Shown: positions 1 to 49,041 of the stretch, one piece after another
How positions within the stretch are numbered: position 1 is the stretch's first letter
How the letters are laid out: each line of letters opens with the position of its first letter
Assembly: GCA_038046605.1 (NCBI GenBank)
Contig: JBBSVW010000009.1
Location: 4,940 to 53,980, forward strand
Source: Candidatus Micrarchaeota archaeon
GTDB lineage: Archaea; Micrarchaeota; Micrarchaeia; Norongarragalinales; SBBD01
Direction: 5' to 3'
DNA length: 49,041 nucleotides
Made by a program: the position numbers and the translations under genes
Notes under the pieces: model-generated
The model's database searches: none
What the model was told of the DNA's origin: nothing
Seen by the model: only the letters and a program-made list of their open reading frames with translations

Positions 1-2
1 GT

Positions 3-344
3 CACGACGCCGATGATGGCCCCGGTCTCCCTGGACTGGGAGAAGGCGATTGGTATGCCCCCTATAACCACGCCGACTTTCATATGCGTGTGCGTGGAGC
101 CAACTGGCCCGATTCCCTTGTTAGCAGCGGCTGCGGATACGAGCATATAACCTAAACCTAACATGACGATCAGCACGGCCGCAATAATCCCGTATTTTTT
201 TATTTGCTTCTTCTTCCCGTCATCAAAGTAAGGCGGCTTCGCCTGGATCTCGGCAAAATGCTTCGCTTCCGCATGCTGCTTGAGCGCCTCGGGCGTATTG
301 AACCCTCCCCCGCAATATTTGCAAGCAAGCGTATAATCAGCCAA
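3..344 (-). CDS. Partial (runs off window start) membrane protein with N-terminal C2H2 zinc finger
   Basis: Manual translation, absent from the ORF track. TTG start at 344 after a GAGGG RBS gives MADYTLACKYCGGGFNTPEALKQHAEAKH (C-x2-C-x12-H-x4-H), then KKKQIKK, a TM helix (YGIIAAVLIVMLGLGYMLV) and GPVGSTHTH. No stop before the window edge. Confidence 0.7.
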   Translation of the reverse strand, partial: MADYTLACKYCGGGFNTPEALKQHAEAKHFAEIQAKPPYFDDGKKKQIKKYGIIAAVLIVMLGLGYMLVSAAAANKGIGPVGSTHTHMKVGVVIGGIPIAFSQSRETGAIIGVV

Positions 345-430
345 TTCAAACCCTCAAAAATAGATTACAACACAAAGGAAATATAGCGAATAAGGCAATT
401 ATTGGAACTTTTCCCTGCCTTATTGCGTCA

Positions 431-532
431 GAAGCCTCGAGGCTTCTTAGCATTAGCAGGCGCTTTGAGCGCCTGCGTAATCTCATATAGCGGTTTTATT
501 TGAATGTTCCGTTATTTTATTTAACCGCTATA
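431..532. repeat. Cluster of intergenic inverted repeats
   Basis: GAAGCCTCGAGGCTTC perfect palindrome (431-446); GCAGGCGCT-TTG-AGCGCCTGC (456-476); TATAGCGGTT/AACCGCTATA (486-495/523-532). Confidence 0.7.
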
Positions 533-744
533 AGTTATAAAAAGGATTCGTTCGGCATTTCGGCAGGCTGGTTTTAGACTGTTGAAAAATTGGCTTTGGT
601 TAAAAGGATACAATTGTTTGCATCACGTGCGGCAGGGGGTTTTCGCTTGCAGCTCGCCAAATGCACCTGCTTCAGCTTGAATATTTCAACACCCTTTGGT
701 TTGGAAAACAAACAATTTTATATGCAGAATAACTTTACCTTTCC

Positions 745-3615
745 ATGAGCGTGCAGAATGAAAGGTCCCAAACCGCGATTGAATACCTTCTGCTTATTGG
801 AGCAGCTGTTATTTTCACCATAGTCGTTACCCTTGCAACCCGCGATATCATCTTTCCGGCAGGTGAGAAGCTTGGGATTCTGGGCTGGAAATTTTGGCAG
901 GCGCAGGCGAGTTTTGCCGCTACGCCGACCGCAATCATTCCCTCCATTATCGTCACTGCCGGCGGTTGCACTCCGGGTTTGCCGTGCCCAAACCCGCTGC
1001 AATACTGCTCCGGCAATTCCTTCTGCACAGGCTACATATGCGATTCGAATAACCAGTGCACCATCCCCTCCAACGGCCAATGCACCAGCTGCGGGGCGGA
1101 GACGTTCATAAACTCCACGTGCGCTCCCGGCTATGCGGTGACGCCCTGCGAGGCCTCGTGCACGAATGCTTGCAAAGATCCCGGCGGCGTCTGCGAGCCC
1201 TGCACGCCATCCACTTGCGATGCGACCTGCACTCAGCTTCCCGCATGCACCCCTGGCGATCCTTGCTTTGGCCCTCCGCAATATTGCATTGGAGATTCGG
1301 TTTGCGAGGGGTACCAATGCGACGCTTCAGGGCAATGCACTATCCAATCAAACTCCCTCTGCACATCATGCGGCACAAACACATTCACAAACTCCACCTG
1401 TCCTATAGGATATTCCCTGACAGCTTCCTGCACAACGAGCTGCTCCTACTCTTGCTCTGGTGGCGCGTGTGAGCTTTGTGCGCCGCCTCCCTGCGAGGCT
1501 GAGTGCAGCGCCGTCTGCCCCCCCGGTGAAATCTGCACTGGCCCAACCAATTATTGCAAAAGTGACGCAACCGGCAATTACTTGTGCTCTGGCTACCGCT
1601 GCGATGCCGCAGGCCAATGTACGATTATATCCAATGATATCTGTTCTTCATGCGGCTTTACATCCTTCACGAATTCCACCTGCGCCGCAGGGTATGTGCT
1701 ATTGAGTTCATGCACCACCAGCTGCAACAATGTTTGCGCCGCTGGCTCCTGCGCCGCATCATGCGAGCCTCCTGCTTGCGAAGCGCAATGTTCCCCCGCT
1801 TCCTCTTGCACCTTAAGTGCCGCTCCGGGCTCTGGCGTGGGACCCTATTCCAGCACGGTAACAGCAACGTTTTCCAACCTCGAACCGGGGGTAACGAACG
1901 CGCTTCTGAAATGTTTCGCATCGGATGCAGGCGCACCTGCAGCAATTAATATGGTAACCAAGAAGGCAAGCATAGATTGCGATTATCCTGCGGTTCCCGC
2001 TCCTGCAATGTTCGAGCCTCGTGCGTCAGCAATAGGTGGCGCCGCAAGCTGCAATGCGGCGATCGTGGACAATCCGCCCTCCTCCTGCGTGCTGATTGCG
2101 ATTCCAGAATCGGGCGTGGGGCCGTTCAGCAGCACCCTGACCGCCGCCTTTTCCTATCTCGAGCCCGGCGTTTCTCAAGCCCTTATGAAGTGCAGCGCAG
2201 CGGATGCGGGACAAAGCCTGCCCATAGATGCGGTTACGAAAACTTCCACGCGGCTGTGCAATTATCCCGCGGTAGCGAACCCCACCAATAATCTGGCCTC
2301 TGCTGCCGCCATCGGGGGGGCTGCCTCCTGCACCGACACCGTAACCGACAATCCCTCTCCCAGCTGTATCAATTCATGCGGAATTAGTTTAAGCGCGCCC
2401 GGCTATTACGAGTTGTGCAGCGACGTTTCGACCACCTCCACGACCACCCCCTGCGTGACCATAACCTCCTCGGACGTGGAGCTGAACTGCAACAACTACA
2501 AGATGGCCGGCCCTTCCTCAAACTCGGGCAAGGGGATTTTCGTTAATCAGGTTTCCCGGAACGTCATCATCCGGAATTGCAACGTGTTTTCTTTCGGCAC
2601 ACCGCTCAGCATTTCCAATTCCGGCAGCACCGGATCGATAACATTCAAGGACAGCATCATAAGCTTCTCGGCGTTGGTGCACATACTGCTGGGCAAGAAC
2701 ACGGTTCTGGAAAACAACCGTTTCAACCTCGTGAACGGCATCCTGATAGACTCGCGGGGCAATGATGGAGATGACCTCCGCCAAATAACCGGCAATCTGA
2801 TAAACATTTCCGGCGCAAGCGCCAGCAGCCGCGGGATTTGGCTGAATGATGAAAGGCGCGACATTATAAGCGGCAACACGTTCACCCAATACGGTTCTGC
2901 AAGCTCCGCCGGAGCGCGCCTTTTGATGCTTGAGAATTCCGATTTCAATACAATTGAAAACAACATCTTTGAAAAATGGCGGGACTTCAGGGCTGTTTAC
3001 CTCTTAAGCTCCGATAACAACCTCATCCAGCTCAACACCATACGGGATAGCGTTTTTAACGAAAACTTTCTCGTGTTTTTGGAGAGCTCGGGATACAATC
3101 GGATTTACCGGAACAACTTCAACAATTTCGACCTCCTCCAGCTCGCTGGCATCATTAGGCTGTATTCCTTGTCTTCGCTTAACCAGGTTACCGAAAACCA
3201 GATAGCCAACCACGGCGGCGTGGGCGTGTCCAGCGAAACCTCGAACGCAAACAACATTTCCTCCAACACTTTCAGCAATGGCGATGTTGCCGTAATCGTA
3301 AGCGGCTCCAACAACGTCAATATTACTTCAAACACCATTTCGTCCTATAATACGGGAGTGCAGTTGTGGCCGAATTCCCCCTCCGCAAAGATTATAGGCA
3401 ACGTGATGAATTCCATAACGGCGACCGGGGTTGATGTAAGTTCCCCCAATTCCAATATAGAGATCAAGAACAACAACATCAACGCCGGCGGATGCGCGGT
3501 TGATCTGTGCGATCCCCTCAATTCCGGCTGCGGCCTCCTGTGCCCGCTTAACGTTGCCGGCTGCACGAACATTCTCGTGAATGCTAACATTCCAAATAAG
3601 TGTTACATGCCTTGA
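745..3615 (+). CDS. Class III (pilin-like) signal peptide surface protein with three 16-Cys repeats and a C-terminal right-handed beta-helix (pectin lyase/NosD-like)
   Basis: N-terminus ERS-QTAIEYLLLIGAAVIF; three ~90-aa Cys repeats; two ~92-aa repeats (SCTLSAAPGSGVGP/SCVLIAIPESGVGP); many I-x-x-N-x-F/I beta-helix turns. Confidence 0.8.
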   Translation: MSVQNERSQTAIEYLLLIGAAVIFTIVVTLATRDIIFPAGEKLGILGWKFWQAQASFAATPTAIIPSIIVTAGGCTPGLPCPNPLQYCSGNSFCTGYICDSNNQCTIPSNGQCTSCGAETFINSTCAPGYAVTPCEASCTNACKDPGGVCEPCTPSTCDATCTQLPACTPGDPCFGPPQYCIGDSVCEGYQCDASGQCTIQSNSLCTSCGTNTFTNSTCPIGYSLTASCTTSCSYSCSGGACELCAPPPCEAECSAVCPPGEICTGPTNYCKSDATGNYLCSGYRCDAAGQCTIISNDICSSCGFTSFTNSTCAAGYVLLSSCTTSCNNVCAAGSCAASCEPPACEAQCSPASSCTLSAAPGSGVGPYSSTVTATFSNLEPGVTNALLKCFASDAGAPAAINMVTKKASIDCDYPAVPAPAMFEPRASAIGGAASCNAAIVDNPPSSCVLIAIPESGVGPFSSTLTAAFSYLEPGVSQALMKCSAADAGQSLPIDAVTKTSTRLCNYPAVANPTNNLASAAAIGGAASCTDTVTDNPSPSCINSCGISLSAPGYYELCSDVSTTSTTTPCVTITSSDVELNCNNYKMAGPSSNSGKGIFVNQVSRNVIIRNCNVFSFGTPLSISNSGSTGSITFKDSIISFSALVHILLGKNTVLENNRFNLVNGILIDSRGNDGDDLRQITGNLINISGASASSRGIWLNDERRDIISGNTFTQYGSASSAGARLLMLENSDFNTIENNIFEKWRDFRAVYLLSSDNNLIQLNTIRDSVFNENFLVFLESSGYNRIYRNNFNNFDLLQLAGIIRLYSLSSLNQVTENQIANHGGVGVSSETSNANNISSNTFSNGDVAVIVSGSNNVNITSNTISSYNTGVQLWPNSPSAKIIGNVMNSITATGVDVSSPNSNIEIKNNNINAGGCAVDLCDPLNSGCGLLCPLNVAGCTNILVNANIPNKCYMP

Positions 3616-3657
3616 GATATCCCAAGGAAACCCTGCATCCCGCCACGTGTCGCCGCC

Positions 3658-3723
3658 AACCCCTCCAGGGGAGTAGCTCCCCTACACGGGTTGCCCACTA
3701 CCCCCTTATTTACTTCTGCGAAT
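3658..3723 (-). repeat. Hairpin element copy A
   Basis: Minus strand reads AATTCGCAGAAGTAAATAAGGGGGTAGTGGGCAACCC-GTG-TAGGGGAG-CTA-CTCCCCTG-GAG-GGGTTG and aligns with copies B-D. Confidence 0.8.
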
Positions 3724-3736
3724 TCATTCTGGCCAT

Positions 3737-3866
3737 TTTCTCATGCTCCTTTTTCATGCACGACACCTCCAGGGGAGTAACTCCCCTACGCGTGTCGCCT
3801 CTACCCCTTTAGTTACTTCTGCGAATCTGATCCTGACTTCCATTTCTCATGCTCCTTTTTCATGCA
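3737..3866 (-). mobile_element. Hairpin element copy B with exact 24-bp flanking direct repeats
   Basis: TTTCTCATGCTCCTTTTTCATGCA occurs at 3737-3760 and 3843-3866. The 82-bp insert ends CGACAC-GCG-TAGGGGAG-TTA-CTCCCCTG-GAG-GTGTCG (minus strand) directly against the repeat. Confidence 0.75.
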
Positions 3867-4250
3867 TCTGTTCATCACAATCAGTAGCCCGTTTTCCTTG
3901 GCAAATAATTCCGTTTCCTTGCTTATGATTCCCTCCTGGAGCCAGATCGCCTTGGCATTTATTTCAACCGCCGCCTCGGCAATCTCAAGGCAGAATTGCG
4001 CTTTCCGGAAAACAACAACCGCATCCACCTGCAGGGTATTTGGAATTGACTGCAATGCCGGGTAGCATATTAGGCCTTCCCAATTTCCCATATTGGGATT
4101 CACGGGGATGATTTTGTACCCTTTTAGCAATAGGTATTTTGCAACATAATTGCTTGGCCGCTTCGAATCGCTGGATATTCCAACAACTGCAATCACCTTT
4201 GAGCTTGTCAGGATTTTTTTGATTATTTCCTTTTCAGAGATTACAGACAT
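3813..4250 (-). CDS. CoA-binding protein (YccU-like Rossmann fold)
   Basis: IAVVGIS..KRPSNYVAKYL..GYKIIPVNP, VDAVVVFR, AIWLQEG and MNRCMKKEH motifs. Confidence 0.9.
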   Translation of the reverse strand: MSVISEKEIIKKILTSSKVIAVVGISSDSKRPSNYVAKYLLLKGYKIIPVNPNMGNWEGLICYPALQSIPNTLQVDAVVVFRKAQFCLEIAEAAVEINAKAIWLQEGIISKETELFAKENGLLIVMNRCMKKEHEKWKSGSDSQK

Positions 4251-4314
4251 TTCATTTTACCCCTAAGAGCTTATTCTGGATGTATTTTTACACTAATAGG
4301 TACATTGGCAATTT

Positions 4315-4392
4315 GATTCACAAAAGTAAATAAGGGGGCAGAGGCAACACGAGTAGGGGGCTTAGCCCCCTATAGGTGTTAAGGGTTTCCTT
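4315..4392 (+). repeat. Hairpin element copy C
   Basis: GATTCACAAAAGTAAATAAGGGGGCAGAGGCAACAC-GAG-TAGGGGGC-TTA-GCCCCCTA-TAG-GTGTT; inverted relative to copies A and B. Confidence 0.8.
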
Positions 4393-4522
4393 CGTTTTTT
4401 AAACTTATCATAAGATAAGTATGCTGATTTTGGATGGAAATGGTGAAAAAACGGGTTTTGACCTTTCCCTAAATGGCAGTATTTCATTTTCCACAAAAAA
4501 TAATGCAATTCAAGGTGAGCGG

Positions 4523-5770
4523 ATGGACAACAAGAGCGTTTTCAACGGGATAATCATAGGGATACTTTTAGTTCTCGTAGTTGCGGGAGGCTATTTTGTG
4601 CTAATCTCGATTGGCGCAATTGGAGGAGGACCGCAAAAGCCAACCCCTACAAGCTCCATCACCACGATAACGCCAACACCGTCCGTGTCGGCGCCAAAAA
4701 TCGACATTATTATGCTTACTGCCCCCGAATGCACGGATTGCTTTGACATAGAGGCAATCCCATACGTGCTCCAGCAAAATGGTGCGCAGGTCACCCAGAA
4801 AAAGGTGATTTATACTTCCGATGAAGGAAAAGCGCTTATAGGAAAATTCAACGTTACAAAACTTCCAACGGCCATCGTTTCAGGAGAAATATCCAAAATC
4901 CCCGAATTCGAAGGGCTACTTTTAAAGGCCGGTGAAAAAATTGATGGGAAATTCGTCCTCAAGGACATTGCCCCACCATACCTGGATTTGGAGTTAGGCA
5001 AAATAATTGGGAAAATCAAATATGCGACAATTTACGATCAATTCTGTTTTGAGTGCAGGAAGGCAAGCGTCCCGATCCAAAGTTCGGCTGTGAATTTCAG
5101 CCTCCTTGCAGAAACACTAAAGGAGGTGTTCTCGATTGGGATAGCCGAAGATATCGAATACGAGGCCAACACAACAATGGCTAGGGAGCTCATTCAAAAA
5201 TACAAGCTGGAAAAGCTGCCGGCAATCATAATGTCGGATGACATATTGGCATACCCCGCGCTTGAGGCTATTTTTGCCAACATCTCGACTATCGAAAGCG
5301 ATGGAAGCTATGTTTTAAGGAAATTGAATCCACCCTACCTGAATTTGTCAACGGGCAAGGCAGGCGGGCTGGTTTCATTTGTCTACATAAAGGCAGGTGC
5401 TAGCTGCGAACCGGAATGCTACGATTATACGGTCCATACAACAGCCCTGAATAATCTTGGGGTAATGGCCACTTCCTCGTATTATTATGACTACGATTCG
5501 TCCCCGGGAAGGAATTATACGAAAATGTACAATATCACAAAGGTCCCAACCGTGCTCATATCCCCGGAGGTCAAATTGTATCCCGCATTCATGAGCGTCT
5601 ATAAGCAGATTGGCGATTTTGAGAAGGATGGCTGGTTTGTGTTCCGCAACTTCAAGGTGCTGGAAGGGGCGTGGTTTTTCGACCTTACCACAAACACCAC
5701 GGCTACACTTGACCCGAATTTGGCAAATCAGGCAACGGGAGGCAACTTGCCACCAAATATTGGAGGCTAG
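4523..5770 (+). CDS. Membrane-anchored protein with three thioredoxin-like (CxxC) repeats
   Basis: AGGTGA RBS before ATG 4523; N-terminal TM and PT linker; repeats with CTDC, CFEC and CEPEC, each followed by K(F/Y)(N/K)xxK(L/V)P and later by a G-x-aromatic-V-(L/F)-(K/R) motif. Confidence 0.7.
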   Translation: MDNKSVFNGIIIGILLVLVVAGGYFVLISIGAIGGGPQKPTPTSSITTITPTPSVSAPKIDIIMLTAPECTDCFDIEAIPYVLQQNGAQVTQKKVIYTSDEGKALIGKFNVTKLPTAIVSGEISKIPEFEGLLLKAGEKIDGKFVLKDIAPPYLDLELGKIIGKIKYATIYDQFCFECRKASVPIQSSAVNFSLLAETLKEVFSIGIAEDIEYEANTTMARELIQKYKLEKLPAIIMSDDILAYPALEAIFANISTIESDGSYVLRKLNPPYLNLSTGKAGGLVSFVYIKAGASCEPECYDYTVHTTALNNLGVMATSSYYYDYDSSPGRNYTKMYNITKVPTVLISPEVKLYPAFMSVYKQIGDFEKDGWFVFRNFKVLEGAWFFDLTTNTTATLDPNLANQATGGNLPPNIGG

Positions 5771-5904
5771 TATTGTTGCAGTTGGCGATAGGGAGCTAGG
5801 CATAACCTTGCCCCCTTTTTTATTTTCTTTTCATGTAAGCGCCAGTGCCAAGCATCAAGGCGGAAAGGCACCTTTTTAATTTCTTATTTCAAGAGCTTAG
5901 TTGC

Positions 5905-6702
5905 ATGAACAACAGGATTTGGCAATTGGACTTCGCAAGGGGGATTGCGGTTATTGGGATGGTTGCCTACAATTGGCTCTTTGCGCTGGCTTACCTTGGA
6001 AAAATTGATTTTCCAATCAATGATCCCCCTTATTTCTGGTTTGCACGGATTGTGGCATTTTGCTTTGTGTTCATTGCAGGCGCATCCCTTGCAATAAGCT
6101 ACAAAAGGGCAATTGCCTCTAGAAGGGGCAGCGAACACCTTGGCAAAACCGCAATATACAAATTCCTTACGCGCGGGCTTAAACTATTCGGGCTTGGGCT
6201 ATTGATTACGCTTGCAACCTATCTCTACGAACCAAGCGCCACAATCTGGTTTGGGATTTTGCACCTGCTTGGAATTTCAAGCCTACTGGCATTGCCAATA
6301 ATTGATGCATTGGAAAGGGGAAAAATACGAATGAGGAGCATCACCTTAATTTCCGCCTCAATCATACTTGCCGGAATTTTGCTCCCAGGCATGTCATTTG
6401 ATTTTCCATACCTTCTCTGGCTTGGCTTTTGGCCAAATGGCTGGTACACGTTTGATTATTTCCCCATTTTGCCATGGTTCGGGTTCTTTTTGATGGGAAT
6501 TGTTGCCGGCAAAAAATGGTTTTGGAGGAAGGAAAAAACCGCAAATGGAGCAAAGGGGGGCATGAAACCCAAATCGGCATCCAATTATCCGCCTGCCCCA
6601 AAATTGCTTGCCCCGATCGCATTTTTAGGAAGGCATTCGCTGTTCATATATTTGGCGCATCAGCCGATATTGCTTTTAGCGGTAAAACTAGGCTTGCTTT
6701 AA
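5905..6702 (+). CDS. DUF1624 / heparan-alpha-glucosaminide N-acetyltransferase-like membrane protein
   Basis: RIWQLDFARGIAVIGMV, FGILHLLG, DYFPILPW and LGRHSLFIYLAHQP motifs. Confidence 0.85.
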   Translation: MNNRIWQLDFARGIAVIGMVAYNWLFALAYLGKIDFPINDPPYFWFARIVAFCFVFIAGASLAISYKRAIASRRGSEHLGKTAIYKFLTRGLKLFGLGLLITLATYLYEPSATIWFGILHLLGISSLLALPIIDALERGKIRMRSITLISASIILAGILLPGMSFDFPYLLWLGFWPNGWYTFDYFPILPWFGFFLMGIVAGKKWFWRKEKTANGAKGGMKPKSASNYPPAPKLLAPIAFLGRHSLFIYLAHQPILLLAVKLGLL

Positions 6703-6748
6703 AAAAAACTAAATCAGATTGTGGATATAAAATAAAAAAAGAGGGAAA

Positions 6749-7042
6749 TCAGCCAAACAGGGACGCTAGCCCTGCAGCAGCCTCCTCCTCCTTCTTCTCC
6801 TCGCTGACCTCATCCTTCTTGTCGGCCTTCGCGGCAGGAGCGCCTGCTGTTGGGGCTGCTGCGACAATTGCCGCCTGCTTGATTGCCTCGTCAATGTTGA
6901 CTCCATCAAGCGATGAAACGAGTGATTTTACCTTTGCCTCATCGGCGTGGACGCCAGCTGCGCTTAGTGCCTTCTTGACGTTCTCCTCGCTTATCGGTTG
7001 CTTGTTTGCATGAAGCAACAATGCCGCATAAACATATTCCAT
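6749..7042 (-). CDS. rpl12: 50S ribosomal protein L12 (archaeal P1 stalk protein)
   Basis: [11 protein letters not shown] start; [13 protein letters not shown] end. Confidence 0.97.
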
Positions 7043-7110
7043 AACAAAACACCTTTTTACAGACCTATTTTTTTGAAATTAAAAATATTAAAATGTTGTC
7101 ATTGGGGGCA

Positions 7111-7995
7111 TCAGGCGCTAGGCGCACTTCCCGGAGCTGCGTTTGCTGCATCTGCTCCCGGAGCTGCGTTTTCCCCTGCGGCTCCGCCTGCGCTTTTACC
7201 ATCGCTTTTCTCGCCTTCCTTTGCTTTTCCTCCTTTTGCCCCGATCATTGCATTTATCGCAATTGCCTGCCTTGCCGCCTTCTCAAGCAGCAGGGGCATC
7301 GAATGCTTGTTGTAGATTTCCGCAAATACCGCCAAATTGATTGCCTGATGGCGGCCCAAAACCAGCGAATCAAGCCAGAATTTATCATCAAGGTCTAGCA
7401 CATCCGCTTTGTAGATGAGGCCATCCTCGAAGGCTGCGGCCATTTTTAGGCCAACATCCATGGGCTCAATTGAAAGCTTTGAAAGTATTTTTGCTACGGC
7501 TTCGGAAATTGGCTCGCCCTTCCTAGCAACAAGTGCATCCTTGGAAATCACTACCTTTGGCCCCTGGATCTTTGCTTCTATTTTGGCCTGCTTAAGTTCC
7601 GTGAGCACGGGGCCGGGAGGCAGATTTGTTTCGCCCGCAGGGATCACGATGTCATTTGGGGCGATCTGGCCGGCCTTTGCAATAGTTTTGCTCTTGCTTT
7701 CCCTAAGAAGCTTTGCCAATTTGAATGCGGAAACGGATGAGAATACTATTGCACAGCTGCCCTCAAGGTACTTTTCGAGTTCCTTTAGATCGGGCCGTGC
7801 TTCCTCAATTGCGCGCCTGACCAGCGTTTCCCTTGTGAGGAAGGTTTCGGCGCTTCCGCGGATCTTCTTCCTTATCTGGTTGTAGTGCCTTGTTGGCAAA
7901 TTCTGCACACTGGCAATTGCCACTACCTTGCTCTCCCTAAGCTTCTTCTTCAATTGCTCGACTACTCGTTGCTTTCCAGCCTTGCTTAAAACCAT
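7111..7995 (-). CDS. rpl10: 50S ribosomal protein L10 (archaeal P0)
   Basis: AKAGQIAPNDIVIPAGETNLPPGP domain II; located between L1 and L12. Confidence 0.95.
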   Translation of the reverse strand: MVLSKAGKQRVVEQLKKKLRESKVVAIASVQNLPTRHYNQIRKKIRGSAETFLTRETLVRRAIEEARPDLKELEKYLEGSCAIVFSSVSAFKLAKLLRESKSKTIAKAGQIAPNDIVIPAGETNLPPGPVLTELKQAKIEAKIQGPKVVISKDALVARKGEPISEAVAKILSKLSIEPMDVGLKMAAAFEDGLIYKADVLDLDDKFWLDSLVLGRHQAINLAVFAEIYNKHSMPLLLEKAARQAIAINAMIGAKGGKAKEGEKSDGKSAGGAAGENAAPGADAANAAPGSAPSA

Positions 7996-8124
7996 GTTTT
8001 TTCAACCAAATGAATGTTTTTTTCCGAATCGATTTTTTCCCATTGAAGCGAATTAGAGAAATTAATGGATCAACCCCCCAATCCACCCCGACGTTTTGCC
8101 ATATTCCAAATTATCATTAATTTT

Positions 8125-8763
8125 CTAGCTGCCGTATTTAATCCTGACGGGCCTCCCCATCGTAAGCTTGATATATAGCGCATCTATTTGCGTGTCGGAA
8201 AGCTTCTTTTTAAGCGCTTCTAGCACGGCGTAAATGTTTTCCGCAATTTCAAGGGGCACCATTGTCTCCTTGCCAACGATGCAGTGAAGGACGGGAAGGT
8301 ATTTGCCCTTTGTTTTGACATTGATTGTCCTGCTTGTCCTAAGCGCAAGTTCCTTGAGATTGGCATTTGGGGGAATTGGCTTTGGAAGCTTTCCCTTTGC
8401 TCCCAGCAATTGGCCCAGCACTTTTCCAATCGTGGTCATGAGCTGGGGCGTGGCAAGAAGAGTGTATTTCACGAGCTCCTTTTGCTTTTTCCTGTCGGTT
8501 GCGTAAATGTTGATCTCATCCCCCCCAATAACAAGGTCCACAACCTTCTTGGCATCAACGGCAAGCTGGCCATCGGCAAAAACCGCAACCCTCGCCTCGC
8601 GGGGGGCATATGGCAAAACAACATCCACATTGACCCGATTTTCGGGCTTCTTGAAATCCACATCGCGAAGGTTGACCGCAAGGTCTACTGACTGGGCGAA
8701 CTTGCGCTTGCCTTTATCTACCAGTATAGCCTCAATTGCCTTTGTAAGCTGCGCTTTTTCCAT
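8125..8763 (-). CDS. rpl1: 50S ribosomal protein L1
   Basis: KRKFAQSVDLAVNLRDVD, LGAKGKLPKP and YIKLTMGRPV motifs. Confidence 0.96.
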   Translation of the reverse strand: MEKAQLTKAIEAILVDKGKRKFAQSVDLAVNLRDVDFKKPENRVNVDVVLPYAPREARVAVFADGQLAVDAKKVVDLVIGGDEINIYATDRKKQKELVKYTLLATPQLMTTIGKVLGQLLGAKGKLPKPIPPNANLKELALRTSRTINVKTKGKYLPVLHCIVGKETMVPLEIAENIYAVLEALKKKLSDTQIDALYIKLTMGRPVRIKYGS

Positions 8764-9328
8764 GTAAAACTTACCTATTGATTGATTCCAAAATATGGAA
8801 TTGATCCAATAAAATGGAACTTCAAATGCATATTGGAACTATTTGCATCGATGAACAATGCTACTGCTCCAAGTCCTATTTTTCCTAAATCCCCTTTTAT
8901 GAAGCAAACCGCTTCGATCCCTCCTACGAGCCTTTCTTTGCCAAACCCTCGGGAAAGAAAAGCCAATTTGGTAGTGCTTACGGGAAAAATAGCCAATTAT
9001 TTCCACAATCAAGGTTTATATAGGTTCCTAAGGGATCGGTTTTGTCCCGCTTAATTACTGGATTTTTAGCAATTATTGGTAATTGCGTCGAGAAATCAAC
9101 AAATTCGTCAAGCAGTGAGGAATGTTTTTTTGCAGAAGCTTTTACCCGTAATTTCATAAATAGCGGGACAGCACCCTAAGGGATCACAACTGAGTATGGC
9201 AGGATTTTGAATATAGTGGGATTTGCGGCCTGTTTTCGGGAATTTTAGAATCCGGCGCAGGGTTTGGCTAGGTGAAAAATTTGGATAAATAAAACACGTT
9301 TAAATAGGTTTTTCGCATAGCATACCAT

Positions 9329-12300
9329 ATGGCCAAATCCGCATTGATCCCGCTCCTGGTTGCTGCTTTAATCTTGCTTTTTGTATCGTTGCTTCCCTCA
9401 AATGCCAAAGCACCAGGAGTGCTGAAATATGAGCTGGCCAATGCGCCTTCCTTAGAAGCAGCGCCGCCGCATCCCAATCTTGAGCTAAGAATCAAGCAGG
9501 GGAAAATTGCGCTGCCAAGTTACATCAAGGACCGCAAAACCTTGGAGGCAAGGGGGATTGATGCACCGGAAAAATTGCTCGATGTGAAAAAACTAAAAAA
9601 ATCCACAAGAAAGCTCCCAACCCCCGCAAGCCTGGTAACCGGGGATTCCCCCCTCACAGGCGCCCCGCAGCAGTCATCGCAGGCTGCCTCAACTTATGCA
9701 GGCCAGTTCCGGCTTCTTGCGGTTTTGGTTGATTTCACCGACAAGCCCAAATCGGTGAATGCACAATCCTTTGATCCGCTAATATTCAGCACAAATGGGA
9801 GCAGCTCGGTTTGGAAATATTACTTCGAAAATTCATACGGGCAATTTGATATTGTGACTGTGAACATGCCCTCATCATTGGGGTGGAACAGGCTAACCGC
9901 GCACAACTTCGCCTATTATGTCAATGGAGCATACGGCCTTGGGGGCTATCCCCAAAACTCCCAAAAGCTGACGGAGGATTTGGTGGATCTGATCGATCCT
10001 ATTGTTGATTTTTCCAATTACGACAATGATGGCGATGGAAAAGTGGAAGGCATCCTCATAATACATCCGGGAAGGGGGGCGGAATTGTCGGGGAGCACTG
10101 GCGATATTTGGTCACACAAATGGGGCATTTCTCCTAGAACCCGGGATGGCGTCCAAATTTCCGCCTATTCGATGCAGCCGGAGTATTGGAATGCTCCAGG
10201 AGATATGACAATTGGGGTTTACGCGCATGAATTTGGGCACTTGCTTGGGCTTCCGGACCTTTACGATACCGACAATAGCGCAAGGGGAATTGGCAAATGG
10301 AGCCTTATGTCAGGCGGCGCTTGGAATGGCGCCCTTGGCAATTCTCCCTCAAATTTGGATGCCTGGAGTAAAATAAAGCTGGGATGGGCGGCGCCAACTA
10401 CATTATCAAGTGGAACACAAGCCATATCGCTGCCGCAAGTGGAAACCAACTCAAATGGCATTTTCAAATTGGTTGGCCTGAATACTCCCGCAACGGAATA
10501 CTTCCTATTGGAAAATAGGCAAAAGGTCGGGTATGATTCAGCGCTTCCTGGAGCGGGCTTGCTGGTTTGGCATATTGACGATTCCAAAACCAGCAATTCG
10601 AAGGAATGGTATCCGGGCAATGCAAACACGGGCAATTTATGGGTTGCAATGGAACAGGCGGATGGGCTTTGGGAATTGGAAAAAAATATCGATCAGGGGG
10701 ATGCAAATGACCCCTTTCCCGGCGGGCTCGACATTAATACGTTCAATCCTTATTCGGTTCCAAATTCGGATAATTATGCCCAATTCAGGACAAGGATATC
10801 GGTAAATGCAATATCAAATCCACTTCCCACAATGAGTGCAACTGTTTCAATTGGAGGTTCCCCTGCCACCGATGGCATGCTATACATTACCTCCTTGCCA
10901 ACAGCATCAAATATTTACCTTAATGGGATATCCAGAGGGCTTTCGCCACAATTGATTGCCGGCCTAACACCCGCAAGCTACCAGGTTTCCATCAGGAAGG
11001 CAAATTATTACACTTTAAACCAGGCCATTTCCGTGGTTGCGGACCGCACAATTTTGGTTGATGCCGACCTTATTGGAATGAACAGCACGATCCAGGCAAA
11101 TTCGGTGCCGACCGGCGCTTTTGCCGCATTGGGGGGCGTTTTGCAGGGGATTACCCCAATAACCATTTCCAACGTTCCACCGGGGCCAAAAAGCATGGTA
11201 TTTTACAAAACCGGCTATTTGAATTCCACCGCTTCCTTTGTTTTAAACTCGAATACATCCTACCCCATAAATGTTGACTTAACCCCGATTAATGGCTCGG
11301 CAAATGCGACCCTAATTGTCAATTCAATCCCAACGGGGGCGGCGGTGTTCTTGGATGGAATGCCCAAAGGGGCTACACCAATGGGATTGACTGAAATAAT
11401 TCCAGGCACCCATCAGCTTTTGCTTATCAAGGCAAATTATTCCAATTACACGCAAACAATTACGCTCGCGCCAGGCGAAACCGCAACCGTAAATGCAACC
11501 CTTGCGCAGGCGCAGGGGATCATAGTTGCAAATTCGTCCCCCTCTTTTGCAGACGTTTACATCGATGGGATTTTAAGGGGCGCAACCCCGGCGACAATAA
11601 ACAATGTGGCAGTTGGAGTTAGGAATGTACGATTCAGTTTCCCAAATTACCTGGATTTCCAGCAAAATTACAATGTGATTGCAAACCAGACACTGGCAAT
11701 ATATGCAAACCTTACAGGCATAAACGGAACCCTCAACGCAAACTCAACGCCAGTTGACGCATCGATATTCCTCGATGGCATTTTGAAGGGGGCAACGCCC
11801 CTATCCATTGCGAACATATTGCCGGGAAGCCGCCAGATTGTCATTTCGAAGGCGAATTACCCGAATTATTCGCAGGCAATTGCATTCGCGGCAAACCAAA
11901 CAATAAACATTTCAATTGTGCTGGCGACAATTCCGGGGACCATTTTGGTTAGCTCGAATCCATCAGCAGCCAATGTTTACCTTGATTCCATATTCCAAGG
12001 AAATTCGCCAATTACAATTAGCAATGTGGCAGTTGGCAGCCATCAGCTACGGGTTGCAAGGGCGGATTATTCCGATCATCTGCAAACGGTTTCGATCAGC
12101 ACAAACCAGACCATTTCAGTGGTTGCAAACCTTACGGCGATTAATGGCACTTTGAATTTGAACTCGGCCCCAAGCGGCGCAAATGCCTATTTGGATGGCC
12201 TATTGAAGGGGATGACACCCCTCACAATTGCAAACATTCTGCCAGGGACCCGGCAAATAGTTTTGACAAAAGCGAATTATTCCAATTATACACAGGCAAT

Positions 12301-14416
12301 TGTTTTTTCTGCAAATCAAACAATAAACATTTCCGCGGTGCTTGCAACAATTCCAGGGACCATTTTGGTTAGCTCAAATCCAACGCCAGCGAATGCCTAT
12401 TTGGATACCGTATTCCAAGGATCAACCCCATTCACAATAGGCAATGTGGCAGTTGGCAGCCATCAGCTACGGGTTGCAAGGGCGGATTATTCGGATTATT
12501 TGCAAACGGTTCCCGTGTCCACAAATCAAACTATGGCAATTAACGCTGTGCTCGCCCCGATTCCCGGAATCTTGAATGTGACATCAAACCCCTCCTTGGC
12601 ATCCACTTACCTTGACGGGGTCCTGGTGGGAGTTACGCCGGTTACCATAACTGGAATTGCCCCGGGATTGCATCAGCTTCTGCTTACCAAGCCGGGCTAC
12701 CCAGATCAATCGCAAAGCGTGAGCGTGAATGCGAACAAAACGCAATCGGTATTCGTTACGTTTACCTCGAATACCGGCACTATATCCGTAACATCCTCTC
12801 CAAGCATTTCCAATGTTTACATGGATTCGACCCTTAGGGGCCAAACCCCCCTTTCCATTTCCGGAGTGAATTTCGGAATCCATTCAATACGGGTTTCAAA
12901 GGCGGGATATTTTGATTTCCTGGCAAATGTGAACGTCTCGGTGAACCAAACGTATCCAATAGCCGCAGCGCTTCCCCCAATTTCCAATTGTTCGGATACG
13001 GATGGGGGAAACACCCCATATACTGCGGGTAATGTAAGTGGATTTTCGGGGGGTGTGCCTTTTAGCCAAACTGATGCTTGCGGGGGGTCAAACCTCACTG
13101 AATATTATTGCGCCGGGAACAATTCCGCTTCTCAAACAATTGCCTGCGCAAATGGATGTTCATTAGGAGCTTGCATCGCGCCGCCGACATCTGGCAGCAT
13201 TCAAGGAATTACAGTGCCTGCGGGAGCATTGATGTCATTGGATTTCATGCCTGTTGGGAATACGCCAATTACCGTGGGCAACATCGCTCCCGGCCCGCAT
13301 TTTGTGGGTTTTACGCTTGCGGGCTTCGAAAATTACCAGGCAATTGCGGATGTGATTGCAGGGATCACATCAGTGGTTGCAATCAATCTCACCGCAATTG
13401 CCATGCCAAATGGCTGCAATGACACCGATTCCGGGAGTGATCCGTTTGCGAAGGGGAATGTTTACGGTTTCCTCAATAGCAGTGCATACAATTTTAGCGA
13501 TTATTGCATATCCCAAACTAGCCTAACCGAATATTCGTGCCAAAATGACACATTTGCTAACCAAACAGTGCTTTGCCCGGGGATTTGCTTAAGCGCAGCT
13601 TGCCAAATATCGGGCCTTTTCCCAGCAATCATCGGCGGGAGCGTTTACCAAAACGGATCCATTTCAAGCGTTGTTTTCAATTGGCAAACAAACATCCCCT
13701 CAACATCAGGAACATACTATGGGAAAATGGCCCAGGTGGCAATGGTCAATGCATCCGATAACAGCACGTATTTCATCACAACCTCCCTTCTTGAATATTC
13801 CAATTCAACAAACGAAACCTCGCTTGCACATCAAATTTATGCCTATGGATTGGAATCCGGCACGCAATATGGGTATTTGGCCCAAAGCTGCAACGGCATT
13901 AGCTGCACGAACTCTTCGATTTACAATTTCACAACGCAAACCCCTGCGCCGCAGCCAACCCCGGCCCCAAATAACGGAGGGGGGGGAGGCGGCTATTCCG
14001 GGGGAAGTTCACCCCCCGCACCAGCAAGTTCGCCAAAACCATTCCCCAAGCCCAGGGTTACCCCAACCCCCGCCCCTTCGCCCCAATTCATGGAAATATC
14101 AAATGAAATAGAGGATAAATTGCCAAACCTGGAATATGGGAATGACAGGCAGGAGGTTCAAATTATGCTGGACGATGCCAAATTATTGGAATCGCAGGGA
14201 AGGAGGGCGGAGGCGCTGATGCTTCTTTCCAGGGCGAAAGAGAGGCTAATTACCGCAATTGCGTTTTCACGCACCAAGAAGGCGAACTTTTCCTGGCAGC
14301 TTGCAATCATTGCAATGGCGCTTTTTGTTTCAGGCATGTGGTTTAGGTTCGACCAGCTAAAGCGCGTGGAAAAAGGGGAAGGGCCCCATGGAATAAGCAA
14401 GCTTCTTGAGAGATGA
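9329..14416 (+). CDS. Surface-anchored M6 family (immune inhibitor A-like) metalloprotease with ~11 PEGA repeats, two Cys-rich modules and a C-terminal TM
   Basis: Signal peptide; VDFSNYDNDGDG, DIWSH, HEFGHLLGLPDLYD, WSLMSGG and EYFLLENRQ motifs; G-x-L-x-V-x-S-x-P...GxTP repeats; CSDTDGG and CNDTDSG modules; Pro/Gly linker; TM helix. Confidence 0.9.
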   Translation: MAKSALIPLLVAALILLFVSLLPSNAKAPGVLKYELANAPSLEAAPPHPNLELRIKQGKIALPSYIKDRKTLEARGIDAPEKLLDVKKLKKSTRKLPTPASLVTGDSPLTGAPQQSSQAASTYAGQFRLLAVLVDFTDKPKSVNAQSFDPLIFSTNGSSSVWKYYFENSYGQFDIVTVNMPSSLGWNRLTAHNFAYYVNGAYGLGGYPQNSQKLTEDLVDLIDPIVDFSNYDNDGDGKVEGILIIHPGRGAELSGSTGDIWSHKWGISPRTRDGVQISAYSMQPEYWNAPGDMTIGVYAHEFGHLLGLPDLYDTDNSARGIGKWSLMSGGAWNGALGNSPSNLDAWSKIKLGWAAPTTLSSGTQAISLPQVETNSNGIFKLVGLNTPATEYFLLENRQKVGYDSALPGAGLLVWHIDDSKTSNSKEWYPGNANTGNLWVAMEQADGLWELEKNIDQGDANDPFPGGLDINTFNPYSVPNSDNYAQFRTRISVNAISNPLPTMSATVSIGGSPATDGMLYITSLPTASNIYLNGISRGLSPQLIAGLTPASYQVSIRKANYYTLNQAISVVADRTILVDADLIGMNSTIQANSVPTGAFAALGGVLQGITPITISNVPPGPKSMVFYKTGYLNSTASFVLNSNTSYPINVDLTPINGSANATLIVNSIPTGAAVFLDGMPKGATPMGLTEIIPGTHQLLLIKANYSNYTQTITLAPGETATVNATLAQAQGIIVANSSPSFADVYIDGILRGATPATINNVAVGVRNVRFSFPNYLDFQQNYNVIANQTLAIYANLTGINGTLNANSTPVDASIFLDGILKGATPLSIANILPGSRQIVISKANYPNYSQAIAFAANQTINISIVLATIPGTILVSSNPSAANVYLDSIFQGNSPITISNVAVGSHQLRVARADYSDHLQTVSISTNQTISVVANLTAINGTLNLNSAPSGANAYLDGLLKGMTPLTIANILPGTRQIVLTKANYSNYTQAIVFSANQTINISAVLATIPGTILVSSNPTPANAYLDTVFQGSTPFTIGNVAVGSHQLRVARADYSDYLQTVPVSTNQTMAINAVLAPIPGILNVTSNPSLASTYLDGVLVGVTPVTITGIAPGLHQLLLTKPGYPDQSQSVSVNANKTQSVFVTFTSNTGTISVTSSPSISNVYMDSTLRGQTPLSISGVNFGIHSIRVSKAGYFDFLANVNVSVNQTYPIAAALPPISNCSDTDGGNTPYTAGNVSGFSGGVPFSQTDACGGSNLTEYYCAGNNSASQTIACANGCSLGACIAPPTSGSIQGITVPAGALMSLDFMPVGNTPITVGNIAPGPHFVGFTLAGFENYQAIADVIAGITSVVAINLTAIAMPNGCNDTDSGSDPFAKGNVYGFLNSSAYNFSDYCISQTSLTEYSCQNDTFANQTVLCPGICLSAACQISGLFPAIIGGSVYQNGSISSVVFNWQTNIPSTSGTYYGKMAQVAMVNASDNSTYFITTSLLEYSNSTNETSLAHQIYAYGLESGTQYGYLAQSCNGISCTNSSIYNFTTQTPAPQPTPAPNNGGGGGGYSGGSSPPAPASSPKPFPKPRVTPTPAPSPQFMEISNEIEDKLPNLEYGNDRQEVQIMLDDAKLLESQGRRAEALMLLSRAKERLITAIAFSRTKKANFSWQLAIIAMALFVSGMWFRFDQLKRVEKGEGPHGISKLLER

Positions 14417-14579
14417 AAAAAGGCATTGGAGCGGATTTCTGAAATAATTATTATCGTGCGGTTTTCCTACGGACCGATATTTTTTTCCCCATTTCGAAAA
14501 GGTTTTCACCCTCTCAACGATAGCTTTTAAAATGCGGAATGCCTCTTTTTTTAAAAGTGGGCTTATTTGGTGGTATATC

Positions 14580-17027
14580 ATGACGAAAAACATCTACTGG
14601 TTCAATGAGCTTTCAAGGGCTTCGCTAAATGTTGCAGGCGGGAAGGGTTCGAACCTGGGGGAGATGTTCAACCACGGTTTCCCAATTCCGGAGGGCTTTA
14701 TTGTTTCCGCGGAGAGTTATTTCGAATTCATCAAGTCAACGGGGATAGACAAGGCAATAGCGCAGGTAACCAAGGATTTGGACGTCGAGGACACCGCCAA
14801 GTTGCAGCAGGTTTCCGTTGCCTTGAAAGAAGCAATTGTTGCGGTGAAAATGCCAAATGATCTCCGGGCGGACATCATCCGCGCATACAACCAATTATGC
14901 GGGGCGGAAATGCCCACATCACAGCAGGAGCAATGGGTCGCTGTTCGCTCATCCGCAACAGCGGAGGATTTGCCGGAAGCCAGCTTTGCCGGCCAGCAGG
15001 CAACATTCCTAAACATCAAGGGGCAGGATGCCGTTGTAAAGGCGGTTAGGGATTGCTGGGCTTCGCTATTCGAGGCGCGCGCGATTTATTACAGGGGGGA
15101 GCAGCATTTTGACAATTTGAAAGTGGGGATTGCCGTTGTGATCCAAAGGATGGTCCAAAGCGACAAGAGCGGGATCATGTTTTCAGTCGATCCGGTTTCA
15201 CAGGATCCAAATAACCTCGTCATCGAGGCTGGCTTTGGGCTTGGGGAGGCGGTTGTCAGCGGCGCAATCACGCCGGATATGTACATAATCGACAAAAGGA
15301 CGGTTAAAATTATTCAAAAAGTCATAAACAAGCAGGAGATGCTAATCACAAGGGTCGATGGAGAGGATAAGGAAATGAAGGTGGAGGAGGAATTGCAGGA
15401 GGTCCAAAAATTATCCGAGGAGGAAATCCTGACGCTTGCAAAGTACGGCATCACGATTGAAAACCACTACAGTTTCCCGCAGGACATGGAATGGGCAATT
15501 GAGGGCAGGAAGATTTACATCGTGCAAAGCCGCGCAATCACAACCTTGAAGAAAAAGGGCGCATCACAGGGGGGGAATTATTCAACGGATAAAAAAGGGA
15601 CAGCAGGTGGATCAACAATGTCTGAATTGAAAGGGCCAACAAAGCAGGTTTCGGATGACCCATTTGAGGTGCAGGAAATATCGGCGGACAATGCGGTCCA
15701 GTTATTGCAAGGTTCAAGGGCATCGCCCGGCATAGCATGGGGGCCGGTAAAAATGATCATGGATCCAAAGGAAATATCCAGGGTGTATGAGGGGGATATC
15801 CTGGTCACAAGGATGACAACGCCGGATTTCGTGCCCGCCATGAAGCGCGCGGCCGCAATCGTAACTGATGAGGGCGGAGCTACTTGCCATGCCGCAATTG
15901 TGAGCCGCGAACTTGGGATACCCTGCATCGTAGGCACAAGGGAAGCCACCCACAAATTGAAGGAGGGGCAGATCATTACAGTAGATGCAAAGCGGGGGAT
16001 TGTTTATGATGGAAGGGTTGCGCTTGAAACCAAAAAAGTGGATGCGGGAGGGAATAGCGCAGGGGCAACAAATGCGCATCTTGCGACATTCACAATCACA
16101 GGCACAAAATTGTATGTGAATTTGGCGGAACCGGAAAAAGCGGATGAAATCGCGGAGAATTATGTCGATGGAGTCGGGCTTTTACGCGCCGAATTCATGA
16201 TAGCCGGGCTAGGGAAGCACCCGCGCATGATGATCGAGCAGGGAAGGCAGGAGGAATACATTGATGCCCTGGCAAAGGGGCTTCGCAAGTTCTGCGCGGC
16301 ATTCTACCCAAGGCCGATCATTTACCGTGCTACGGATTTCAAGACAAACGAATACAGGAACCTCGAGGGAGGGGAAAAGTTCGAGCCCAAGGAGGAAAAC
16401 CCCATGATTGGCTACCGCGGCTGCTTTAGGTACATAAAAGAGCCGGAGGTATTTGCCCTTGAGCTTGCGGCAATCAACAAGGTCCGCAACCAATACGGCA
16501 TGAAGAACCTGCATTTGATGCTCCCATTCGTCAGGCGCGTCGAGGATTTCAAGGCATGCAAGCGGCTGGTAGAAAATGCGGGTTTGGAGCGCAATTTTGA
16601 TTTCAAGCTTGGGATCATGTGCGAAGTGCCATCGAATGTAATCAGCGCAGAGGAGTTTTGCAAGGCGGGAGTTGATTTCTTCTCAATTGGCTCGAATGAT
16701 TTGACGCAGCTGACACTTGGTGTGGATCGCGATTCGCCCCTTGTTGCGGAGGATTTCGATGAGAGGGATCCGGCGATTTTGAACTCAATTAAGCATGTGA
16801 TCAAGGTATGCCACAAATACGGCGTAAAGGTTGGGATCTGCGGGCAGGCACCATCGGTTTATCCGGAATTTGCAGAGGCGCTTGTTAGGTATGGGATCGA
16901 TTCCATTTCGGTGAATCCGGATGTGATTGATATCACAAGAAGGAGCATCGCTTCGGCGGAGCAGAAGGTCATCATTGAAAAACTGAAAGGGCTGGAGGAT
17001 GCCAGTGAAAAGGAAAGTGCTTGGTAA
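14580..17027 (+). CDS. ppsA: Phosphoenolpyruvate synthase
   Basis: GGKGSNLGEM, AVRSSATAED, GGATCHAAIVSRELG (phospho-His), EENPMIGYRG and FSIGSNDLTQ motifs. Probable start MTKNIYW at 14580. Confidence 0.96.
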   Translation: MTKNIYWFNELSRASLNVAGGKGSNLGEMFNHGFPIPEGFIVSAESYFEFIKSTGIDKAIAQVTKDLDVEDTAKLQQVSVALKEAIVAVKMPNDLRADIIRAYNQLCGAEMPTSQQEQWVAVRSSATAEDLPEASFAGQQATFLNIKGQDAVVKAVRDCWASLFEARAIYYRGEQHFDNLKVGIAVVIQRMVQSDKSGIMFSVDPVSQDPNNLVIEAGFGLGEAVVSGAITPDMYIIDKRTVKIIQKVINKQEMLITRVDGEDKEMKVEEELQEVQKLSEEEILTLAKYGITIENHYSFPQDMEWAIEGRKIYIVQSRAITTLKKKGASQGGNYSTDKKGTAGGSTMSELKGPTKQVSDDPFEVQEISADNAVQLLQGSRASPGIAWGPVKMIMDPKEISRVYEGDILVTRMTTPDFVPAMKRAAAIVTDEGGATCHAAIVSRELGIPCIVGTREATHKLKEGQIITVDAKRGIVYDGRVALETKKVDAGGNSAGATNAHLATFTITGTKLYVNLAEPEKADEIAENYVDGVGLLRAEFMIAGLGKHPRMMIEQGRQEEYIDALAKGLRKFCAAFYPRPIIYRATDFKTNEYRNLEGGEKFEPKEENPMIGYRGCFRYIKEPEVFALELAAINKVRNQYGMKNLHLMLPFVRRVEDFKACKRLVENAGLERNFDFKLGIMCEVPSNVISAEEFCKAGVDFFSIGSNDLTQLTLGVDRDSPLVAEDFDERDPAILNSIKHVIKVCHKYGVKVGICGQAPSVYPEFAEALVRYGIDSISVNPDVIDITRRSIASAEQKVIIEKLKGLEDASEKESAW

Positions 17028-17046
17028 TAGGGGGTAGCGGGCGACC
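17024..17046 (+). repeat. Partial hairpin-element-like sequence (copy F) overlapping the ppsA stop
   Basis: GTAATAGGGGGTAGCGGGCGACC versus copy A GTAAATAAGGGGGTAGTGGGCAACC. Confidence 0.45.
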
Positions 17047-17094
17047 GTCTTGAAGGGTAAAACAATAGAATATTTCCCCCGATTGCCCGGGGCC

Positions 17095-17679
17095 TTATTT
17101 ATATTCGCGCCCCTTCTTTGCCCAATCAGTCATGCGCGATTCGTTGTCCCTATCCATTTTGGCCAAGGCTGCATTCGCTCCGTCCATATGGGCGCCCAAT
17201 AAAAGCGCAAGGTGCCTTTTTTGGATGAGGAGTTGGTCAATTCCATTCACCGGAAACTTGGATGTGCGGAATGCGGTCGATAGGGCATCCAAGTAGGCCG
17301 TAGCATGATTGCTAAGTGCGCGGTCCTGACCATCGCTTTCAAGGGCAGATAAACGCTTCAGCTTATACCTCCATGCCCGGTTTACATTTCCAAGCTGGGC
17401 CATGAGCCTTAGGTATTGGGAATCCACCCTATCTGTTGCCTCGAGTCGCTTTCCAATGCCATCAGTCCTCCGTTTTGCCGCATTGCCGACCCTGATCGAA
17501 ACCGCCCTCCCAAGGCCTAACCGGTAGACCTTTTCCATCCTTTTGCCAAGGAAGCGCGCAATCCGTTTTACATCCGCCTCGTGGAGCCCGTTTTCGGTTA
17601 GCCTTTCTTTTTCCTTGCCCACTAGCGTGGCCATCATGTCGGTTACCGGTTTAGGAAGGGGCTTTGCAACCATAATCAT
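17095..17679 (-). CDS. Hypothetical basic helical protein
   Basis: 194-aa ORF starting 3 bp after the upstream ORF; no recognisable motif. Confidence 0.6.
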   Translation of the reverse strand: MIMVAKPLPKPVTDMMATLVGKEKERLTENGLHEADVKRIARFLGKRMEKVYRLGLGRAVSIRVGNAAKRRTDGIGKRLEATDRVDSQYLRLMAQLGNVNRAWRYKLKRLSALESDGQDRALSNHATAYLDALSTAFRTSKFPVNGIDQLLIQKRHLALLLGAHMDGANAALAKMDRDNESRMTDWAKKGREYK

Positions 17680-17682
17680 CGA

Positions 17683-17916
17683 TCAATTTTCCCTTCTCCG
17701 CTGGGAAATGAAAAATGCCATCCCAATTAGCATCAGGAAGAAAATGCCAATCAGGACGCCGGAGCCCGAATTATTCGCCGCAAAAAAGCCGGTCAGGGGG
17801 TTTGCGCCCGGATTTTCCTTGATCACCGATTTTCCCCTGATGCCAAGGGGGTCGAGGTCGTAGGAGAAGAAGATGGCAAATGCAAGGATTGCAATTAGAA
17901 TAATTCTTCGGTTCAT
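17683..17916 (-). CDS. Small membrane protein (two hydrophobic segments)
   Basis: MNRRIILIAILAFAIFFS...GVLIGIFFLMLIGMAFFISQRRR. Confidence 0.65.
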   Translation of the reverse strand: MNRRIILIAILAFAIFFSYDLDPLGIRGKSVIKENPGANPLTGFFAANNSGSGVLIGIFFLMLIGMAFFISQRRREN

Positions 17917-18024
17917 GGAAAACAGTTCCCCGTGGAAATATTTAAGGGTTTGCCCTTTGCTTCGAAACCCCCCCTTTTACTATTTTCAATATTCATTCGT
18001 GTGAAAACTAGAGTTGAGAAAAAA

Positions 18025-18240
18025 AGTGGGCCAGCCCGGATTTTAACGCCTTGCCCCTTTCTTTTCAAAAAAGAAAGCGGCGATGGCTCCGCTGGAAAGA
18101 AAACAATTTGCTTTGAAAGGGGGTAGAGGCGATGTACGAATTGATAGGCAACTCGGACATTAGTAGAGGCGAACTCTACATAACACGAGTAGGGGGGAAT
18201 CCTTCCCCCCTATAGGTGTCGAGTGGGCCAGCCCGGATTT
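18025..18240 (+). mobile_element. Hairpin element copy D bounded by a 19-bp duplication of the tRNA-Ile 3' end
   Basis: AGTGGGCCAGCCCGGATTT occurs at 18025-18043 and 18222-18240. The insert ends AACAC-GAG-TAGGGGGGAA-TCC-TTCCCCCCTA-TAG-GTGTCG and has an internal 10-bp repeat GTAGAGGCGA (18123, 18163). Confidence 0.75.
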
Positions 18241-18375
18241 GAACCGGGAACCTTTCGATGTCCGACATTGGTCATTGCATCGCCACTTTACAGCGGAAAT
18301 GCGTTATCAGTCGAACGCTCCAACCAGATTAAGCTACAGGAATCAGCTCCCGAAAAACTTGTTTGCGAGGGTCCC
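18224..18375 (-). tRNA. tRNA-Ile(GAU) with two introns: 32 nt at position 3/4 (18341-18372) and 45 nt at 37/38 (18260-18304)
   Basis: Spliced sequence GGG|CCTGTAGCTTAATCTGGTTGGAGCGTTCGACTGATA|ATCGAAAGGTTCCCGGTTCAAATCCGGGCTGGCCCA folds as a cloverleaf. Anticodon at 18308-18306; BHB-type motifs at both junctions. Confidence 0.88.
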
Positions 18376-19162
18376 TGACTGTAGTAGCCCACAGGGTAGC
18401 TTTTTGGAGCCTATCATTTTTATATGCTATGTCGAAGCCGATATTTTTTGAAAAATTGACAAACGAGGTTCTTTTAACTCGTAAACGAAGCATGCAAGTT
18501 GTAGTATCATCCCGTTTTCTCTTAAGTTCATCTATTTTTGTTATTTCCGAGGTCTCCACCCCCAAATCGGACATGATTTTCCTCATGTGATTCAAAAAAA
18601 GGTAACCGTTTTCAACAATCGACATTTCCTTACCCATTGAATACTTCAATTCCCAGTAACCATATTTGCCAGTCTTGAAAACAGAACCCTCACAAGAGAA
18701 TGCCCTTCTTAAAAACGCCGATTTTATTTCGTTTGGCCCTCCTAAAATCCATTCGGGTATCGAGTATTTTTCCGTAACTTTATCGCCAATTTGTGTACCG
18801 CAAAGCATCAATATCCGGGATAGCGCTGAATTGCACAGAATTACGCCTGTGCTGTGGCCATTCACCCTTTTGCCCCAACTCCTTATTTTCCCCTGGACTC
18901 CAAAAACTTTCATGAGTAGTGAATTGAAGTAATCAAGTTCCCCGATATTTTTAGAGAAATAGCCCATGTAGTCATATTTCCAATGATTGTCTATTTTTCT
19001 TCCCTCCAAATGCCCATCAGTTAGGAGGCTTGCCACAATCTCAGCCAGTTCCGGTGAAGAGGTTACCGGAAACCATCCGCCATATTTTGAGATTGCTTTT
19101 TCCGCGAAAACGGAGTACCTGTAAGTAGATGCAAATCTTTCCTTATCCACAAGAATTTCCAT
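18329..19162 (-). CDS. Free-standing double-motif LAGLIDADG (intein/DOD-type) homing endonuclease-like protein
   Basis: LAEIVASLLTDGHL and SAFLRRAFSCEGS motifs, IPEWI linker, C-terminal F.KNIGF...KNDRL. No intein splicing termini. Confidence 0.8.
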   Translation of the reverse strand: MEILVDKERFASTYRYSVFAEKAISKYGGWFPVTSSPELAEIVASLLTDGHLEGRKIDNHWKYDYMGYFSKNIGELDYFNSLLMKVFGVQGKIRSWGKRVNGHSTGVILCNSALSRILMLCGTQIGDKVTEKYSIPEWILGGPNEIKSAFLRRAFSCEGSVFKTGKYGYWELKYSMGKEMSIVENGYLFLNHMRKIMSDLGVETSEITKIDELKRKRDDTTTCMLRLRVKRTSFVNFSKNIGFDIAYKNDRLQKATLWATTVRDPRKQVFRELIPVA

Positions 19163-19312
19163 TTTAGCTCGAAGATTTTTCGAAAAAAATAGTATATAAG
19201 GACGATGGGGGATAACTTCGGGTGAGGTGTAAAAATTAATCCATGGTAAAATATAGTATTGGCAAATCTATGTAAACTACCTGCCGCTGAAGCGGCAGGC
19301 GTTTGAGGCTAA

Positions 19313-19759
19313 TTAAAAATCAGAGAGCACCGATTGCTTTTCCCAGTGCTTGCGCTGCTGGCGCTCGATGTAGTAGCGCACTGTTTCCGCAGTGACGCGC
19401 CCGACTGTTTCCGCGAAATAGCCCCCTGACCAGAAGCGGTTGCCCCAGAGCTTCGTGCGGACGCGCTCCGCGAAATGCAGGCGCAGGAAGCGCGACGTCG
19501 CGCCCTTGAAGCGCTGCGCAAGCTGCGATGCCGAATAGTTCTTGCACCTGCAGACGAACAGGTGCCAGTGGTCGGGGCCAAACTCGCTCGCGCCGATTTC
19601 GATTCCAAGCGCGCTCGCGATGCGCTTTGCCTCGGAAGCGCAAGCTTCTTTAAGCACCCCGTCGCGAAACATATCGCGCCGGAATGCGGGCGTGAACTGG
19701 AGGTGGAAATTCCAGCCGCCGAAGGCGTGGTTCATGGAAATCAGGCTGTCGCTACTCAT
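19313..19759 (-). CDS. tnpA: IS200-type Y1 HUH transposase
   Basis: HLQFTPAFRR, PDHWHLFV (HUH), FKGATSR, FWSGGYFAETVG and YYIERQ (catalytic Tyr) motifs. Confidence 0.93.
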   Translation of the reverse strand: MSSDSLISMNHAFGGWNFHLQFTPAFRRDMFRDGVLKEACASEAKRIASALGIEIGASEFGPDHWHLFVCRCKNYSASQLAQRFKGATSRFLRLHFAERVRTKLWGNRFWSGGYFAETVGRVTAETVRYYIERQQRKHWEKQSVLSDF

Positions 19760-19771
19760 GGTTCATTACCT

Positions 19772-19815
19772 CGGGCGGCTATCTTCGCGCCGCGCGCAAG
19801 CGGCGCAGCCGCCCG
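19772..19815 (-). promoter_or_regulatory. GC-rich hairpin abutting the tnpA RBS
   Basis: CGGGCGGCT...AGCCGCCCG stem enclosing GCGCCGC/GCGGCGC, directly followed on the minus strand by GAGGTAATGAACCATG. Confidence 0.6.
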
Positions 19816-19950
19816 AACCTATCAGTAGCGCATTAAAGGCATTGGTTGCAGTAAGGACAACTTTTGCGAAAGTTTTCCTTACAATCTTTCAAAAGCTGGG
19901 TTCAATTCAACCACGGACTGAAGTCGGTAGGGGTTCTTGAACCTAGGCGT

Positions 19951-20739
19951 CTAAACTTCAAAATAAGTCCTGGCTTCCATTATGTTTGCAACCTCCTTTA
20001 CCTCCAATTTCCACTTATCCATCGCATATTTTGCAAGGTCGAGCTTGTGGGGAACGTAGCTTACCTCCTGAAAAACAAATGGCCCAACCCGGCGCTGCTT
20101 AACCTGCTTTTCATAATAAATTAGGTTTATGAAACCCTTTGGAACAAGGAAAAGTTTGAAGCCGCCCTCGGAAGCCGCCTGAGCCTTTTCAAGGACGCCC
20201 CCAACCTGCCCAATGGAACCATCCGGCTCGATTGTTCCAGTCATTGCTACCCCTTCCTTTGGGCGCTTATTTTGGATTGCCGCAAGAGTTGCAATTGTTA
20301 TTGCGGCCCCGGCAGATGGCCCTCCAACAAGCGAGGTATTTGCCTCAAATGTAAGAATGACGTCGCGGTCATCAAGATTGACGCCGGCGGTCTTTTCCGC
20401 AATGTTAACCGCGGTTTCCGCGGAAAATTGGGTGTCGGGCTCGACAAATGGATTCGTGTTTATAAGAACGCGCCCCTTGCCGCTCCTCACCTCGATGTTC
20501 GCGTAACTAACGATGCCCGCATTATCATCGCTTTTGACCGCAAGCACGGGCATGCGTGAATTATAAACTTCTGTGAACGATAGGGGCCTGGTTGTTATGG
20601 AAACCTTGCCGTCCTGCTCGGAATATACCCGTTCAACAAGCGTTGGAGGGAAGAAATTTTGGTAAATCAAAAGCCCAACTAAAATTCCGAGCACGAAAAG
20701 CCCGCCCATGAAAAAGTTATTGGAATTGTTCCTTGCCAT
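19951..20739 (-). CDS. Membrane-anchored Lon-like (S16) proteolytic domain protein without ATPase
   Basis: N-terminal TM; VGGPSAGAA (catalytic Ser) and MTGTIEPDGSIGQVGGVLEKA (catalytic Lys). Confidence 0.88.
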   Translation of the reverse strand: MARNNSNNFFMGGLFVLGILVGLLIYQNFFPPTLVERVYSEQDGKVSITTRPLSFTEVYNSRMPVLAVKSDDNAGIVSYANIEVRSGKGRVLINTNPFVEPDTQFSAETAVNIAEKTAGVNLDDRDVILTFEANTSLVGGPSAGAAITIATLAAIQNKRPKEGVAMTGTIEPDGSIGQVGGVLEKAQAASEGGFKLFLVPKGFINLIYYEKQVKQRRVGPFVFQEVSYVPHKLDLAKYAMDKWKLEVKEVANIMEARTYFEV

Positions 20740-20928
20740 GCTTCATCCACATAGCGTTTCTTTAGTTTGCAAGATATAAACGTATTGAAATGGTTAGGGT
20801 GGGGAAAGGGACATTTTGGGCTTGTGGGAGATTGAAAGAGGATTAGCTCCATGGGCAAATTATGGTTTGAATTAAAAAATCAGAAGTATTAACCATTATT
20901 TAACACGCGCGAACAATGCGAAAATCCC

Positions 20929-22269
20929 CTAATGCTTCGGCTTTTTGCGAACCTCATCCATATGGCGGATGCGCTTTTGCAAAAGCTCCTTGGTTCCAAT
21001 ATCCCTGCGATGGAAAACCGGGCCCTTGATTTGGCGTATGGAATGCTCGGCAATTTGCTCGGCTTCAATAATTGTATCCGCAATGCCAACGCATGCAACC
21101 GCCCTCGATGTACCCATCCTAAGTTTCCATGGCCGCTCTTCGCCTAGTTCTTCCACAGCCCCCAAATAGTATTTTGCGGAGGAGTTTCCAAGGTCGGTAA
21201 TATCAATTATTTCGCCTTTTTTGGGATTTTCAGGATAGCCTTGCGGAACGGCGTATTTCACAACCGATGCCTTCTCCTCGAATTTGAGTGAGATTTTGGA
21301 GAGATGGCCATTTGAGGCAGCCTCACATACTTCCACAAAATCATTTTTCATCAGGGGAAGGATGTTCATTATTTCGGGATCGCCAAAGCGCGCGTTGTAT
21401 TCGATTAGTTTGACGCCATTTGCCGTAAGCATGAACCCGCCATACATGATGCCATGGAAGTATTCGTTAAGTTCATCCTTTAGCGCGAATGCAACCTTGT
21501 TGGTGATATGCTCTGCTTCCAAAAGATCCTTCTTGGTCAGGAACGGAAGCAGATGGTTGGAATCGGAATATGAGCCCATGCCACCGGTATTTGGGCCAAA
21601 ATCCCCCTCATAGGCACGCTTATGGTCCTGCACAATTGGGGAGGGAAGGACGGCCCTGCCGTCCGTGAAGAATTGGATGGAAAATTCCTCACCAACGAGT
21701 TTTTCCTCTATCACCACTTTGCTTTTCACGGCAATGATTTCGGAGGCATAATCCATCGCTTTATCCAATGTTTTGATGTGCTCGCCAAACACCATAACAC
21801 CCTTGCCGCCGGTTAGGCCATCGGGCTTGATTACAAAATCCCTTAGATCCATCATGTAATCCTTCATCCCATCTATGGAATCAAAAACCTTGTGCTCGAG
21901 GGAGCCTTCAATTTTGTATTTGTCCATTAGATTGCGTGTAAATGCTTTGGAGCTCTCCAGCCTTGCAAGTGATTTTTTAGGGGCGAAAACGGGAATTTCC
22001 ATATCCGAGAGGATGTCGGCAACGCCAATTGCAATTGCATAATCGGGGGAAATAACGGCAAGATTGGGACTTACGGTTTTGGCATATTTGCGGATTGAGG
22101 CAAAATCATCCACCTTCCCCAATTGGTGGCTCTTGGAACGGCGAAGAACTGAGGGGTTTGGGCTTTGGAGGTATGAATGGAGCTCGCTATCAGCGCTCCT
22201 CTCGATTGCTTCCGCAAGGCAATCCGCCCTGGCAGTTGAGCCAAGGGCTACAAGCAGCACTTTTTTCAT
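20929..22269 (-). CDS. purD: Phosphoribosylamine-glycine ligase (PurD)-like ATP-grasp enzyme with divergent N-terminus
   Basis: ARLESSKAF, VIKPDGLTGGKGV, QDHKRAYEGDFGPNTGGMGSY and IEYNARFGDPE motifs. Confidence 0.85.
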   Translation of the reverse strand: MKKVLLVALGSTARADCLAEAIERSADSELHSYLQSPNPSVLRRSKSHQLGKVDDFASIRKYAKTVSPNLAVISPDYAIAIGVADILSDMEIPVFAPKKSLARLESSKAFTRNLMDKYKIEGSLEHKVFDSIDGMKDYMMDLRDFVIKPDGLTGGKGVMVFGEHIKTLDKAMDYASEIIAVKSKVVIEEKLVGEEFSIQFFTDGRAVLPSPIVQDHKRAYEGDFGPNTGGMGSYSDSNHLLPFLTKKDLLEAEHITNKVAFALKDELNEYFHGIMYGGFMLTANGVKLIEYNARFGDPEIMNILPLMKNDFVEVCEAASNGHLSKISLKFEEKASVVKYAVPQGYPENPKKGEIIDITDLGNSSAKYYLGAVEELGEERPWKLRMGTSRAVACVGIADTIIEAEQIAEHSIRQIKGPVFHRRDIGTKELLQKRIRHMDEVRKKPKH

Positions 22270-22392
22270 CAGTTTCCCACGGTTATGTTTAGCGCACTAG
22301 GGTTTTTAAGGAAAATTATTTTGGGTTGCTAAGGCAAAAGAAGGCACCGCAATAAATTGCAGCCGGAATAAATTTTTTTTACTTCGCCGGGA

Positions 22393-24177
22393 TTAGACCA
22401 TATCCCCCGAATTCGACTTTTTCTGGCTGAAATTGCCCTTCGAGGTTTCGAGATCATCCAATTTGGAGATGAAATCGCGCCGGAGCTCCTTCATTTTCTG
22501 GTCGTTTTCCTTTTCGAGGTCGCGCAGGGCCCTTTCCATATCGTTCAGGTGGTGCTCGAGCTTTATCAGGGACATATCAAATACGATAAGCTTTTCGTTG
22601 ACGCCCTTTTGGAGGTTTGAAAGATCGCCCTTGGTGATGGTGCTAGCAGAAAGCGTTCTTAGCGAATAGACCTCCTTTACAAGGTCGCGCACAACCGAGG
22701 TGTTGTCGGCAACATCGGAAACGGCGGAATCAAGCTTGCGCTCGGATTTTTGGAGGTAGTCCTGCGTTTTGGTTTCAATGGTTTTTAGGCGCTTATCAAG
22801 CTCGTTTGCCTCGCCTGCGAATTCCTTGCTCTCAAAACCCATATCGCCAATAGTTTTGGATATTTTTTCCCCGGTTGCTTCGACTGATTCCATGCGCTTT
22901 TCATAATCGGAAATGACTTGGTTTTGCGCCTTTTCGGCACTTTCCATTTCCCCAAATTCCTTGGCCAATTTCCCGTTTTCCACCTGCGCCGCTTGGAGGT
23001 CGGCCATGATTTTCACAAGGGAGGCAATGTCCTTGCGGGCCTTATCGATGTCGGATTTGGAGGCGTTAAGCTGGGAAATTGATTTTTCAGTGCCGGAGAG
23101 GCGTTTTTCGCTTTCCTCAAATTCGGAAGCGGCTTTTTCGAGGGAGGAAATTCTGCCGTCAAAATCCTTCTTGAATTTGAGGCTTTCGGAGAGAATGGAT
23201 TTTTGAAGTTCAGATTGCATGGCATTTATCTTATCCGAGGCTGCTTCCGCATTTGTGATTTTTTTAAGAATACCCTTCTCGGATTCCTCGATCCCCTCTT
23301 TTGCTTCCTTTAAAATATCCGTTTTGAGCATTTCGGATTTGGCAACCGCCTTGTCCACCTCAATGATCTTGGAATCGAGCGATTCGCCGTATTCCTTCAG
23401 TTCGCCCTTCAATTTTAGGAAATCGGATTTGCTGGCGGAACTATCCACCTTCACCTTGAATACATTGAAATCCTTCATTATGTCCTTGAATTCGGAATCG
23501 AGCTCCTTTACATGGTCAAATACCTTCTGGTACTCGTAAAAATGCTGCTGGAAATCCGCGTGGATGGCCTCGATCTTGTCAGCGCGCTGGTCCATCTTGT
23601 TTTGAATTTGGAGGGCGGTTGAGAGCTCGGTTTTGACCTCCTCGTTCAATTTAAGCATGGTTTCAGAGCCGCGTATGACTTCTGTTCGCTGCCGCAAATC
23701 CTTTAATTCATCCACAAGCCTTTGCTGCATTGCCGCAAACTTCTCCTCCATCCCCTTGGCGGCCTCAATTTTTGCCTCCAGTTTCTTTACCTCCATCATC
23801 AGCCGCTCTGGCTGGACCATTTGAATAAGTTCAATTGCCTTTTCCGCCTGCACCTTGATTGTGGCACCGTCGCGCTCCGAATCAAGAACGGTTGCACGGA
23901 TTTCCCCGACCTGCTCTGAAAATTTCGAAAAGCGCTCATCAGTGACCTGCTTGTTTTGCTTCATGAGCTCTATTTGCACTTTGAGCAGTTCCACATCCTT
24001 CTCGAGCTGCACGATCGTGCGGTCCTGCGAGAGGGAGTTGCTTTTGGGTTTCTCCGCCTGCTGGGAACGCGCCTCATCCTCATAGCGCTCCTCGGAGGAT
24101 TTCATCATCATATCCTCCCTTGCCTGCAGCTCCTCTTCGGTTGGCTGCTTTTTCATGACGCCATCAAGGATTCCCAT
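22393..24177 (-). CDS. Long coiled-coil cytoplasmic protein, likely co-transcribed with the giant gene
   Basis: Heptad-rich E/K/L sequence; starts 6 bp after the giant-gene stop, with a GAGGA RBS overlapping that TGA. Confidence 0.8.
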   Translation of the reverse strand: MGILDGVMKKQPTEEELQAREDMMMKSSEERYEDEARSQQAEKPKSNSLSQDRTIVQLEKDVELLKVQIELMKQNKQVTDERFSKFSEQVGEIRATVLDSERDGATIKVQAEKAIELIQMVQPERLMMEVKKLEAKIEAAKGMEEKFAAMQQRLVDELKDLRQRTEVIRGSETMLKLNEEVKTELSTALQIQNKMDQRADKIEAIHADFQQHFYEYQKVFDHVKELDSEFKDIMKDFNVFKVKVDSSASKSDFLKLKGELKEYGESLDSKIIEVDKAVAKSEMLKTDILKEAKEGIEESEKGILKKITNAEAASDKINAMQSELQKSILSESLKFKKDFDGRISSLEKAASEFEESEKRLSGTEKSISQLNASKSDIDKARKDIASLVKIMADLQAAQVENGKLAKEFGEMESAEKAQNQVISDYEKRMESVEATGEKISKTIGDMGFESKEFAGEANELDKRLKTIETKTQDYLQKSERKLDSAVSDVADNTSVVRDLVKEVYSLRTLSASTITKGDLSNLQKGVNEKLIVFDMSLIKLEHHLNDMERALRDLEKENDQKMKELRRDFISKLDDLETSKGNFSQKKSNSGDMV

Positions 24178-24183
24178 AATTCC

Positions 24184-27100
24184 TCACGCGATATCCTTAT
24201 TCTTATCATCCTTTCTTGATTCCAAACCTGCATCATCCTTTTGAGGTTTTGAAATATCAGCAAGGCCCAGCTTTATTGGCTTATCCTTATCTTCGTCCTT
24301 TTCTGCTTTTGTATTATTTGTGGTAGCTGGTTCACCACTTGCATTACTTTCCCGCCTGATTTCCCCGCCTAAGCTCCCAATCCCAAGGTCGGAAAAATCA
24401 ATCATCCTATCCGGCTTCCGTTTCGATTTCCTCTTCATCCCCTCGATTTTCTGCTCGAGGGATTCGAGGTATATTTCAACTATATTGAACGCGCCCTTCT
24501 TAACCTTATCCCTGGCAAGGTTAATTTCCAGCTCCAAATCCAAAACATCCTCGCCCTGGCTGCGAAGTTTTTCCATCTCGAACTCCAACTTCTCAACCTT
24601 GGTGTTGTACTCCTCATATTGGGAAAGTTCCGTATCGGATAGCCTAACGATGTTGTGCAAAAGCGGCCTGAAGGATACAAAGTAGGGCTGGCCGTTGTTA
24701 TATTCTGAATTTTGGACCATTCCAGATCCAATGCTCTCCTTCACTATGGAACGCGCGGCATCCTCGCCGAATTTGAGCTTTAGCCTCTCAAGGTCTCCTT
24801 CATATTTCGTGCGCATTTGTATTTCCGTGCCGATGTTCGCCTTGATTTCACCCACGAAATCCGAAAGCACCTGCGAAATGAGGACCATTCCAACCCCCCA
24901 TTTGCGGAACTCACGCGCTCCGCGCTCGATTTGGATGAACCCCTCGCCCCTTCCGCCGAATTTGGGAAGCAGGCGGTGGACTTCATCATAAACAAGGAGC
25001 AATTTGAGCTCTGGCGATTCGGTAAGGCCAGCTGCAAAAACCTGCTTTATTGTGTTTGCAACGAATGTCTCGTGATCGGCAAACGAGAGCTTGTTCATGA
25101 CAAAAATGGTCGCCTCGCCAGGCTTTGCAACTTTCCGGATGTCGATTGGCAAGTTGGGGTCGCGCACAACAAAGATGTTGCCCTTGAAGGCGCGCGCGCT
25201 ATCGGTATTGAGGCCGTAGTGCTTATATTGCGAAAGCATGTCACGGTTCTTTTGGGGGCGCAAAAAGCCCGTCCATTGCGCGGTTGGATCGAAAATCAGA
25301 ACGGAAATATTTTTCATGAGCGCCTCCTCAGCAATGACCTGCGCGGCGACGGTTTTTCCTGAGCCGGTTGCGCCTGCAATCAGGACGTGCGTTTGCAGCT
25401 TATCCAGTGAAGCGAACGCGCGCACCTTGGATTCGGCAATTAGGCCCAAGAACCCCGAACGCGGCCCGGGCTCCGGGAGTTTGGTGAAATCAACCCTGGC
25501 AATGTACCTGCGCTTCTTTTGCGCAATTTGGTATTGGCGATAGTAAGTGATGAAAGAGGCTGCGAGAATCAGCAGTATGGGCAATAGCTGCCAAAGGGAG
25601 AGCGTGCCGAACAATTTGCTGGACCATATTGATGCCTGCACCTTGAAATATGAGATGGCGGAAACCTCCCTAAGCTTTCCTCCCTCGACAGAATATAGCA
25701 GGATTCCGCGTACAACAAACCTGCCGTTGCGCGTTTCCCTTGGAATTTTTACCGCCCGGATGCTGTTATAGGTTGTTTGGAACGAAATCGATTCGGTTTC
25801 GCTTTTGCTTAGTATTTCATCCGTGACGGGATCCACCAGTTCAAGGGTGAATTGGCCCGAAATTTCCTTTGGTTCGCCCAAATTATACAGGCTCAGCTCC
25901 ACCCGAAGCGTTTCGCCCGGATCCAGGGTATCCACCAAAGGCTGCAGCCTCAAATCTATCAGCCGATCCTCCTTCTTTTCAAGGACACGGACAGTTACAG
26001 GTATTGAAATCCTGCCGATCTCATTTGCCAATTGGAGCTCCCCAAAAAAGTTTCCTGCCCTTGTACCATCCGGAATTGAGCCAAAAACCAACAGGTCGGT
26101 TTCGTGGAGGCGGTTTAGCTTGATAGTTTTTGTCCCTGTTGTAATAAAGGGCCTAATTCCCCCCACCATGGAAACATTTATCTCTGAGGAAATATTCAAC
26201 AAGTTTTTAATGTGGATTGCGCTTTGGGTGCTTTCGCCGGGGTAGAGCTCAAAAGTGAGGCTGGAAACGCCGGGCTCAAGCCCGATGCTTTCCGTCTTGT
26301 TTTCCTTAAGGAGTTTTTTGAGCTCCTCTAACTGTGCGGTGATGTTGTCGGCTTTGGGCGTTGCGCTTGGGGTTGCAGTGGCGGGGGGAGGATTATAACT
26401 GCCGCTTGAGCCGCCGGAACTTCCGCCGGTCGTGGTCGTGCCTCCGGGTGCGGGCGTTGGGGTTGGCGCAACATACTGCACAAGCGCGAATGCGGAAATG
26501 TTATTCGCAAACGATGAGAAATTCGCGGATATGATGTTCGAAATGGAATTTGTAGTGGTATTGAGCAGGTAATCCCAGCTTCCCACACAAGTGCGTGAGG
26601 CATAGGTGTAATTCGCGCATTGGTAAATCCGGAGGAGCGATTCGTCGGTGATGCTTGAGAGCAGTGGAGCATAATCAATCACGAGCGAGCCATTTGTTGG
26701 CGCCTGGATTATCGCCGCAAAGCCCGCCTTGGCGCCTGCGATTTGCGATGAGATGTCCGAACCGGTGAAATTGTCGAGGGTGATGAAACCCTGGTTGATC
26801 GTATTGAAATCAACCGAATTTATGGTGGCGTTGTAGAAGAGGAATTTGATCCCAAGCTCGTACCATTTTGCCCTAAGGGACTTGTTATAGTGGCCCGTGG
26901 CGTTGGTTGTGAAATTATCTAGGTTGCCATCGGTGGAATTCCTGATGGAGAAGTTTACGAAAAGAAATTGGCCTTCAAGATTTTGGAGGGAGCCATTGAA
27001 TTGGCGCGTTTGGTAGATTTCAAATGAGCCATTCAGGGAGGAGTTGGAGTTGCCGGTTGTATCGTTCGCAGCGTAATTTATCGTATGGAGGCCAAGGGAT

Positions 27101-30100
27101 GTGAAATTATATGACCCGATGAAAAGCTGCCTTGTGGAATTGAATGGCAATGAGAAGTTGGATGCAGTGCCGTTGGGGAATGTCAATATTGCGGTTGCAT
27201 TCGCTGGCTGGAAATTATCTGTCGCATTTAGCACTAGGGTTGTGTTTGAATAAAGCTCCGTATCATTCGAATCTTCTGATATCATCCTTGGGGGGGTTAT
27301 ATCCCTGTAGAAAATTGCCGAAGCATTCGTAATGTTCTTGGCGAGGAAGACATTTCCGTTTGTAAAGTTGGCTTTTACCGTAATGTTATGGTATGTCGCA
27401 TCAGTAAGTGATGGGGCGGTGCAGTTGAGATTCGTGAAATTGCCGCTTGTGGAATTCGAGAATATGGCGCATGCCGACCCGTCCCCAAATACGCTCCACG
27501 TAGTATTGATGGTTTGGTTTTGCCCGCCGAAAACCAGCCTTGCGGTAATGTTGATGGGATCCCCGGCAAGCACTTGGGAGGGGGCGTAGATCGCATGCAC
27601 ATGCACCTCTACAGTGAACGAATTGAAGGTGATGTTTACAAGCCGCGCAATCGAGCCATTTCCTTCACTTATATTCAAAACACCCATGTATTGGCTGTTT
27701 GAATCAGGTACCGTATAATTTATTGGGACCGCAAAGGATTGGGAGGAATTCAGGTATTTTGATTGATTCAAAAGGTTTGAGAATGAGGTCATGTTTCCGG
27801 TCAAATTGAATGTAAAGTTAAGGAGGGCATCGGAAGTGCCCGAATGGGTTATTTGGGCCTGCGAATTGATTGACGAATCTCCCGCAATCCCATTTATTGT
27901 GATATTGTTAAGGTTTAGGCCCCATGTGTTGTTGTAGGGTATTGTAAGATTTACTACAAATGTGCGGGATATTGCGCCTGCAGTGATGTTTATTGTGAAA
28001 TTCCTAAATCCGGATGACGAATGGTAAAGCGTCGAAATATTGAAACTTATATTCGCGCTTCCAAGGGCGGAGATGTTTCCTTGGGTATTATTGAAATTTA
28101 CGCTGAAATTTGCAAATGGGGTGGAATAAGTGATGTTGTAATTGGTGATGTTGTCATTCCCATTTGGCGAAATTTCCAGCCATTCACTCTGGTTTTGCCC
28201 ATGCTGCAATGAGATGGATTGGTTCGAAATTGAGATTGAAAAGTTGGCATTCTGAAGGGCCGTAATTGTTATATTCTGGCCCCAGATGTGCGCAATTGTG
28301 CCGTTGGGGTTCCTGAAAGAGGCATTTGGCGTGAAATAATAGATCCCATAGGATCTGGGCGCAATTGTGATATTGAATTGAGTGAGATTAATCGAACTGC
28401 CATTGAGGTATGGAATTGTCGGAATGGCATTGAAGCTCCAGTTTGCAAGCGTATCCGTTGCATTCGATGCCCTAGCAAGCATTCCCGACAGGTTTATTGA
28501 ATAAGCAGAAACAAGGCCGGTATTGTTTGTTGAGATGTTCAGGATCAGCGAATAATTGGCGGCATTGGTTATGCCAGAAACATTGGTGGAATTGCCAAGG
28601 AGAAGAAGGCTGGTATTCCCAATCACTTCGAATTGGATTGAGGTTGAATTTAGCTGGCTAGAACGGTCGCGGATGAAGAATGTGGCATTGTAAATTCCAG
28701 TCACATTCGTCATATTGAACGGGTAGGTGTAATTCTGCGCATCAAGGCAAGCGCCGCCGCAAATTTGGGCGGTGTTAAGCGTTTGGTTTGTGGCATTCAA
28801 GGTATTGTTTGTCCCATCGGGCCTTGAAATGTTGAATTGTGCGTAGTCAAGGTTTAGCCCCCAAAGCTCATCATCCGTGGCAATAGCGCTTAGCTTGATT
28901 GTGCCATTGAATTCTACGTAGGTTCGCAGGGCATTCCCAACAAATGTTGCATTTTGGGAGAATTTGGGAGGGGCATTTGTAATATTGAAGAAGAGGATGG
29001 TTGAATTTGACGTGGGCAGAGCCGTGGAATTGGACATGGAAATTTGGACGGCGTAGCCATCCGTTATGTTCGTATCCCCAACGGAAGTTTTCATTATTGT
29101 AAAAGAAGTTGAGGAATTTTTAGGCGCCGAAACGGTTGATGGATTTGCGGGTATGCCCTGGCCAGCTCCGCAGAAATCCTGACCCGATGGGGGGCCGCCA
29201 ATGCAGCTTGCCCTTCCGCCAAAATCGGCATAACCGATTGTGAAGGAATGGTTGGCATTTCCGGTATTATTGATAGTAATCGTGCCAACTACTCCTGATT
29301 CGGAAAGACCAAAGTCCTTTGTTTGGTTGGCACCTGGAAGGAAATGCCATGAGGTGTCTGTTGGCACATGAACTGTTAGGTTTAGGGTGCCATTTGCATT
29401 GTAGCCGGAAATGTTGATGATGCCAGTATAATTGCCAGGCAATTGGCCAAATGGAACGGATACATTAAGGTAAACGGAGTAATTTACCCCTTCGGTGATA
29501 TTTGGAATTGTTGATGGGCTAAGGGATATCCAGTTTTGGGGAATTGTGCCGCTTATGAACGAAACAGTTAGGTTAACAAGCTTGATATTGCCAGTTGAAT
29601 TGATGAGGAACGAAGTGATATTTACCTTGCCATGCCCAGTTGTTAGGTTTAGGAGGGGCTGGATGGAAATGCCTGGAGAAACATTTACCGTGACATTGAT
29701 GTAAGTTGCCCTCCCTTCATTGGAGGTTATCTTGACAAGGGCTGAAAAGATTCCTGCAATGAAGTCAAGCACGTTGATTATTATTTGGAGGACAGCTCCC
29801 GATCCTTCTGAAATCGAAGTCCAGGAAATGGAGGAGGAATTCCAGCCGGATGATGGGGAATTGAACGAAATCCAGGAAGATGGTATTGTGCTATTGATTA
29901 CGGAAACGCTTACATTGGTAATTGGCGCATTGCCGGGGTTGCTTATGGTTGTTGAAATGGATTGGTTATTTGTTAGGGAAATATTGGCAGTGACTGCTGC
30001 TGGTGAGGAGTTGATTTGCGGATTTACCTGGATTTGCAAATCAATGTAAGTGCTTGTGGAATTCTTCCCATTTGTTTGGTCATCGGCGGTTAGATTGATT

Positions 30101-33100
30101 TTGCCAATGTAGGTTGCTGGGGTATAATTGCCTATTAGCACATCAACCTGCAAATCGTATGTAAAGCTAGGGGATTGACCAGGATCAATTAAGGGGGATA
30201 AACTAATCCAGGAAGGGGGAATATTGCCCGCAATTAGGGATGCAGTTATATTGAAAATTTGGATGTTTCCTATGTTTGTCACAGTTACGGTAGTGGAATT
30301 TGTTTGGCTTAGGTTTGAGGAAATGTTGATTATTGATACGCTTGTTGAAAGCGCCGGATTTGATGAAACAATCACGTTGGAGCGGTTTGCAATGGTGTAA
30401 TTTGTCCCATTATTATTGGTCCATGAAGCATTCCAAGTTATTGTGTGCGTTCCGGGGGTAGCACTGCCCGAAATGGATAGATTGAAGGTGGCATTGCAAT
30501 TTCCAAACGGAGATACCATTGGCCCGCAGCTGGAGGAAATCCTTGCAATCGAGGTTATTGACGAGGATTTGGTTGTGAAATTGATGGCTGGGAAGTGCAT
30601 TGTCCCATTTAGCTTGTTTTCAAGGGAAACATTCATTAGAAATATTTGGCCTGATGCGTTCAGGTTTGAAATTGTGCGGTCTGGAACAAGGATGGAGCCA
30701 TTAGTGATTGCCTCCTCGAAATATGAGTAGAAAATTTCAGAGGATGAATCAAGGAATGCAGAAATGTTGGATGCGGTGATGTTTATGGAGTAATTTCCGC
30801 CCCTAAGTTCACTTGGGAATGCAAAGCCGATGGTGCAATTGCCATCCATTGCGATGCAGCTTTTGGTTAGTGTAGCATTGGTGATGCGGTTTGTCAGGTT
30901 GAATGTGGCATTCCCGTTAATGCCGTACATCGCGGTTGCGTTTATTTCATTGAGGAACGCGGTAACCGAACCATTCGAGCCGAATAGAAGGCGGTATTTC
31001 AGGTATCTTGCGGGGGTTCCGTTAATTATCGAGAGGGTGGAATTGGATAGGTTTTCAAATGGGGAGAAGGTGGAATTGTCCGCCGAAACTGCGGCCTGTA
31101 TTGCTAGTGAGGAGTTGATAGGGACTGTTGAATTCCAGCTTATTTTCCAGTGCGCATTCGCATATCCGGCATCAATTGTCCTTTCGAAAATTCCGGAGGC
31201 GAAATAAGAGGTGTTCGAGGACTGGTCGGTGAAATTGAGGCTGACATTGCCGGAATTGATTGTGATATTAGTCCCATTCCCAGATGCAAATTGGATGGCA
31301 TCCGCATCGTTTGTGAAATTGGCAAATGATGTACGGCTAAAAATCACCGTGATGTTGGCAATGCCGTTCTTGGTGTATGTCTGGTTTGCGGAAAGATGGT
31401 TTACGGTTGTGTTCGCCCAGAACTCCAGGAAGAATGTGCCGTTTTGGGCGGAATTGCCGGCGGAATCATTGACTACCAGGGTGTAATTCCAGGCTCCGAG
31501 GGGCTGATTTGTTAGGTTTAGGAAGCAATTGGAGCTAACCCGATCCATCGTCAGGTTGTGGGCGGTTCCATTGTTCCAAACCAAGGTGCAGGTTTCGGGA
31601 TTCGCCTCGGAGAATGTCGCGTTTGCAAACACCCAATCCCCGTAAATTCTGGAATTGTTGGAAGGAGTTGGCAGGACAAATTGAAGCTGTGAGGGCAGCG
31701 CCGTATCCAGCGACACGAAGAAGGTGCCGTTTTGCCCTATGTTGCCCGCGGAATCGTTTACGAATACAGTATAATTCCAATTTCCCTGCGGCTGCGAGGT
31801 AATATTTATTGAGCAATTATTTCCCACTCGGCTGGCCGTAAGGTTGGAATAGCCGCTTGAATTCACCCACTGGACGAAGCAGGAATTGAAGTTGGTTTCG
31901 ATGAACGAATAAGTTATGTTTACCCAGTTGCGGCTGAGGTTGGAGTTATTGGCAGGGGTTGGGGGCAAAATATTCAATGATGAGGGGATGGTTGTGTCAA
32001 CCGTGACAAAGAATGTCCCATTTTGGCCGTAGTTGTTTGTGGTGTCATTCACAATTATAGTATAGTTCCATCTTCCATCGGGCTGATTTGTGAGGTTGTA
32101 ATAGCAGTTCGTGCCCTCCCTGCTCATCGTAATATTCACAAACGAGCCATTGTTCCATTGCAAATTGCAGGTGTGGGGGAATGTTTCGGTGAAAGTTGTG
32201 TTCACGTAAACCCAATTTCTGTTGGTGAAGGATGCATTGGCAAGAGTGGGGGAAACCGTGCGGATATTGGTTGGCGCATTGGAATCTATATTCACGAAAA
32301 AGCTGCGGTTTGAACCCACATTACCCGCAGAGTCGTTCACAAAGAGATCGTAATTCCATTGCCCATCCGGCTGGTTTGTGATGTTTATGGAGCAGTTGTT
32401 TCCGGCTCTGCTCATGGTCAGATTCTGGTAGGTGCCATTGTACCATTGGACCCAGCAGGCGCTTGGATTTAATTCAGTGAATGTGAAGTTGACGTAAATC
32501 CATGTGTTGCTTGTATTCGAGTTATTTGTAAGCGTTGGCGAAATGGGTTGGAGGCTGGATGGGGGGGTGAGGTCAATTGTAATGTAGAATGTCCCATTTG
32601 TTGCCATGTTTCCAGCTGAGTCATTCACAATGATCGTGTAATTGTGGACGCCGTCTGGCTGGAGGGTAACGTTTAGGTAGCAGGAATTCCCGGATCTTAT
32701 CATGGTTAGGTTTTGGAAAGATCCGTTGCCCCATTGCAATAGGCAGTTGTTGGGGTTGGTTTCGGTGAATGTTGCATTCACAAATACCCAGGTGTTGGCA
32801 GTGTAGGAGGCGTTTGCAAGGGTTGGGAAGACGGTCCGTATTGTTGTTGGAACGGCGGTGTCAATTGTTACGTAAAAAGTGCCGTTTTGGGCGAAGTTGC
32901 CGGCGGAATCATTGACAATTATCGTGTAGTTGTGGGTTCCGTCGGGCTGTCGGGTAACATTGAGGTAGCAGCTGTTTCCATCACGGGTCATGGTCAGGTT
33001 TTGGAGCGTGCCGTTGCCCCATGAAAGCAAGCAGTTGCCCGGATTTGTTTCAGTGAATGTGAAATTGACAAAGGTCCAATTGTTTGGGGTGAAGGAGGCA

Positions 33101-36100
33101 TTTGCAAGGGTCGGGGAAACTGTCCGGATGGTTGTTGGAAGTACGGTATCGATAGTTATGTAGAATGTCCCGTTCTGGGCGATATTGCCGGCGGAATCAT
33201 TGACAATTATCGTGTAGTTGTGGGTTCCGTCGGGCTGGGAGGATACGTTGATGTTGCAGTTGTTCCCATCCCGTGTCATTGATAGGTTTTGCAGGGTTCC
33301 ATTGCCCCATTGCAGGATGCAGTTGTTAGGATTGGTTTCCGTGAAGTTGAAACTTATGTTAACCCAGTTGTTGGATGTGTAGGAGGCATTGGCTGGGGTT
33401 GGGGGAACTGTGCGGATGGTTGACGGAAGGGCGGTATCAATAGTCACATAGAATGTCCCGTTCTGGGCGATATTGCCGGCGGAATCATTGACAATTATCG
33501 TGTAGTTGTGGGTTCCGTCGGGCTGGGAGGATACGTTGATGTTGCAGTTGTTCCCATCCCGTGTCATTGATAGGTTTTGCAGGGTTCCATTGCCCCATTG
33601 CAGGATGCAGTTGTTAGGATTGGTTTCCGTGAAGTTGAAACTTATGTTAACCCAGTTGTTGGATGTGTAGGAGGCATTGGCTGGGGTTGGGGGGATTGCA
33701 ATAATATTTGAGGGGGCAAATGTGTCGCGAAGGATCAGGGTCACGATCCTCGAATAATTCACTTCGTGAAGCGAGGTATTGTAGATATCCGAAAATGCGG
33801 CGCTGAAATTATACAGGGTTAGGGTTGTATTCACGGAGTTATTGCCAATGAATTCCGTAACCGCGGAAATAACTGTCAGGCCTTGGCCGTCAGTAGCTAG
33901 ATCGTTGAAATTGGTCGCCCCACTCGTGGAATTGGTTATGTTCACGTATGCTCCTGGAATCGGGTCAAGGGTCGAATTGACGGCCTGGACCTGGATGTAA
34001 TTTTGAATGGTAAGGCTGGCATTGCTTGCAAAACCAATGCGGGACCTGTTGAAGGAGTTGTTCAGGAAGGTATTGCAGCAAATTCTGGATAGGTTTATAT
34101 CATAGCCATTGGGCGCCGGTATGAACACATTGCTTGTGAAATTGTTATCGACGTTATTTGGAAAAGTGCCTGTTGTTGAATAAAAATAAAGGTTTGAAAT
34201 GGTGTTGTTCCTGAATGTGTTGTTTTCAACAGTGTTAGAAATTATTTTATTCCCATTGTCCCCATCAAGTTCAAAGCCGAAATTGGTGTTGTTTTCGAGG
34301 ATATTGTATTTGAACAGGTTGGTGCTTGAGCTGAATTGCGCTCCCAAAACGATGCCTTTGAGGTTCCTGTAAAGGAGGTTATGCGAAACGTTGGAGGAGG
34401 TATAGGCATCAAGCTCAAGGCCATTGTTCACCGTATCCGAGATATTCGAATTGTTCAAGAAAAGCCCAGTAGAGCTTGAAAGGTACAACGCACTTGATAG
34501 GTTCATGAACTCCGAATCCAAAACGGTGATCTTTTGGAAATTATACGAATAAAATCCGGTGCCGGTCCTTTTCCCCTGGATGAACGCACGGGTGATGTTT
34601 CCCGTGTTGCCCGTGTCGAAATAAATGCCGTAGGTTGTGCCCGTTGGGACGTTCCGTATTGAGGAATTGAACAGGTAGAAGAAATTGGAATTGGATCTGG
34701 CTAGAATGCCTATGGAATAGTTGGAAATGGTCGAGAAAATGATGGAGAAGTTTGTGAAGCCGTTGAGGGAAATTGCGGTTCCCGAGGCTGTGCCCGACAA
34801 GGTCACATTTGAGACTATTCCCGCAAACGAGCTGTTGAGGTTGATGCCAGCCGAGCTGTTGAGGATGGTGGAGTTGAAAATTGTCAGGTTGGATGAGTCA
34901 CTAGCAAAGAATGCATAGGTGAAATTGATGAAAGTGGATTGCAGAACCGAAACATTGCTCGATGAGGTTGCGTTTATACCAAAGCCTACGCCCCGTCCAA
35001 TGAAGGTATCGTTTACAAATATGGAATAATTTGAATAGACCAACCGGGTCCCATTGGAGGCATTGTTCTGCTCGGAGTTAGATATTGAGAAATTTACCGA
35101 GGCGTTGAGGTTGATGCTGACTTTGTTGCTTGTGAAGATGGTGTAACCAACGGTCAGGTTGTGGGATTGGCTTGCATTAATCCCAAGGCCCGTGCCGTTG
35201 CCAAAGAATGTGCTTGCTGAAATGTTGGTAAAATTGGAACCGGCCGCCATAAGGCCATTGCCGTTTTGGGAAAGGGTTGTGTTTATCAGAGTAAAGTTAA
35301 TGGATTTACTGACAAGAATGCCGTGCTCGAATTTGCTTATGATGCAGTTCCTGACAAGGACATTGCTTCTTCCTGTGACGTTTATCCCCGCCATTCCTGC
35401 TGCATTGTTTCCGGAAATCGTATAGCCCCTGCAGTCGATTTCAACACTGTCAGCGGTTATGTTCAGGCAGGTGCCAGTTGTGCTTATGGATGCGGATAGG
35501 CTTCCGGACGAGGCAATATTGCCGCAGCCGGCGATAAGAGGGATGATTACGAGTACGGTGTTTGAAGCGTTAACTGGATGGAGGGTCCGATTCGATACAC
35601 CCCCATATGAGGCGCTGAAATTGTAATAGGTCAGGTTCGAAATTGCATTTGTGGAATTGCCTAAATTGCTCCCTATGAATTCGGTCACCAGCACGAATGA
35701 AGTTAGCCCTGATGAATCGGTTACCAATCCCGTATAATTCGTGGCATTCGGGAACTGGCCGTTTGTGATGTTCGCGAGCGCACCGGGTATGGGATTGAAC
35801 AGCTGGTCCACCACCTGAATTCTCAGGTAATTCTGTATCGTGAGGTTGTTGATTCCGGCACCATACGACAGGCGGCTCCTGTCGAAGGTGTTGTTGACGA
35901 AATAATTGCTCTGCGACTTGACAAGCCGGATGTCATTGCCGTTTTGTGAACTTACGAAGATATTGCTTGTAAAATTATTTCCTGTTGAGAAAGGCTCAGA
36001 GCCCGTAGTTGCAATGGATATGAGAAGGTTCTGGGCAGTATTATTCCTGAAAGTATTGTTTTCTACCTCGTTGTACGCCATATAGTCAAAGCTGTTGGTT

Positions 36101-39100
36101 AATTCAAGACCGGTATTGGTGTTGTTTTCAAAGACGGTTGTATAAAACTTGCTGCCGTTTATACCGTTGAATGTTGCGCCCTTGGCATTAGTGTGCAAGG
36201 TTGAATTGATTAGGGTTAAGTTCCGGATATCTGAGCCAGTGATGCCGTTGGAAAAATTGCTTATTACGCAATTCTTTACAACCAAATTAATGTTAGAATT
36301 CAAATTAACCCCGTTTCCGCTCCCTGCGCCCGTAATCGAGTGGCCGTTGCAATCCAGGGATACCGAATTCTGCCCGAAAACAAAGCAATTGCCGCTTGCA
36401 ACGACATCAGAGACCAAAGTCGTCGGAGAGGAAATGGTTGAGCAACCGGTGGCTGGGATTACTAGGAGGACGGATTTGCTTTCATTGACCGAAGCGAGCG
36501 TGGAATTTACAATTCCGCCATATGAGCCGCTAATATTGTAGTATGTTAGAGTCGTGTTCACGGTATTGTTTCCGATGAATTCCGCCACAGCCTCAAAGTC
36601 AGTCAAGCCTTCAGTGCCTGTGACCAAGCCTGTGAAGTTGGTCGCACCGAGAGTGGAATTTGTAATATTGACAAGGGCGCCCTGCAAAGGAAAGCCATTT
36701 TGGCCCGTAACATTTGCACGGATGTAATTTTGAAGCGTAAGGTTGTTGATCACGCCGTTTGCTGTGGAGTAACCCAAAAGGCTCCTGTTGAAAGTATTGT
36801 TTAGGAAGGTATTGCTTTGCGAGCCGGAAATATTGATGTCGTAGCCTAAGGGGGATGCATAAAAGATGTTGTTTGTGAAGTTGTTCCCAGAAACGGTAGG
36901 TGCAGTGGCGATGCTGCCGCTCACTATCAGGTTGGTTGGGCTATTGTTCCTGAAGGTATTGTTTTCAATTAGGTTGAATTGGGCAGACGTGAAAGGGGCC
37001 GTTATTTCAACACCTATGCCCGTATTATTCTCGAAAATATTTGAATATATTTTAATGTAATTACCGGTACTAATTCGCAGCCCGAGAGAATTGCCATAGA
37101 AGAAGTTGGATTTAACTAGGCCGTACGACCCGGTTATAAGCAAGCCGTTTGTGCTATTCGATATATTCGTTGTTAGTAAATTGAAACCACTAAATGAATC
37201 TTCCGTTATCCCCGTAGAGAAATTGGCTATCGAGGAATTCTGAACAGTCATGTTTTCAAAACTAGCGAGGGAGATGGCGGTTCCAGCCCTCGGGCTGTTC
37301 AGAAAAGTACTGCTATCTATGAGGCCGTCGCTAGCGCTATCCAGGGAAATTGCCGTAGTAGTGTTTGAAAAGTTTGTATTCCGAATAGATATATTACTTG
37401 AACCAGTGCCGGAAAATCCAGTTGTGTAATTGGCAATGGAGGAGTTCTGAAGAGTGAGGTTGTCGAATATATTTAGGGAGATGGCGGTTCCGGTTTTGAT
37501 GTAATTCCTTATTGTTGTATTTAAGAGGGATGCAATCTGGCCGTTCTGTAAATCCAAGCTGGTAGTGCCGTTAGTGAAGACGGTATGCAGAATTGTCAAG
37601 TTGTTTGAACCGTTTAAATATGCGCAAGTTGGGCAGGAATAGAAATATGAACTCCGGATTGTCAAGTTGCTTGAGTTTGTGGCGTTCAGGCCTAATCCCG
37701 AGCCATTGCCGTAAAAGGAGTTCGAGGAAATGTTTGCGAAGGGGGAATTGGCCAATCGAAGGTCATTAGGGCTTTTGTATATCGTCGTATTTATAAGCGT
37801 GAAATTGAGTGAATTATTTACAAAAATGCCGTCGCTGAAATTCGAGATGATGCAGTTCTTGACGGTGACGTTGCTCTTGCCGGTCACGTTCACGCCCATA
37901 CCGGATCCATTCCCAATAACTGCGTTGCCGCCGCAGTCCAGCACGATGTTGTTGCTGAGGATGTTGTAACAATTCCCAGTGGCATTCGCAGGGTACCCTA
38001 GAGTGAAGCTGCTGGTGAGGTTTTCGCAGGTGCCCACGGTTTCATTGTAGAAATCCATGAAGGTGTCTGAACGATTGTAAAATAGCTCGAAATCTACAGA
38101 AAATGAGCATGATTCTGTAACAAGCAAGAACCGCGTACCGATCCTTTCGCCAGGCAGCAGAGTAGTGTTTTCGCTTCGAGGAATAGTAACATTGACTGCC
38201 TTGGTTTCGCCAGCGGATAGGCAATTAAAATTAGTACCTAAATTCGCCGTGGATATCGTAAGATACGATCCGGATTGATTGTACTTCATTATTTCTGCAT
38301 AAACGGTATATGACCCCGCAACGCCACTTCCCTGACCAAGGCGCGCCGAGACCCTGTAAATACCGCTTACATAAGTCTTTTCCCCAAAACTTGTTACATT
38401 GAAATGTGGCGAATACCAACTTGTCGAAAAATATGTGCCATCACTGATTACAACTGATTCATTATATAACGCGGTATCTTCTCCGGGCGATGTCACATTT
38501 AGTCTTTTTCTAAAACCGCTTAAGTCGGAAGTCAGATTAGAAAAATACCAACGAAGAAGGGATGCGTAATTGTTCGCATATGCAACGGCATCCCCAAACC
38601 GGAATTCCAAACGGTGCTTTCCCAATGTGTGAACTATGCTCTCCTCGCTTCCCTCAAATACGCAGGAATAATTATCCATGAAAACTGAAGTGCCGTTAAA
38701 TGTTGGCGAGAGGTCGGTTTCCCCGCATTTAAGGAACTTAAATTCCAAATCCGTACCAAAGGATGTATTGTCTATGGCAGTTATTGTTAGGGGTGCAGAG
38801 CCGTTAGTCGTAAACCTAACAGTCCAGTTGCTCCCAACGACAGGGAAACTTTGCAAATTTAATATTGTGATATTGGCGCCGGCATAGCCGGAGAAATGAT
38901 CGACTGAAAATGTTACAGATCCATCCGATTCAATGAAGGGAGTTTCCGATATATGCCAATTGGAGCATTCGCCGGTGATTCCATCAATTCCCTCGCAGAT
39001 TAAGATTTTTTCCGTTTTGGAGGAGGAAGGGAGTATGATTTGCGCCTCATCGAATTCGAGTGGTTCAAAACCAATGAAATCCGTTGTGAGGGCTGCAACC

Positions 39101-40083
39101 GTGTTGGAGGAGTCCGATTTTTCCAAATCAATTTTTGCTGGCGCAGTAAGGAAAATGGAATTCAGCATTGAGGGGTCCTTTAGGCCTTTTATTGAAATCG
39201 AGGATTCCGGCTCGGAATCAATATCCTTGCCAAATGCCCTGATATTCCGTTTAAAGGCACTTTTTATGGAGATTTCCAGATCGAAAATAGTCTCATTGGT
39301 CCCGTTGTTTTCCCGGACCCTTTTTTTTAGCGACTTGAATGAAATTTTGCTGTTTTTTGAAAATTTACCGCGCAGAATTTCCAGATTAACTGCATCATCG
39401 TCCAAAATCAAGGTGGTGTTGGATAGGTTAGCATCAATGGTTGAATTTGTCAGGTTTAGGATTGAAGTCGTGTTGGTATCGTTTAGGGGAATGCTGATGT
39501 TCAATTCGGATTCATTTGCATGGGAATAATTTGCATCAATAGTTGGGGATGGCGAAATCGAAACATCGGGTGATGGTGAAATAATAATTTCCGGAGTGGG
39601 CGAGGGAATAATTGAAGGGAGGGGCGAGGGCTCGAATGTCACGGATACATTAGGTGAAACAAAGGGAATCGCACTTGGAGAAATTATTATTTCCGGGGTA
39701 GGTAAGGGAAAAATTATTGCATCTGGAGAAGGTGAAAAAGTAACTTCGGGTGTAGGCGAAAATGTGGGCTCGATTGATGGTGAAGGTGCAATAGTTGGCA
39801 TTGGCGCAGGGGTCGCATAAATTGAAGGCTCCGGCGAAGAATTGGCATTTGGATTGGGCGTTGGCGTAAAATCGGCATTTTGGGAAGGTGATGGGGAAAA
39901 TTGGATAAGTTCAGTTGGGGAGGGGGTTGGCATGGGGGTTGCATTGGATAACATGCCCGATGGATAAGCTGATAAATCATCAGAATCCTGGCCAACTCCT
40001 CCAACTATAATTAACGCAAAAAACAGGGCGGCAACTAGGACAAAAGGCGCAAATAGGAAAACTCTTCCGCGCATGTGGATCAA
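24184..40083 (-). CDS. Giant (5299 aa) surface glycoprotein fused via a TM helix to a HerA/VirB4-like (DUF87) ATPase
   Basis: N-terminal hydrophobic segment, P/S/T repeats, beta-helix modules (LDC.G..I.G), eight ~96-aa Ig-like repeats and dense N-x-S/T sequons. TM at ~25540-25600, then THVLIAGATGSGKT, LIFDP, LLVYDEVH, GAREFRKWG and LISQ. Confidence 0.9.
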   Translation of the reverse strand: MIHMRGRVFLFAPFVLVAALFFALIIVGGVGQDSDDLSAYPSGMLSNATPMPTPSPTELIQFSPSPSQNADFTPTPNPNANSSPEPSIYATPAPMPTIAPSPSIEPTFSPTPEVTFSPSPDAIIFPLPTPEIIISPSAIPFVSPNVSVTFEPSPLPSIIPSPTPEIIISPSPDVSISPSPTIDANYSHANESELNISIPLNDTNTTSILNLTNSTIDANLSNTTLILDDDAVNLEILRGKFSKNSKISFKSLKKRVRENNGTNETIFDLEISIKSAFKRNIRAFGKDIDSEPESSISIKGLKDPSMLNSIFLTAPAKIDLEKSDSSNTVAALTTDFIGFEPLEFDEAQIILPSSSKTEKILICEGIDGITGECSNWHISETPFIESDGSVTFSVDHFSGYAGANITILNLQSFPVVGSNWTVRFTTNGSAPLTITAIDNTSFGTDLEFKFLKCGETDLSPTFNGTSVFMDNYSCVFEGSEESIVHTLGKHRLEFRFGDAVAYANNYASLLRWYFSNLTSDLSGFRKRLNVTSPGEDTALYNESVVISDGTYFSTSWYSPHFNVTSFGEKTYVSGIYRVSARLGQGSGVAGSYTVYAEIMKYNQSGSYLTISTANLGTNFNCLSAGETKAVNVTIPRSENTTLLPGERIGTRFLLVTESCSFSVDFELFYNRSDTFMDFYNETVGTCENLTSSFTLGYPANATGNCYNILSNNIVLDCGGNAVIGNGSGMGVNVTGKSNVTVKNCIISNFSDGIFVNNSLNFTLINTTIYKSPNDLRLANSPFANISSNSFYGNGSGLGLNATNSSNLTIRSSYFYSCPTCAYLNGSNNLTILHTVFTNGTTSLDLQNGQIASLLNTTIRNYIKTGTAISLNIFDNLTLQNSSIANYTTGFSGTGSSNISIRNTNFSNTTTAISLDSASDGLIDSSTFLNSPRAGTAISLASFENMTVQNSSIANFSTGITEDSFSGFNLLTTNISNSTNGLLITGSYGLVKSNFFYGNSLGLRISTGNYIKIYSNIFENNTGIGVEITAPFTSAQFNLIENNTFRNNSPTNLIVSGSIATAPTVSGNNFTNNIFYASPLGYDINISGSQSNTFLNNTFNRSLLGYSTANGVINNLTLQNYIRANVTGQNGFPLQGALVNITNSTLGATNFTGLVTGTEGLTDFEAVAEFIGNNTVNTTLTYYNISGSYGGIVNSTLASVNESKSVLLVIPATGCSTISSPTTLVSDVVASGNCFVFGQNSVSLDCNGHSITGAGSGNGVNLNSNINLVVKNCVISNFSNGITGSDIRNLTLINSTLHTNAKGATFNGINGSKFYTTVFENNTNTGLELTNSFDYMAYNEVENNTFRNNTAQNLLISIATTGSEPFSTGNNFTSNIFVSSQNGNDIRLVKSQSNYFVNNTFDRSRLSYGAGINNLTIQNYLRIQVVDQLFNPIPGALANITNGQFPNATNYTGLVTDSSGLTSFVLVTEFIGSNLGNSTNAISNLTYYNFSASYGGVSNRTLHPVNASNTVLVIIPLIAGCGNIASSGSLSASISTTGTCLNITADSVEIDCRGYTISGNNAAGMAGINVTGRSNVLVRNCIISKFEHGILVSKSINFTLINTTLSQNGNGLMAAGSNFTNISASTFFGNGTGLGINASQSHNLTVGYTIFTSNKVSINLNASVNFSISNSEQNNASNGTRLVYSNYSIFVNDTFIGRGVGFGINATSSSNVSVLQSTFINFTYAFFASDSSNLTIFNSTILNSSAGINLNSSFAGIVSNVTLSGTASGTAISLNGFTNFSIIFSTISNYSIGILARSNSNFFYLFNSSIRNVPTGTTYGIYFDTGNTGNITRAFIQGKRTGTGFYSYNFQKITVLDSEFMNLSSALYLSSSTGLFLNNSNISDTVNNGLELDAYTSSNVSHNLLYRNLKGIVLGAQFSSSTNLFKYNILENNTNFGFELDGDNGNKIISNTVENNTFRNNTISNLYFYSTTGTFPNNVDNNFTSNVFIPAPNGYDINLSRICCNTFLNNSFNRSRIGFASNASLTIQNYIQVQAVNSTLDPIPGAYVNITNSTSGATNFNDLATDGQGLTVISAVTEFIGNNSVNTTLTLYNFSAAFSDIYNTSLHEVNYSRIVTLILRDTFAPSNIIAIPPTPANASYTSNNWVNISFNFTETNPNNCILQWGNGTLQNLSMTRDGNNCNINVSSQPDGTHNYTIIVNDSAGNIAQNGTFYVTIDTALPSTIRTVPPTPANASYTSNNWVNISFNFTETNPNNCILQWGNGTLQNLSMTRDGNNCNINVSSQPDGTHNYTIIVNDSAGNIAQNGTFYITIDTVLPTTIRTVSPTLANASFTPNNWTFVNFTFTETNPGNCLLSWGNGTLQNLTMTRDGNSCYLNVTRQPDGTHNYTIIVNDSAGNFAQNGTFYVTIDTAVPTTIRTVFPTLANASYTANTWVFVNATFTETNPNNCLLQWGNGSFQNLTMIRSGNSCYLNVTLQPDGVHNYTIIVNDSAGNMATNGTFYITIDLTPPSSLQPISPTLTNNSNTSNTWIYVNFTFTELNPSACWVQWYNGTYQNLTMSRAGNNCSINITNQPDGQWNYDLFVNDSAGNVGSNRSFFVNIDSNAPTNIRTVSPTLANASFTNRNWVYVNTTFTETFPHTCNLQWNNGSFVNITMSREGTNCYYNLTNQPDGRWNYTIIVNDTTNNYGQNGTFFVTVDTTIPSSLNILPPTPANNSNLSRNWVNITYSFIETNFNSCFVQWVNSSGYSNLTASRVGNNCSINITSQPQGNWNYTVFVNDSAGNIGQNGTFFVSLDTALPSQLQFVLPTPSNNSRIYGDWVFANATFSEANPETCTLVWNNGTAHNLTMDRVSSNCFLNLTNQPLGAWNYTLVVNDSAGNSAQNGTFFLEFWANTTVNHLSANQTYTKNGIANITVIFSRTSFANFTNDADAIQFASGNGTNITINSGNVSLNFTDQSSNTSYFASGIFERTIDAGYANAHWKISWNSTVPINSSLAIQAAVSADNSTFSPFENLSNSTLSIINGTPARYLKYRLLFGSNGSVTAFLNEINATAMYGINGNATFNLTNRITNATLTKSCIAMDGNCTIGFAFPSELRGGNYSINITASNISAFLDSSSEIFYSYFEEAITNGSILVPDRTISNLNASGQIFLMNVSLENKLNGTMHFPAINFTTKSSSITSIARISSSCGPMVSPFGNCNATFNLSISGSATPGTHTITWNASWTNNNGTNYTIANRSNVIVSSNPALSTSVSIINISSNLSQTNSTTVTVTNIGNIQIFNITASLIAGNIPPSWISLSPLIDPGQSPSFTYDLQVDVLIGNYTPATYIGKINLTADDQTNGKNSTSTYIDLQIQVNPQINSSPAAVTANISLTNNQSISTTISNPGNAPITNVSVSVINSTIPSSWISFNSPSSGWNSSSISWTSISEGSGAVLQIIINVLDFIAGIFSALVKITSNEGRATYINVTVNVSPGISIQPLLNLTTGHGKVNITSFLINSTGNIKLVNLTVSFISGTIPQNWISLSPSTIPNITEGVNYSVYLNVSVPFGQLPGNYTGIINISGYNANGTLNLTVHVPTDTSWHFLPGANQTKDFGLSESGVVGTITINNTGNANHSFTIGYADFGGRASCIGGPPSGQDFCGAGQGIPANPSTVSAPKNSSTSFTIMKTSVGDTNITDGYAVQISMSNSTALPTSNSTILFFNITNAPPKFSQNATFVGNALRTYVEFNGTIKLSAIATDDELWGLNLDYAQFNISRPDGTNNTLNATNQTLNTAQICGGACLDAQNYTYPFNMTNVTGIYNATFFIRDRSSQLNSTSIQFEVIGNTSLLLLGNSTNVSGITNAANYSLILNISTNNTGLVSAYSINLSGMLARASNATDTLANWSFNAIPTIPYLNGSSINLTQFNITIAPRSYGIYYFTPNASFRNPNGTIAHIWGQNITITALQNANFSISISNQSISLQHGQNQSEWLEISPNGNDNITNYNITYSTPFANFSVNFNNTQGNISALGSANISFNISTLYHSSSGFRNFTINITAGAISRTFVVNLTIPYNNTWGLNLNNITINGIAGDSSINSQAQITHSGTSDALLNFTFNLTGNMTSFSNLLNQSKYLNSSQSFAVPINYTVPDSNSQYMGVLNISEGNGSIARLVNITFNSFTVEVHVHAIYAPSQVLAGDPINITARLVFGGQNQTINTTWSVFGDGSACAIFSNSTSGNFTNLNCTAPSLTDATYHNITVKANFTNGNVFLAKNITNASAIFYRDITPPRMISEDSNDTELYSNTTLVLNATDNFQPANATAILTFPNGTASNFSLPFNSTRQLFIGSYNFTSLGLHTINYAANDTTGNSNSSLNGSFEIYQTRQFNGSLQNLEGQFLFVNFSIRNSTDGNLDNFTTNATGHYNKSLRAKWYELGIKFLFYNATINSVDFNTINQGFITLDNFTGSDISSQIAGAKAGFAAIIQAPTNGSLVIDYAPLLSSITDESLLRIYQCANYTYASRTCVGSWDYLLNTTTNSISNIISANFSSFANNISAFALVQYVAPTPTPAPGGTTTTGGSSGGSSGSYNPPPATATPSATPKADNITAQLEELKKLLKENKTESIGLEPGVSSLTFELYPGESTQSAIHIKNLLNISSEINVSMVGGIRPFITTGTKTIKLNRLHETDLLVFGSIPDGTRAGNFFGELQLANEIGRISIPVTVRVLEKKEDRLIDLRLQPLVDTLDPGETLRVELSLYNLGEPKEISGQFTLELVDPVTDEILSKSETESISFQTTYNSIRAVKIPRETRNGRFVVRGILLYSVEGGKLREVSAISYFKVQASIWSSKLFGTLSLWQLLPILLILAASFITYYRQYQIAQKKRRYIARVDFTKLPEPGPRSGFLGLIAESKVRAFASLDKLQTHVLIAGATGSGKTVAAQVIAEEALMKNISVLIFDPTAQWTGFLRPQKNRDMLSQYKHYGLNTDSARAFKGNIFVVRDPNLPIDIRKVAKPGEATIFVMNKLSFADHETFVANTIKQVFAAGLTESPELKLLLVYDEVHRLLPKFGGRGEGFIQIERGAREFRKWGVGMVLISQVLSDFVGEIKANIGTEIQMRTKYEGDLERLKLKFGEDAARSIVKESIGSGMVQNSEYNNGQPYFVSFRPLLHNIVRLSDTELSQYEEYNTKVEKLEFEMEKLRSQGEDVLDLELEINLARDKVKKGAFNIVEIYLESLEQKIEGMKRKSKRKPDRMIDFSDLGIGSLGGEIRRESNASGEPATTNNTKAEKDEDKDKPIKLGLADISKPQKDDAGLESRKDDKNKDIA
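31420..33730 (-). repeat. Tandem array of eight ~288-bp Ig-like repeats inside the giant gene
   Basis: Repeat unit D(T)xxP...PTxAN...F(T/S)ExN..C...W.N...VND(S/T).(G/N)N...NGTF. Segments 33161-33405 and 33449-33693 appear identical. Confidence 0.85.
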
Positions 40084-40183
40084 TGCCTGAAAACTTCCAG
40101 TAATTTCTATAAAAATGGGTGATTTTGTTACTCTTTGGCGGTTTATAAGTGTTAGTGCGGAATTAAGACCGAAAAATATATAA

Positions 40184-40208
40184 ATTGTTATTAACTGTTA
40201 ATAGTAAT
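40184..40208 (+). promoter_or_regulatory. Palindromic operator candidate just downstream of the TATA box
   Basis: ATTGTTATTAAC-T-GTTAATAGTAAT (10/12 inverted match) right after ATATATAAA and upstream of the RHH gene. Confidence 0.55.
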
Positions 40209-40222
40209 ATAGAGGTGAAAAT

Positions 40223-40531
40223 ATGGTTTCAACATTCAGTTTGCCTAGGCTCATGGAAGAGCAGATATCCGCACTGGTTAGGGCGGGTCATTATTCGAGC
40301 AAATCCGATGTGGTAAAGGACGCCATGAGGCTTCTTCTTAAAACCAAAACCGGCCTTCGCTATGCAGCCGCAATTGAACTGGTAAAGGAGGGAAAAATCA
40401 GCCTAGGGAGGGCTGCTGAAATTGCGGATTTGTCACCGGATGAGATGCAAAGACTTGCGGAGCATCATAAGGCGTTTAGGGAAATTCGGGCGGAAAAAGG
40501 GGAGCTTGAGAGGATCAGCGAAACCAAGTGA
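40223..40531 (+). CDS. Ribbon-helix-helix (CopG/ParD-like) plus UPF0175-like antitoxin/regulator
   Basis: LVRAGHYSSKSDVVKDAMR (RHH) and AIELVKEGKISLGRAAEIADLS (UPF0175 HTH). Confidence 0.8.
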   Translation: MVSTFSLPRLMEEQISALVRAGHYSSKSDVVKDAMRLLLKTKTGLRYAAAIELVKEGKISLGRAAEIADLSPDEMQRLAEHHKAFREIRAEKGELERISETK

Positions 40532-40983
40532 GAATGATGGAAATTGCTATGGAGAATTCCCTTTATAATTTGCTGAAAAAATGCGGCGCCATTGAGGCAA
40601 TAAATGAATTGCTTGGGGATCCCCAGATTCATGCGGTTGAATTGGGAAAAAGCTCTGCCAATGGAAAATCTGCGCCCATTTCGCCTAATGAAAAAAAATT
40701 CATCTCCGCAAAAAAAAGAAGGCACCCCCAACTATCAAAGGAGGAGTTTGCTGCAATGGCATATGCAAAAAAGAACAATGCGGTTTGCATTTGCCTAGGC
40801 GCGGAGGAATCAATTGCATGCAAAAGGCTGGGGATCCAAAACATGTCCATCCCGATGCTGTTGAAGGGCATATGGGCAAAGAAGATCGCTAGCAAAGCTG
40901 AAGTTGAAAAAATGATGGATGCACTTGAAAGCCAAGGGCGCATCAAATTTGAAGGGAGAAACGAAATCCTTGGGAAAAAATAA
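40528..40983 (+). CDS. Degenerate PIN-domain (DUF3368-like) protein
   Basis: LSKEEFAAMAYAK and ACKRLGIQNMSIPMLL resemble DUF3368; overlaps the antitoxin stop. Confidence 0.6.
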   Translation: MRMMEIAMENSLYNLLKKCGAIEAINELLGDPQIHAVELGKSSANGKSAPISPNEKKFISAKKRRHPQLSKEEFAAMAYAKKNNAVCICLGAEESIACKRLGIQNMSIPMLLKGIWAKKIASKAEVEKMMDALESQGRIKFEGRNEILGKK

Positions 40984-41036
40984 TATGCCGTTAAAATAGG
41001 CGCAATATTGCCCCTATAATGGCGTGGCTTGGAAAA

Positions 41037-41360
41037 TTAATCCCCGAAAAGGCTCCCGAATCCGGATGCCGCGCTATCTTCCTGCGCCTCGATTTGCGAA
41101 ACGACGGATTCGAAGTCCGGGCCTTCGAGCTCCTTTAAAGTGGGAAGCACGGCAAGCCTTGCTTTGAGCTTGAGAACTAGCGAATCATCAGCGGTTTTGA
41201 CATAGATTAGGTAGAATCCGCCCTTAAGGCCCATTGGCTTGCTCTCCTTTAGCACATATCCTGATTTTGCAAACGAATCATCCGCGTATGGATCGGCAGC
41301 AAGGATATCCTTGAGCTTGCCATAATCCTTCCCTTCAACCATGAATATGATTTTTTTCAT
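41037..41360 (-). CDS. Small hypothetical protein with a P-stalk-like C-terminal motif
   Basis: GGGTGA RBS before ATG 41360; ends EAQEDSAASGFGSLFGD. Confidence 0.75.
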   Translation of the reverse strand: MKKIIFMVEGKDYGKLKDILAADPYADDSFAKSGYVLKESKPMGLKGGFYLIYVKTADDSLVLKLKARLAVLPTLKELEGPDFESVVSQIEAQEDSAASGFGSLFGD

Positions 41361-41444
41361 GAATTTCACCCTGATTTTAAGAGCAAAGGGTTACCTCTCC
41401 CAAGAATAATAAACCTTGCTGGCTTTACTCTCCTTGCTGATAGA

Positions 41445-42539
41445 ATGAAAGTGACAAACAAGCAAATAATGGTGCATAATTTCACCCAGAAGGCAAAGCT
41501 TGCACTGGAGGAGACGGCAAAATACGATCCGCTCTTCACCCAGGAAAAGCTTTTTGCCGACCCAAAGAAAACCGGGGAGAGGGGCTGGATTTACGCAAAC
41601 ATAACAAACAAAGATCTCTCAGCGTTCATCACCATTGGGTACGATGACACCCAACGGGCGCTTTTCCATGAATTGCGCTACAAGGGGAAAACCTACAAGG
41701 TTGGCGATGGGTTTGCAAATGAGAGCGCAAAATTTGCGGATGGGAAAGTGGCAATAAAGGAGGAAAGCCGCGAATTGAAATGGTCGGGGATGCCTTCAGA
41801 GTATGTTGTGGAGGCAACTTTTCGGAAAAAAGGGGAGAAAAGTGAGGGCGAGCTTAATTTCACATACAAATTCGAGAAGCTTTCAGATGAACTGAAAAAA
41901 TTCAAGTGCGTCTTCAAGGAATTCGACCATCTTTTGGCGTATTGGATGATAAGCCCATGCAAGGGGAGCCTTGAAATAACCGGGAAGGGGGACATCTCAC
42001 TTTTCAAGCTGGGGGAATTGGAGGAGCTGATTGGGAAGAACATCACCAGCAATTTTTGCTACAATGAAAACATCCACATGAGAACCCCCATGATTTCGGA
42101 AGGGTGGCATTGGTCCATATTGGATTGCTTCCAGGATGATGAGCAAAAAGTGGAAAAATTCGTTTCCTTCATGCATTTCTTTTTTGAGAAGGGGAAGATC
42201 AAAATACCAATTTATGTTCAGCTCATTGATTTTGATCCGGAAACGGGGGAAGCGGAGGTTTACGAGGATGCGGAAATCAAGCTGAAATGGGAATCCCCAA
42301 AGACTCCCCTGCTTAGCGTCAAGAGCAAGGATGGGAAAATCGAGCTGAAAATCACCCCGAAATATGAAATAGATGTGCATCCAATAAGAGGGATTAAACT
42401 TGCAAACATGATCCTTAAGACGGATATCGACTATTCCACATACCCATGCAACGCCGAGGTTGTGATCGAAGGCAAGAAATACAATGCAATTGGAAGCGCG
42501 GAAATTACCGGTGAGGGCAAGATGGGGTATTGGCTGTAA
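41445..42539 (+). CDS. Hypothetical beta-rich protein (possibly tocopherol-cyclase/hydratase-like fold)
   Basis: 364-aa ORF with GERGWIY, ENIH..GWHWS and AIGSAE, suggestive of a double beta-barrel; family not confidently recognised. Confidence 0.55.
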   Translation: MKVTNKQIMVHNFTQKAKLALEETAKYDPLFTQEKLFADPKKTGERGWIYANITNKDLSAFITIGYDDTQRALFHELRYKGKTYKVGDGFANESAKFADGKVAIKEESRELKWSGMPSEYVVEATFRKKGEKSEGELNFTYKFEKLSDELKKFKCVFKEFDHLLAYWMISPCKGSLEITGKGDISLFKLGELEELIGKNITSNFCYNENIHMRTPMISEGWHWSILDCFQDDEQKVEKFVSFMHFFFEKGKIKIPIYVQLIDFDPETGEAEVYEDAEIKLKWESPKTPLLSVKSKDGKIELKITPKYEIDVHPIRGIKLANMILKTDIDYSTYPCNAEVVIEGKKYNAIGSAEITGEGKMGYWL

Positions 42540-42542
42540 ATT

Positions 42543-42992
42543 ATGAAAATCTTTACAAAGTTGAAAAAATTGACGGCGGAAGTTGTAGGCTACGGAGTAT
42601 TTGGGAGTATGAGTCAAGGAACCCACTCATTGGAAGATTTCTTAGGCAGGACTTCAGGGGAAATAGAAGTGCATCCGGGTTGGTGGAGCGCATCACCGTA
42701 TTCATCTAATCCTTACAAGGTGGGGATTATCCTAAAAGCCAATACGAACAATATGTTCCCTATCGGTCATTGGGGAAAGGTTGAATTCAGAATTATACAT
42801 CACGAGTTCGGAATTACCGAATTTGGGGATACACAAAATATTTTTACGGGAGCTGGGAACCTCGACAAATTGAAATCAGCGATAAAGCCGTTTGTTGAAC
42901 AAATGGAGCCGCTGGCCAAAATCCAAGCTCGGAGATTGGAAGAAAAATATAGGCGGAAAACAAAGGTCATGGAATTACCAGAAATAACCTAA
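42543..42992 (+). CDS. Hypothetical protein
   Basis: 149-aa ORF starting 3 bp after the upstream stop. Confidence 0.6.
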   Translation: MKIFTKLKKLTAEVVGYGVFGSMSQGTHSLEDFLGRTSGEIEVHPGWWSASPYSSNPYKVGIILKANTNNMFPIGHWGKVEFRIIHHEFGITEFGDTQNIFTGAGNLDKLKSAIKPFVEQMEPLAKIQARRLEEKYRRKTKVMELPEIT

Positions 42993-43042
42993 TTTGCCAA
43001 TATTTATAAATTTTGCCAATTATAAGGTAAAAGTGGTAAAAT

Positions 43043-43288
43043 ATGTACGAAGTTGGTAATGCAGAGGTTAAAATGGATAAAGTAGGAAGAGTTTTGATCC
43101 CCGCTGAACTGCGAAAAGGCCTGGGGTTTGAATTCAATGTTGTAAGGCTTGACGATAAGCTGATTTTAAGGGAGAGGCGGAGTGGATCGTTCCGAAAATG
43201 TTTCGATAGCCTAAAATTGACGGATGAAGACCTGGAAAACATGGAGCAGATAATTGCAGAAGGGGGCATGATGGGTAATTACGTATGA
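43043..43288 (+). CDS. vapB: AbrB/MazE-type antitoxin (VapB-like)
   Basis: VKMDKVGRVLIPAELRKGLG swapped-hairpin motif; acidic C-terminus; overlaps the PIN gene start. Confidence 0.85.
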   Translation: MYEVGNAEVKMDKVGRVLIPAELRKGLGFEFNVVRLDDKLILRERRSGSFRKCFDSLKLTDEDLENMEQIIAEGGMMGNYV

Positions 43289-43704
43289 TAGCATTGGACA
43301 CAAATGCCCTTATTTACAGAGCGTTGGATGAGAAGGATAACAATTCACCCGAAATAGTCAGCCTGATTAGGCAGGCAAAGGGAAAATTCAATGAATTGTA
43401 TGGGAAACATGAAAAGCTAGCCATTCCTTTGCCCGTTTTGATAGAGTTTGCAAATTTCCTGAAAAATAAGTTTGGAAGGCAAAAAGCACAGGAAACGTTG
43501 GATAGGCTTATTTCAGATGAAAACTTCAAGATAATCGAGGCAAAAGAGGAATTTATCCATATGGCAGCATCGATTGCGGAGGAACAAAATGCGGATTTTA
43601 CGGATTCTTTGATTTTCACCATCATGTATGCCAACAACATCAAGAAAATCCTCACATACGACAAGGATTTCGAAAAATTCCCGGGGATTGAAATCATCAG
43701 GTAA
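43285..43704 (+). CDS. vapC: VapC PIN-domain toxin
   Basis: IALDTNAL, VLIEF, FTDSL and ILTYDKDF give a complete acidic active site. Confidence 0.9.
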   Translation: MIALDTNALIYRALDEKDNNSPEIVSLIRQAKGKFNELYGKHEKLAIPLPVLIEFANFLKNKFGRQKAQETLDRLISDENFKIIEAKEEFIHMAASIAEEQNADFTDSLIFTIMYANNIKKILTYDKDFEKFPGIEIIR

Positions 43705-43762
43705 TCGAGGATTATTTAAGAAGCTGGAATATGCAGGCAATTGGTGCATCCTAATCCGCCAA

Positions 43763-45361
43763 TCAGATTTTCTTGCTCATGTAAACTCCCTCGAGCGCAT
43801 ACCCCTTCTTCTTGTAGTATTCCCGCACGCCAACTCCGGATATGATGAGCATCTTTTCCATGCCGTATTCCTCCTTTGCAATTTTCTCCGCTTCGGCTAG
43901 GAGCTGCGTGCCATACCCCTCGTGCTGGATCGGGTCGAATTTATCGGGAAGCTTTTTCCCAATTGGCATTTGGAGCCCGTAAACGTGCAGTTCACGGATG
44001 CCAGCGGTTTTCGCATCCATTTCGGGCATGAAGGAATCGGGGGAATTAATGCGAAGCCGGATAAAGCCCATGAGGGCATCGTTTGTTTTGTCCTCGAAGG
44101 AAAGGAAAATCTCTTTGCCATCAGAGGCATCATAGTTGCGCCGCACCAATTCAACCGCATCATAATCCACCTTGATTTTTTGCTTTAGCATCTTTATGCC
44201 TATTTCCCTGCAGCGGATGCATTTGCAAACAATCCCCTTTTTCTTGCAAATTTTAGCCACCATTTCCCGGAGGTTGCTCTTTTGCACCCCATCGGCGATG
44301 AGGTTTGTTGGGATGTCACGATTGACCCTCATGATGCGGCAGTATTCGGGAACGTGCCTTTTTGCCTCGGAAATGACTTCCGCTGCTTCCTCCGCATTAT
44401 ATGGCTTGTACTCCCCTTTTTTCCACATTGAATAAAGCTCGGTTCCGGGCATCACCAAGGTCGGATAAATTTTAAGCATATCCGGCTTGAAATCTGGATT
44501 GGAAAAAAGCTCCTTGAAATAACCAACATCCTGCTCGGGAGTGGCAAAAAGGCCGGGCATCATATGGTAGCATATCTTAAGGAGGGCGTCCTTGCATCTT
44601 TTTGTACCGTCAACTACTGCCTTTACATCATGTCCCCGTTTAGAAAGAACCATGATCCGGTCATCCAGGCTTTGAACGCCGAGCTCGATTCGGGTTGTGC
44701 CAAATTCCAGCAATTTTTTTATTTGCCCTTCCGCGCAGTAATCCGGGCGGGTTTCAATTGTTAGCCCAATGACGCGGTGTTTTGCCTTTTCATTTAGGGT
44801 TTTGGCCTCCTCAAGCGTGCCACTGACCTTTTCGTTGAATGCATCATATGCACCCTTGATGAAATTGTATTGGTAATTGTAGGGAAGCGCATTGATGGTT
44901 CCGCCCTGGATTATTAGCTCGTTTTTTTCGGCGGAATGCCCAATCAATCCAAATTGGCGAAGCCTTGCTTCCACCTGCCTATAGGAGCTAAATCCATTTT
45001 GCTCCGCGCGCCTTGCTGCAGGCTCCTTGCCAGTGTAAGCCTTTGGGGAGTTGAACTCCGGGCCTCCGGGGCAGTAGATGCATTTTCCGGGGCAGGGAAG
45101 GGGAGCGGTCATTATTGCAATGTTTGAAATGCCGGAAAGGGCGCGGATGTGCTTGATTTTGAGTGCTTTTCGCAATTCCGGCGTCATTTTTCCCTCGGAT
45201 TCAAGCTTTTCAAGGATTTGGGGGTTCTTCACAACCTGCGATTGCTTGTAGCGCTTTGCAAGGGAGTTTTTCAAAAGCAACAGTTCCTGCGAGGTAAGAT
45301 TGGGGTTTTCGGATATCTCCTCGTAAATTTCCGATATTATCTGGTCCGTTTTATCTTCCAT
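43763..45361 (-). CDS. elp3: Elp3 tRNA U34 carboxymethyltransferase (radical SAM plus KAT)
   Basis: CPGKCIYCPGG, GLTIETRPD, RIELGVQ, IRCREIG, IRELHVYG, QHEGYG and ISGVGVREYY motifs. Probable start MEDK at 45361. Confidence 0.95.
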   Translation of the reverse strand: MEDKTDQIISEIYEEISENPNLTSQELLLLKNSLAKRYKQSQVVKNPQILEKLESEGKMTPELRKALKIKHIRALSGISNIAIMTAPLPCPGKCIYCPGGPEFNSPKAYTGKEPAARRAEQNGFSSYRQVEARLRQFGLIGHSAEKNELIIQGGTINALPYNYQYNFIKGAYDAFNEKVSGTLEEAKTLNEKAKHRVIGLTIETRPDYCAEGQIKKLLEFGTTRIELGVQSLDDRIMVLSKRGHDVKAVVDGTKRCKDALLKICYHMMPGLFATPEQDVGYFKELFSNPDFKPDMLKIYPTLVMPGTELYSMWKKGEYKPYNAEEAAEVISEAKRHVPEYCRIMRVNRDIPTNLIADGVQKSNLREMVAKICKKKGIVCKCIRCREIGIKMLKQKIKVDYDAVELVRRNYDASDGKEIFLSFEDKTNDALMGFIRLRINSPDSFMPEMDAKTAGIRELHVYGLQMPIGKKLPDKFDPIQHEGYGTQLLAEAEKIAKEEYGMEKMLIISGVGVREYYKKKGYALEGVYMSKKI

Positions 45362-45487
45362 CTTCCCCCACCAAAACGCATATCCCACATTAGAGATTGG
45401 TTTTACCCTAAAAAAAGTACAAACCGTAAAAAAGTTATATTGGAAAAAGGAAAAAAAACCGGTCACTTCAAATCCGCCGCACGTTTT

Positions 45488-45838
45488 CTACTTCTCTTTT
45501 GGGTAAGTGACGATTCCCGCAAAGAGGAGCACAAGGCCTGCGATACCATCGATCAGTGCATTTGCCATATATCCACCGTTCATCGCGGCAATTGATTTGG
45601 ATAGAAGTTCCCTTGCATCCTTGGAGGCCTGCGCAATATCCGCATCGGATTGGCCGTAGCTTTTTGCAAGTTCCTCGTTTGCAATGATTTGCGCTTCCAG
45701 GGCGGGCTTTGTCGCCTCGTACTGCGCGCTATTGATTGTCATCTGGTTTAGCTGTGAAAGCGCTAGTGTTGCGAATGCGACCCCAAGCAAGAGCAGTGCG
45801 ATACTAATGGCCTTCATGTTCATGGATTTCACCTTCAA
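45488..45838 (-). CDS. Small two-TM membrane protein
   Basis: Hydrophobic N- and C-terminal segments flanking a helical loop. Confidence 0.65.
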   Translation of the reverse strand: MKVKSMNMKAISIALLLLGVAFATLALSQLNQMTINSAQYEATKPALEAQIIANEELAKSYGQSDADIAQASKDARELLSKSIAAMNGGYMANALIDGIAGLVLLFAGIVTYPKEK

Positions 45839-45890
45839 AATGATGTATTCTAATTCTTCCCCAGCTTTATTAAATATCCCAAATTCTTCA

Positions 45891-45962
45891 AGCCCCCGGC
45901 GAGATTTGAACTCGCGGCCTTCTGCTTACAAGGCAGACGCTCTACCGCTGAGCTACGGAGGC
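45891..45962 (-). tRNA. tRNA-Thr(UGU)
   Basis: GCCTCCGTAGCTCAGCGGTAGAGCGTCTGCCT-TGT-AAGCAGAAGGCCGCGAGTTCAAATCTCGCCGGGGGCT folds as a cloverleaf with no intron. Confidence 0.95.
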
Positions 45963-46126
45963 ACGGAAAAAGGATTTGGAATCAAAGATTTAAAAGAGGG
46001 GGTGACGATCCGACATCGGGAGGGTGCCAAACAACCTCGCGATGAGCAGGCTTAAAGCCTGCGAAAAGGGTAGGGGGAGCCATCCCCATAGGCTTGTCAC
46101 GTCTCTACCGCTGAGCTACGGAGGCA
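45940..46126 (+). mobile_element. Divergent hairpin element copy E bounded by a 24-bp duplication of the tRNA-Thr 5' end
   Basis: CTCTACCGCTGAGCTACGGAGGCA occurs at 45940-45963 and 46103-46126. The insert contains AGGGGGTGAC...GTAGGGGGAGCCATCCCCATAGGCTTGTCAC. Confidence 0.65.
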
Positions 46127-46217
46127 ACAATTGAGATAGGCATTTTGCCGTAAGATAATTAAAAAGCGATGTGAATCGGGAATAATATAGCCAAAATAGC
46201 ATCAATTGCCCAACCCA

Positions 46218-47000
46218 TTACAGATATTTCAATTTCGGGAACTCCCTAACGCCCCCTTTCGGATCAATAACAACCGGGATGAATTCTTCCAGGTCGCACT
46301 CGGAGAGGATTGGGGAGTGCAAATCATCCGAAAATGCGCCGGTTTTGGCATCGGTTCCGGAGGCAAGGGGCGAAATTGAGGGGAGGACGATGAGTTCCTT
46401 TCCCCGGAAAACCCCTTTGAGGAGGCACGAATACTTGTGGGGGATGTTGATTTCATCCAGGATTGTAACCGCCGGGTGCGCATGCCCAATCACAAGTGTG
46501 GAATAGGTTTTGAATTCAGGGATTGCCCCGTAATCCTCCAGCCGTTTGTGGCCGTGAATAAACAAGATTCCCTTCTCAAAAAAATAATCGTTTAATTTCA
46601 AATTCTGGTTTCTAAGTATTTTGGCAACGAAATTGTCGTGGTTGCCGCGGACAAGAATCAGCTCAACATTGCGCTTTTTCAAAAAATTCAGCAGTTCAAT
46701 GACCTCGCTCCACTCCTGCTGCATTGCCAATCCGAACTCATGCTTTAGGTCGCCGTTGATCAGGATGCGTTTTGCCTTTGTTTGCAAGAGCATGGATTCG
46801 ATGCGCTCAATAATGAGGGGAAACTGCCCAACTGGAACATCAATGCCCCTATTGTGCAAAACCGCCTCGTGGCCAAGCTGGAGATCGGAAATTGCAAGCA
46901 GGTTTAGATCGGAAAAATACGCGCCGCCCTCCTTCAAAATCCCTAGCTTAACGCTATTTTTTCTCGACTTCCTTAAGAAGTTTTTTAACTTTTTGAACAA
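46218..47000 (-). CDS. Calcineurin-like metallophosphoesterase (Lhr-associated type); start uncertain
   Basis: ISDLQLG, INGDLKH, RGNHD, IHGH and GHAHP motifs. Confidence 0.88.
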   Translation of the reverse strand: MFKKLKNFLRKSRKNSVKLGILKEGGAYFSDLNLLAISDLQLGHEAVLHNRGIDVPVGQFPLIIERIESMLLQTKAKRILINGDLKHEFGLAMQQEWSEVIELLNFLKKRNVELILVRGNHDNFVAKILRNQNLKLNDYFFEKGILFIHGHKRLEDYGAIPEFKTYSTLVIGHAHPAVTILDEINIPHKYSCLLKGVFRGKELIVLPSISPLASGTDAKTGAFSDDLHSPILSECDLEEFIPVVIDPKGGVREFPKLKYL

Positions 47001-47370
47001 TCAAATCCCTCAACTTCCGGTAAGATTCCATATTCCCAGGGATTGGCTCGGGGAGGCCCCAATCGGCAACAAATTTTTCGGTTGTTGGGCACTCCTCCTT
47101 GCAGCCCATGGTGAAAATCCGGAAGGCCTCATCCACCATTTCCTGCGTCAATTTTTTAGGGACCGGATTGATGGGATGCACATCGATTTCAGCTAGGGCG
47201 GCAAGGGCCATGGTGCTTACCTTTTCCCCTGGTTTGCTCCCTGCGCTCTTGGCATAAGATCGGCGGGATTTGGAGTTGTAGATGGCCTGCGCCATCTGGC
47301 TTCGCGCAGAATTATGCACGCATATGAAGAGGACGATTTTTTTTATGATTCGTTTCATGGAATAAACCAC
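46954..47370 (-). CDS. Low-molecular-weight PTP family / thioredoxin-dependent arsenate reductase-like protein
   Basis: LFICVHNSARSQMA P-loop, SAGS, TMGCKEECP and DWGLPEP motifs. Confidence 0.88.
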   Translation of the reverse strand: MVYSMKRIIKKIVLFICVHNSARSQMAQAIYNSKSRRSYAKSAGSKPGEKVSTMALAALAEIDVHPINPVPKKLTQEMVDEAFRIFTMGCKEECPTTEKFVADWGLPEPIPGNMESYRKLRDLIVQKVKKLLKEVEKK

Positions 47371-47450
47371 AGCTTTCGATTATTGATGGAATAATTCTGA
47401 TATCCCATAAATATATACCCAATTAATTCCTCAATTTCCAATCTACAATT

Positions 47451-49040
47451 TCACTTTAGCTTACCGATCCTTTGGAGTACAAGAGTATGAAGCCTCTCCA
47501 AAATCGCCTTCCGGTCGGTTAGCAGCACTACGTCTGAAATCCCCTGGGTGATCAATAATTGCGCAAAGGGGGAAGGCAGATCATAGGCGGGAAGAACTGT
47601 TACATTTATCTCCCCATCCTTTAGCATTTTTTGTATGCTGGCCGCATTCTTAAGGTCCATGTGGTCCTCCAGGATCTCACGGTAGGTTTCCTTGATGACA
47701 GGAAAGTTTGCAAGCCTTGTAGAAATCCCAAGCATGACATGGGCGCCCATCTGCTGCTTTCCTACCGAGCGCTTCCGCCCCATGTAATTGCGCAATATCA
47801 TGAGCGAGCGAACGGCAACATCGCGGAATTTCCGCTTGAGGGTTTCGGTTTGCTTTATTGCCTCCCTTGCCTCATCATCCAAATCAAGCTGCGCAAAGAC
47901 GAATACCTCCTTCTTGATTTCAACATTGACGGCGCGGCTGAGTGTGAGGACAAATCCGTTGTCATTGAAAGCAATCACAACGTTCCGGTTGATCTTGTGG
48001 GAGATTTTTGCCGCCAGCACTTTTGCCAAAACCTCGTTCACGCGCCTTCCAAAAAGCGAATGGAAAATGAAATGTCGCTTCCCTTCTGAGAAGTATTCCT
48101 CAATTAGGAGGTTTTTGTCAGAATGGAACGAGTTCACGCGAAGCAGGTTAAGGAAGCTTATTTGCTCCATGAAATATTTGTAAATTACTTCGGCAGCCTC
48201 GGGATTGCAATGGCAATTTTCCGAAATGAACAAAAGCGCCTCTTTTTTGCTTTTGTTCTTCATGACTTCCCCAAGCGTGCCTCTGAATTTTGAAACCGCA
48301 AGGGCCAAATCGAAGCTTATTGGGAGCATTTCGGAGAACCACTGCGGAATCGTAGGCTTTAAGCCATCCGCAAGCGAAACGTATGCCTGCATCCCCTTGG
48401 CATACTCGTATTGGTAGGTTTTTCCCCCCAAACCGAACCGATCCCCCATTCGAAGGCGCACGAGGAACACCACCTCAAAGTTTCCAATGTGGCGGGTGAT
48501 CGGGAGCAAATTGACGGAAACTGAAACCGAATCGGGAATAGTTCCGATGTTTGTCGAGTACAGAACGCGAAGCATGTTCCCGCGCTTGCCAAATTCCTGT
48601 AATTTCTCGTCATACCTGATTTTGCCATAAACGTGGTATTTTTCGAGGGAGGCAAAGGAGCCGGAAAGGTACAGGAGCACGTTCTTGAAGTCAAATTCTT
48701 CCAGATTCCTATAGCAATAACTTTGGCGGACAAGTTTCAGCGCATCGGAAAACCTCCAATCCCTCTGCACAGCCATCCCGATGACGTGCTGGGCGAGCAC
48801 ATCAAGGCAGTTTTGTGGGATCTGGACCTTGTCGATATGCCCTTTGTAGGCTTCCTGGAGCATTACGCCAAGTTCGACCAGGTCATCGCGGTCAGAGCCG
48901 ATCATCACGCTTTCGGAAATCTTGTAGATGTCATGGCCGCTTCTGCCTGTTCGCTGAAGGGCGCGCGAAACGCTTTTGGGCGAGCCGATCTGGATCACAA
49001 GATCGATATAGCCAATGTCGATCCCAAGTTCGAGGCTTGT
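47451..49040 (-). CDS. lhr: Lhr-family SF2 helicase, C-terminal part (5' end beyond the window)
   Basis: TSLELGIDIG (motif V), QRTGRSGH (motif VI), LDVLAQH, NIGTIPD and PSPFA motifs. Confidence 0.92.
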   Translation of the reverse strand, partial: TSLELGIDIGYIDLVIQIGSPKSVSRALQRTGRSGHDIYKISESVMIGSDRDDLVELGVMLQEAYKGHIDKVQIPQNCLDVLAQHVIGMAVQRDWRFSDALKLVRQSYCYRNLEEFDFKNVLLYLSGSFASLEKYHVYGKIRYDEKLQEFGKRGNMLRVLYSTNIGTIPDSVSVSVNLLPITRHIGNFEVVFLVRLRMGDRFGLGGKTYQYEYAKGMQAYVSLADGLKPTIPQWFSEMLPISFDLALAVSKFRGTLGEVMKNKSKKEALLFISENCHCNPEAAEVIYKYFMEQISFLNLLRVNSFHSDKNLLIEEYFSEGKRHFIFHSLFGRRVNEVLAKVLAAKISHKINRNVVIAFNDNGFVLTLSRAVNVEIKKEVFVFAQLDLDDEAREAIKQTETLKRKFRDVAVRSLMILRNYMGRKRSVGKQQMGAHVMLGISTRLANFPVIKETYREILEDHMDLKNAASIQKMLKDGEINVTVLPAYDLPSPFAQLLITQGISDVVLLTDRKAILERLHTLVLQRIGKLK

Positions 49041-49041
49041 T

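What the first reader, a model, noticed from the sequence alone, without database searches (positions are those of the whole stretch)
3658..46126. Candidate new mobile mini-element: covarying imperfect hairpin that inserts at gene and tRNA ends with 19-24 bp target duplications
Seen: related copies at 3658-3723(-), 3761-3826(-), 4315-4380(+) and 18119-18221(+), a divergent copy at 45997-46100(+) and a partial one at 17024-17046. The approximate consensus is GATTCRCARAAGTAAMTAARGGGGYAG-GGC-[outer stem]-GNG-TAGGGG..CCCCTR-KAG-[outer stem]. The outer stem covaries (CGACAC/GTGTCG, AACAC/GTGTT, CAACCC/GGGTTG), and the inner stem changes length and sequence while staying paired around a 3x3 internal loop. 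In three independent loci an exact 24, 19 or 24 bp direct repeat starts at or within 2 nt of the 3' foot of the hairpin. Its twin lies 82, 178 or 139 bp upstream, so the 3' end is fixed and the 5' cargo varies. Each target (CoA-binding gene, tRNA-Ile, tRNA-Thr) stays intact. Known: IS200/IS605 HUH transposition makes no TSD; long TSDs at tRNA genes are typical of Cas1-type casposases; fixed 3' ends with variable 5' ends are typical of target-primed reverse transcription. Inference: a non-autonomous element moved by an unidentified enzyme. A scaffold followed by ~20 nt of target-identical sequence also resembles a guide-RNA layout.
Basis: partly seen in the sequence, partly recalled or inferred. 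Interest (0 to 1): 0.85.

Follow-up and report, generated by a model that had tools for sequence, protein, structure and literature searches.

The report
Hairpin repeat that duplicates gene ends
A roughly 50-base hairpin repeat confined to one group of tiny Micrarchaeota archaea sits at the ends of genes and tRNAs between two copies of the gene's last 16-85 bases, also forms part of tRNA introns, and has no recognisable enzyme to move it.

Summary
All five copies, the covarying hairpin and the exact 24, 19 and 24 bp direct repeats lie where stated. The sixth, partial copy is only a match to the 5' motif.

- **Distribution:** my covariance model finds 46 copies in this 1.64 Mb genome. It hits 10 of 10 sister genomes of the family and 1 of 30 genomes from other families of the order.
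- **Real insertions:** four sister genomes have empty tRNA-Ile sites.
- **Not ordinary target-site duplications:** the repeats range from 16 to 85 bp. In 16 of 17 sense-gene cases they end at the stop codon. Where the two copies differ, 45 of 58 changed codons are synonymous, so the displaced copy is not decaying neutrally.
- **Enzymes:** reverse transcriptase is missing from 11 of 11 family genomes. Integrase, Cas1, TnpB, serine recombinase and IS110 are missing from this genome.
- **Intron link:** the element is also the 5' part of T-loop tRNA introns.

Best reading (0.4): a gene-less cassette that spreads between homologous loci by host recombination, using the duplicated gene end as a homology arm. 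New loci would be seeded by rare illegitimate joins at the hairpin foot.

Earlier notes of this scan describe the same pattern in other DPANN genomes. My searches found no paper that describes it.

The parts
3657..3723 (-). Copy A: short-form hairpin element with its 5' stop-codon-rich leader. It has no flanking repeat of its own.
   Evidence: R1 hit at contig position C9:8596-8645, which is window 3657-3706, E 2.6e-10; fold z -2.5.
3761..3826 (-). Copy B: short-form element. The CoA-binding ORF reads into its leader and stops there.
   Evidence: R1 hit at window 3761-3809, E 4.3e-13; sequence read; ORF 3813-4250(-).
3843..3866 (-). Functional copy of the 24-nt repeat, inside the CoA-binding gene.
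   Evidence: the repeat finder family D3, 100% identity.
3737..3760 (-). Displaced (orphan) copy of the 24-nt repeat. It abuts the foot of copy B and continues into an alternative in-frame tail that ends in the leader of copy A.
3813..4250 (-). Target gene: CoA-binding protein (145 aa), intact.
   Evidence: Pfam CoA_binding_2, E 6.8e-35.
4315..4381 (+). Copy C: short-form element in a divergent intergenic region, with no flanking repeat.
   Evidence: R1 hit at window 4333-4381, E 3.2e-12; no repeat above shuffles; fold z -4.3.
17024..17046 (+). 5'-motif fragment directly after the stop codon of ORF 14532-17027. It is not a foldable full copy.
   Evidence: Sequence read; fold z +0.97; no R1 hit.
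18025..18043 (+). Orphan copy of the last 17 nt of tRNA-Ile plus 2 nt. It still adjoins the native run of T (read in the tRNA sense).
   Evidence: Empty sites in G003-G006 show the tRNA end directly followed by that run.
18048..18103 (+). Module X: member of a separate, abundant repeat that forms tRNA introns in the T-loop and anticodon loop elsewhere in this genome.
   Evidence: Many hits to this stretch in all 11 family genomes; 20 BLAST hits in the own genome, several inside tRNA genes.
18119..18221 (+). Copy D: long form with three hairpins. Its foot lies 0-2 nt from the tRNA-Ile 3' end, on the opposite strand.
   Evidence: Partial R1 hit, E 2.4e-4; fold z -4.0; 78-86% identical long forms on four other contigs.
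18222..18240 (+). Copy of the 19-nt repeat that is part of the intact tRNA-Ile.
18228..18340 (-). Target: tRNA-Ile gene with an anticodon-loop intron.
   Evidence: Rfam tRNA, 35.6 bits; orthologues with and without the intron.
45891..45962 (-). Target: tRNA-Thr(UGU), intact.
   Evidence: ARAGORN; Rfam, 75.5 bits.
45940..45963 (+). Copy of the 24-nt repeat inside tRNA-Thr (its first 23 nt plus 1 nt upstream).
45997..46100 (+). Copy E: divergent long-form subtype. An outer stem closes three hairpins.
   Evidence: Aligned to the subtype beside tRNA-Lys; fold z -4.1; not detected by R1.
46103..46126 (+). Orphan copy of the tRNA-Thr 5' end, next to the former upstream region of the tRNA.

Best explanation
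The element is a gene-less, selfish hairpin cassette with about 46 copies in this genome. It is found only in one family of Micrarchaeota.

**What is shown**
- A conserved single-stranded 5' motif is followed by a covarying hairpin with a 3x3 internal loop.
- An AT-rich leader full of stop codons sits on the 5' side.
- The 3' end (the foot) is sharply fixed.
- The element lies exactly at gene and tRNA termini, usually between two copies of the terminal 16-85 nt of the neighbouring gene.
- One copy completes the gene. The other is displaced but keeps its reading frame and stop codon.
- The same hairpin forms part of tRNA T-loop introns.

**How it spreads (inferred)**
Once a locus carries the arrangement 'gene end, element, displaced gene end', the whole block moves to the same gene in related cells by ordinary homologous recombination. 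The gene body with the first copy is the left arm. The displaced copy is the right arm. Because both arms match the same stretch of the target, integration re-creates the duplication.

Each transfer pairs a donor's working gene end with the recipient's own former working end. That would explain three observations:
- The two copies differ at synonymous sites only.
- The repeat ends at the stop codon.
- Arrays build up with identical boundaries.

New loci would be seeded rarely, by an illegitimate or template-switch join. In that join the copied strand ends at the hairpin foot and is rejoined upstream of where it left.

No dedicated transposase would be needed. Conservation of the hairpin may reflect a role as a 3'-end or terminator structure that keeps the insertion harmless, a role in the seeding step, or both.
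For: - **Real family:** 46 R1 hits at E < 1e-3 in the own genome. Hits in 10 of 10 family genomes and 1 of 30 genomes of other families. An exact core pattern occurs in 45 loci of the species collection, all titled Micrarchaeota or Norongarragalinales or untitled archaeon MAGs, and in 0 viral contigs.
- **Real insertion:** tRNA-Ile sites are empty in G003, G004, G005 and G006. The ATPase site is empty in G005 and in two metagenome alleles.
- **Repeats at the foot:** 35 of 93 regex-defined hairpins have a gapless repeat of 18-83 bp starting at the foot.
- **Repeat ends at the stop codon:** in 16 of 17 sense-gene cases the stop codon ends between -15 and +6 nt from the repeat's right edge.
- **Non-neutral orphans:** in 17 diverged pairs, 45 changed codons are synonymous and 13 are not. 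Differences by codon position are 12, 7 and 50. P = 2.5e-13 even if only one copy is constrained.
- **Array:** five copies of the ATPase tail are separated by four different hairpin subtypes. All five keep frame and stop codon. Four share one left boundary, which also recurs in G003. The copies are 67-86% identical to each other, about as far apart as they are from G005.
- **Shared loci:** all 4 loci examined carry an element in another genome of the genus while other genomes are empty. These are tRNA-Ile in G001, the ATPase in G003, the contig C34 gene in G003 and the CoA gene in G005. Both copies carry residues specific to their own lineage.
- **No dedicated enzyme found:** RVT_1 in 0 of 11 genomes. 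No Phage_integrase, TnpB Zn-ribbon, Cas1, Resolvase or IS110 in the own genome.
- **No target motif** at either repeat boundary.
Against: - The nearly invariant 11-nt motif 5' of the hairpin and the exact foot suggest recognition by a protein, which passive recombination does not need.
- Recombination between alleles only 70-80% identical over arms of 16-85 nt should be inefficient. DNA transfer between these cells has not been shown.
- I found no closer strain that carries a donor allele. The metagenome scan returned only G005-like and G006-like alleles among the near relatives.
- The public runs are contigs only and show no filled/empty polymorphism.
- 58 of 93 hairpins show no repeat under my filters.
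- The left boundary differs between G000 (61 nt) and G003 (39 nt) at the contig C34 gene.
- The seeding step is pure inference. My microhomology test at the 5' junction was inconclusive: 7 usable cases, mean 0.71 nt against 0.28 nt in controls.
- The genome is 90.7% complete, so an enzyme could lie in the missing part or belong to an unknown family.
Confidence: 0.4

Rival explanations
1. It is a true non-autonomous transposon moved by an unidentified dedicated enzyme. The enzyme would recognise the conserved 5' motif and hairpin, probably as single-stranded DNA, and would make long, variable staggered cuts at gene ends.
For: - Sharp foot, a nearly invariant 5' motif containing GTAG, and a strand-specific fold with U-G (or T-G) pairs.
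- Identical repeats of 18-56 bp at many loci.
- Simple duplication relative to the empty sites.
- About 46 copies at unrelated loci.
Against: - There is no candidate enzyme. RVT_1 is absent from 0 of 11 family genomes, and integrase, TnpB, Cas1, resolvase and IS110 are absent from the own genome.
- Repeat length varies about fivefold.
- No target motif is seen at the boundaries.
- The 5' end is not fixed.
- Synonymous-only divergence of the repeats is not explained.
Confidence: 0.2
2. It is not mobile in itself. It is a conserved 3'-end structure, such as a terminator or RNA-stability hairpin, inherited at many gene ends. The repeats come from local slippage or unequal crossing-over.
For: - It sits stop-to-stop between genes. 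In 15 of 46 copies a co-oriented ORF ends within 25 nt upstream. In 11 of 46 an antisense ORF ends within 25 nt of the foot, 8 of them at -3 or +1.
- The reverse strand reads as a hairpin followed by a T-rich tract directly behind four tRNAs.
Against: - Occupancy among species is patchy, with clean empty sites.
- Different hairpin subtypes occur within one array.
- Copies lie inside tRNA introns.
- Slippage would give identical units, not recoded ones.
Confidence: 0.1
3. It is a miniature integrative element of the att type. Each cassette would carry its own replacement gene end, as prophages do at tRNA or icd, and would be inserted by a site-specific recombinase supplied in trans.
For: - Replacement-type, recoded gene ends.
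- tRNA 3' ends as targets.
- An identical block at the foot-proximal side in several pairs.
Against: - No Phage_integrase or Resolvase hit in the own genome.
- Dozens of different 'att' sequences share one hairpin, with no common core.
- No long copy carrying a gene was found. Searching the own genome with the 70 nt beyond each foot returned only nearby repeats (within about 1.2 kb on the same contig) and matches to other element copies or related tRNA ends on other contigs.
Confidence: 0.08
4. It is an intron-like element acting on RNA. The archaeal splicing endonuclease would remove the first tail and the hairpin, so that the displaced copy is translated and stays under selection.
For: - The hairpin, read on the reverse strand, is the 5' part of the T-loop intron of tRNA-Gly and of another tRNA.
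- Module X is an intron family.
- Both copies are constrained at protein level.
- Relatives of this lineage have a broad-specificity endonuclease (PMC3239211, abstract as listed).
Against: - The 3x3 loop is symmetric. It is not a bulge-helix-bulge, as read from the structure tested.
- Next to tRNAs the element lies on the opposite strand from its position next to protein genes.
- The first copy already ends in a stop codon, so splicing is not needed.
- No RNA data are available.
Confidence: 0.07
5. It is a REP-like element mobilised by the IS200-type HUH (Y1) transposase encoded at 19313-19759(-).
For: - A Y1_Tnp gene lies 1.1 kb from copy D.
- The element has a GTAG motif 5' of an imperfect hairpin, which recalls REP sequences. 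That comparison is recalled and was not tested.
- An earlier scan note links a RAYT gene to a displaced gene end in a CPR bacterium.
Against: - Y1_Tnp is present in only 5 of 11 family genomes, while the element is in 11 of 11. It is absent from three genomes of 7-20 contigs.
- The gene is single-copy with its own, different flanking hairpins.
Confidence: 0.06
6. It is a SINE-like retroelement inserted by target-primed reverse transcription.
For: A fixed 3' end, a variable 5' end and variable duplication length.
Against: - RVT_1 is found in 0 of 11 family genomes, and the control genomes did give hits.
- The repeats are recoded.
Confidence: 0.04
7. It is a guide RNA: the hairpin is the scaffold and the following repeat is a guide against the twin sequence.
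For: The layout of a scaffold followed by target-identical sequence in the three window loci.
Against: - The 'guides' are 16-85 nt long and mismatch their twin by up to 28%.
- No TnpB-type Zn-ribbon and no IS110 in the own genome.
- Many copies have no repeat.
- No Rfam family matches, even at E <= 5.
Confidence: 0.02

Closest known systems
Prophage-type gene-end replacement (phage 21 / e14 in the 3' end of E. coli icd). Recalled; also named in earlier scan note e1-3551627.
   Same: The incoming DNA supplies a working, synonymously diverged copy of the gene's last codons. The resident end is displaced downstream as an orphan.
   Different: Here the insert is 40-200 nt with no genes. No integrase is detectable in the genome. 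Dozens of different genes and tRNAs are hit by one hairpin family.
C-terminal duplications beside mobile homing-endonuclease ORFs in fungal mitochondrial genes (PMC6279837; I read one passage).
   Same: A partial duplicate of the C-terminal segment of a gene lies downstream of the intact gene, with mobile DNA between them.
   Different: In the fungal cases the mobile DNA encodes GIY-YIG or LAGLIDADG endonucleases. Here it encodes nothing. The free-standing LAGLIDADG ORF beside tRNA-Ile is syntenic whether or not the element is present.
REP / BIME hairpin repeats and MITEs of prokaryotes. I read passages of the review PMC2229807, which cites Suyama 2005 on the M. jannaschii MJRE repeats. I did not see the Suyama paper.
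   Same: They are small, gene-less, structured repeats at gene ends with many copies per genome. Some fuse to reading frames.
   Different: This element has no terminal inverted repeats, no short fixed duplication and no matching transposase. The duplications are long, variable and recoded.
Integration of a mobile element at a tRNA gene that leaves a tRNA fragment and creates introns, in Caldiarchaeum (PMC3293823; I read the abstract).
   Same: A displaced tRNA fragment is left beside an intact tRNA, and mobile-DNA insertion is linked to gain of tRNA introns.
   Different: That element is 1.8 kb and is predicted to encode a recombinase. This one is 50-180 nt with no gene.
Archaeal bulge-helix-bulge tRNA introns at non-canonical positions in ultrasmall archaea (PMC3239211 and PMC4090602; I saw only the titles and abstracts listed).
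   Same: The hairpin and module X occur inside T-loop and anticodon-loop introns. The repeat boundaries in tRNA-Ile and tRNA-Leu fall in the T-loop.
   Different: Most copies lie outside tRNAs, at protein-gene ends. The hairpin's internal loop is symmetric and is not a bulge-helix-bulge.
Homology-facilitated illegitimate recombination in naturally transformable bacteria. Recalled; no paper was read.
   Same: One side of the incoming DNA is anchored by homology and the other side is joined without homology.
   Different: It is known as a laboratory and HGT mechanism. It is not known as the life cycle of a repeat family with a fixed hairpin end.

Membership tests
MITE (non-autonomous DDE transposon) | Terminal inverted repeats that match an autonomous IS element | tested here: not met
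   The 5' end is variable and the only fixed end is the hairpin foot. Only one rve-type gene is present in the genome, at a contig end.
MITE (non-autonomous DDE transposon) | Short target-site duplication of fixed length | tested here: not met
   The repeats are 18-83 bp in 35 cases and 16 bp in G001.
REP element with a RAYT, or an IS200/IS605 derivative | A cognate Y1 HUH transposase that co-occurs with the repeats and is flanked by them | tested here: not met
   Y1_Tnp is in 5 of 11 genomes and the element is in 11 of 11. The gene's flanking hairpins differ from the element.
REP element with a RAYT, or an IS200/IS605 derivative | Insertion without a target duplication | tested here: not met
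   Direct repeats abut the foot in 35 of 93 copies.
SINE-like or TPRT retroelement | A reverse transcriptase available in the genome | tested here: not met
   RVT_1 is found in 0 of 11 family genomes, and the control genomes did give hits.
Casposon (Cas1 casposase) | A Cas1-family integrase, terminal inverted repeats and a duplication of about 14-15 bp | tested here: not met
   No Cas_Cas1 hit in the own genome, no terminal inverted repeats, and variable repeat length.
Integrative element with att sites | A tyrosine or serine recombinase | tested here: not met
   No Phage_integrase or Resolvase hit in the own genome, which is 90.7% complete.
Integrative element with att sites | An element-borne replacement of the gene end, with the native end displaced | tested here: met
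   Both copies keep frame and stop codon. Codon differences are 45 synonymous against 13 non-synonymous.
TnpB / IscB omega-RNA or IS110 bridge RNA | An associated nuclease or recombinase gene and a guide of defined length | tested here: not met
   No Cas12f1-like_TNB or DEDD_Tnp_IS110 hit. The 'guide' would be 16-85 nt.
Archaeal BHB intron | Located inside an RNA gene and removed to give the mature RNA | tested here: inconclusive
   The element lies inside the T-loop of tRNA-Gly and of one other tRNA. Most copies are outside RNA genes. No RNA data are available.
Archaeal BHB intron | A bulge-helix-bulge motif at the ends | tested here: not met
   The conserved internal loop is 3x3 and symmetric. 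The predicted pre-tRNA-Gly fold shows a 7/7 internal loop next to the T-stem and no canonical 3-4-3 motif. This is prediction only.
Any curated RNA family (Rfam 15) | A match to a covariance model | tested here: not met
   Only tRNA hits reach the gathering threshold. Nothing overlaps the element meaningfully at E <= 5.

The most novel reading that the evidence does not exclude
These hairpin cassettes and the lineage's non-canonical tRNA introns are one and the same class of enzyme-less mobile DNA. The element enters a gene or tRNA by a recombination or template-switch route and duplicates a variable stretch of the target. If the duplication reaches the end of the gene, the result is a harmless cassette with a spare gene end, which then serves as a homology arm for homing into related genomes. 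If the duplication is short and internal to a tRNA, the result is a new intron that the broad-specificity splicing endonuclease must remove. This would be a previously undescribed way for DNA to be mobile. It would also be the missing mechanism for the spread of archaeal tRNA introns.
Probability: 0.3. Interest if true: 0.9.

Novelty: new variant of a known kind. Interest (0 to 1): 0.78.

Why it matters
- **Safe insertion in a compact genome.** These genomes have almost no spacer DNA. An element that enters only at gene termini and always leaves an intact gene copy shows how selfish DNA can persist there.
- **Recoded spare ends as a record.** The displaced gene ends may record recombination between species of uncultivated DPANN archaea.
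- **Link to tRNA introns.** The same hairpin sits at protein-gene ends, behind tRNAs and inside T-loop introns. That makes the long-open question of how archaeal protein-spliced introns are gained and move directly testable.
- **Annotation.** The displaced gene ends and tRNA fragments are easily misread as integration scars of lost viruses or as pseudogenes.

Tried and rejected
- **RNA evidence:** no RNA holder was listed for the window, so expression is untested.
- **Public runs:** they are contigs only. No skip joint removes an element, and no empty allele was seen. This says nothing about rare variants.
- **Metagenome scan with the ATPase protein:** 80 loci were kept. Only 3 are near relatives (two G005-like empty sites and one G006-like), and 77 gave no comparable tail under my motif filter. 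No strain-level alleles of this genome were found.
- **Viral contigs:** 0 matches to the core pattern.
- **Long autonomous copies:** searching the own genome with the 70 nt beyond each foot gave only nearby repeats (within about 1.2 kb on the same contig) and matches to other element copies or related tRNA ends on other contigs.
- **Microhomology at the 5' junction:** only 7 usable cases, mean 0.71 nt against 0.28 nt in controls. Inconclusive.
- **Target motif at the repeat boundaries:** none found. A G starts 14 of 24 repeats, which may only be the ambiguous last base of the foot.
- **K-turn reading of the 3x3 loop:** considered by eye and dropped, because no arrangement fits the consensus I recalled.
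- **Which copy is foreign:** identities to sister-species tails are all 56-81% and do not discriminate.
- **tRNA census:** ARAGORN finds 21 tRNAs and Rfam finds 16 in the genome, because most tRNA genes are interrupted. The share of tRNAs that carry the element is therefore unknown.
- **LAGLIDADG ORF beside tRNA-Ile as the trigger:** rejected. It is syntenic in all 6 genomes of the genus, with or without the element.
- **Literature:** searches found no description of this element or pattern. Supplementary files were not consulted. The Suyama 2005 paper is not in the library and I did not see it.
- I obtained the coordinates with the repeat finder instead.

Full report
**1. The observation**

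Reading the stated coordinates shows the copies as described. The repeat finder gives exact direct repeats at three places:
- 3737-3760 / 3843-3866: 24 nt, with 82 nt between.
- 18025-18043 / 18222-18240: 19 nt exact, with 178 nt between.
- 45940-45963 / 46103-46126: 24 nt, with 139 nt between.

In each case the downstream copy begins 0-3 nt after the 3' foot of the hairpin. A scan of the whole window finds only six local direct-repeat families. Three are these repeats and three are tandem repeats elsewhere.

An alignment of 20 short-form copies supports the proposed structure:
- It has a 6-pair outer stem, a symmetric 3x3 loop and an 8-pair inner stem.
- 96.1% of cells pair, against 88.2% in shuffles and 45-59% when the partner is slid.
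- Four pairs change on both sides.
- Six U-G pairs identify the folding strand.

Independent public contigs bridge the duplications. The 'partial' copy at 17024-17046 is only a match to the 5' motif.

**2. Extent of the family**

- The covariance model R1 finds 46 copies at E < 1e-3 in the 1.64 Mb, 90.7%-complete genome.
- It finds 4-53 copies in each of the 10 other genomes of the same family, and one weak hit among 30 genomes of ten other families of the order.
- An exact core pattern occurs in 45 loci of the 185,579-species collection. All are titled Micrarchaeota or Norongarragalinales or untitled archaeon MAGs. No viral contig matches.
- No Rfam family matches.
- Subtypes exist: two main short forms, a smaller form, and long forms in which one to three extra hairpins sit inside the outer stem.

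**3. Are they insertions?**

Yes.
- **tRNA-Ile.** In G003, G004, G005 and G006 the gene is followed directly by its run of T, exactly as the orphan fragment is in the window. G001 has a homologous insertion with a 16-nt repeat. Its orphan adjoins a flank conserved with G004 and G005.
- **Secretion-type ATPase gene on contig C73.** It is followed by four different hairpins and five copies of its last 36-54 nt. G005 and two metagenome alleles are empty. G003 has one unit with the same left boundary.
- **Other loci.** The gene on contig C34 and the CoA-binding gene also carry an element or its remnant in one other genome of the genus, while further genomes are empty.

**4. What the repeats are**

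*Census.* I examined 93 regex-defined hairpins: the whole own genome plus 72 loci from relatives. Of these, 35 have a gapless repeat starting at the foot, 18-83 bp long. My filters drop window copies B and D, so this is an undercount.

*Contexts.*
- 3' ends of co-oriented genes: 17 cases.
- 5' ends of antisense genes: 8 by the mechanical classification.
- tRNA termini.

*Stop codons.* In 16 of 17 sense-gene cases the stop codon ends between -15 and +6 nt from the right edge of the repeat.

*Divergence.* In the 17 diverged pairs inside long ORFs, 45 changed codons are synonymous and 13 are not. Base differences fall 12, 7 and 50 on codon positions 1, 2 and 3. Only 19.6% of possible single changes would be synonymous. 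P is 3e-21 for random change, and 2.5e-13 if one copy were neutral and the other constrained.

*Orphans.*
- They keep frame and stop codon.
- They share lineage-specific residues with the working copy.
- At the ATPase gene the five copies are as far from each other (67-86% identity) as from the sister species.

A conventional target-site duplication that decays neutrally is therefore excluded for these pairs. Either the displaced copy was a working gene end until recently, or it is under selection.

**5. Position**

Of the 46 own-genome copies (ORFs are mechanical, at least 70 aa):
- 15 have a co-oriented ORF ending within 25 nt upstream. Often the ORF stops in the element's leader.
- 11 have an antisense ORF ending within 25 nt of the foot. 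In 8 of these the distance is -3 or +1, so the last three bases of the foot can serve as the antisense stop codon.

The foot lies within 5 nt of the 3' end of tRNA-Lys, tRNA-Leu and tRNA-Arg on the opposite strand, as at tRNA-Ile.

In tRNA-Gly and one further tRNA the element, read on the tRNA strand, starts exactly at the T-loop and forms the 5' part of an intron. The stretch 18048-18103 between the orphan and copy D belongs to a second abundant repeat. Elsewhere that repeat is a T-loop or anticodon-loop intron. The repeat boundaries in tRNA-Ile and tRNA-Leu fall in the T-loop.

**6. Enzymes**

- RVT_1 is absent from all 11 family genomes.
- Phage_integrase, the TnpB Zn-ribbon, Cas1, Resolvase and IS110 are absent from the own genome.
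- One rve gene sits at a contig end.
- A Y1_Tnp gene lies in the window at 19313-19759(-). It occurs in only 5 of 11 genomes, is single-copy, and has its own unrelated flanking hairpins. I read it as an ordinary IS200-like element.
- The LAGLIDADG ORF beside tRNA-Ile is syntenic in all six genomes of the genus, whether or not the element is present.

**7. Explanation**

*Shown:* a structured, gene-less repeat that arrives at gene termini with a duplication of the terminus, and displaced copies that are not neutral.

*Inferred:*
- Once formed, the block 'gene end, element, spare gene end' can home into the same gene of related cells by homologous recombination, because the spare end is a second homology arm.
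- Overlapping arms regenerate the duplication.
- Each transfer pairs a donor's working tail with the recipient's former working tail.

This accounts for several observations:
- Synonymous-only divergence.
- The repeat ending at the stop codon.
- Arrays with one shared boundary and different hairpins.
- Recurrence at the same loci (4 of 4 examined) with a patchy distribution.
- The lack of any transposase.

Seeding of new loci needs a separate, rare event in which a copied strand ends at the hairpin foot and is joined back upstream.

*Weak points:*
- The conserved 5' motif and the exact foot look like a protein-binding site.
- The efficiency of recombination between diverged short arms is doubtful.
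- No donor allele or population polymorphism was observed.
- The microhomology test was inconclusive.

I put this reading at 0.4. The rivals are:

| Rival | Confidence |
|---|---|
| Unknown dedicated enzyme | 0.2 |
| Non-mobile 3'-end structure | 0.1 |
| att-type mini-element | 0.08 |
| RNA-level intron | 0.07 |
| HUH-mobilised REP | 0.06 |
| TPRT | 0.04 |
| Guide RNA | 0.02 |

**8. Comparison and novelty**

The pattern works like two known cases:
- Prophage replacement of a gene's 3' end (phage 21 / e14 at icd, recalled).
- C-terminal duplications beside mobile endonuclease ORFs in fungal mitochondria (PMC6279837, passage read).

In form it resembles REP or MITE repeats (PMC2229807, passages read). 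A tRNA fragment left by a recombinase-bearing element, with intron gain, is described for Caldiarchaeum (PMC3293823, abstract read). The element fails the defining tests of each of these families (see the membership table).

Earlier notes of this scan report the same pattern in other DPANN genomes and in one Methanocaldococcus relative. I treat those as leads, not as support. My literature searches found no description of it.

I rate it a new variant of a known kind, namely small structured repeats that displace gene ends. There is a 0.3 chance that it represents a new class of mobile DNA tied to the origin of archaeal tRNA introns.

Noticed in passing
window 19313-19759 (-), flanks 19281-19300 and 19773-19817: An IS200-like Y1 (HUH) transposase gene of 148 aa. 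By eye it looks more GC-rich than its surroundings. It has its own perfect and imperfect flanking hairpins. It is single-copy in this genome and present in 5 of 11 family genomes.
   Followed up: yes
window 18329-19162 (-): A free-standing 277-aa ORF with a LAGLIDADG_3 domain lies directly upstream of tRNA-Ile. The pairing is conserved in all six genomes of the genus. The own genome has several more short LAGLIDADG ORFs, some near intron-bearing tRNAs on contig C1.
   Followed up: partly
window 18048-18103 and about 20 BLAST hits in the own genome: 'Module X' is a second abundant repeat with dozens of copies in every family genome. It forms T-loop and anticodon-loop tRNA introns. It is often followed by a sequence resembling the 5' leader of the hairpin element.
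   Followed up: partly
window 18228-18340 (-): tRNA-Ile carries an anticodon-loop intron in this genome. The intron is absent in G003, G006 and G001 and has a different sequence in G004 and G005. ARAGORN misses the gene.
   Followed up: partly
window 24184-40083 (-), repeats at 32212-33651: A giant 5299-aa ORF contains five tandem 288-nt repeats and a further 74-nt repeat pair at 37211-37491.
   Followed up: no
whole genome G000: No Phage_integrase (XerA-type) match at all in a 90.7%-complete genome, although all 14 control genomes gave hits.
   Followed up: no
L081 (G001 orthologue of the ATPase gene): The ATPase orthologue in G001 appears to be interrupted by an intein-like insert. LAGLIDADG_3 hits lie in very long open frames in several family genomes.
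   Followed up: no
window 7129-7182: A 27-nt tandem duplication (78% identity) within overlapping mechanical ORFs on both strands; its coding status was not checked.
   Followed up: no

Follow-up and report, generated by a model that had tools for sequence, protein, structure and literature searches.

The minus strand of the window, by which we mean the whole 49,041-nt stretch of DNA from an ultrasmall archaeon (Candidatus Micrarchaeota) analyzed here, contains a tRNA-Ile(GAU) gene with a hidden intron at position 3/4, confirming an earlier observation made in the initial annotation. We propose that the interrupted 5' end of this tRNA and the adjoining gene for a predicted LAGLIDADG homing endonuclease form a mobile cassette, of which the tRNA is the RNA end. 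Judged from its sequence, the gene very probably encodes a functional tRNA-Ile(GAU) from which the 3/4 intron is spliced, and the reading as a whole (a tRNA, a BHB motif built with the leader, and a cassette) is, with good confidence, the best explanation of the locus.

The tRNA gene consists of three exons. Exon 1 comprises G1-G3 (18373..18375; 3 nt read from 18375 to 18373) and is followed at position 3/4 by the 32-nt intron 1 (18341..18372), which contains an inner hairpin, ends in CTGA + TT and measures 31-33 nt across the seven aligned relatives. Exon 2 (36 nt, 18340-18305) covers tRNA positions 4-37 and exon 3 (36 nt, 18259-18224) positions 38-73, with the discriminator A at 18224. Between them lies the 45-nt intron 2 (18260..18304) at the canonical position 37/38, where CTGA (32-35) pairs with TCGG and the bulges are TA^A and AC^A. 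The initial annotation had given the 3/4 position of the first intron, the length, position and CTGA/TCGG helix of the second and the anticodon GAU, and all of these agree with the minus-strand anatomy and with the Rfam alignment (RF00005), which places CTGATA in the anticodon loop. Relatives were compared in an alignment of seven sequences (A1), namely the present genome (G000), G001, G003, G004, G005, G006, and G028. G1-G3 are paired with C70-C72 in all seven, and intron 2 is found in three genes (G000, G004, and G005) and missing from G001, G003, G006, and G028. Joining G3 to C4 yields a 5' strand of which six of seven positions can pair with CTGGCCC (66-72), leaving U6.U67 mismatched; this mismatch, predicted in the spliced tRNA of both the present genome and G006, counts against our reading. 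The tRNA body is near-identical to the intron-less tRNA-Ile(GAU) of relatives, and the putative isoleucine identity is assigned from the anticodon and this likeness. Upstream, the TATA-like box TATAAAAA (18417..18424, minus strand) is a putative tRNA promoter that also contributes codons to the C-terminal helix of the LAGLIDADG protein. The block CATAG.ATATAAAAA is invariant in A1 and was retained in G028 despite the loss of the ORF.

Standard scanners reject this gene, as the Rfam tRNA model covers only model positions 4-67 (35.6 bits, 18228-18340) and ARAGORN did not call it, with or without its intron mode. Together with the mobile-element debris on both sides and an assembly that is 90.7% complete in 106 contigs, this rejection would suit a pseudogene disrupted by an insertion, the working tRNA-Ile(GAU) being in the unassembled ~9% of the genome. 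We consider such a pseudogene extremely improbable, as the tRNA body is intact and so close to that of intron-less relatives, the architecture is kept in ten genomes with compensatory changes, and none of the six carrier genus-mates, including G003 with its 7 contigs, has a second tRNA-Ile(GAU). The search for another such gene, which the initial annotation had recommended, returned none in the present genome or the genus-mates: BLAST of the present genome gave no further exon 2, and model R1 gave a single match per genus-mate genome. A crude and very noisy anticodon-arm scan gave 118 matches, of which the tRNA-Ile(GAU) locus was the only one that looked tRNA-like by eye. A relic second copy of the 3' end of this tRNA is located at 18025..18047 (minus strand), with GTTAAAATCC instead of GTTCAAATCC in the T-loop; a T-run comes after it, and a repeated intron-like element ends before it.

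Around the 3/4 junction, the precursor can form a strict helix-bulge-helix-bulge-helix motif, with most of the 5' strand contributed by the leader. On the minus strand, the leader sequence CTACAG (18379..18384, read 5' to 3' from 18384 to 18379) forms the outer helix with CTGTAG at 18339-18334, which corresponds to tRNA positions 5-10. The 4-bp central helix pairs TCAG (18378-18375), whose last G is G1, with CTGA (18348-18345) within the 3' end of intron 1. The two 3-nt bulges, GG^A and TT^C, lie on opposite strands, each 3' of its own central-helix strand, so that G1 closes the central helix, G2 and G3 (18374-18373) are in the 5' bulge, and C4 is at 18340. The inner helix CCCTCG/CGGGAG has five of six pairs and one C.A. 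Both the placement of the bulges and the use of the leader for one strand had been stated in the initial annotation, and they hold. The bulge spacing is identical in G003 and G006, and G001, G004, and G005 have an extra U.U beside one bulge, giving a relaxed motif. To estimate how often chance would supply such a motif, we fixed the 3' side and sought a 12-nt 5' strand in 20,000 dinucleotide-preserving shuffles of the upstream 150 nt. A 5' strand of equal quality with a 6/6 outer helix was obtained in 6 shuffles and one with a 5/6 outer helix in 82, and the genome-wide frequency of such a strand was ~0.008 per 130 positions.

The motif is also kept in relatives, a point on which the initial annotation had made its claim depend, and it shows compensatory changes there. 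Within A1, 94.5% of cells were paired, compared with 29-49% when partners were slid by 1-3 columns. By helix, the paired cells amounted to 96% (central), 90% (outer), and 83% (inner), and pairs changed on both sides at 2/4, 2/6, and 4/6 positions, respectively; in G028, the outer helix 5' strand covaries with exon bases 5-7. The central helix occurs as TCAG/CTGA, TTAG/CTAA, CTAG/CTAG, and GCAG/CTGC, and elsewhere as GTAG/CTAC in G057, GTAG/CTGC in G046, and ATAG/CTAT in G198. Counting against the motif, nearest-neighbour modelling of full precursors gave the BHB central helix a probability of only 0.01-0.14. The U.U mismatch left by the BHB route bears on another reading, in which the upstream GGGCTA is the true mature 5' end and the 53 nt up to G7 are removed otherwise, as an insertion at 6/7. 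With G7, the acceptor stem of the present genome would be fully paired (G-C, G-C, G-C, C-G, U.G, A-U, G-C). However, no BHB is possible at those junctions, since the GGGC and ATTC preceding the bulges are not complementary, the conserved and covarying BHB cuts elsewhere, and G006 would acquire an A.G mismatch, all of which make this 5' end very improbable.

The genome encodes the enzymes that splicing at 3/4 would call for. EndA (388 aa) matches the ARMAN-2 epsilon2 enzyme over its full length, with residues 14-388 aligning to 15-387 of PDB 4fz2 (also 9w2k; E 3.5e-126), structures that are attributed to this enzyme (PMC12397907), and its Pfam domains are PF01974 twice plus PF02778. It is thus predicted to be an ARMAN-2-type epsilon2 splicing endonuclease, a single chain of ~390 aa with three units, in line with the relaxed-specificity endonuclease that the initial annotation had associated with such introns. 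RtcB (569 bits) and an archaeal RNase P RNA (88.6 bits, over the gathering score) are also encoded. Transcription from the TATA-type promoter would produce a leader of ~25 nt, whose pairing with the 3' end of intron 1 and with positions 5-10 of the tRNA would create the strict hBHBh' around the 3/4 junction. The epsilon2-type endonuclease would cut both 3/4 bulges as well as the 37/38 BHB, RtcB would ligate the exons, and RNase P would afterwards remove the leader, making G1 the 5' end. Splicing would have to precede 5' maturation, as the initial annotation had argued, because three of the four central-helix bases and the entire outer-helix strand are leader.

Next to the outer helix, the leader contains a copy of the 5' acceptor strand, GTGGGCTA (18385..18392, minus strand), complementary to TGGCCCAC, which corresponds to bases 67-72 plus A73 and N74. 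Neither this copy, nor the adjoining LAGLIDADG gene, nor the known 3/4 introns of Thermoproteales figured in the initial annotation. The leader-copy helix is 98% paired on A1 and measures 8-10 bp in seven of the ten intron-bearing genes and 6 bp in two, compared with a mean of 4.4 bp for the same helix in 32 intron-less genes. The idea that the copy sequesters the 3' acceptor strand and so aids BHB folding was unsupported by partition-function modelling: when the copy was scrambled, the central-helix probability rose in two of seven precursors (from 0.06 to 0.53 in G000 and from 0.14 to 0.61 in G003) and was not lowered in the others, and therefore the copy gives no help to BHB formation in silico. 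In the spliced RNA that still bears its leader, the leader-copy helix is predicted to be favoured over the cloverleaf, with a margin of 0.4-3.3 kcal/mol for six sequences and 5.7 kcal/mol for G028. Given this preference, RNase P would have to capture a minor conformer.

Most simply, the leader copy is the original first exon, now discarded, whose role has been taken over by the new GGG of the insertion. Indeed, measured from the conserved IGFD motif, the true tRNA 5' end of G255 and the leader copy of the present genome lie at nearly equal distances. Whether the copy still acts in processing is a separate matter, and we give nearly an even chance to its being a neutral relic of the insertion with no such role. 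A relic would be placed, as this copy is, like the true exon 1 of G255 relative to the endonuclease C-terminus, and would match the exon sequence, as it does in most genes and as a duplication predicts; it could also be lost, and the copy is absent in G046 and only 6 bp long in G057. The modelling, with no gain in BHB formation, points the same way. Neutrality, however, does not readily account for a complementarity of 6-10 bp kept in nine of ten genes from three families whose intron loops have diverged past alignment, nor for a helix that reaches A73 and N74, outside any duplicated 5' strand, with N74 pairing as G-C in four sequences, G-U in two, and A-U in one. Furthermore, where base 67 has changed from A to U (G000 and G006), the leader copy has the compensating A and the exon stays U.U mismatched. 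A functional copy is thus a possibility that we rate somewhat short of even. It may keep the 5' piece clamped to the tRNA body between cleavage and ligation, as this fragment is predicted to bind 1.0-8.0 kcal/mol more strongly than its counterpart with an A8 replacement.

The adjoining free-standing gene (18332..19162, minus strand) encodes a 277-aa protein matching Pfam PF14528 (E 1.3e-7). Its 3' end spans the tRNA promoter, the leader, and intron 1, and its stop codon TAA (18331-18329) is in the tRNA D-loop. The protein has two LAGLIDADG motifs, LAEIVASLLTDGHLE and IKSAFLRRAFSCEGS, whose acidic residues are conserved, with E158 invariant and D found in eight of nine sequences. Its structural model (pLDDT 90.3) matched, with a Foldseek probability of 1.00, the TliVMA intein endonuclease, I-Tsp061I, PI-PfuI, and I-DmoI, and the bI3 maturase was also among the fold matches. 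From the two motifs and the modelled double alpha-beta-beta-alpha-beta-beta-alpha fold, we classify it as a predicted LAGLIDADG homing endonuclease. No group I intron that could host it was detected by Rfam, either in the whole window at the gathering score or at E<=1 in 17900-19500. We also looked for a long-range BHB with exon 1 upstream of the endonuclease gene, and no matching strand was seen by eye in 19400-19100.

Model R1 identified the architecture in 9 of the 68 genomes of the order, and one more carrier, from another order, was found within a 151-genome sample of the phylum. For the cassette, carriers comprise six of the seven genomes in genus g1, 3/26 in family f11, one in f17, and one in f12. 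Six of the ten genomes with the architecture belong to one genus, so that the counts overstate independence. Orthologues of the endonuclease are directly upstream of the tRNA, and overlap its putative promoter and leader, in eight of the ten intron-bearing loci (tblastn), with G028 and G198 having the intron and no endonuclease gene, and none was found beside intron-less loci in the genome database searched. Starting from the endonuclease instead, a search of 401 genomes of the phylum returned eight orthologues (>300 bits), each adjoining a tRNA-Ile(GAU) that is interrupted somewhere in its first 10 nt. In G001, G003, G004, and G005, an Orc1/Cdc6-like gene is followed by the endonuclease gene and the interrupted tRNA, whereas in G002 (same genus) and G007 (sister genus) the Orc1/Cdc6-like gene is followed by a plain tRNA, which represents the empty site. 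The proteins of the flanking genes are 66-75% identical between G002 and these four genomes, so this is a presence/absence polymorphism at one site with flanks conserved between close relatives. Compared with G002, the cassette replaces ~61 bp between GTAAATATAT and tRNA positions 4-7. The distribution is patchy and the same target is used in differing genomic contexts, the left neighbour being Orc1/Cdc6-like in genus g1 and MetK-like in family f11 (G057). At the DNA level, there are two insertion points, 6/7 and 9/10, within 3 bp.

These data suggest that the cassette has probably been mobilised by the endonuclease. The LAGLIDADG gene might instead be a linked bystander, or have been domesticated, for example as an RNA-binding helper in pre-tRNA-Ile processing. 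Such roles would fit the two intron-bearing genes that have no endonuclease gene, the location of the gene outside the intron, unlike that of classical archaeal intron endonucleases, and the existence of LAGLIDADG maturases for group I introns, of which the bI3 maturase is one of the fold matches; in addition, the left flanks vary by family, so that transfer between families cannot be put down to simple homology-driven co-conversion. We nevertheless regard a bystander or helper as unlikely, given that 8/8 orthologues abut an interrupted tRNA-Ile and none was found beside an intron-less one, that an empty site exists within the same genus, that the acidic motif residues are kept, and that insertion points only 3 bp apart are expected around a single cleavage site. 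For the mobile cassette, we tentatively suggest, with less than even confidence, an archaeal, protein-spliced form of collaborative homing. The endonuclease would target the first ~ten bp of tRNA-Ile, the intron would split this target and immunise the carrier, and the old exon would act as a clamp on the 3' acceptor strand until ligation, after which RNase P would remove it. The insertion would carry its own first-exon replacement (GGG) because a BHB at the extreme 5' end needs upstream pairing partners.

Proposals for the origin of archaeal tRNA introns include intron transposition and mobile-element integration (PMC3239211, PMC3293823). This locus is a testable case: the endonuclease gene is in place, a sister genome has the empty site, the two insertion points are neighbours, and decayed stages are visible as introns that outlasted the endonuclease. 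An arrangement that seems to travel with an endonuclease gene hints at how odd tRNA introns spread and, if the collaborative-homing reading is true, would provide a concrete DNA-level route for gaining non-canonical archaeal tRNA introns. The precursor also carries one acceptor-stem strand twice, and its anatomy would impose splicing before RNase P. In practice, routine annotation would score tRNA-Ile(GAU) as missing, with consequences for inferences on completeness and codon usage in Micrarchaeota. Our full-text literature search returned no published endonuclease linked to an archaeal tRNA intron, and the Micrarchaeota LAGLIDADG genes that it did return were reported in rRNA group I introns only (PMC6125680). 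Introns at 3/4 were already known from Thermoproteales; what appears new is the link to an endonuclease and the replacement of the first exon.

The presumed homing logic, the protein fold, and the kind of intron are shared with the archaeal rRNA BHB introns that have LAGLIDADG endonucleases (I-DmoI, I-Tsp061I). The genes of such rRNA-intron endonucleases lie inside the intron. In contrast, the gene described here is outside the intron, on the 5' side of the tRNA, and extends over the putative promoter and the leader of the latter. BHB introns at 3/4 have been recorded in tRNAs of Thermoproteales (Sugahara et al., 2008, as cited in the review PMC4090602), where the intron position is identical and a broad-specificity splicing endonuclease is likewise required; these are Crenarchaeota with an (alpha-beta)2 enzyme, whereas our locus is from Micrarchaeota with an epsilon2 enzyme. 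ARMAN-2 (Ca. Micrarchaeum acidiphilum) belongs to the same phylum and has the same three-unit endonuclease (PMC3239211, PMC12397907), reported to cleave strict and relaxed BHBs in vitro (PMC12397907). Many of its tRNA introns are non-canonical, and the T-loop classes 53/54 and 59/60 are abundant in the present genome too; the positions described for ARMAN-2 include 59/60, 53/54, and 37/38 (PMC3239211), and the present locus has its intron at 3/4, with a BHB built from the leader. The split tRNAs of Nanoarchaeum equitans likewise form their BHB from non-tRNA flanks, with long complementary flanks described as holding the pieces for ligation (PMC4090602, PMC4033280), but here a single transcript supplies all parts in cis and the flanking strand is a leader that RNase P would later remove. 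Finally, in the accounts of collaborative or trans homing in phages (PMC6083498, PMC2790892), a free-standing endonuclease lies beside an endonuclease-less group I intron, as here beside a BHB intron, and in both cases a short intron splits the presumed target and would protect the carrier allele. The present system, known from sequence, differs in that its BHB intron would be spliced by proteins instead of self-splicing, its host is an archaeon, and its target is the 5' end of a tRNA.

The tRNA-Ile(GAU) gene lies on the minus strand and consists of three exons of 3, 36 and 36 nt. The Rfam tRNA model matched 18340-18228 (35.6 bits), covering model positions 4 to 67 only, its anticodon loop bearing an insert of 46 nt, and ARAGORN did not find the gene with its intron mode on or off. 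The initial annotation had placed the apparently missing G1-G3 32 nt upstream of C4, and they were indeed found there; these are the three G required for pairing with C70-C72 of the 3' acceptor strand, CTGGCCC, which is followed by the discriminator A (18224). Read 5' to 3', the order is GTGGGCTA CTACAG TCAG GG^A, 32 nt, CTGA TT^C CTGTAG CTT. The BHB proposed around the 3/4 junction was confirmed and has strict hBHBh' geometry, with an outer helix of 6 bp (CTACAG of the leader against tRNA positions 5-10), a central helix of 4 bp (TCAG/CTGA), two 3-nt bulges with a predicted cut after the second base, and an inner helix in which five of six pairs are formed. The other intron claimed, of 45 nt at 37/38 (18304-18260), is also present, with CTGA (positions 32-35) against TCGG. 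No group I intron was detected by Rfam, either in the whole window at gathering score or in 17900-19500 at E<=1.

With the 3' side fixed and the upstream 150 nt shuffled 20,000 times with dinucleotides preserved, an equally good 5' strand came up in 6 cases, and in 82 if a single mismatch in the outer helix was tolerated. Genome-wide, such 12-mers occur at a frequency of approximately 0.008 per 130 positions. A BLAST comparison of the locus with 40 relatives (30 loci read) showed that five genus-mates (G001, G003, G004, G005, and G006) and G028 from another family share this architecture; most other relatives carried a plain uninterrupted gene. Conservation of the BHB was borne out in the alignment of seven sequences, where 94.5% of cells were paired as compared to 29-49% with the partners slid by 1-3 columns, and both sides had changed in 14 of 34 pairs. 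Central-helix variants included TCAG/CTGA, TTAG/CTAA, CTAG/CTAG, and GCAG/CTGC, and in G028 an exon change at positions 5-7 was matched by the leader strand. Only three of the seven aligned genes contained the 37/38 intron, indicating that it is independent of the one at 3/4. A covariance model built on the leader, BHB and exon 2 recovered nine carriers of the 3/4 intron among 68 genomes of the order, newly adding G046 and G057, and one from another order (G198) within a 151-genome sample of the phylum. Its low-scoring matches were exon-only in the loci inspected, 17 from the first scan and 3 from the second, with 22 further matches outside that set. All genomes are metagenome bins, and six of the ten carriers belong to one genus.

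The tRNA adjoins an ORF of 277 aa (19162-18332, minus strand; Pfam LAGLIDADG_3), the 3' end of which overlaps the tRNA promoter. Both LAGLIDADG motifs are present with their acidic residues retained, and the protein model (pLDDT 90.3, last 11 residues excepted) matched the structures of the TliVMA intein endonuclease, I-Tsp061I, PI-PfuI, and I-DmoI. The family is small, with 10 proteins in a large collection, and its named members are all from Micrarchaeota. Using tblastn, we found an orthologue directly upstream of the tRNA in eight of the ten carriers and none beside the intron-less tRNA-Ile loci compared; G028 and G198 bear the intron yet lack the endonuclease gene. A protein-first search of 401 genomes of the phylum returned eight orthologues above 300 bits, all adjoining tRNA-Ile(GAU). 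The ORF stop falls in the leader, intron or D-loop, between 61 nt ahead of G7 and 6 nt past it (8/8 loci), and a conserved DNA block encodes IGFDIxYKNxxLQKA. One of the eight orthologues, that of G255, stands directly ahead of a tRNA-Ile(GAU) (L156, 2270-2420) with introns of 35 nt at about 9/10 and 39 nt at 37/38. The BHB of the 9/10 intron is relaxed, the acceptor strand is not duplicated there, and pairing between the leader and the D-loop region is predicted. Weaker LAGLIDADG paralogues were also seen within approximately 100-130 nt of tRNA or tRNA-like genes, namely at 17272-17889 (minus) on contig C13 of the genome under study, just downstream of a tRNA at 17978-18093, and in L161 (G017, 1501-2133) and L163 (G013, 1501-2082). 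It may be that such endonuclease genes repeatedly neighbour tRNA genes across the phylum.

The leader also holds a second copy of the 5' acceptor strand (GTGGGCTA; 18385-18392, minus), directly 5' of the outer helix and complementary to TGGCCCAC, which spans positions 67-72 together with A73 and the first base of the trailer. Base 67 is U in G006 and in the genome under study; the leader copy has A there and the exon retains U6, resulting in a U.U mismatch in the mature stem. The leader-copy helix appeared in the minimum-energy structure (RNAfold) of all seven precursors, in G003 alongside a complete BHB, and was 98% paired on the alignment. Its longest run was 8-10 bp in seven of the ten carriers and 6 bp in G006 and G057, with none in G046; among 32 intron-less genes, the best leader-to-3'-strand run averaged 4.4 bp. 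Partition-function modelling gave no sign that the leader copy aids BHB formation, as scrambling it raised the BHB probability in G003 and the genome under study and left it unchanged in the others. The cut 5' fragment (27-28 nt) is predicted to be held on the body by 14 bp, 8 of them from the leader copy, and to bind 1.0-8.0 kcal/mol better with it than with A8. The leader copy may act as a clamp. In the spliced RNA, the leader-copy conformer and the cloverleaf were predicted to lie within 0.4-3.3 kcal/mol of each other for six sequences and 5.7 kcal/mol apart for G028. Since its distance to the IGFD motif is about that of the true 5' end in G255, sequence comparison suggests that the leader copy is a former first exon.

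In G002, of the same genus, and G007, of a sister genus, a plain tRNA-Ile comes after an Orc1/Cdc6-like gene; in G001, G003, G004, and G005 that gene is followed by the endonuclease gene and then the interrupted tRNA. Between empty and filled sites, homology ends after GTAAATATAT on the left and returns at tRNA positions 4-7 on the right. The left neighbour in G057 is a MetK-like gene; in other families, many genomes with an intron-less tRNA-Ile have this gene beside it and no endonuclease gene there. These different left neighbours indicate that the cassette occupies the same tRNA in different contexts. The initial interpretation of the tRNA stands. Beyond it, the locus has the look of a homing cassette that couples a free-standing endonuclease to a BHB intron, with the likely target of the endonuclease split by the intron; we infer both homing and the target site. 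Insertion would bring a replacement GGG, and the old first exon would be removed along with the leader. Thermoproteales are already recorded as having introns at 3/4 (PMC4090602, section 4), and free-standing endonucleases beside introns are described from phages. Our literature searches found no report of an endonuclease beside an archaeal tRNA intron.

Other possible traces of mobile elements surround the gene. The tRNA 3' end is repeated approximately 175 nt downstream of the discriminator (window 18025-18223, minus), with a T-loop reading GTTAAAATCC instead of GTTCAAATCC. An intron-like repeated element, inverted, ends just before this copy, and just after it comes the T-run with which the gene closes in relatives; the copy resembles a former 3' exon that has been displaced. 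A hairpin element about 50 nt long (GACACCTATAGGGG-loop-CCCCTACTCGTGTCGCCTCTACCCC) has six copies in the genome (window 18184-18223; C26, about 10949; C106, about 10848; C34; C55; a second site on C9), three directly after a tRNA discriminator; an 18-nt repeat of the 3' end of the tRNA flanks the C26 copy, and in G008 (L013) the element comes after a 5' piece of tRNA-Ile that is duplicated. The element resembles either a small mobile element that targets tRNA genes or what remains of an attachment site. An IS200-like Y1 transposase gene (window 19316-19759, minus; PF01797, E 3.4e-25) directly precedes the LAGLIDADG gene, in place of the Orc1/Cdc6-like neighbour of relatives.

The initial annotation linked non-canonical intron positions to relaxed-specificity splicing endonucleases and called for a check for other tRNA-Ile(GAU) genes. 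No second copy was found in this genome or in the genus carriers. The single splicing-endonuclease gene (388 aa) aligned over its full length to PDB 4fz2/9w2k (E 3.5e-126), the ARMAN-2 epsilon2 enzyme, for which PMC12397907 and PMC3239211 describe broad BHB specificity; by homology, the genome encodes an enzyme of this three-unit type. RtcB (569 bits) and an archaeal RNase P RNA (88.6 bits) are also encoded. In this 1.64-Mb, 90.7%-complete genome, Rfam gave only 16 tRNA matches at E<=0.001 and ARAGORN made 13 calls, so that routine scanners miss most of its tRNA genes. T-loop introns are present in many of its tRNAs. Many tRNA genes (C1, C23, C26, C27, C57, C61, C62, C73, and C75) have their T-arm or T-loop occupied by a member of a repeat family of about 15 copies, which begins and ends with GCCTTGCC...GGCAAGG and contains a TTTCTTT/AAAGAAA hairpin. 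This has the appearance of T-loop introns that are spreading as a family. Such a heavily interrupted tRNA set is like that reported for ARMAN-2.

Follow-up and report, generated by a model that had tools for sequence, protein, structure and literature searches.

The giant SPEARE-type proteins are the main candidate for the means by which DPANN archaea attach to host cells and exchange material with these cells. SPEARE proteins of Nanohaloarchaeota combine a giant extracytoplasmic part with one transmembrane (TM) helix near the C-terminus, a cytoplasmic P-loop ATPase and a coiled-coil tip. According to Hamm et al. 2019 (PMC6642349), every SPEARE ectodomain has one or more laminin-G domains besides further adhesion domains, and similar sequences occur in Micrarchaeota; in that study ectodomain and motor were seen in different size fractions, as processing between the two would give. 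Reva et al. 2023 (PMC10266531) set out the same ectodomain-TM-ATPase-coiled-coil layout together with the proposal of a secretion 'straw', and report that in two nanohaloarchaea the gene downstream is of the VirB4/TraG family. The ectodomain-TM-ATPase design as a kind is thus not new, having been published as SPEARE or "giant membrane-anchored" proteins of DPANN archaea, and the idea of a translocation machine, which the preliminary description of the DNA analysed here also put forward, is already present in the latter paper as the 'straw'.

We analysed a stretch of 49,041 nucleotides of a Candidatus Micrarchaeota contig (JBBSVW010000009.1), hereafter the window. Judging from its sequence, the giant open reading frame in the window encodes a type I membrane protein belonging, as a Micrarchaeota representative, to the SPEARE-type family found across DPANN. 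The SPEARE type thus occurs in a Micrarchaeota lineage from groundwater, where its ectodomain is different. The link of its motor to a constant coiled-coil companion is what the present analysis adds; we found no published description of it.

The giant protein and its relatives

The giant gene is a single open frame of 5,299 codons plus stop with no internal stop codon (ORF scan and translation). With about three stop codons per 64, a chance open run is expected to extend over a few tens of codons, and we therefore infer that the frame is not open by chance. The likely start, the ATG at residue 4 (Table 1), yields a signal peptide with a hydrophobic stretch at aa 9-29; the database gene call (P0003, 5,249 aa) begins at M51, and the signal peptide would be absent from it. 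The ectodomain of about 4,800 aa consists of beta-helix and Ig-like modules, with an additional NPCBM_assoc match (Pfam, 1.7e-07), and is rich in N-x-S/T sequons, 367 of the 370 in the protein lying N-terminal of aa 4600. Pfam searches at E <= 0.01 detected no laminin-G family in the giant protein and no serine-protease or toxin-like domain in its ectodomain, which we read as an adhesin rather than a conduit.

Table 1. Positions of the features in the window, counted from its first nucleotide.
Feature	Position	Strand	Basis
Giant gene	24184..40083	-	ORF scan; homologues; frame opens with TTG at 40083, likely true start ATG at 40074
Signal peptide / N-terminal hydrophobic segment, aa 4-34 (MRGR + hydrophobic core)	39982..40074	-	Kyte-Doolittle 2.97
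Right-handed beta-helix / NosD-like modules, approx. aa 690-1900, limits approximate	34384..38016	-	Pfam Beta_helix 6.6e-42 (9 stretches), NosD 8.7e-33 (5 stretches)
Tandem Ig-like repeats, 288 nt (96 aa), inside Big_13 region, aa ~2131-2504	32573..33692	-	3.9 copies, 81% matches; Pfam Big_13 4.6e-28
Membrane-proximal pair of conserved Ig-like (CARDB/NEW3-like) domains, aa ~4609-4822; also in 670-800-aa short forms	25618..26259	-	32% identity, E 9e-33, to relative P0127, residues 129-354
Single TM helix, aa 4824-4848, then KKRRY	25540..25614	-	Hydrophobicity (segment at aa 4828-4848); helix 30-57 of AF2 model
HerA/FtsK-superfamily P-loop ATPase core, aa ~4876-5149; Walker A 25351-25374, Walker B 24976-24993, invariant R5057/R5060	24637..25458	-	Profiles, alignment, AF2 model, Foldseek
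C-terminal helical (coiled-coil) region, aa 5150-5222	24418..24636	-	AF2 helices 350-375, 381-396, 399-422, pLDDT ~90
Disordered charged C-terminal tail, aa ~5234-5299	24187..24384	-	AF2 pLDDT <50 for residues 434-499
Coiled-coil partner gene, 594 aa, without TM segment	22393..24177	-	ORF scan; opens 6 nt past giant stop
Partner conserved core, aa 45-285: four long helices, motifs SE.IGELR and VQPE(K/R)LM	23323..24045	-	Alignment, structure model, conservation searches
purD	20929..22269	-	GARS_A 3.4e-52
Lon_C-only protein gene, 262 aa	19951..20739	-	Lon_C 2.6e-11

The 15 residues after the TM helix contain six K/R as against two before it, and sequons nearly vanish past the helix; because of these two features the ATPase is predicted to lie on the cytoplasmic side, opposite the ectodomain. 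Its motifs comprise Walker A (GATGSGKT at 4904), Walker B (VYDEVH at 5031), REFRK at 5057 and ISQV at 5069. Pfam matched the C-terminal part to DUF87, the HerA central domain (5.9e-12; 46.6 bits against a cut-off of 23.2), and to HerA_C (6.8e-09). An AF2 model of the 499-aa TM-ATPase module (pLDDT 79.9) retrieved HerA first from the PDB by Foldseek (9x1m, 7e-12; 4d2i, 1.4e-11), followed by FtsK (4.3e-09) and the coupling protein TcpA (8e-09). The top NCBIfam match was CedD (8.1e-10), covering residues 94-141 of the module only. In an alignment of 24 sequences, Walker A, the D/E of Walker B and R257/R260 in module numbering were invariant or at least 90% conserved, and the three-helix C-terminal region (350-422 of the module) was conserved among the motor modules. 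By these conserved residues the ATPase is predicted to be catalytically intact and to belong to the HerA branch of the FtsK-HerA superfamily. The architecture that the preliminary description had proposed for a single ORF, from the sequon-rich ectodomain through one TM helix to a complete HerA/FtsK ATPase and a helical tail, was confirmed, as was the placement of the ATPase across the membrane from the ectodomain.

A search with the motor module returned 1,026 cluster representatives at E <= 1e-3, of which 368 reached E <= 1e-30; among the best 150 of the 1,026, the match sits C-terminally in proteins of 356-6,253 aa. The same TM-ATPase module was found in at least 164 proteins of 2,914-9,274 aa (E <= 1e-3, among 5,296 candidates), whose named carriers are Micrarchaeota, Woesearchaeota, Pacearchaeota, Aenigmarchaeota, Parvarchaeota, Nanoarchaeota and Ca. 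Nanosalina, and the fusion is accordingly real and conserved. The module of the window shares 48% identity over 414 aa (E 9e-138) with that on contig NAR1_11 and 47% identity over 82% of the 500-aa query (E 3e-116) with that of Ca. Nanosalina P0084, with P0069, likewise from Ca. Nanosalina, matching at E 1e-121. The contig name NAR1_11 has its prefix in common with the SPEARE locus tag NAR1_1133, as that tag is given in PMC6642349. In addition, many short forms of 670-800 aa, complete ones of 670-790 aa among them, also have the membrane-proximal Ig-like pair and the motor. The conserved unit is small, namely the two Ig-like domains, the TM helix, the ATPase and the tail, and the giant part behaves as a swappable insert. 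The family is patchy, the motor being present in 13 of 201 Micrarchaeota genomes and in 38 of 201 genomes of the Nanoarchaeota phylum, and is an accessory rather than a core DPANN trait.

In size and topology, in its homologous P-loop module and in its C-terminal coiled-coil tip, the window protein agrees with SPEARE. It differs in its ectodomain, which is built of beta-helix/NosD and Big_13 modules without a laminin-G, serine-protease or toxin-like domain, and in lacking the protease and nuclease features. Since many giant relatives contain PF13385/PF02210 and the window protein contains neither, the laminin-G feature varies by lineage. The downstream gene also differs, being a coiled-coil partner in the window and a VirB4/TraG-family gene in the loci described in PMC10266531.

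The coiled-coil partner

The 594-aa coiled-coil gene noted earlier does begin 6 bp past the stop codon of the giant gene. No hydrophobic segment was found in its product by a hydrophobicity scan. Partner proteins of relatives measure about 290 to 1,235 aa and are built around a single conserved core of about 220 aa, for which the structure model gave an elongated helical rod (pLDDT 83.4, pTM 0.27). As far as profile and fold searches reach, this core belongs to no known family. Pfam searches of 14 partner members returned scattered coiled-coil families only, with SHOCT_2 in one of the 14, which is not the window protein. The long partners of 1,023-1,235 aa had no informative Pfam domain. A PDB-profile search yielded designed and generic coiled coils only, the NCBIfam model ASRP scored 31 bits against a cut-off of 300, and Foldseek of the core model against the PDB gave no match. 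The nearest Atlas clusters are unnamed Nanobdellota proteins; among 12 partner relatives, the five with a name are all 'hypothetical protein', and none has a Pfam domain. SMC/Rad50, prefoldin, SHOCT and PspA were considered as known coiled-coil families for the partner and rejected, there being no significant specific profile or fold match.

The partner lies directly downstream of the motor in 12 of 14 genome loci having downstream DNA and, with the window excluded, in 13 of the 22 metagenome loci that extend 1 kb or more beyond the motor. It is non-adjacent in about one fifth to two fifths of loci. One such locus is that on contig NAR1_11, where the downstream genes are convergent. In five of five genomes whose motor has no partner beside it, the partner gene stands at another place (E 1e-55 to 4e-78). 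Motor and partner also co-occur genome by genome: both were found in the same 13 of 201 Micrarchaeota genomes, and in the Nanoarchaeota-phylum sample of 201 genomes 35 had the two together and 157 had neither, the motor standing alone in 3 and the partner alone in 6. Read from coordinates, the partner core lies at most 3 kb downstream on the same strand in 29 of these 35. These counts overstate independence, since the sampled genomes share ancestry and have gaps, and since some of the Micrarchaeota genomes that the partner model matched had served to build it. Among 350 proteins searched, the partner-core HMM matched none of about 335 ATPase-bearing proteins; no fused motor-partner form was therefore found, and the specificity of the partner model rests on this same outcome. 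The gene pair of the preliminary description proved conserved across the DPANN samples, and these sequence comparisons suggest that the motor and the adjacent cytoplasmic coiled-coil protein form a two-gene module. The motor has one constant, unannotated companion, and the two constitute a defined pair for experiment.

The purD-like and Lon-like genes described earlier were both recovered on the same strand (Table 1). An ORF of 444-451 aa follows the partner in four of five close loci, its identity as purD being inferred from size and position, and purD synteny thus appears to hold for close relatives only. Other genes occupy the downstream position in more distant loci, where no conserved third gene was found, and the ORFs between motor and partner are conserved among close relatives only. 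On present evidence the purD and Lon_C genes are neighbours and at most candidate parts of the system. The CCP loci of Hamm 2023, which are reportedly pilus-associated and whose CCPs are said to include NAR1_03220 and NAR1_01690, were the motive for a check for Type IV pilus genes; none was present in 10 ORFs scanned around three stand-alone partner genes.

Possible modes of action

We consider it probable, though by no means certain, that the locus encodes a SPEARE-type two-gene module in which a ring ATPase under an adhesin works with the coiled-coil partner, by a mechanism that we infer as follows. In domain order the giant protein comprises a signal peptide, a lineage-variable and probably heavily N-glycosylated adhesin-like ectodomain, the Ig-like pair, the TM helix, the cytoplasmic ATPase and the helical tail. 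Studied relatives of the ATPase all assemble into rings, and a ring under the membrane would cluster the ectodomains at the host-contact site. The partner may dock on the ring or be handled by it, as adaptor, stator or substrate, and ATP hydrolysis would move a polymer (DNA or protein) or do mechanical work at the contact site. A membrane channel, if any, would be supplied by further components outside the giant-partner pair.

Members of the FtsK-HerA superfamily studied so far are DNA or protein translocases, and this favours the idea of a single-polypeptide translocation machine or 'straw', in which a hexamer bundles six ectodomains as a conduit and the motor, acting as a minimal T4SS- or Ced-like device, exports effectors or imports DNA or protein. 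The CedD match and the retrieval of FtsK and TcpA by Foldseek agree with it, as do the anchoring of the motor directly after a TM helix, described for coupling proteins and CedB/CedD (PMC11868833), and the VirB4/TraG-family gene downstream in two nanohaloarchaea (PMC10266531). We nevertheless regard this idea as unlikely. Each protomer has one TM helix, and a hexamer would therefore have six; no polytopic membrane (VirB6/CedA-like) gene or pilin was present in the window or the related loci scanned, nor any other conserved neighbour in the loci examined. The family scores are far below their cut-offs (CedD 38 against 600 bits, VirB4_plasma 24.5 against 590, AAA_10 20.3 against 27.5). Moreover, a long tube is not the conserved element, because the short forms, with about 250-330 aa outside the membrane, retain the motor and the two Ig-like domains, and beta-helix and Ig arrays would rather be adhesin-like folds. 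The tube of six ectodomains in the preliminary description is unsupported given the single TM helix per protomer and the lack of a conserved channel gene nearby, and powered uptake or delivery is speculation.

The sole conserved companion of the motor is a soluble, TM-less four-helix rod without channel-like features, as would also be expected if the motor translocated nothing across the membrane and ring and partner together held the giant adhesin from the cytoplasmic side, as a scaffold or a mechanical anchor by which it is clustered, put under tension or recycled. Effector oligomers are likewise seated on HerA rings in Sir2-HerA and DUF4297-HerA, which are at the top of the fold search, and a length that differs as widely around a constant core as it does in the partner (about 290 to 1,235 aa) would be common among scaffolds. 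This possibility is decidedly unlikely in our judgement, since purely mechanical action is not known from any member of the FtsK-HerA superfamily, and since catalytic and arginine-finger residues as strictly conserved as these are in keeping with a motor that works processively along a polymer. Predicted motor-partner binding lends it no support in the present analysis, the complex predicted for the cytoplasmic module (residues 58-435) and the partner core having scored 0.00, which is no answer and weighs neither way.

Hamm et al. 2019 (PMC6642349) first read the cytoplasmic domain of SPEARE proteins as a restriction-type nuclease or helicase degrading imported DNA, which is highly improbable here. 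A Pfam ResIII match (9.6e-06) is confined to the P-loop region and is weaker than DUF87; the fold search yields HerA, FtsK and coupling proteins, and Pfam and NCBIfam searches at E <= 0.01 gave neither a protease nor a nuclease family for the giant protein. The nanohaloarchaeal proteins were likewise judged against the nuclease reading in the account of Reva 2023 (PMC10266531).

That two genes were joined by misassembly or a missed stop has a negligible probability: the near-identical 288-nt repeats are collapsible in assemblies but lie far from the junction, so that collapse could alter the length and not the fusion, and the junction sequence is conserved in relatives and recurs in the giant proteins counted above, which argues against an assembly artefact, while contigs of runs X1 and X2 span the ATPase-TM-ectodomain and giant-stop/partner-start junctions with 0 differences, these contigs probably stemming from the source study and the X1 contig (Logan; 24302-25779, covering ATPase, TM helix and ectodomain) being no independent support since that run may be the source sample.

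Comparison with HerA, T4SS, Ced and type VII ATPases

HerA, as represented by S. solfataricus HerA (4D2I), HerA-NurA (9X1M), Sir2-HerA and DUF4297-HerA, is the best structural and profile match to the motor, with a common layout of Walker A, Walker B and arginine finger. Unlike HerA, the motor of the window is membrane-anchored and has no HAS-barrel, about 45 aa separating the TM helix from the first core strand in the AF2 model. The curated HerA models of NCBIfam gave no full-length match (19-27 bits against cut-offs of 800-970), and none of the HerA partner families NurA, Sir2 and DUF4297 was present among the 10 neighbouring ORFs scanned.

T4SS coupling proteins, VirB4 and CedB/CedD have an N-terminal TM anchor followed by a HerA/VirB4-like ATPase, as here, and Ced offers a functional analogy as a system for DNA transfer between cells in contact (PMC11868833). 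The likeness to CedD, however, spans just 48 residues around the P-loop; TrwB_AAD_bind scored 21.5 bits over 43 residues, TraC scored 24.5 bits against a cut-off of 567, and Pfam found no CagE/VirB4 N-terminal domain in the giant protein. The locus further differs from T4SS and Ced in having no CedA/VirB6-like channel gene nearby and a huge ectodomain across the TM helix, and the companion link argues against classing the motor as an ordinary T4SS ATPase.

In type VII secretion, EssC/EccC is a membrane-anchored FtsK-like ATPase beside an all-helical hairpin protein with a conserved motif at the helix break. The resemblance to motor and partner is an analogy only, with neither a sequence nor a profile match behind it and the partner having 290-1,235 aa as against about 100 aa in the type VII substrates. 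Set beside these systems, motor and partner might, as a tentative and rather unlikely proposal, be a DPANN-specific two-component cell-surface machine of an undescribed kind, neither T4SS nor Ced nor HerA-nuclease, in which the ring acts upon the rod-like partner or through it and so couples ATP hydrolysis to a modular ectodomain whose length runs from 250 to over 12,000 residues. If so, such a machine could, for example, draw the membranes of host and symbiont towards each other or form the cytoplasmic bridge of DPANN-host pairs.

The giant gene and its fused motor

The giant gene has its likely start at the ATG at 40074, from which MRGR and about 25 apolar residues form a hydrophobic signal-like segment. 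The public gene call (P0003, 5,249 aa) starts at Met51 (window 39931-39933) and is missing the signal peptide, which is regained with the ATG at 40074 (window 40072-40083 region). Asn, Ser and Thr account for 36.5% of residues 1-4780, and 367 of the 370 N-x-S/T sequons of the protein lie before residue 4600. The ectodomain matched the Pfam families Beta_helix (6.6e-42, nine stretches), NosD (8.7e-33), Big_13 (4.6e-28) and NPCBM_assoc. A hydropathy scan detected the N-terminal segment, a helix at 4824-4848 and one extra apolar stretch, which is more likely a buried strand than a second transmembrane (TM) helix, since sequon density is equal on either flank. The TM helix is followed by KKRRY and then by a P-loop domain with Walker A at 4904, Walker B at 5031 and REFRK at 5057. 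The Walker A lysine, the Walker B Asp-Glu, R5057 and R5060 were invariant or at least 90% conserved among 24 aligned sequences. The single frame, sequons, Pfam domains and motifs thus agree with the ectodomain, TM helix and ATPase of the preliminary description.

The TM-ATPase module forms the C-terminus of at least 164 proteins of 2,914-9,274 aa. An exhaustive search with it returned 1,026 representatives at E <= 1e-3 and 368 at <= 1e-30, and among the 150 representatives listed it lay in the C-terminal part of the protein. Both flanks of the TM helix could be aligned with residues of relatives, and contigs from two public runs, which may be the source sample, spanned the junctions with zero differences. 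By this recurrence, the aligned flanks and the run contigs, a misassembly or missed stop, the concern raised with the original proposal of the fusion, is ruled out for practical purposes; we give an artefact virtually no weight and take the fusion as genuine. The copy number of the internal repeat is the sole thing that the assembly could have wrong.

In complete short forms of 670-790 aa, from Altiarchaeota and other DPANN and annotated as DUF87 or HerA-like only, a signal peptide precedes an external part of about 250-330 aa, after which come a TM helix, the ATPase and the tail. Residues ~4609-4845 of the giant aligned with the short-form ectodomain (32% identity, E 9e-33), so the family core comprises two Ig-like domains and, after the TM helix, the motor with a helical tail. 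Judged by this alignment, the adhesin-like part, thousands of residues long, is an insert that varies with lineage and separates the signal peptide from the family core.

Coordinates of features in the window and of loci elsewhere (window positions unless a contig, C, is named; G000, the window's own genome; G141 and G086, other genomes; L, locus)
Feature	Position	Strand	Remarks
Giant gene	24184..40083	minus	one uninterrupted frame, 5,299 residues
Partner ORF	22393..24177	minus	594 aa; starts 6 bases past the giant's stop
Tandem repeat in giant gene	32573-33692		288-nt unit x 3.9 copies
Apolar stretch in ectodomain	29725-29802		aa 3428-3453; Kyte-Doolittle 2.11
Free-standing LAGLIDADG_3 ORF	18329-19162	minus	277 aa (1.3e-07); downstream of Lon_C gene
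1,695-aa protein	9329-14416	plus	M6 (immune inhibitor A) peptidase domain, 11 PEGA repeats (1.1e-141)
RHH/UPF0175 antitoxin-like ORF (102 aa) overlapping a family-less 151-aa ORF	40223-40983	plus	divergent from giant
Second motor of G000 (L020)	C35:210-1355		at contig end
Long-form partner of G000 (L050)	C17:7049-10339		1,097 aa; at contig end
Giant of G141 (L086+L087)	G141:C12:99310-136431		12,372 codons from first ATG, no stop
Tandem motors of G086 (L036-L041, L012)	G086:C1:780510-796263		three motor-bearing genes within 15 kb, then one partner gene
ORF of 109-117 aa between giant and short partner	L010:5616-5963; L011:7674-8003; L015:1257-1610		Nanoarchaeia-type loci

The coiled-coil partner

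The 594-aa gene previously described directly behind the giant was confirmed among the ORFs of the window, as were the purD gene and a Lon_C-only gene downstream of it on the same strand. The modelled partner core (aa 45-285) is helical, and a hydropathy scan of the protein detected no hydrophobic segment. A conserved core of about 220 aa (aa 51-271 in the numbering of protein P0002) carries the motifs SE.IGELR and VQPE(K/R)LM, with invariant Glu, Gly and Pro in 21 sequences. No known family fitted it in profile and fold searches. The partner model yielded zero matches among ~335 motor-bearing proteins, several of which have long coiled-coil tails, and was therefore judged specific. A second clade of giants has partners of 1,023-1,235 aa, with the core in the middle.

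Of the 14 genome loci having downstream DNA, 12 had the partner immediately behind the giant. The same arrangement was seen in 13 of the 22 metagenome loci that a nanohaloarchaeal query had retrieved; the nine others include the contig NAR1_11, whose next genes are convergent. Among 201 Micrarchaeota genomes, motor and partner core occurred in the identical 13 genomes, some of which had contributed to the partner model that found them, and at least one adjacent pair was present in 10 of these. Copy numbers of the two match in G000 and G141. Of 201 genomes from the Nanoarchaeota phylum, to which locus L007 belongs, 35 had both, three the motor only, six the partner only and 157 neither; as in the Micrarchaeota sample, these genomes are related to one another and incomplete. 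Read from coordinates, 29 of the 35 have the core on the motor's strand and within 3 kb downstream of it. Each of the five genomes in which the partner was found not to be adjacent encodes one elsewhere. The gene pair, whose survey had been proposed earlier, is thus conserved. Comparison of neighbouring ORFs revealed no third conserved gene at these loci; an ORF intervening between the giant and a short (~290-aa) partner is kept among close relatives only. We found no description of the linkage in searchable literature text, and the accessible text of Hamm et al. 2023 (bioRxiv 10.1101/2023.02.24.529834) describes DPANN coiled-coil proteins adjoining pilus genes. What deserves follow-up is the strict pairing of the motor with this unannotated coiled-coil partner.

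Distribution and genomic setting

G000 (1.64 Mb, 106 contigs, 90.7% complete) contains a second giant paralogue, with a module 51% identical and an open frame of 2,757 aa, and a long-form partner; these are probably one locus split by assembly. The 1,695-aa M6/PEGA protein is a further large surface protein of this genome, and the two overlapping ORFs divergent from the giant could be a toxin-antitoxin pair. In Micrarchaeota the module is patchy, being present in 5/5 genomes of the window's family and in 0/56, 0/36 and 0/37 of the three largest families sampled.

The giant of G141, from the same genus, has 733 sequons and the same ATPase module at its end, with a long-form partner behind it. 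The frame of this giant exceeds the 9,409 aa stated in the accessible text of Reva et al. 2023 (PMC10266531) as the largest among cultivated archaea; its true start is possibly later, because the first ~45 residues, in frame, resemble a small DNA-binding domain. In G086, each motor match fell into two pieces with the same break (query residue ~202) and a stop was counted in each frame; L012 carries a ~45-aa insertion at query residue ~202. A 4.3-kb contig binned as Verrucomicrobia (L015, PXDC01000294.1), with DPANN motor and partner, and a 1.5-kb contig labelled Nitrospirae, with a DPANN motor (P0147), are probably mis-binned DPANN fragments.

Possible function and relation to known systems

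Beyond the demonstrated architecture, topology signals, intact active site, family membership and partner linkage, the superfamily suggests that the motor would form a ring under the membrane and act on a polymer. The ectodomain would serve as an adhesin, while ring and partner together would make up the energised inside of a structure that contacts the host; we regard this reading as a whole as reasonably probable. The preliminary description, which was upheld in its architecture, fusion and conserved pair, had six ectodomains bundled into a tube or anchor. Such a tube, or a minimal T4SS, is weaker than the adhesin and ring reading and appears unlikely, since each protomer has only one TM helix, no conserved channel gene was found nearby in the loci examined, and the motor is retained in short forms that lack a long ectodomain. 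Motor and partner could instead act purely as a scaffold or mechanically, a fair rival that we consider rather improbable, and a nuclease function of the cytoplasmic domain is nearly excluded.

Named relatives of the module occur in Micrarchaeota (77-83% identity), Woesearchaeota, Pacearchaeota, Aenigmarchaeota, Parvarchaeota, Nanoarchaeota and Ca. Nanosalina, and the taxon labels of the genome loci match. The module shares 48% identity across 414 residues (E 9e-138) with that of contig NAR1_11 (L060), whose name has the same prefix as the SPEARE locus tag in the accessible text of Hamm et al. 2019 (PMC6642349). That text gives the name SPEARE to nanohaloarchaeal giants that are mostly extracellular, with one TM helix near the C-terminus and the cytoplasmic part as the most conserved region, and reports similar sequences in Woesearchaeota, Aenigmarchaeota, Micrarchaeota and Altiarchaeales. 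Reva et al. re-annotated the cytoplasmic part as a VirB4/TraG-like ATPase with a coiled coil behind it and proposed the giants as secretion 'straws'. The central idea of the preliminary description was therefore already in print, and by sequence the window's ORF is a further member of the SPEARE-type giants.

In the AF2 model of the module (pLDDT 79.9, pTM 0.72), a short linker joins the TM helix to a RecA-like core, which is followed by three C-terminal helices and then by a disordered tail. Foldseek against the PDB placed HerA at the top (9x1m, 7e-12; 4d2i, 1.4e-11), then Sir2-HerA and DUF4297-HerA, with FtsK (4.3e-09) and the coupling protein TcpA (8e-09) at lower ranks. Pfam assigned DUF87 (5.9e-12) and HerA_C (6.8e-09), and a PDB sequence search retrieved YjgR and HerA chains. 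All curated NCBIfam models scored far under their cut-offs: CedD 38 bits against 600, HerA models 19-27 against 800-970 and VirB4_plasma 24.5 against 590. Membership in HerA proper, VirB4, VirD4 or Ced was rejected on these scores and on missing domains, as HerA proper has a HAS barrel and VirB4 an N-domain, both of which the window's motor lacks. Together with the HerA-first matches in fold and sequence, these differences lead us to place the motor in a putative family of its own within the HerA branch of the FtsK-HerA superfamily.
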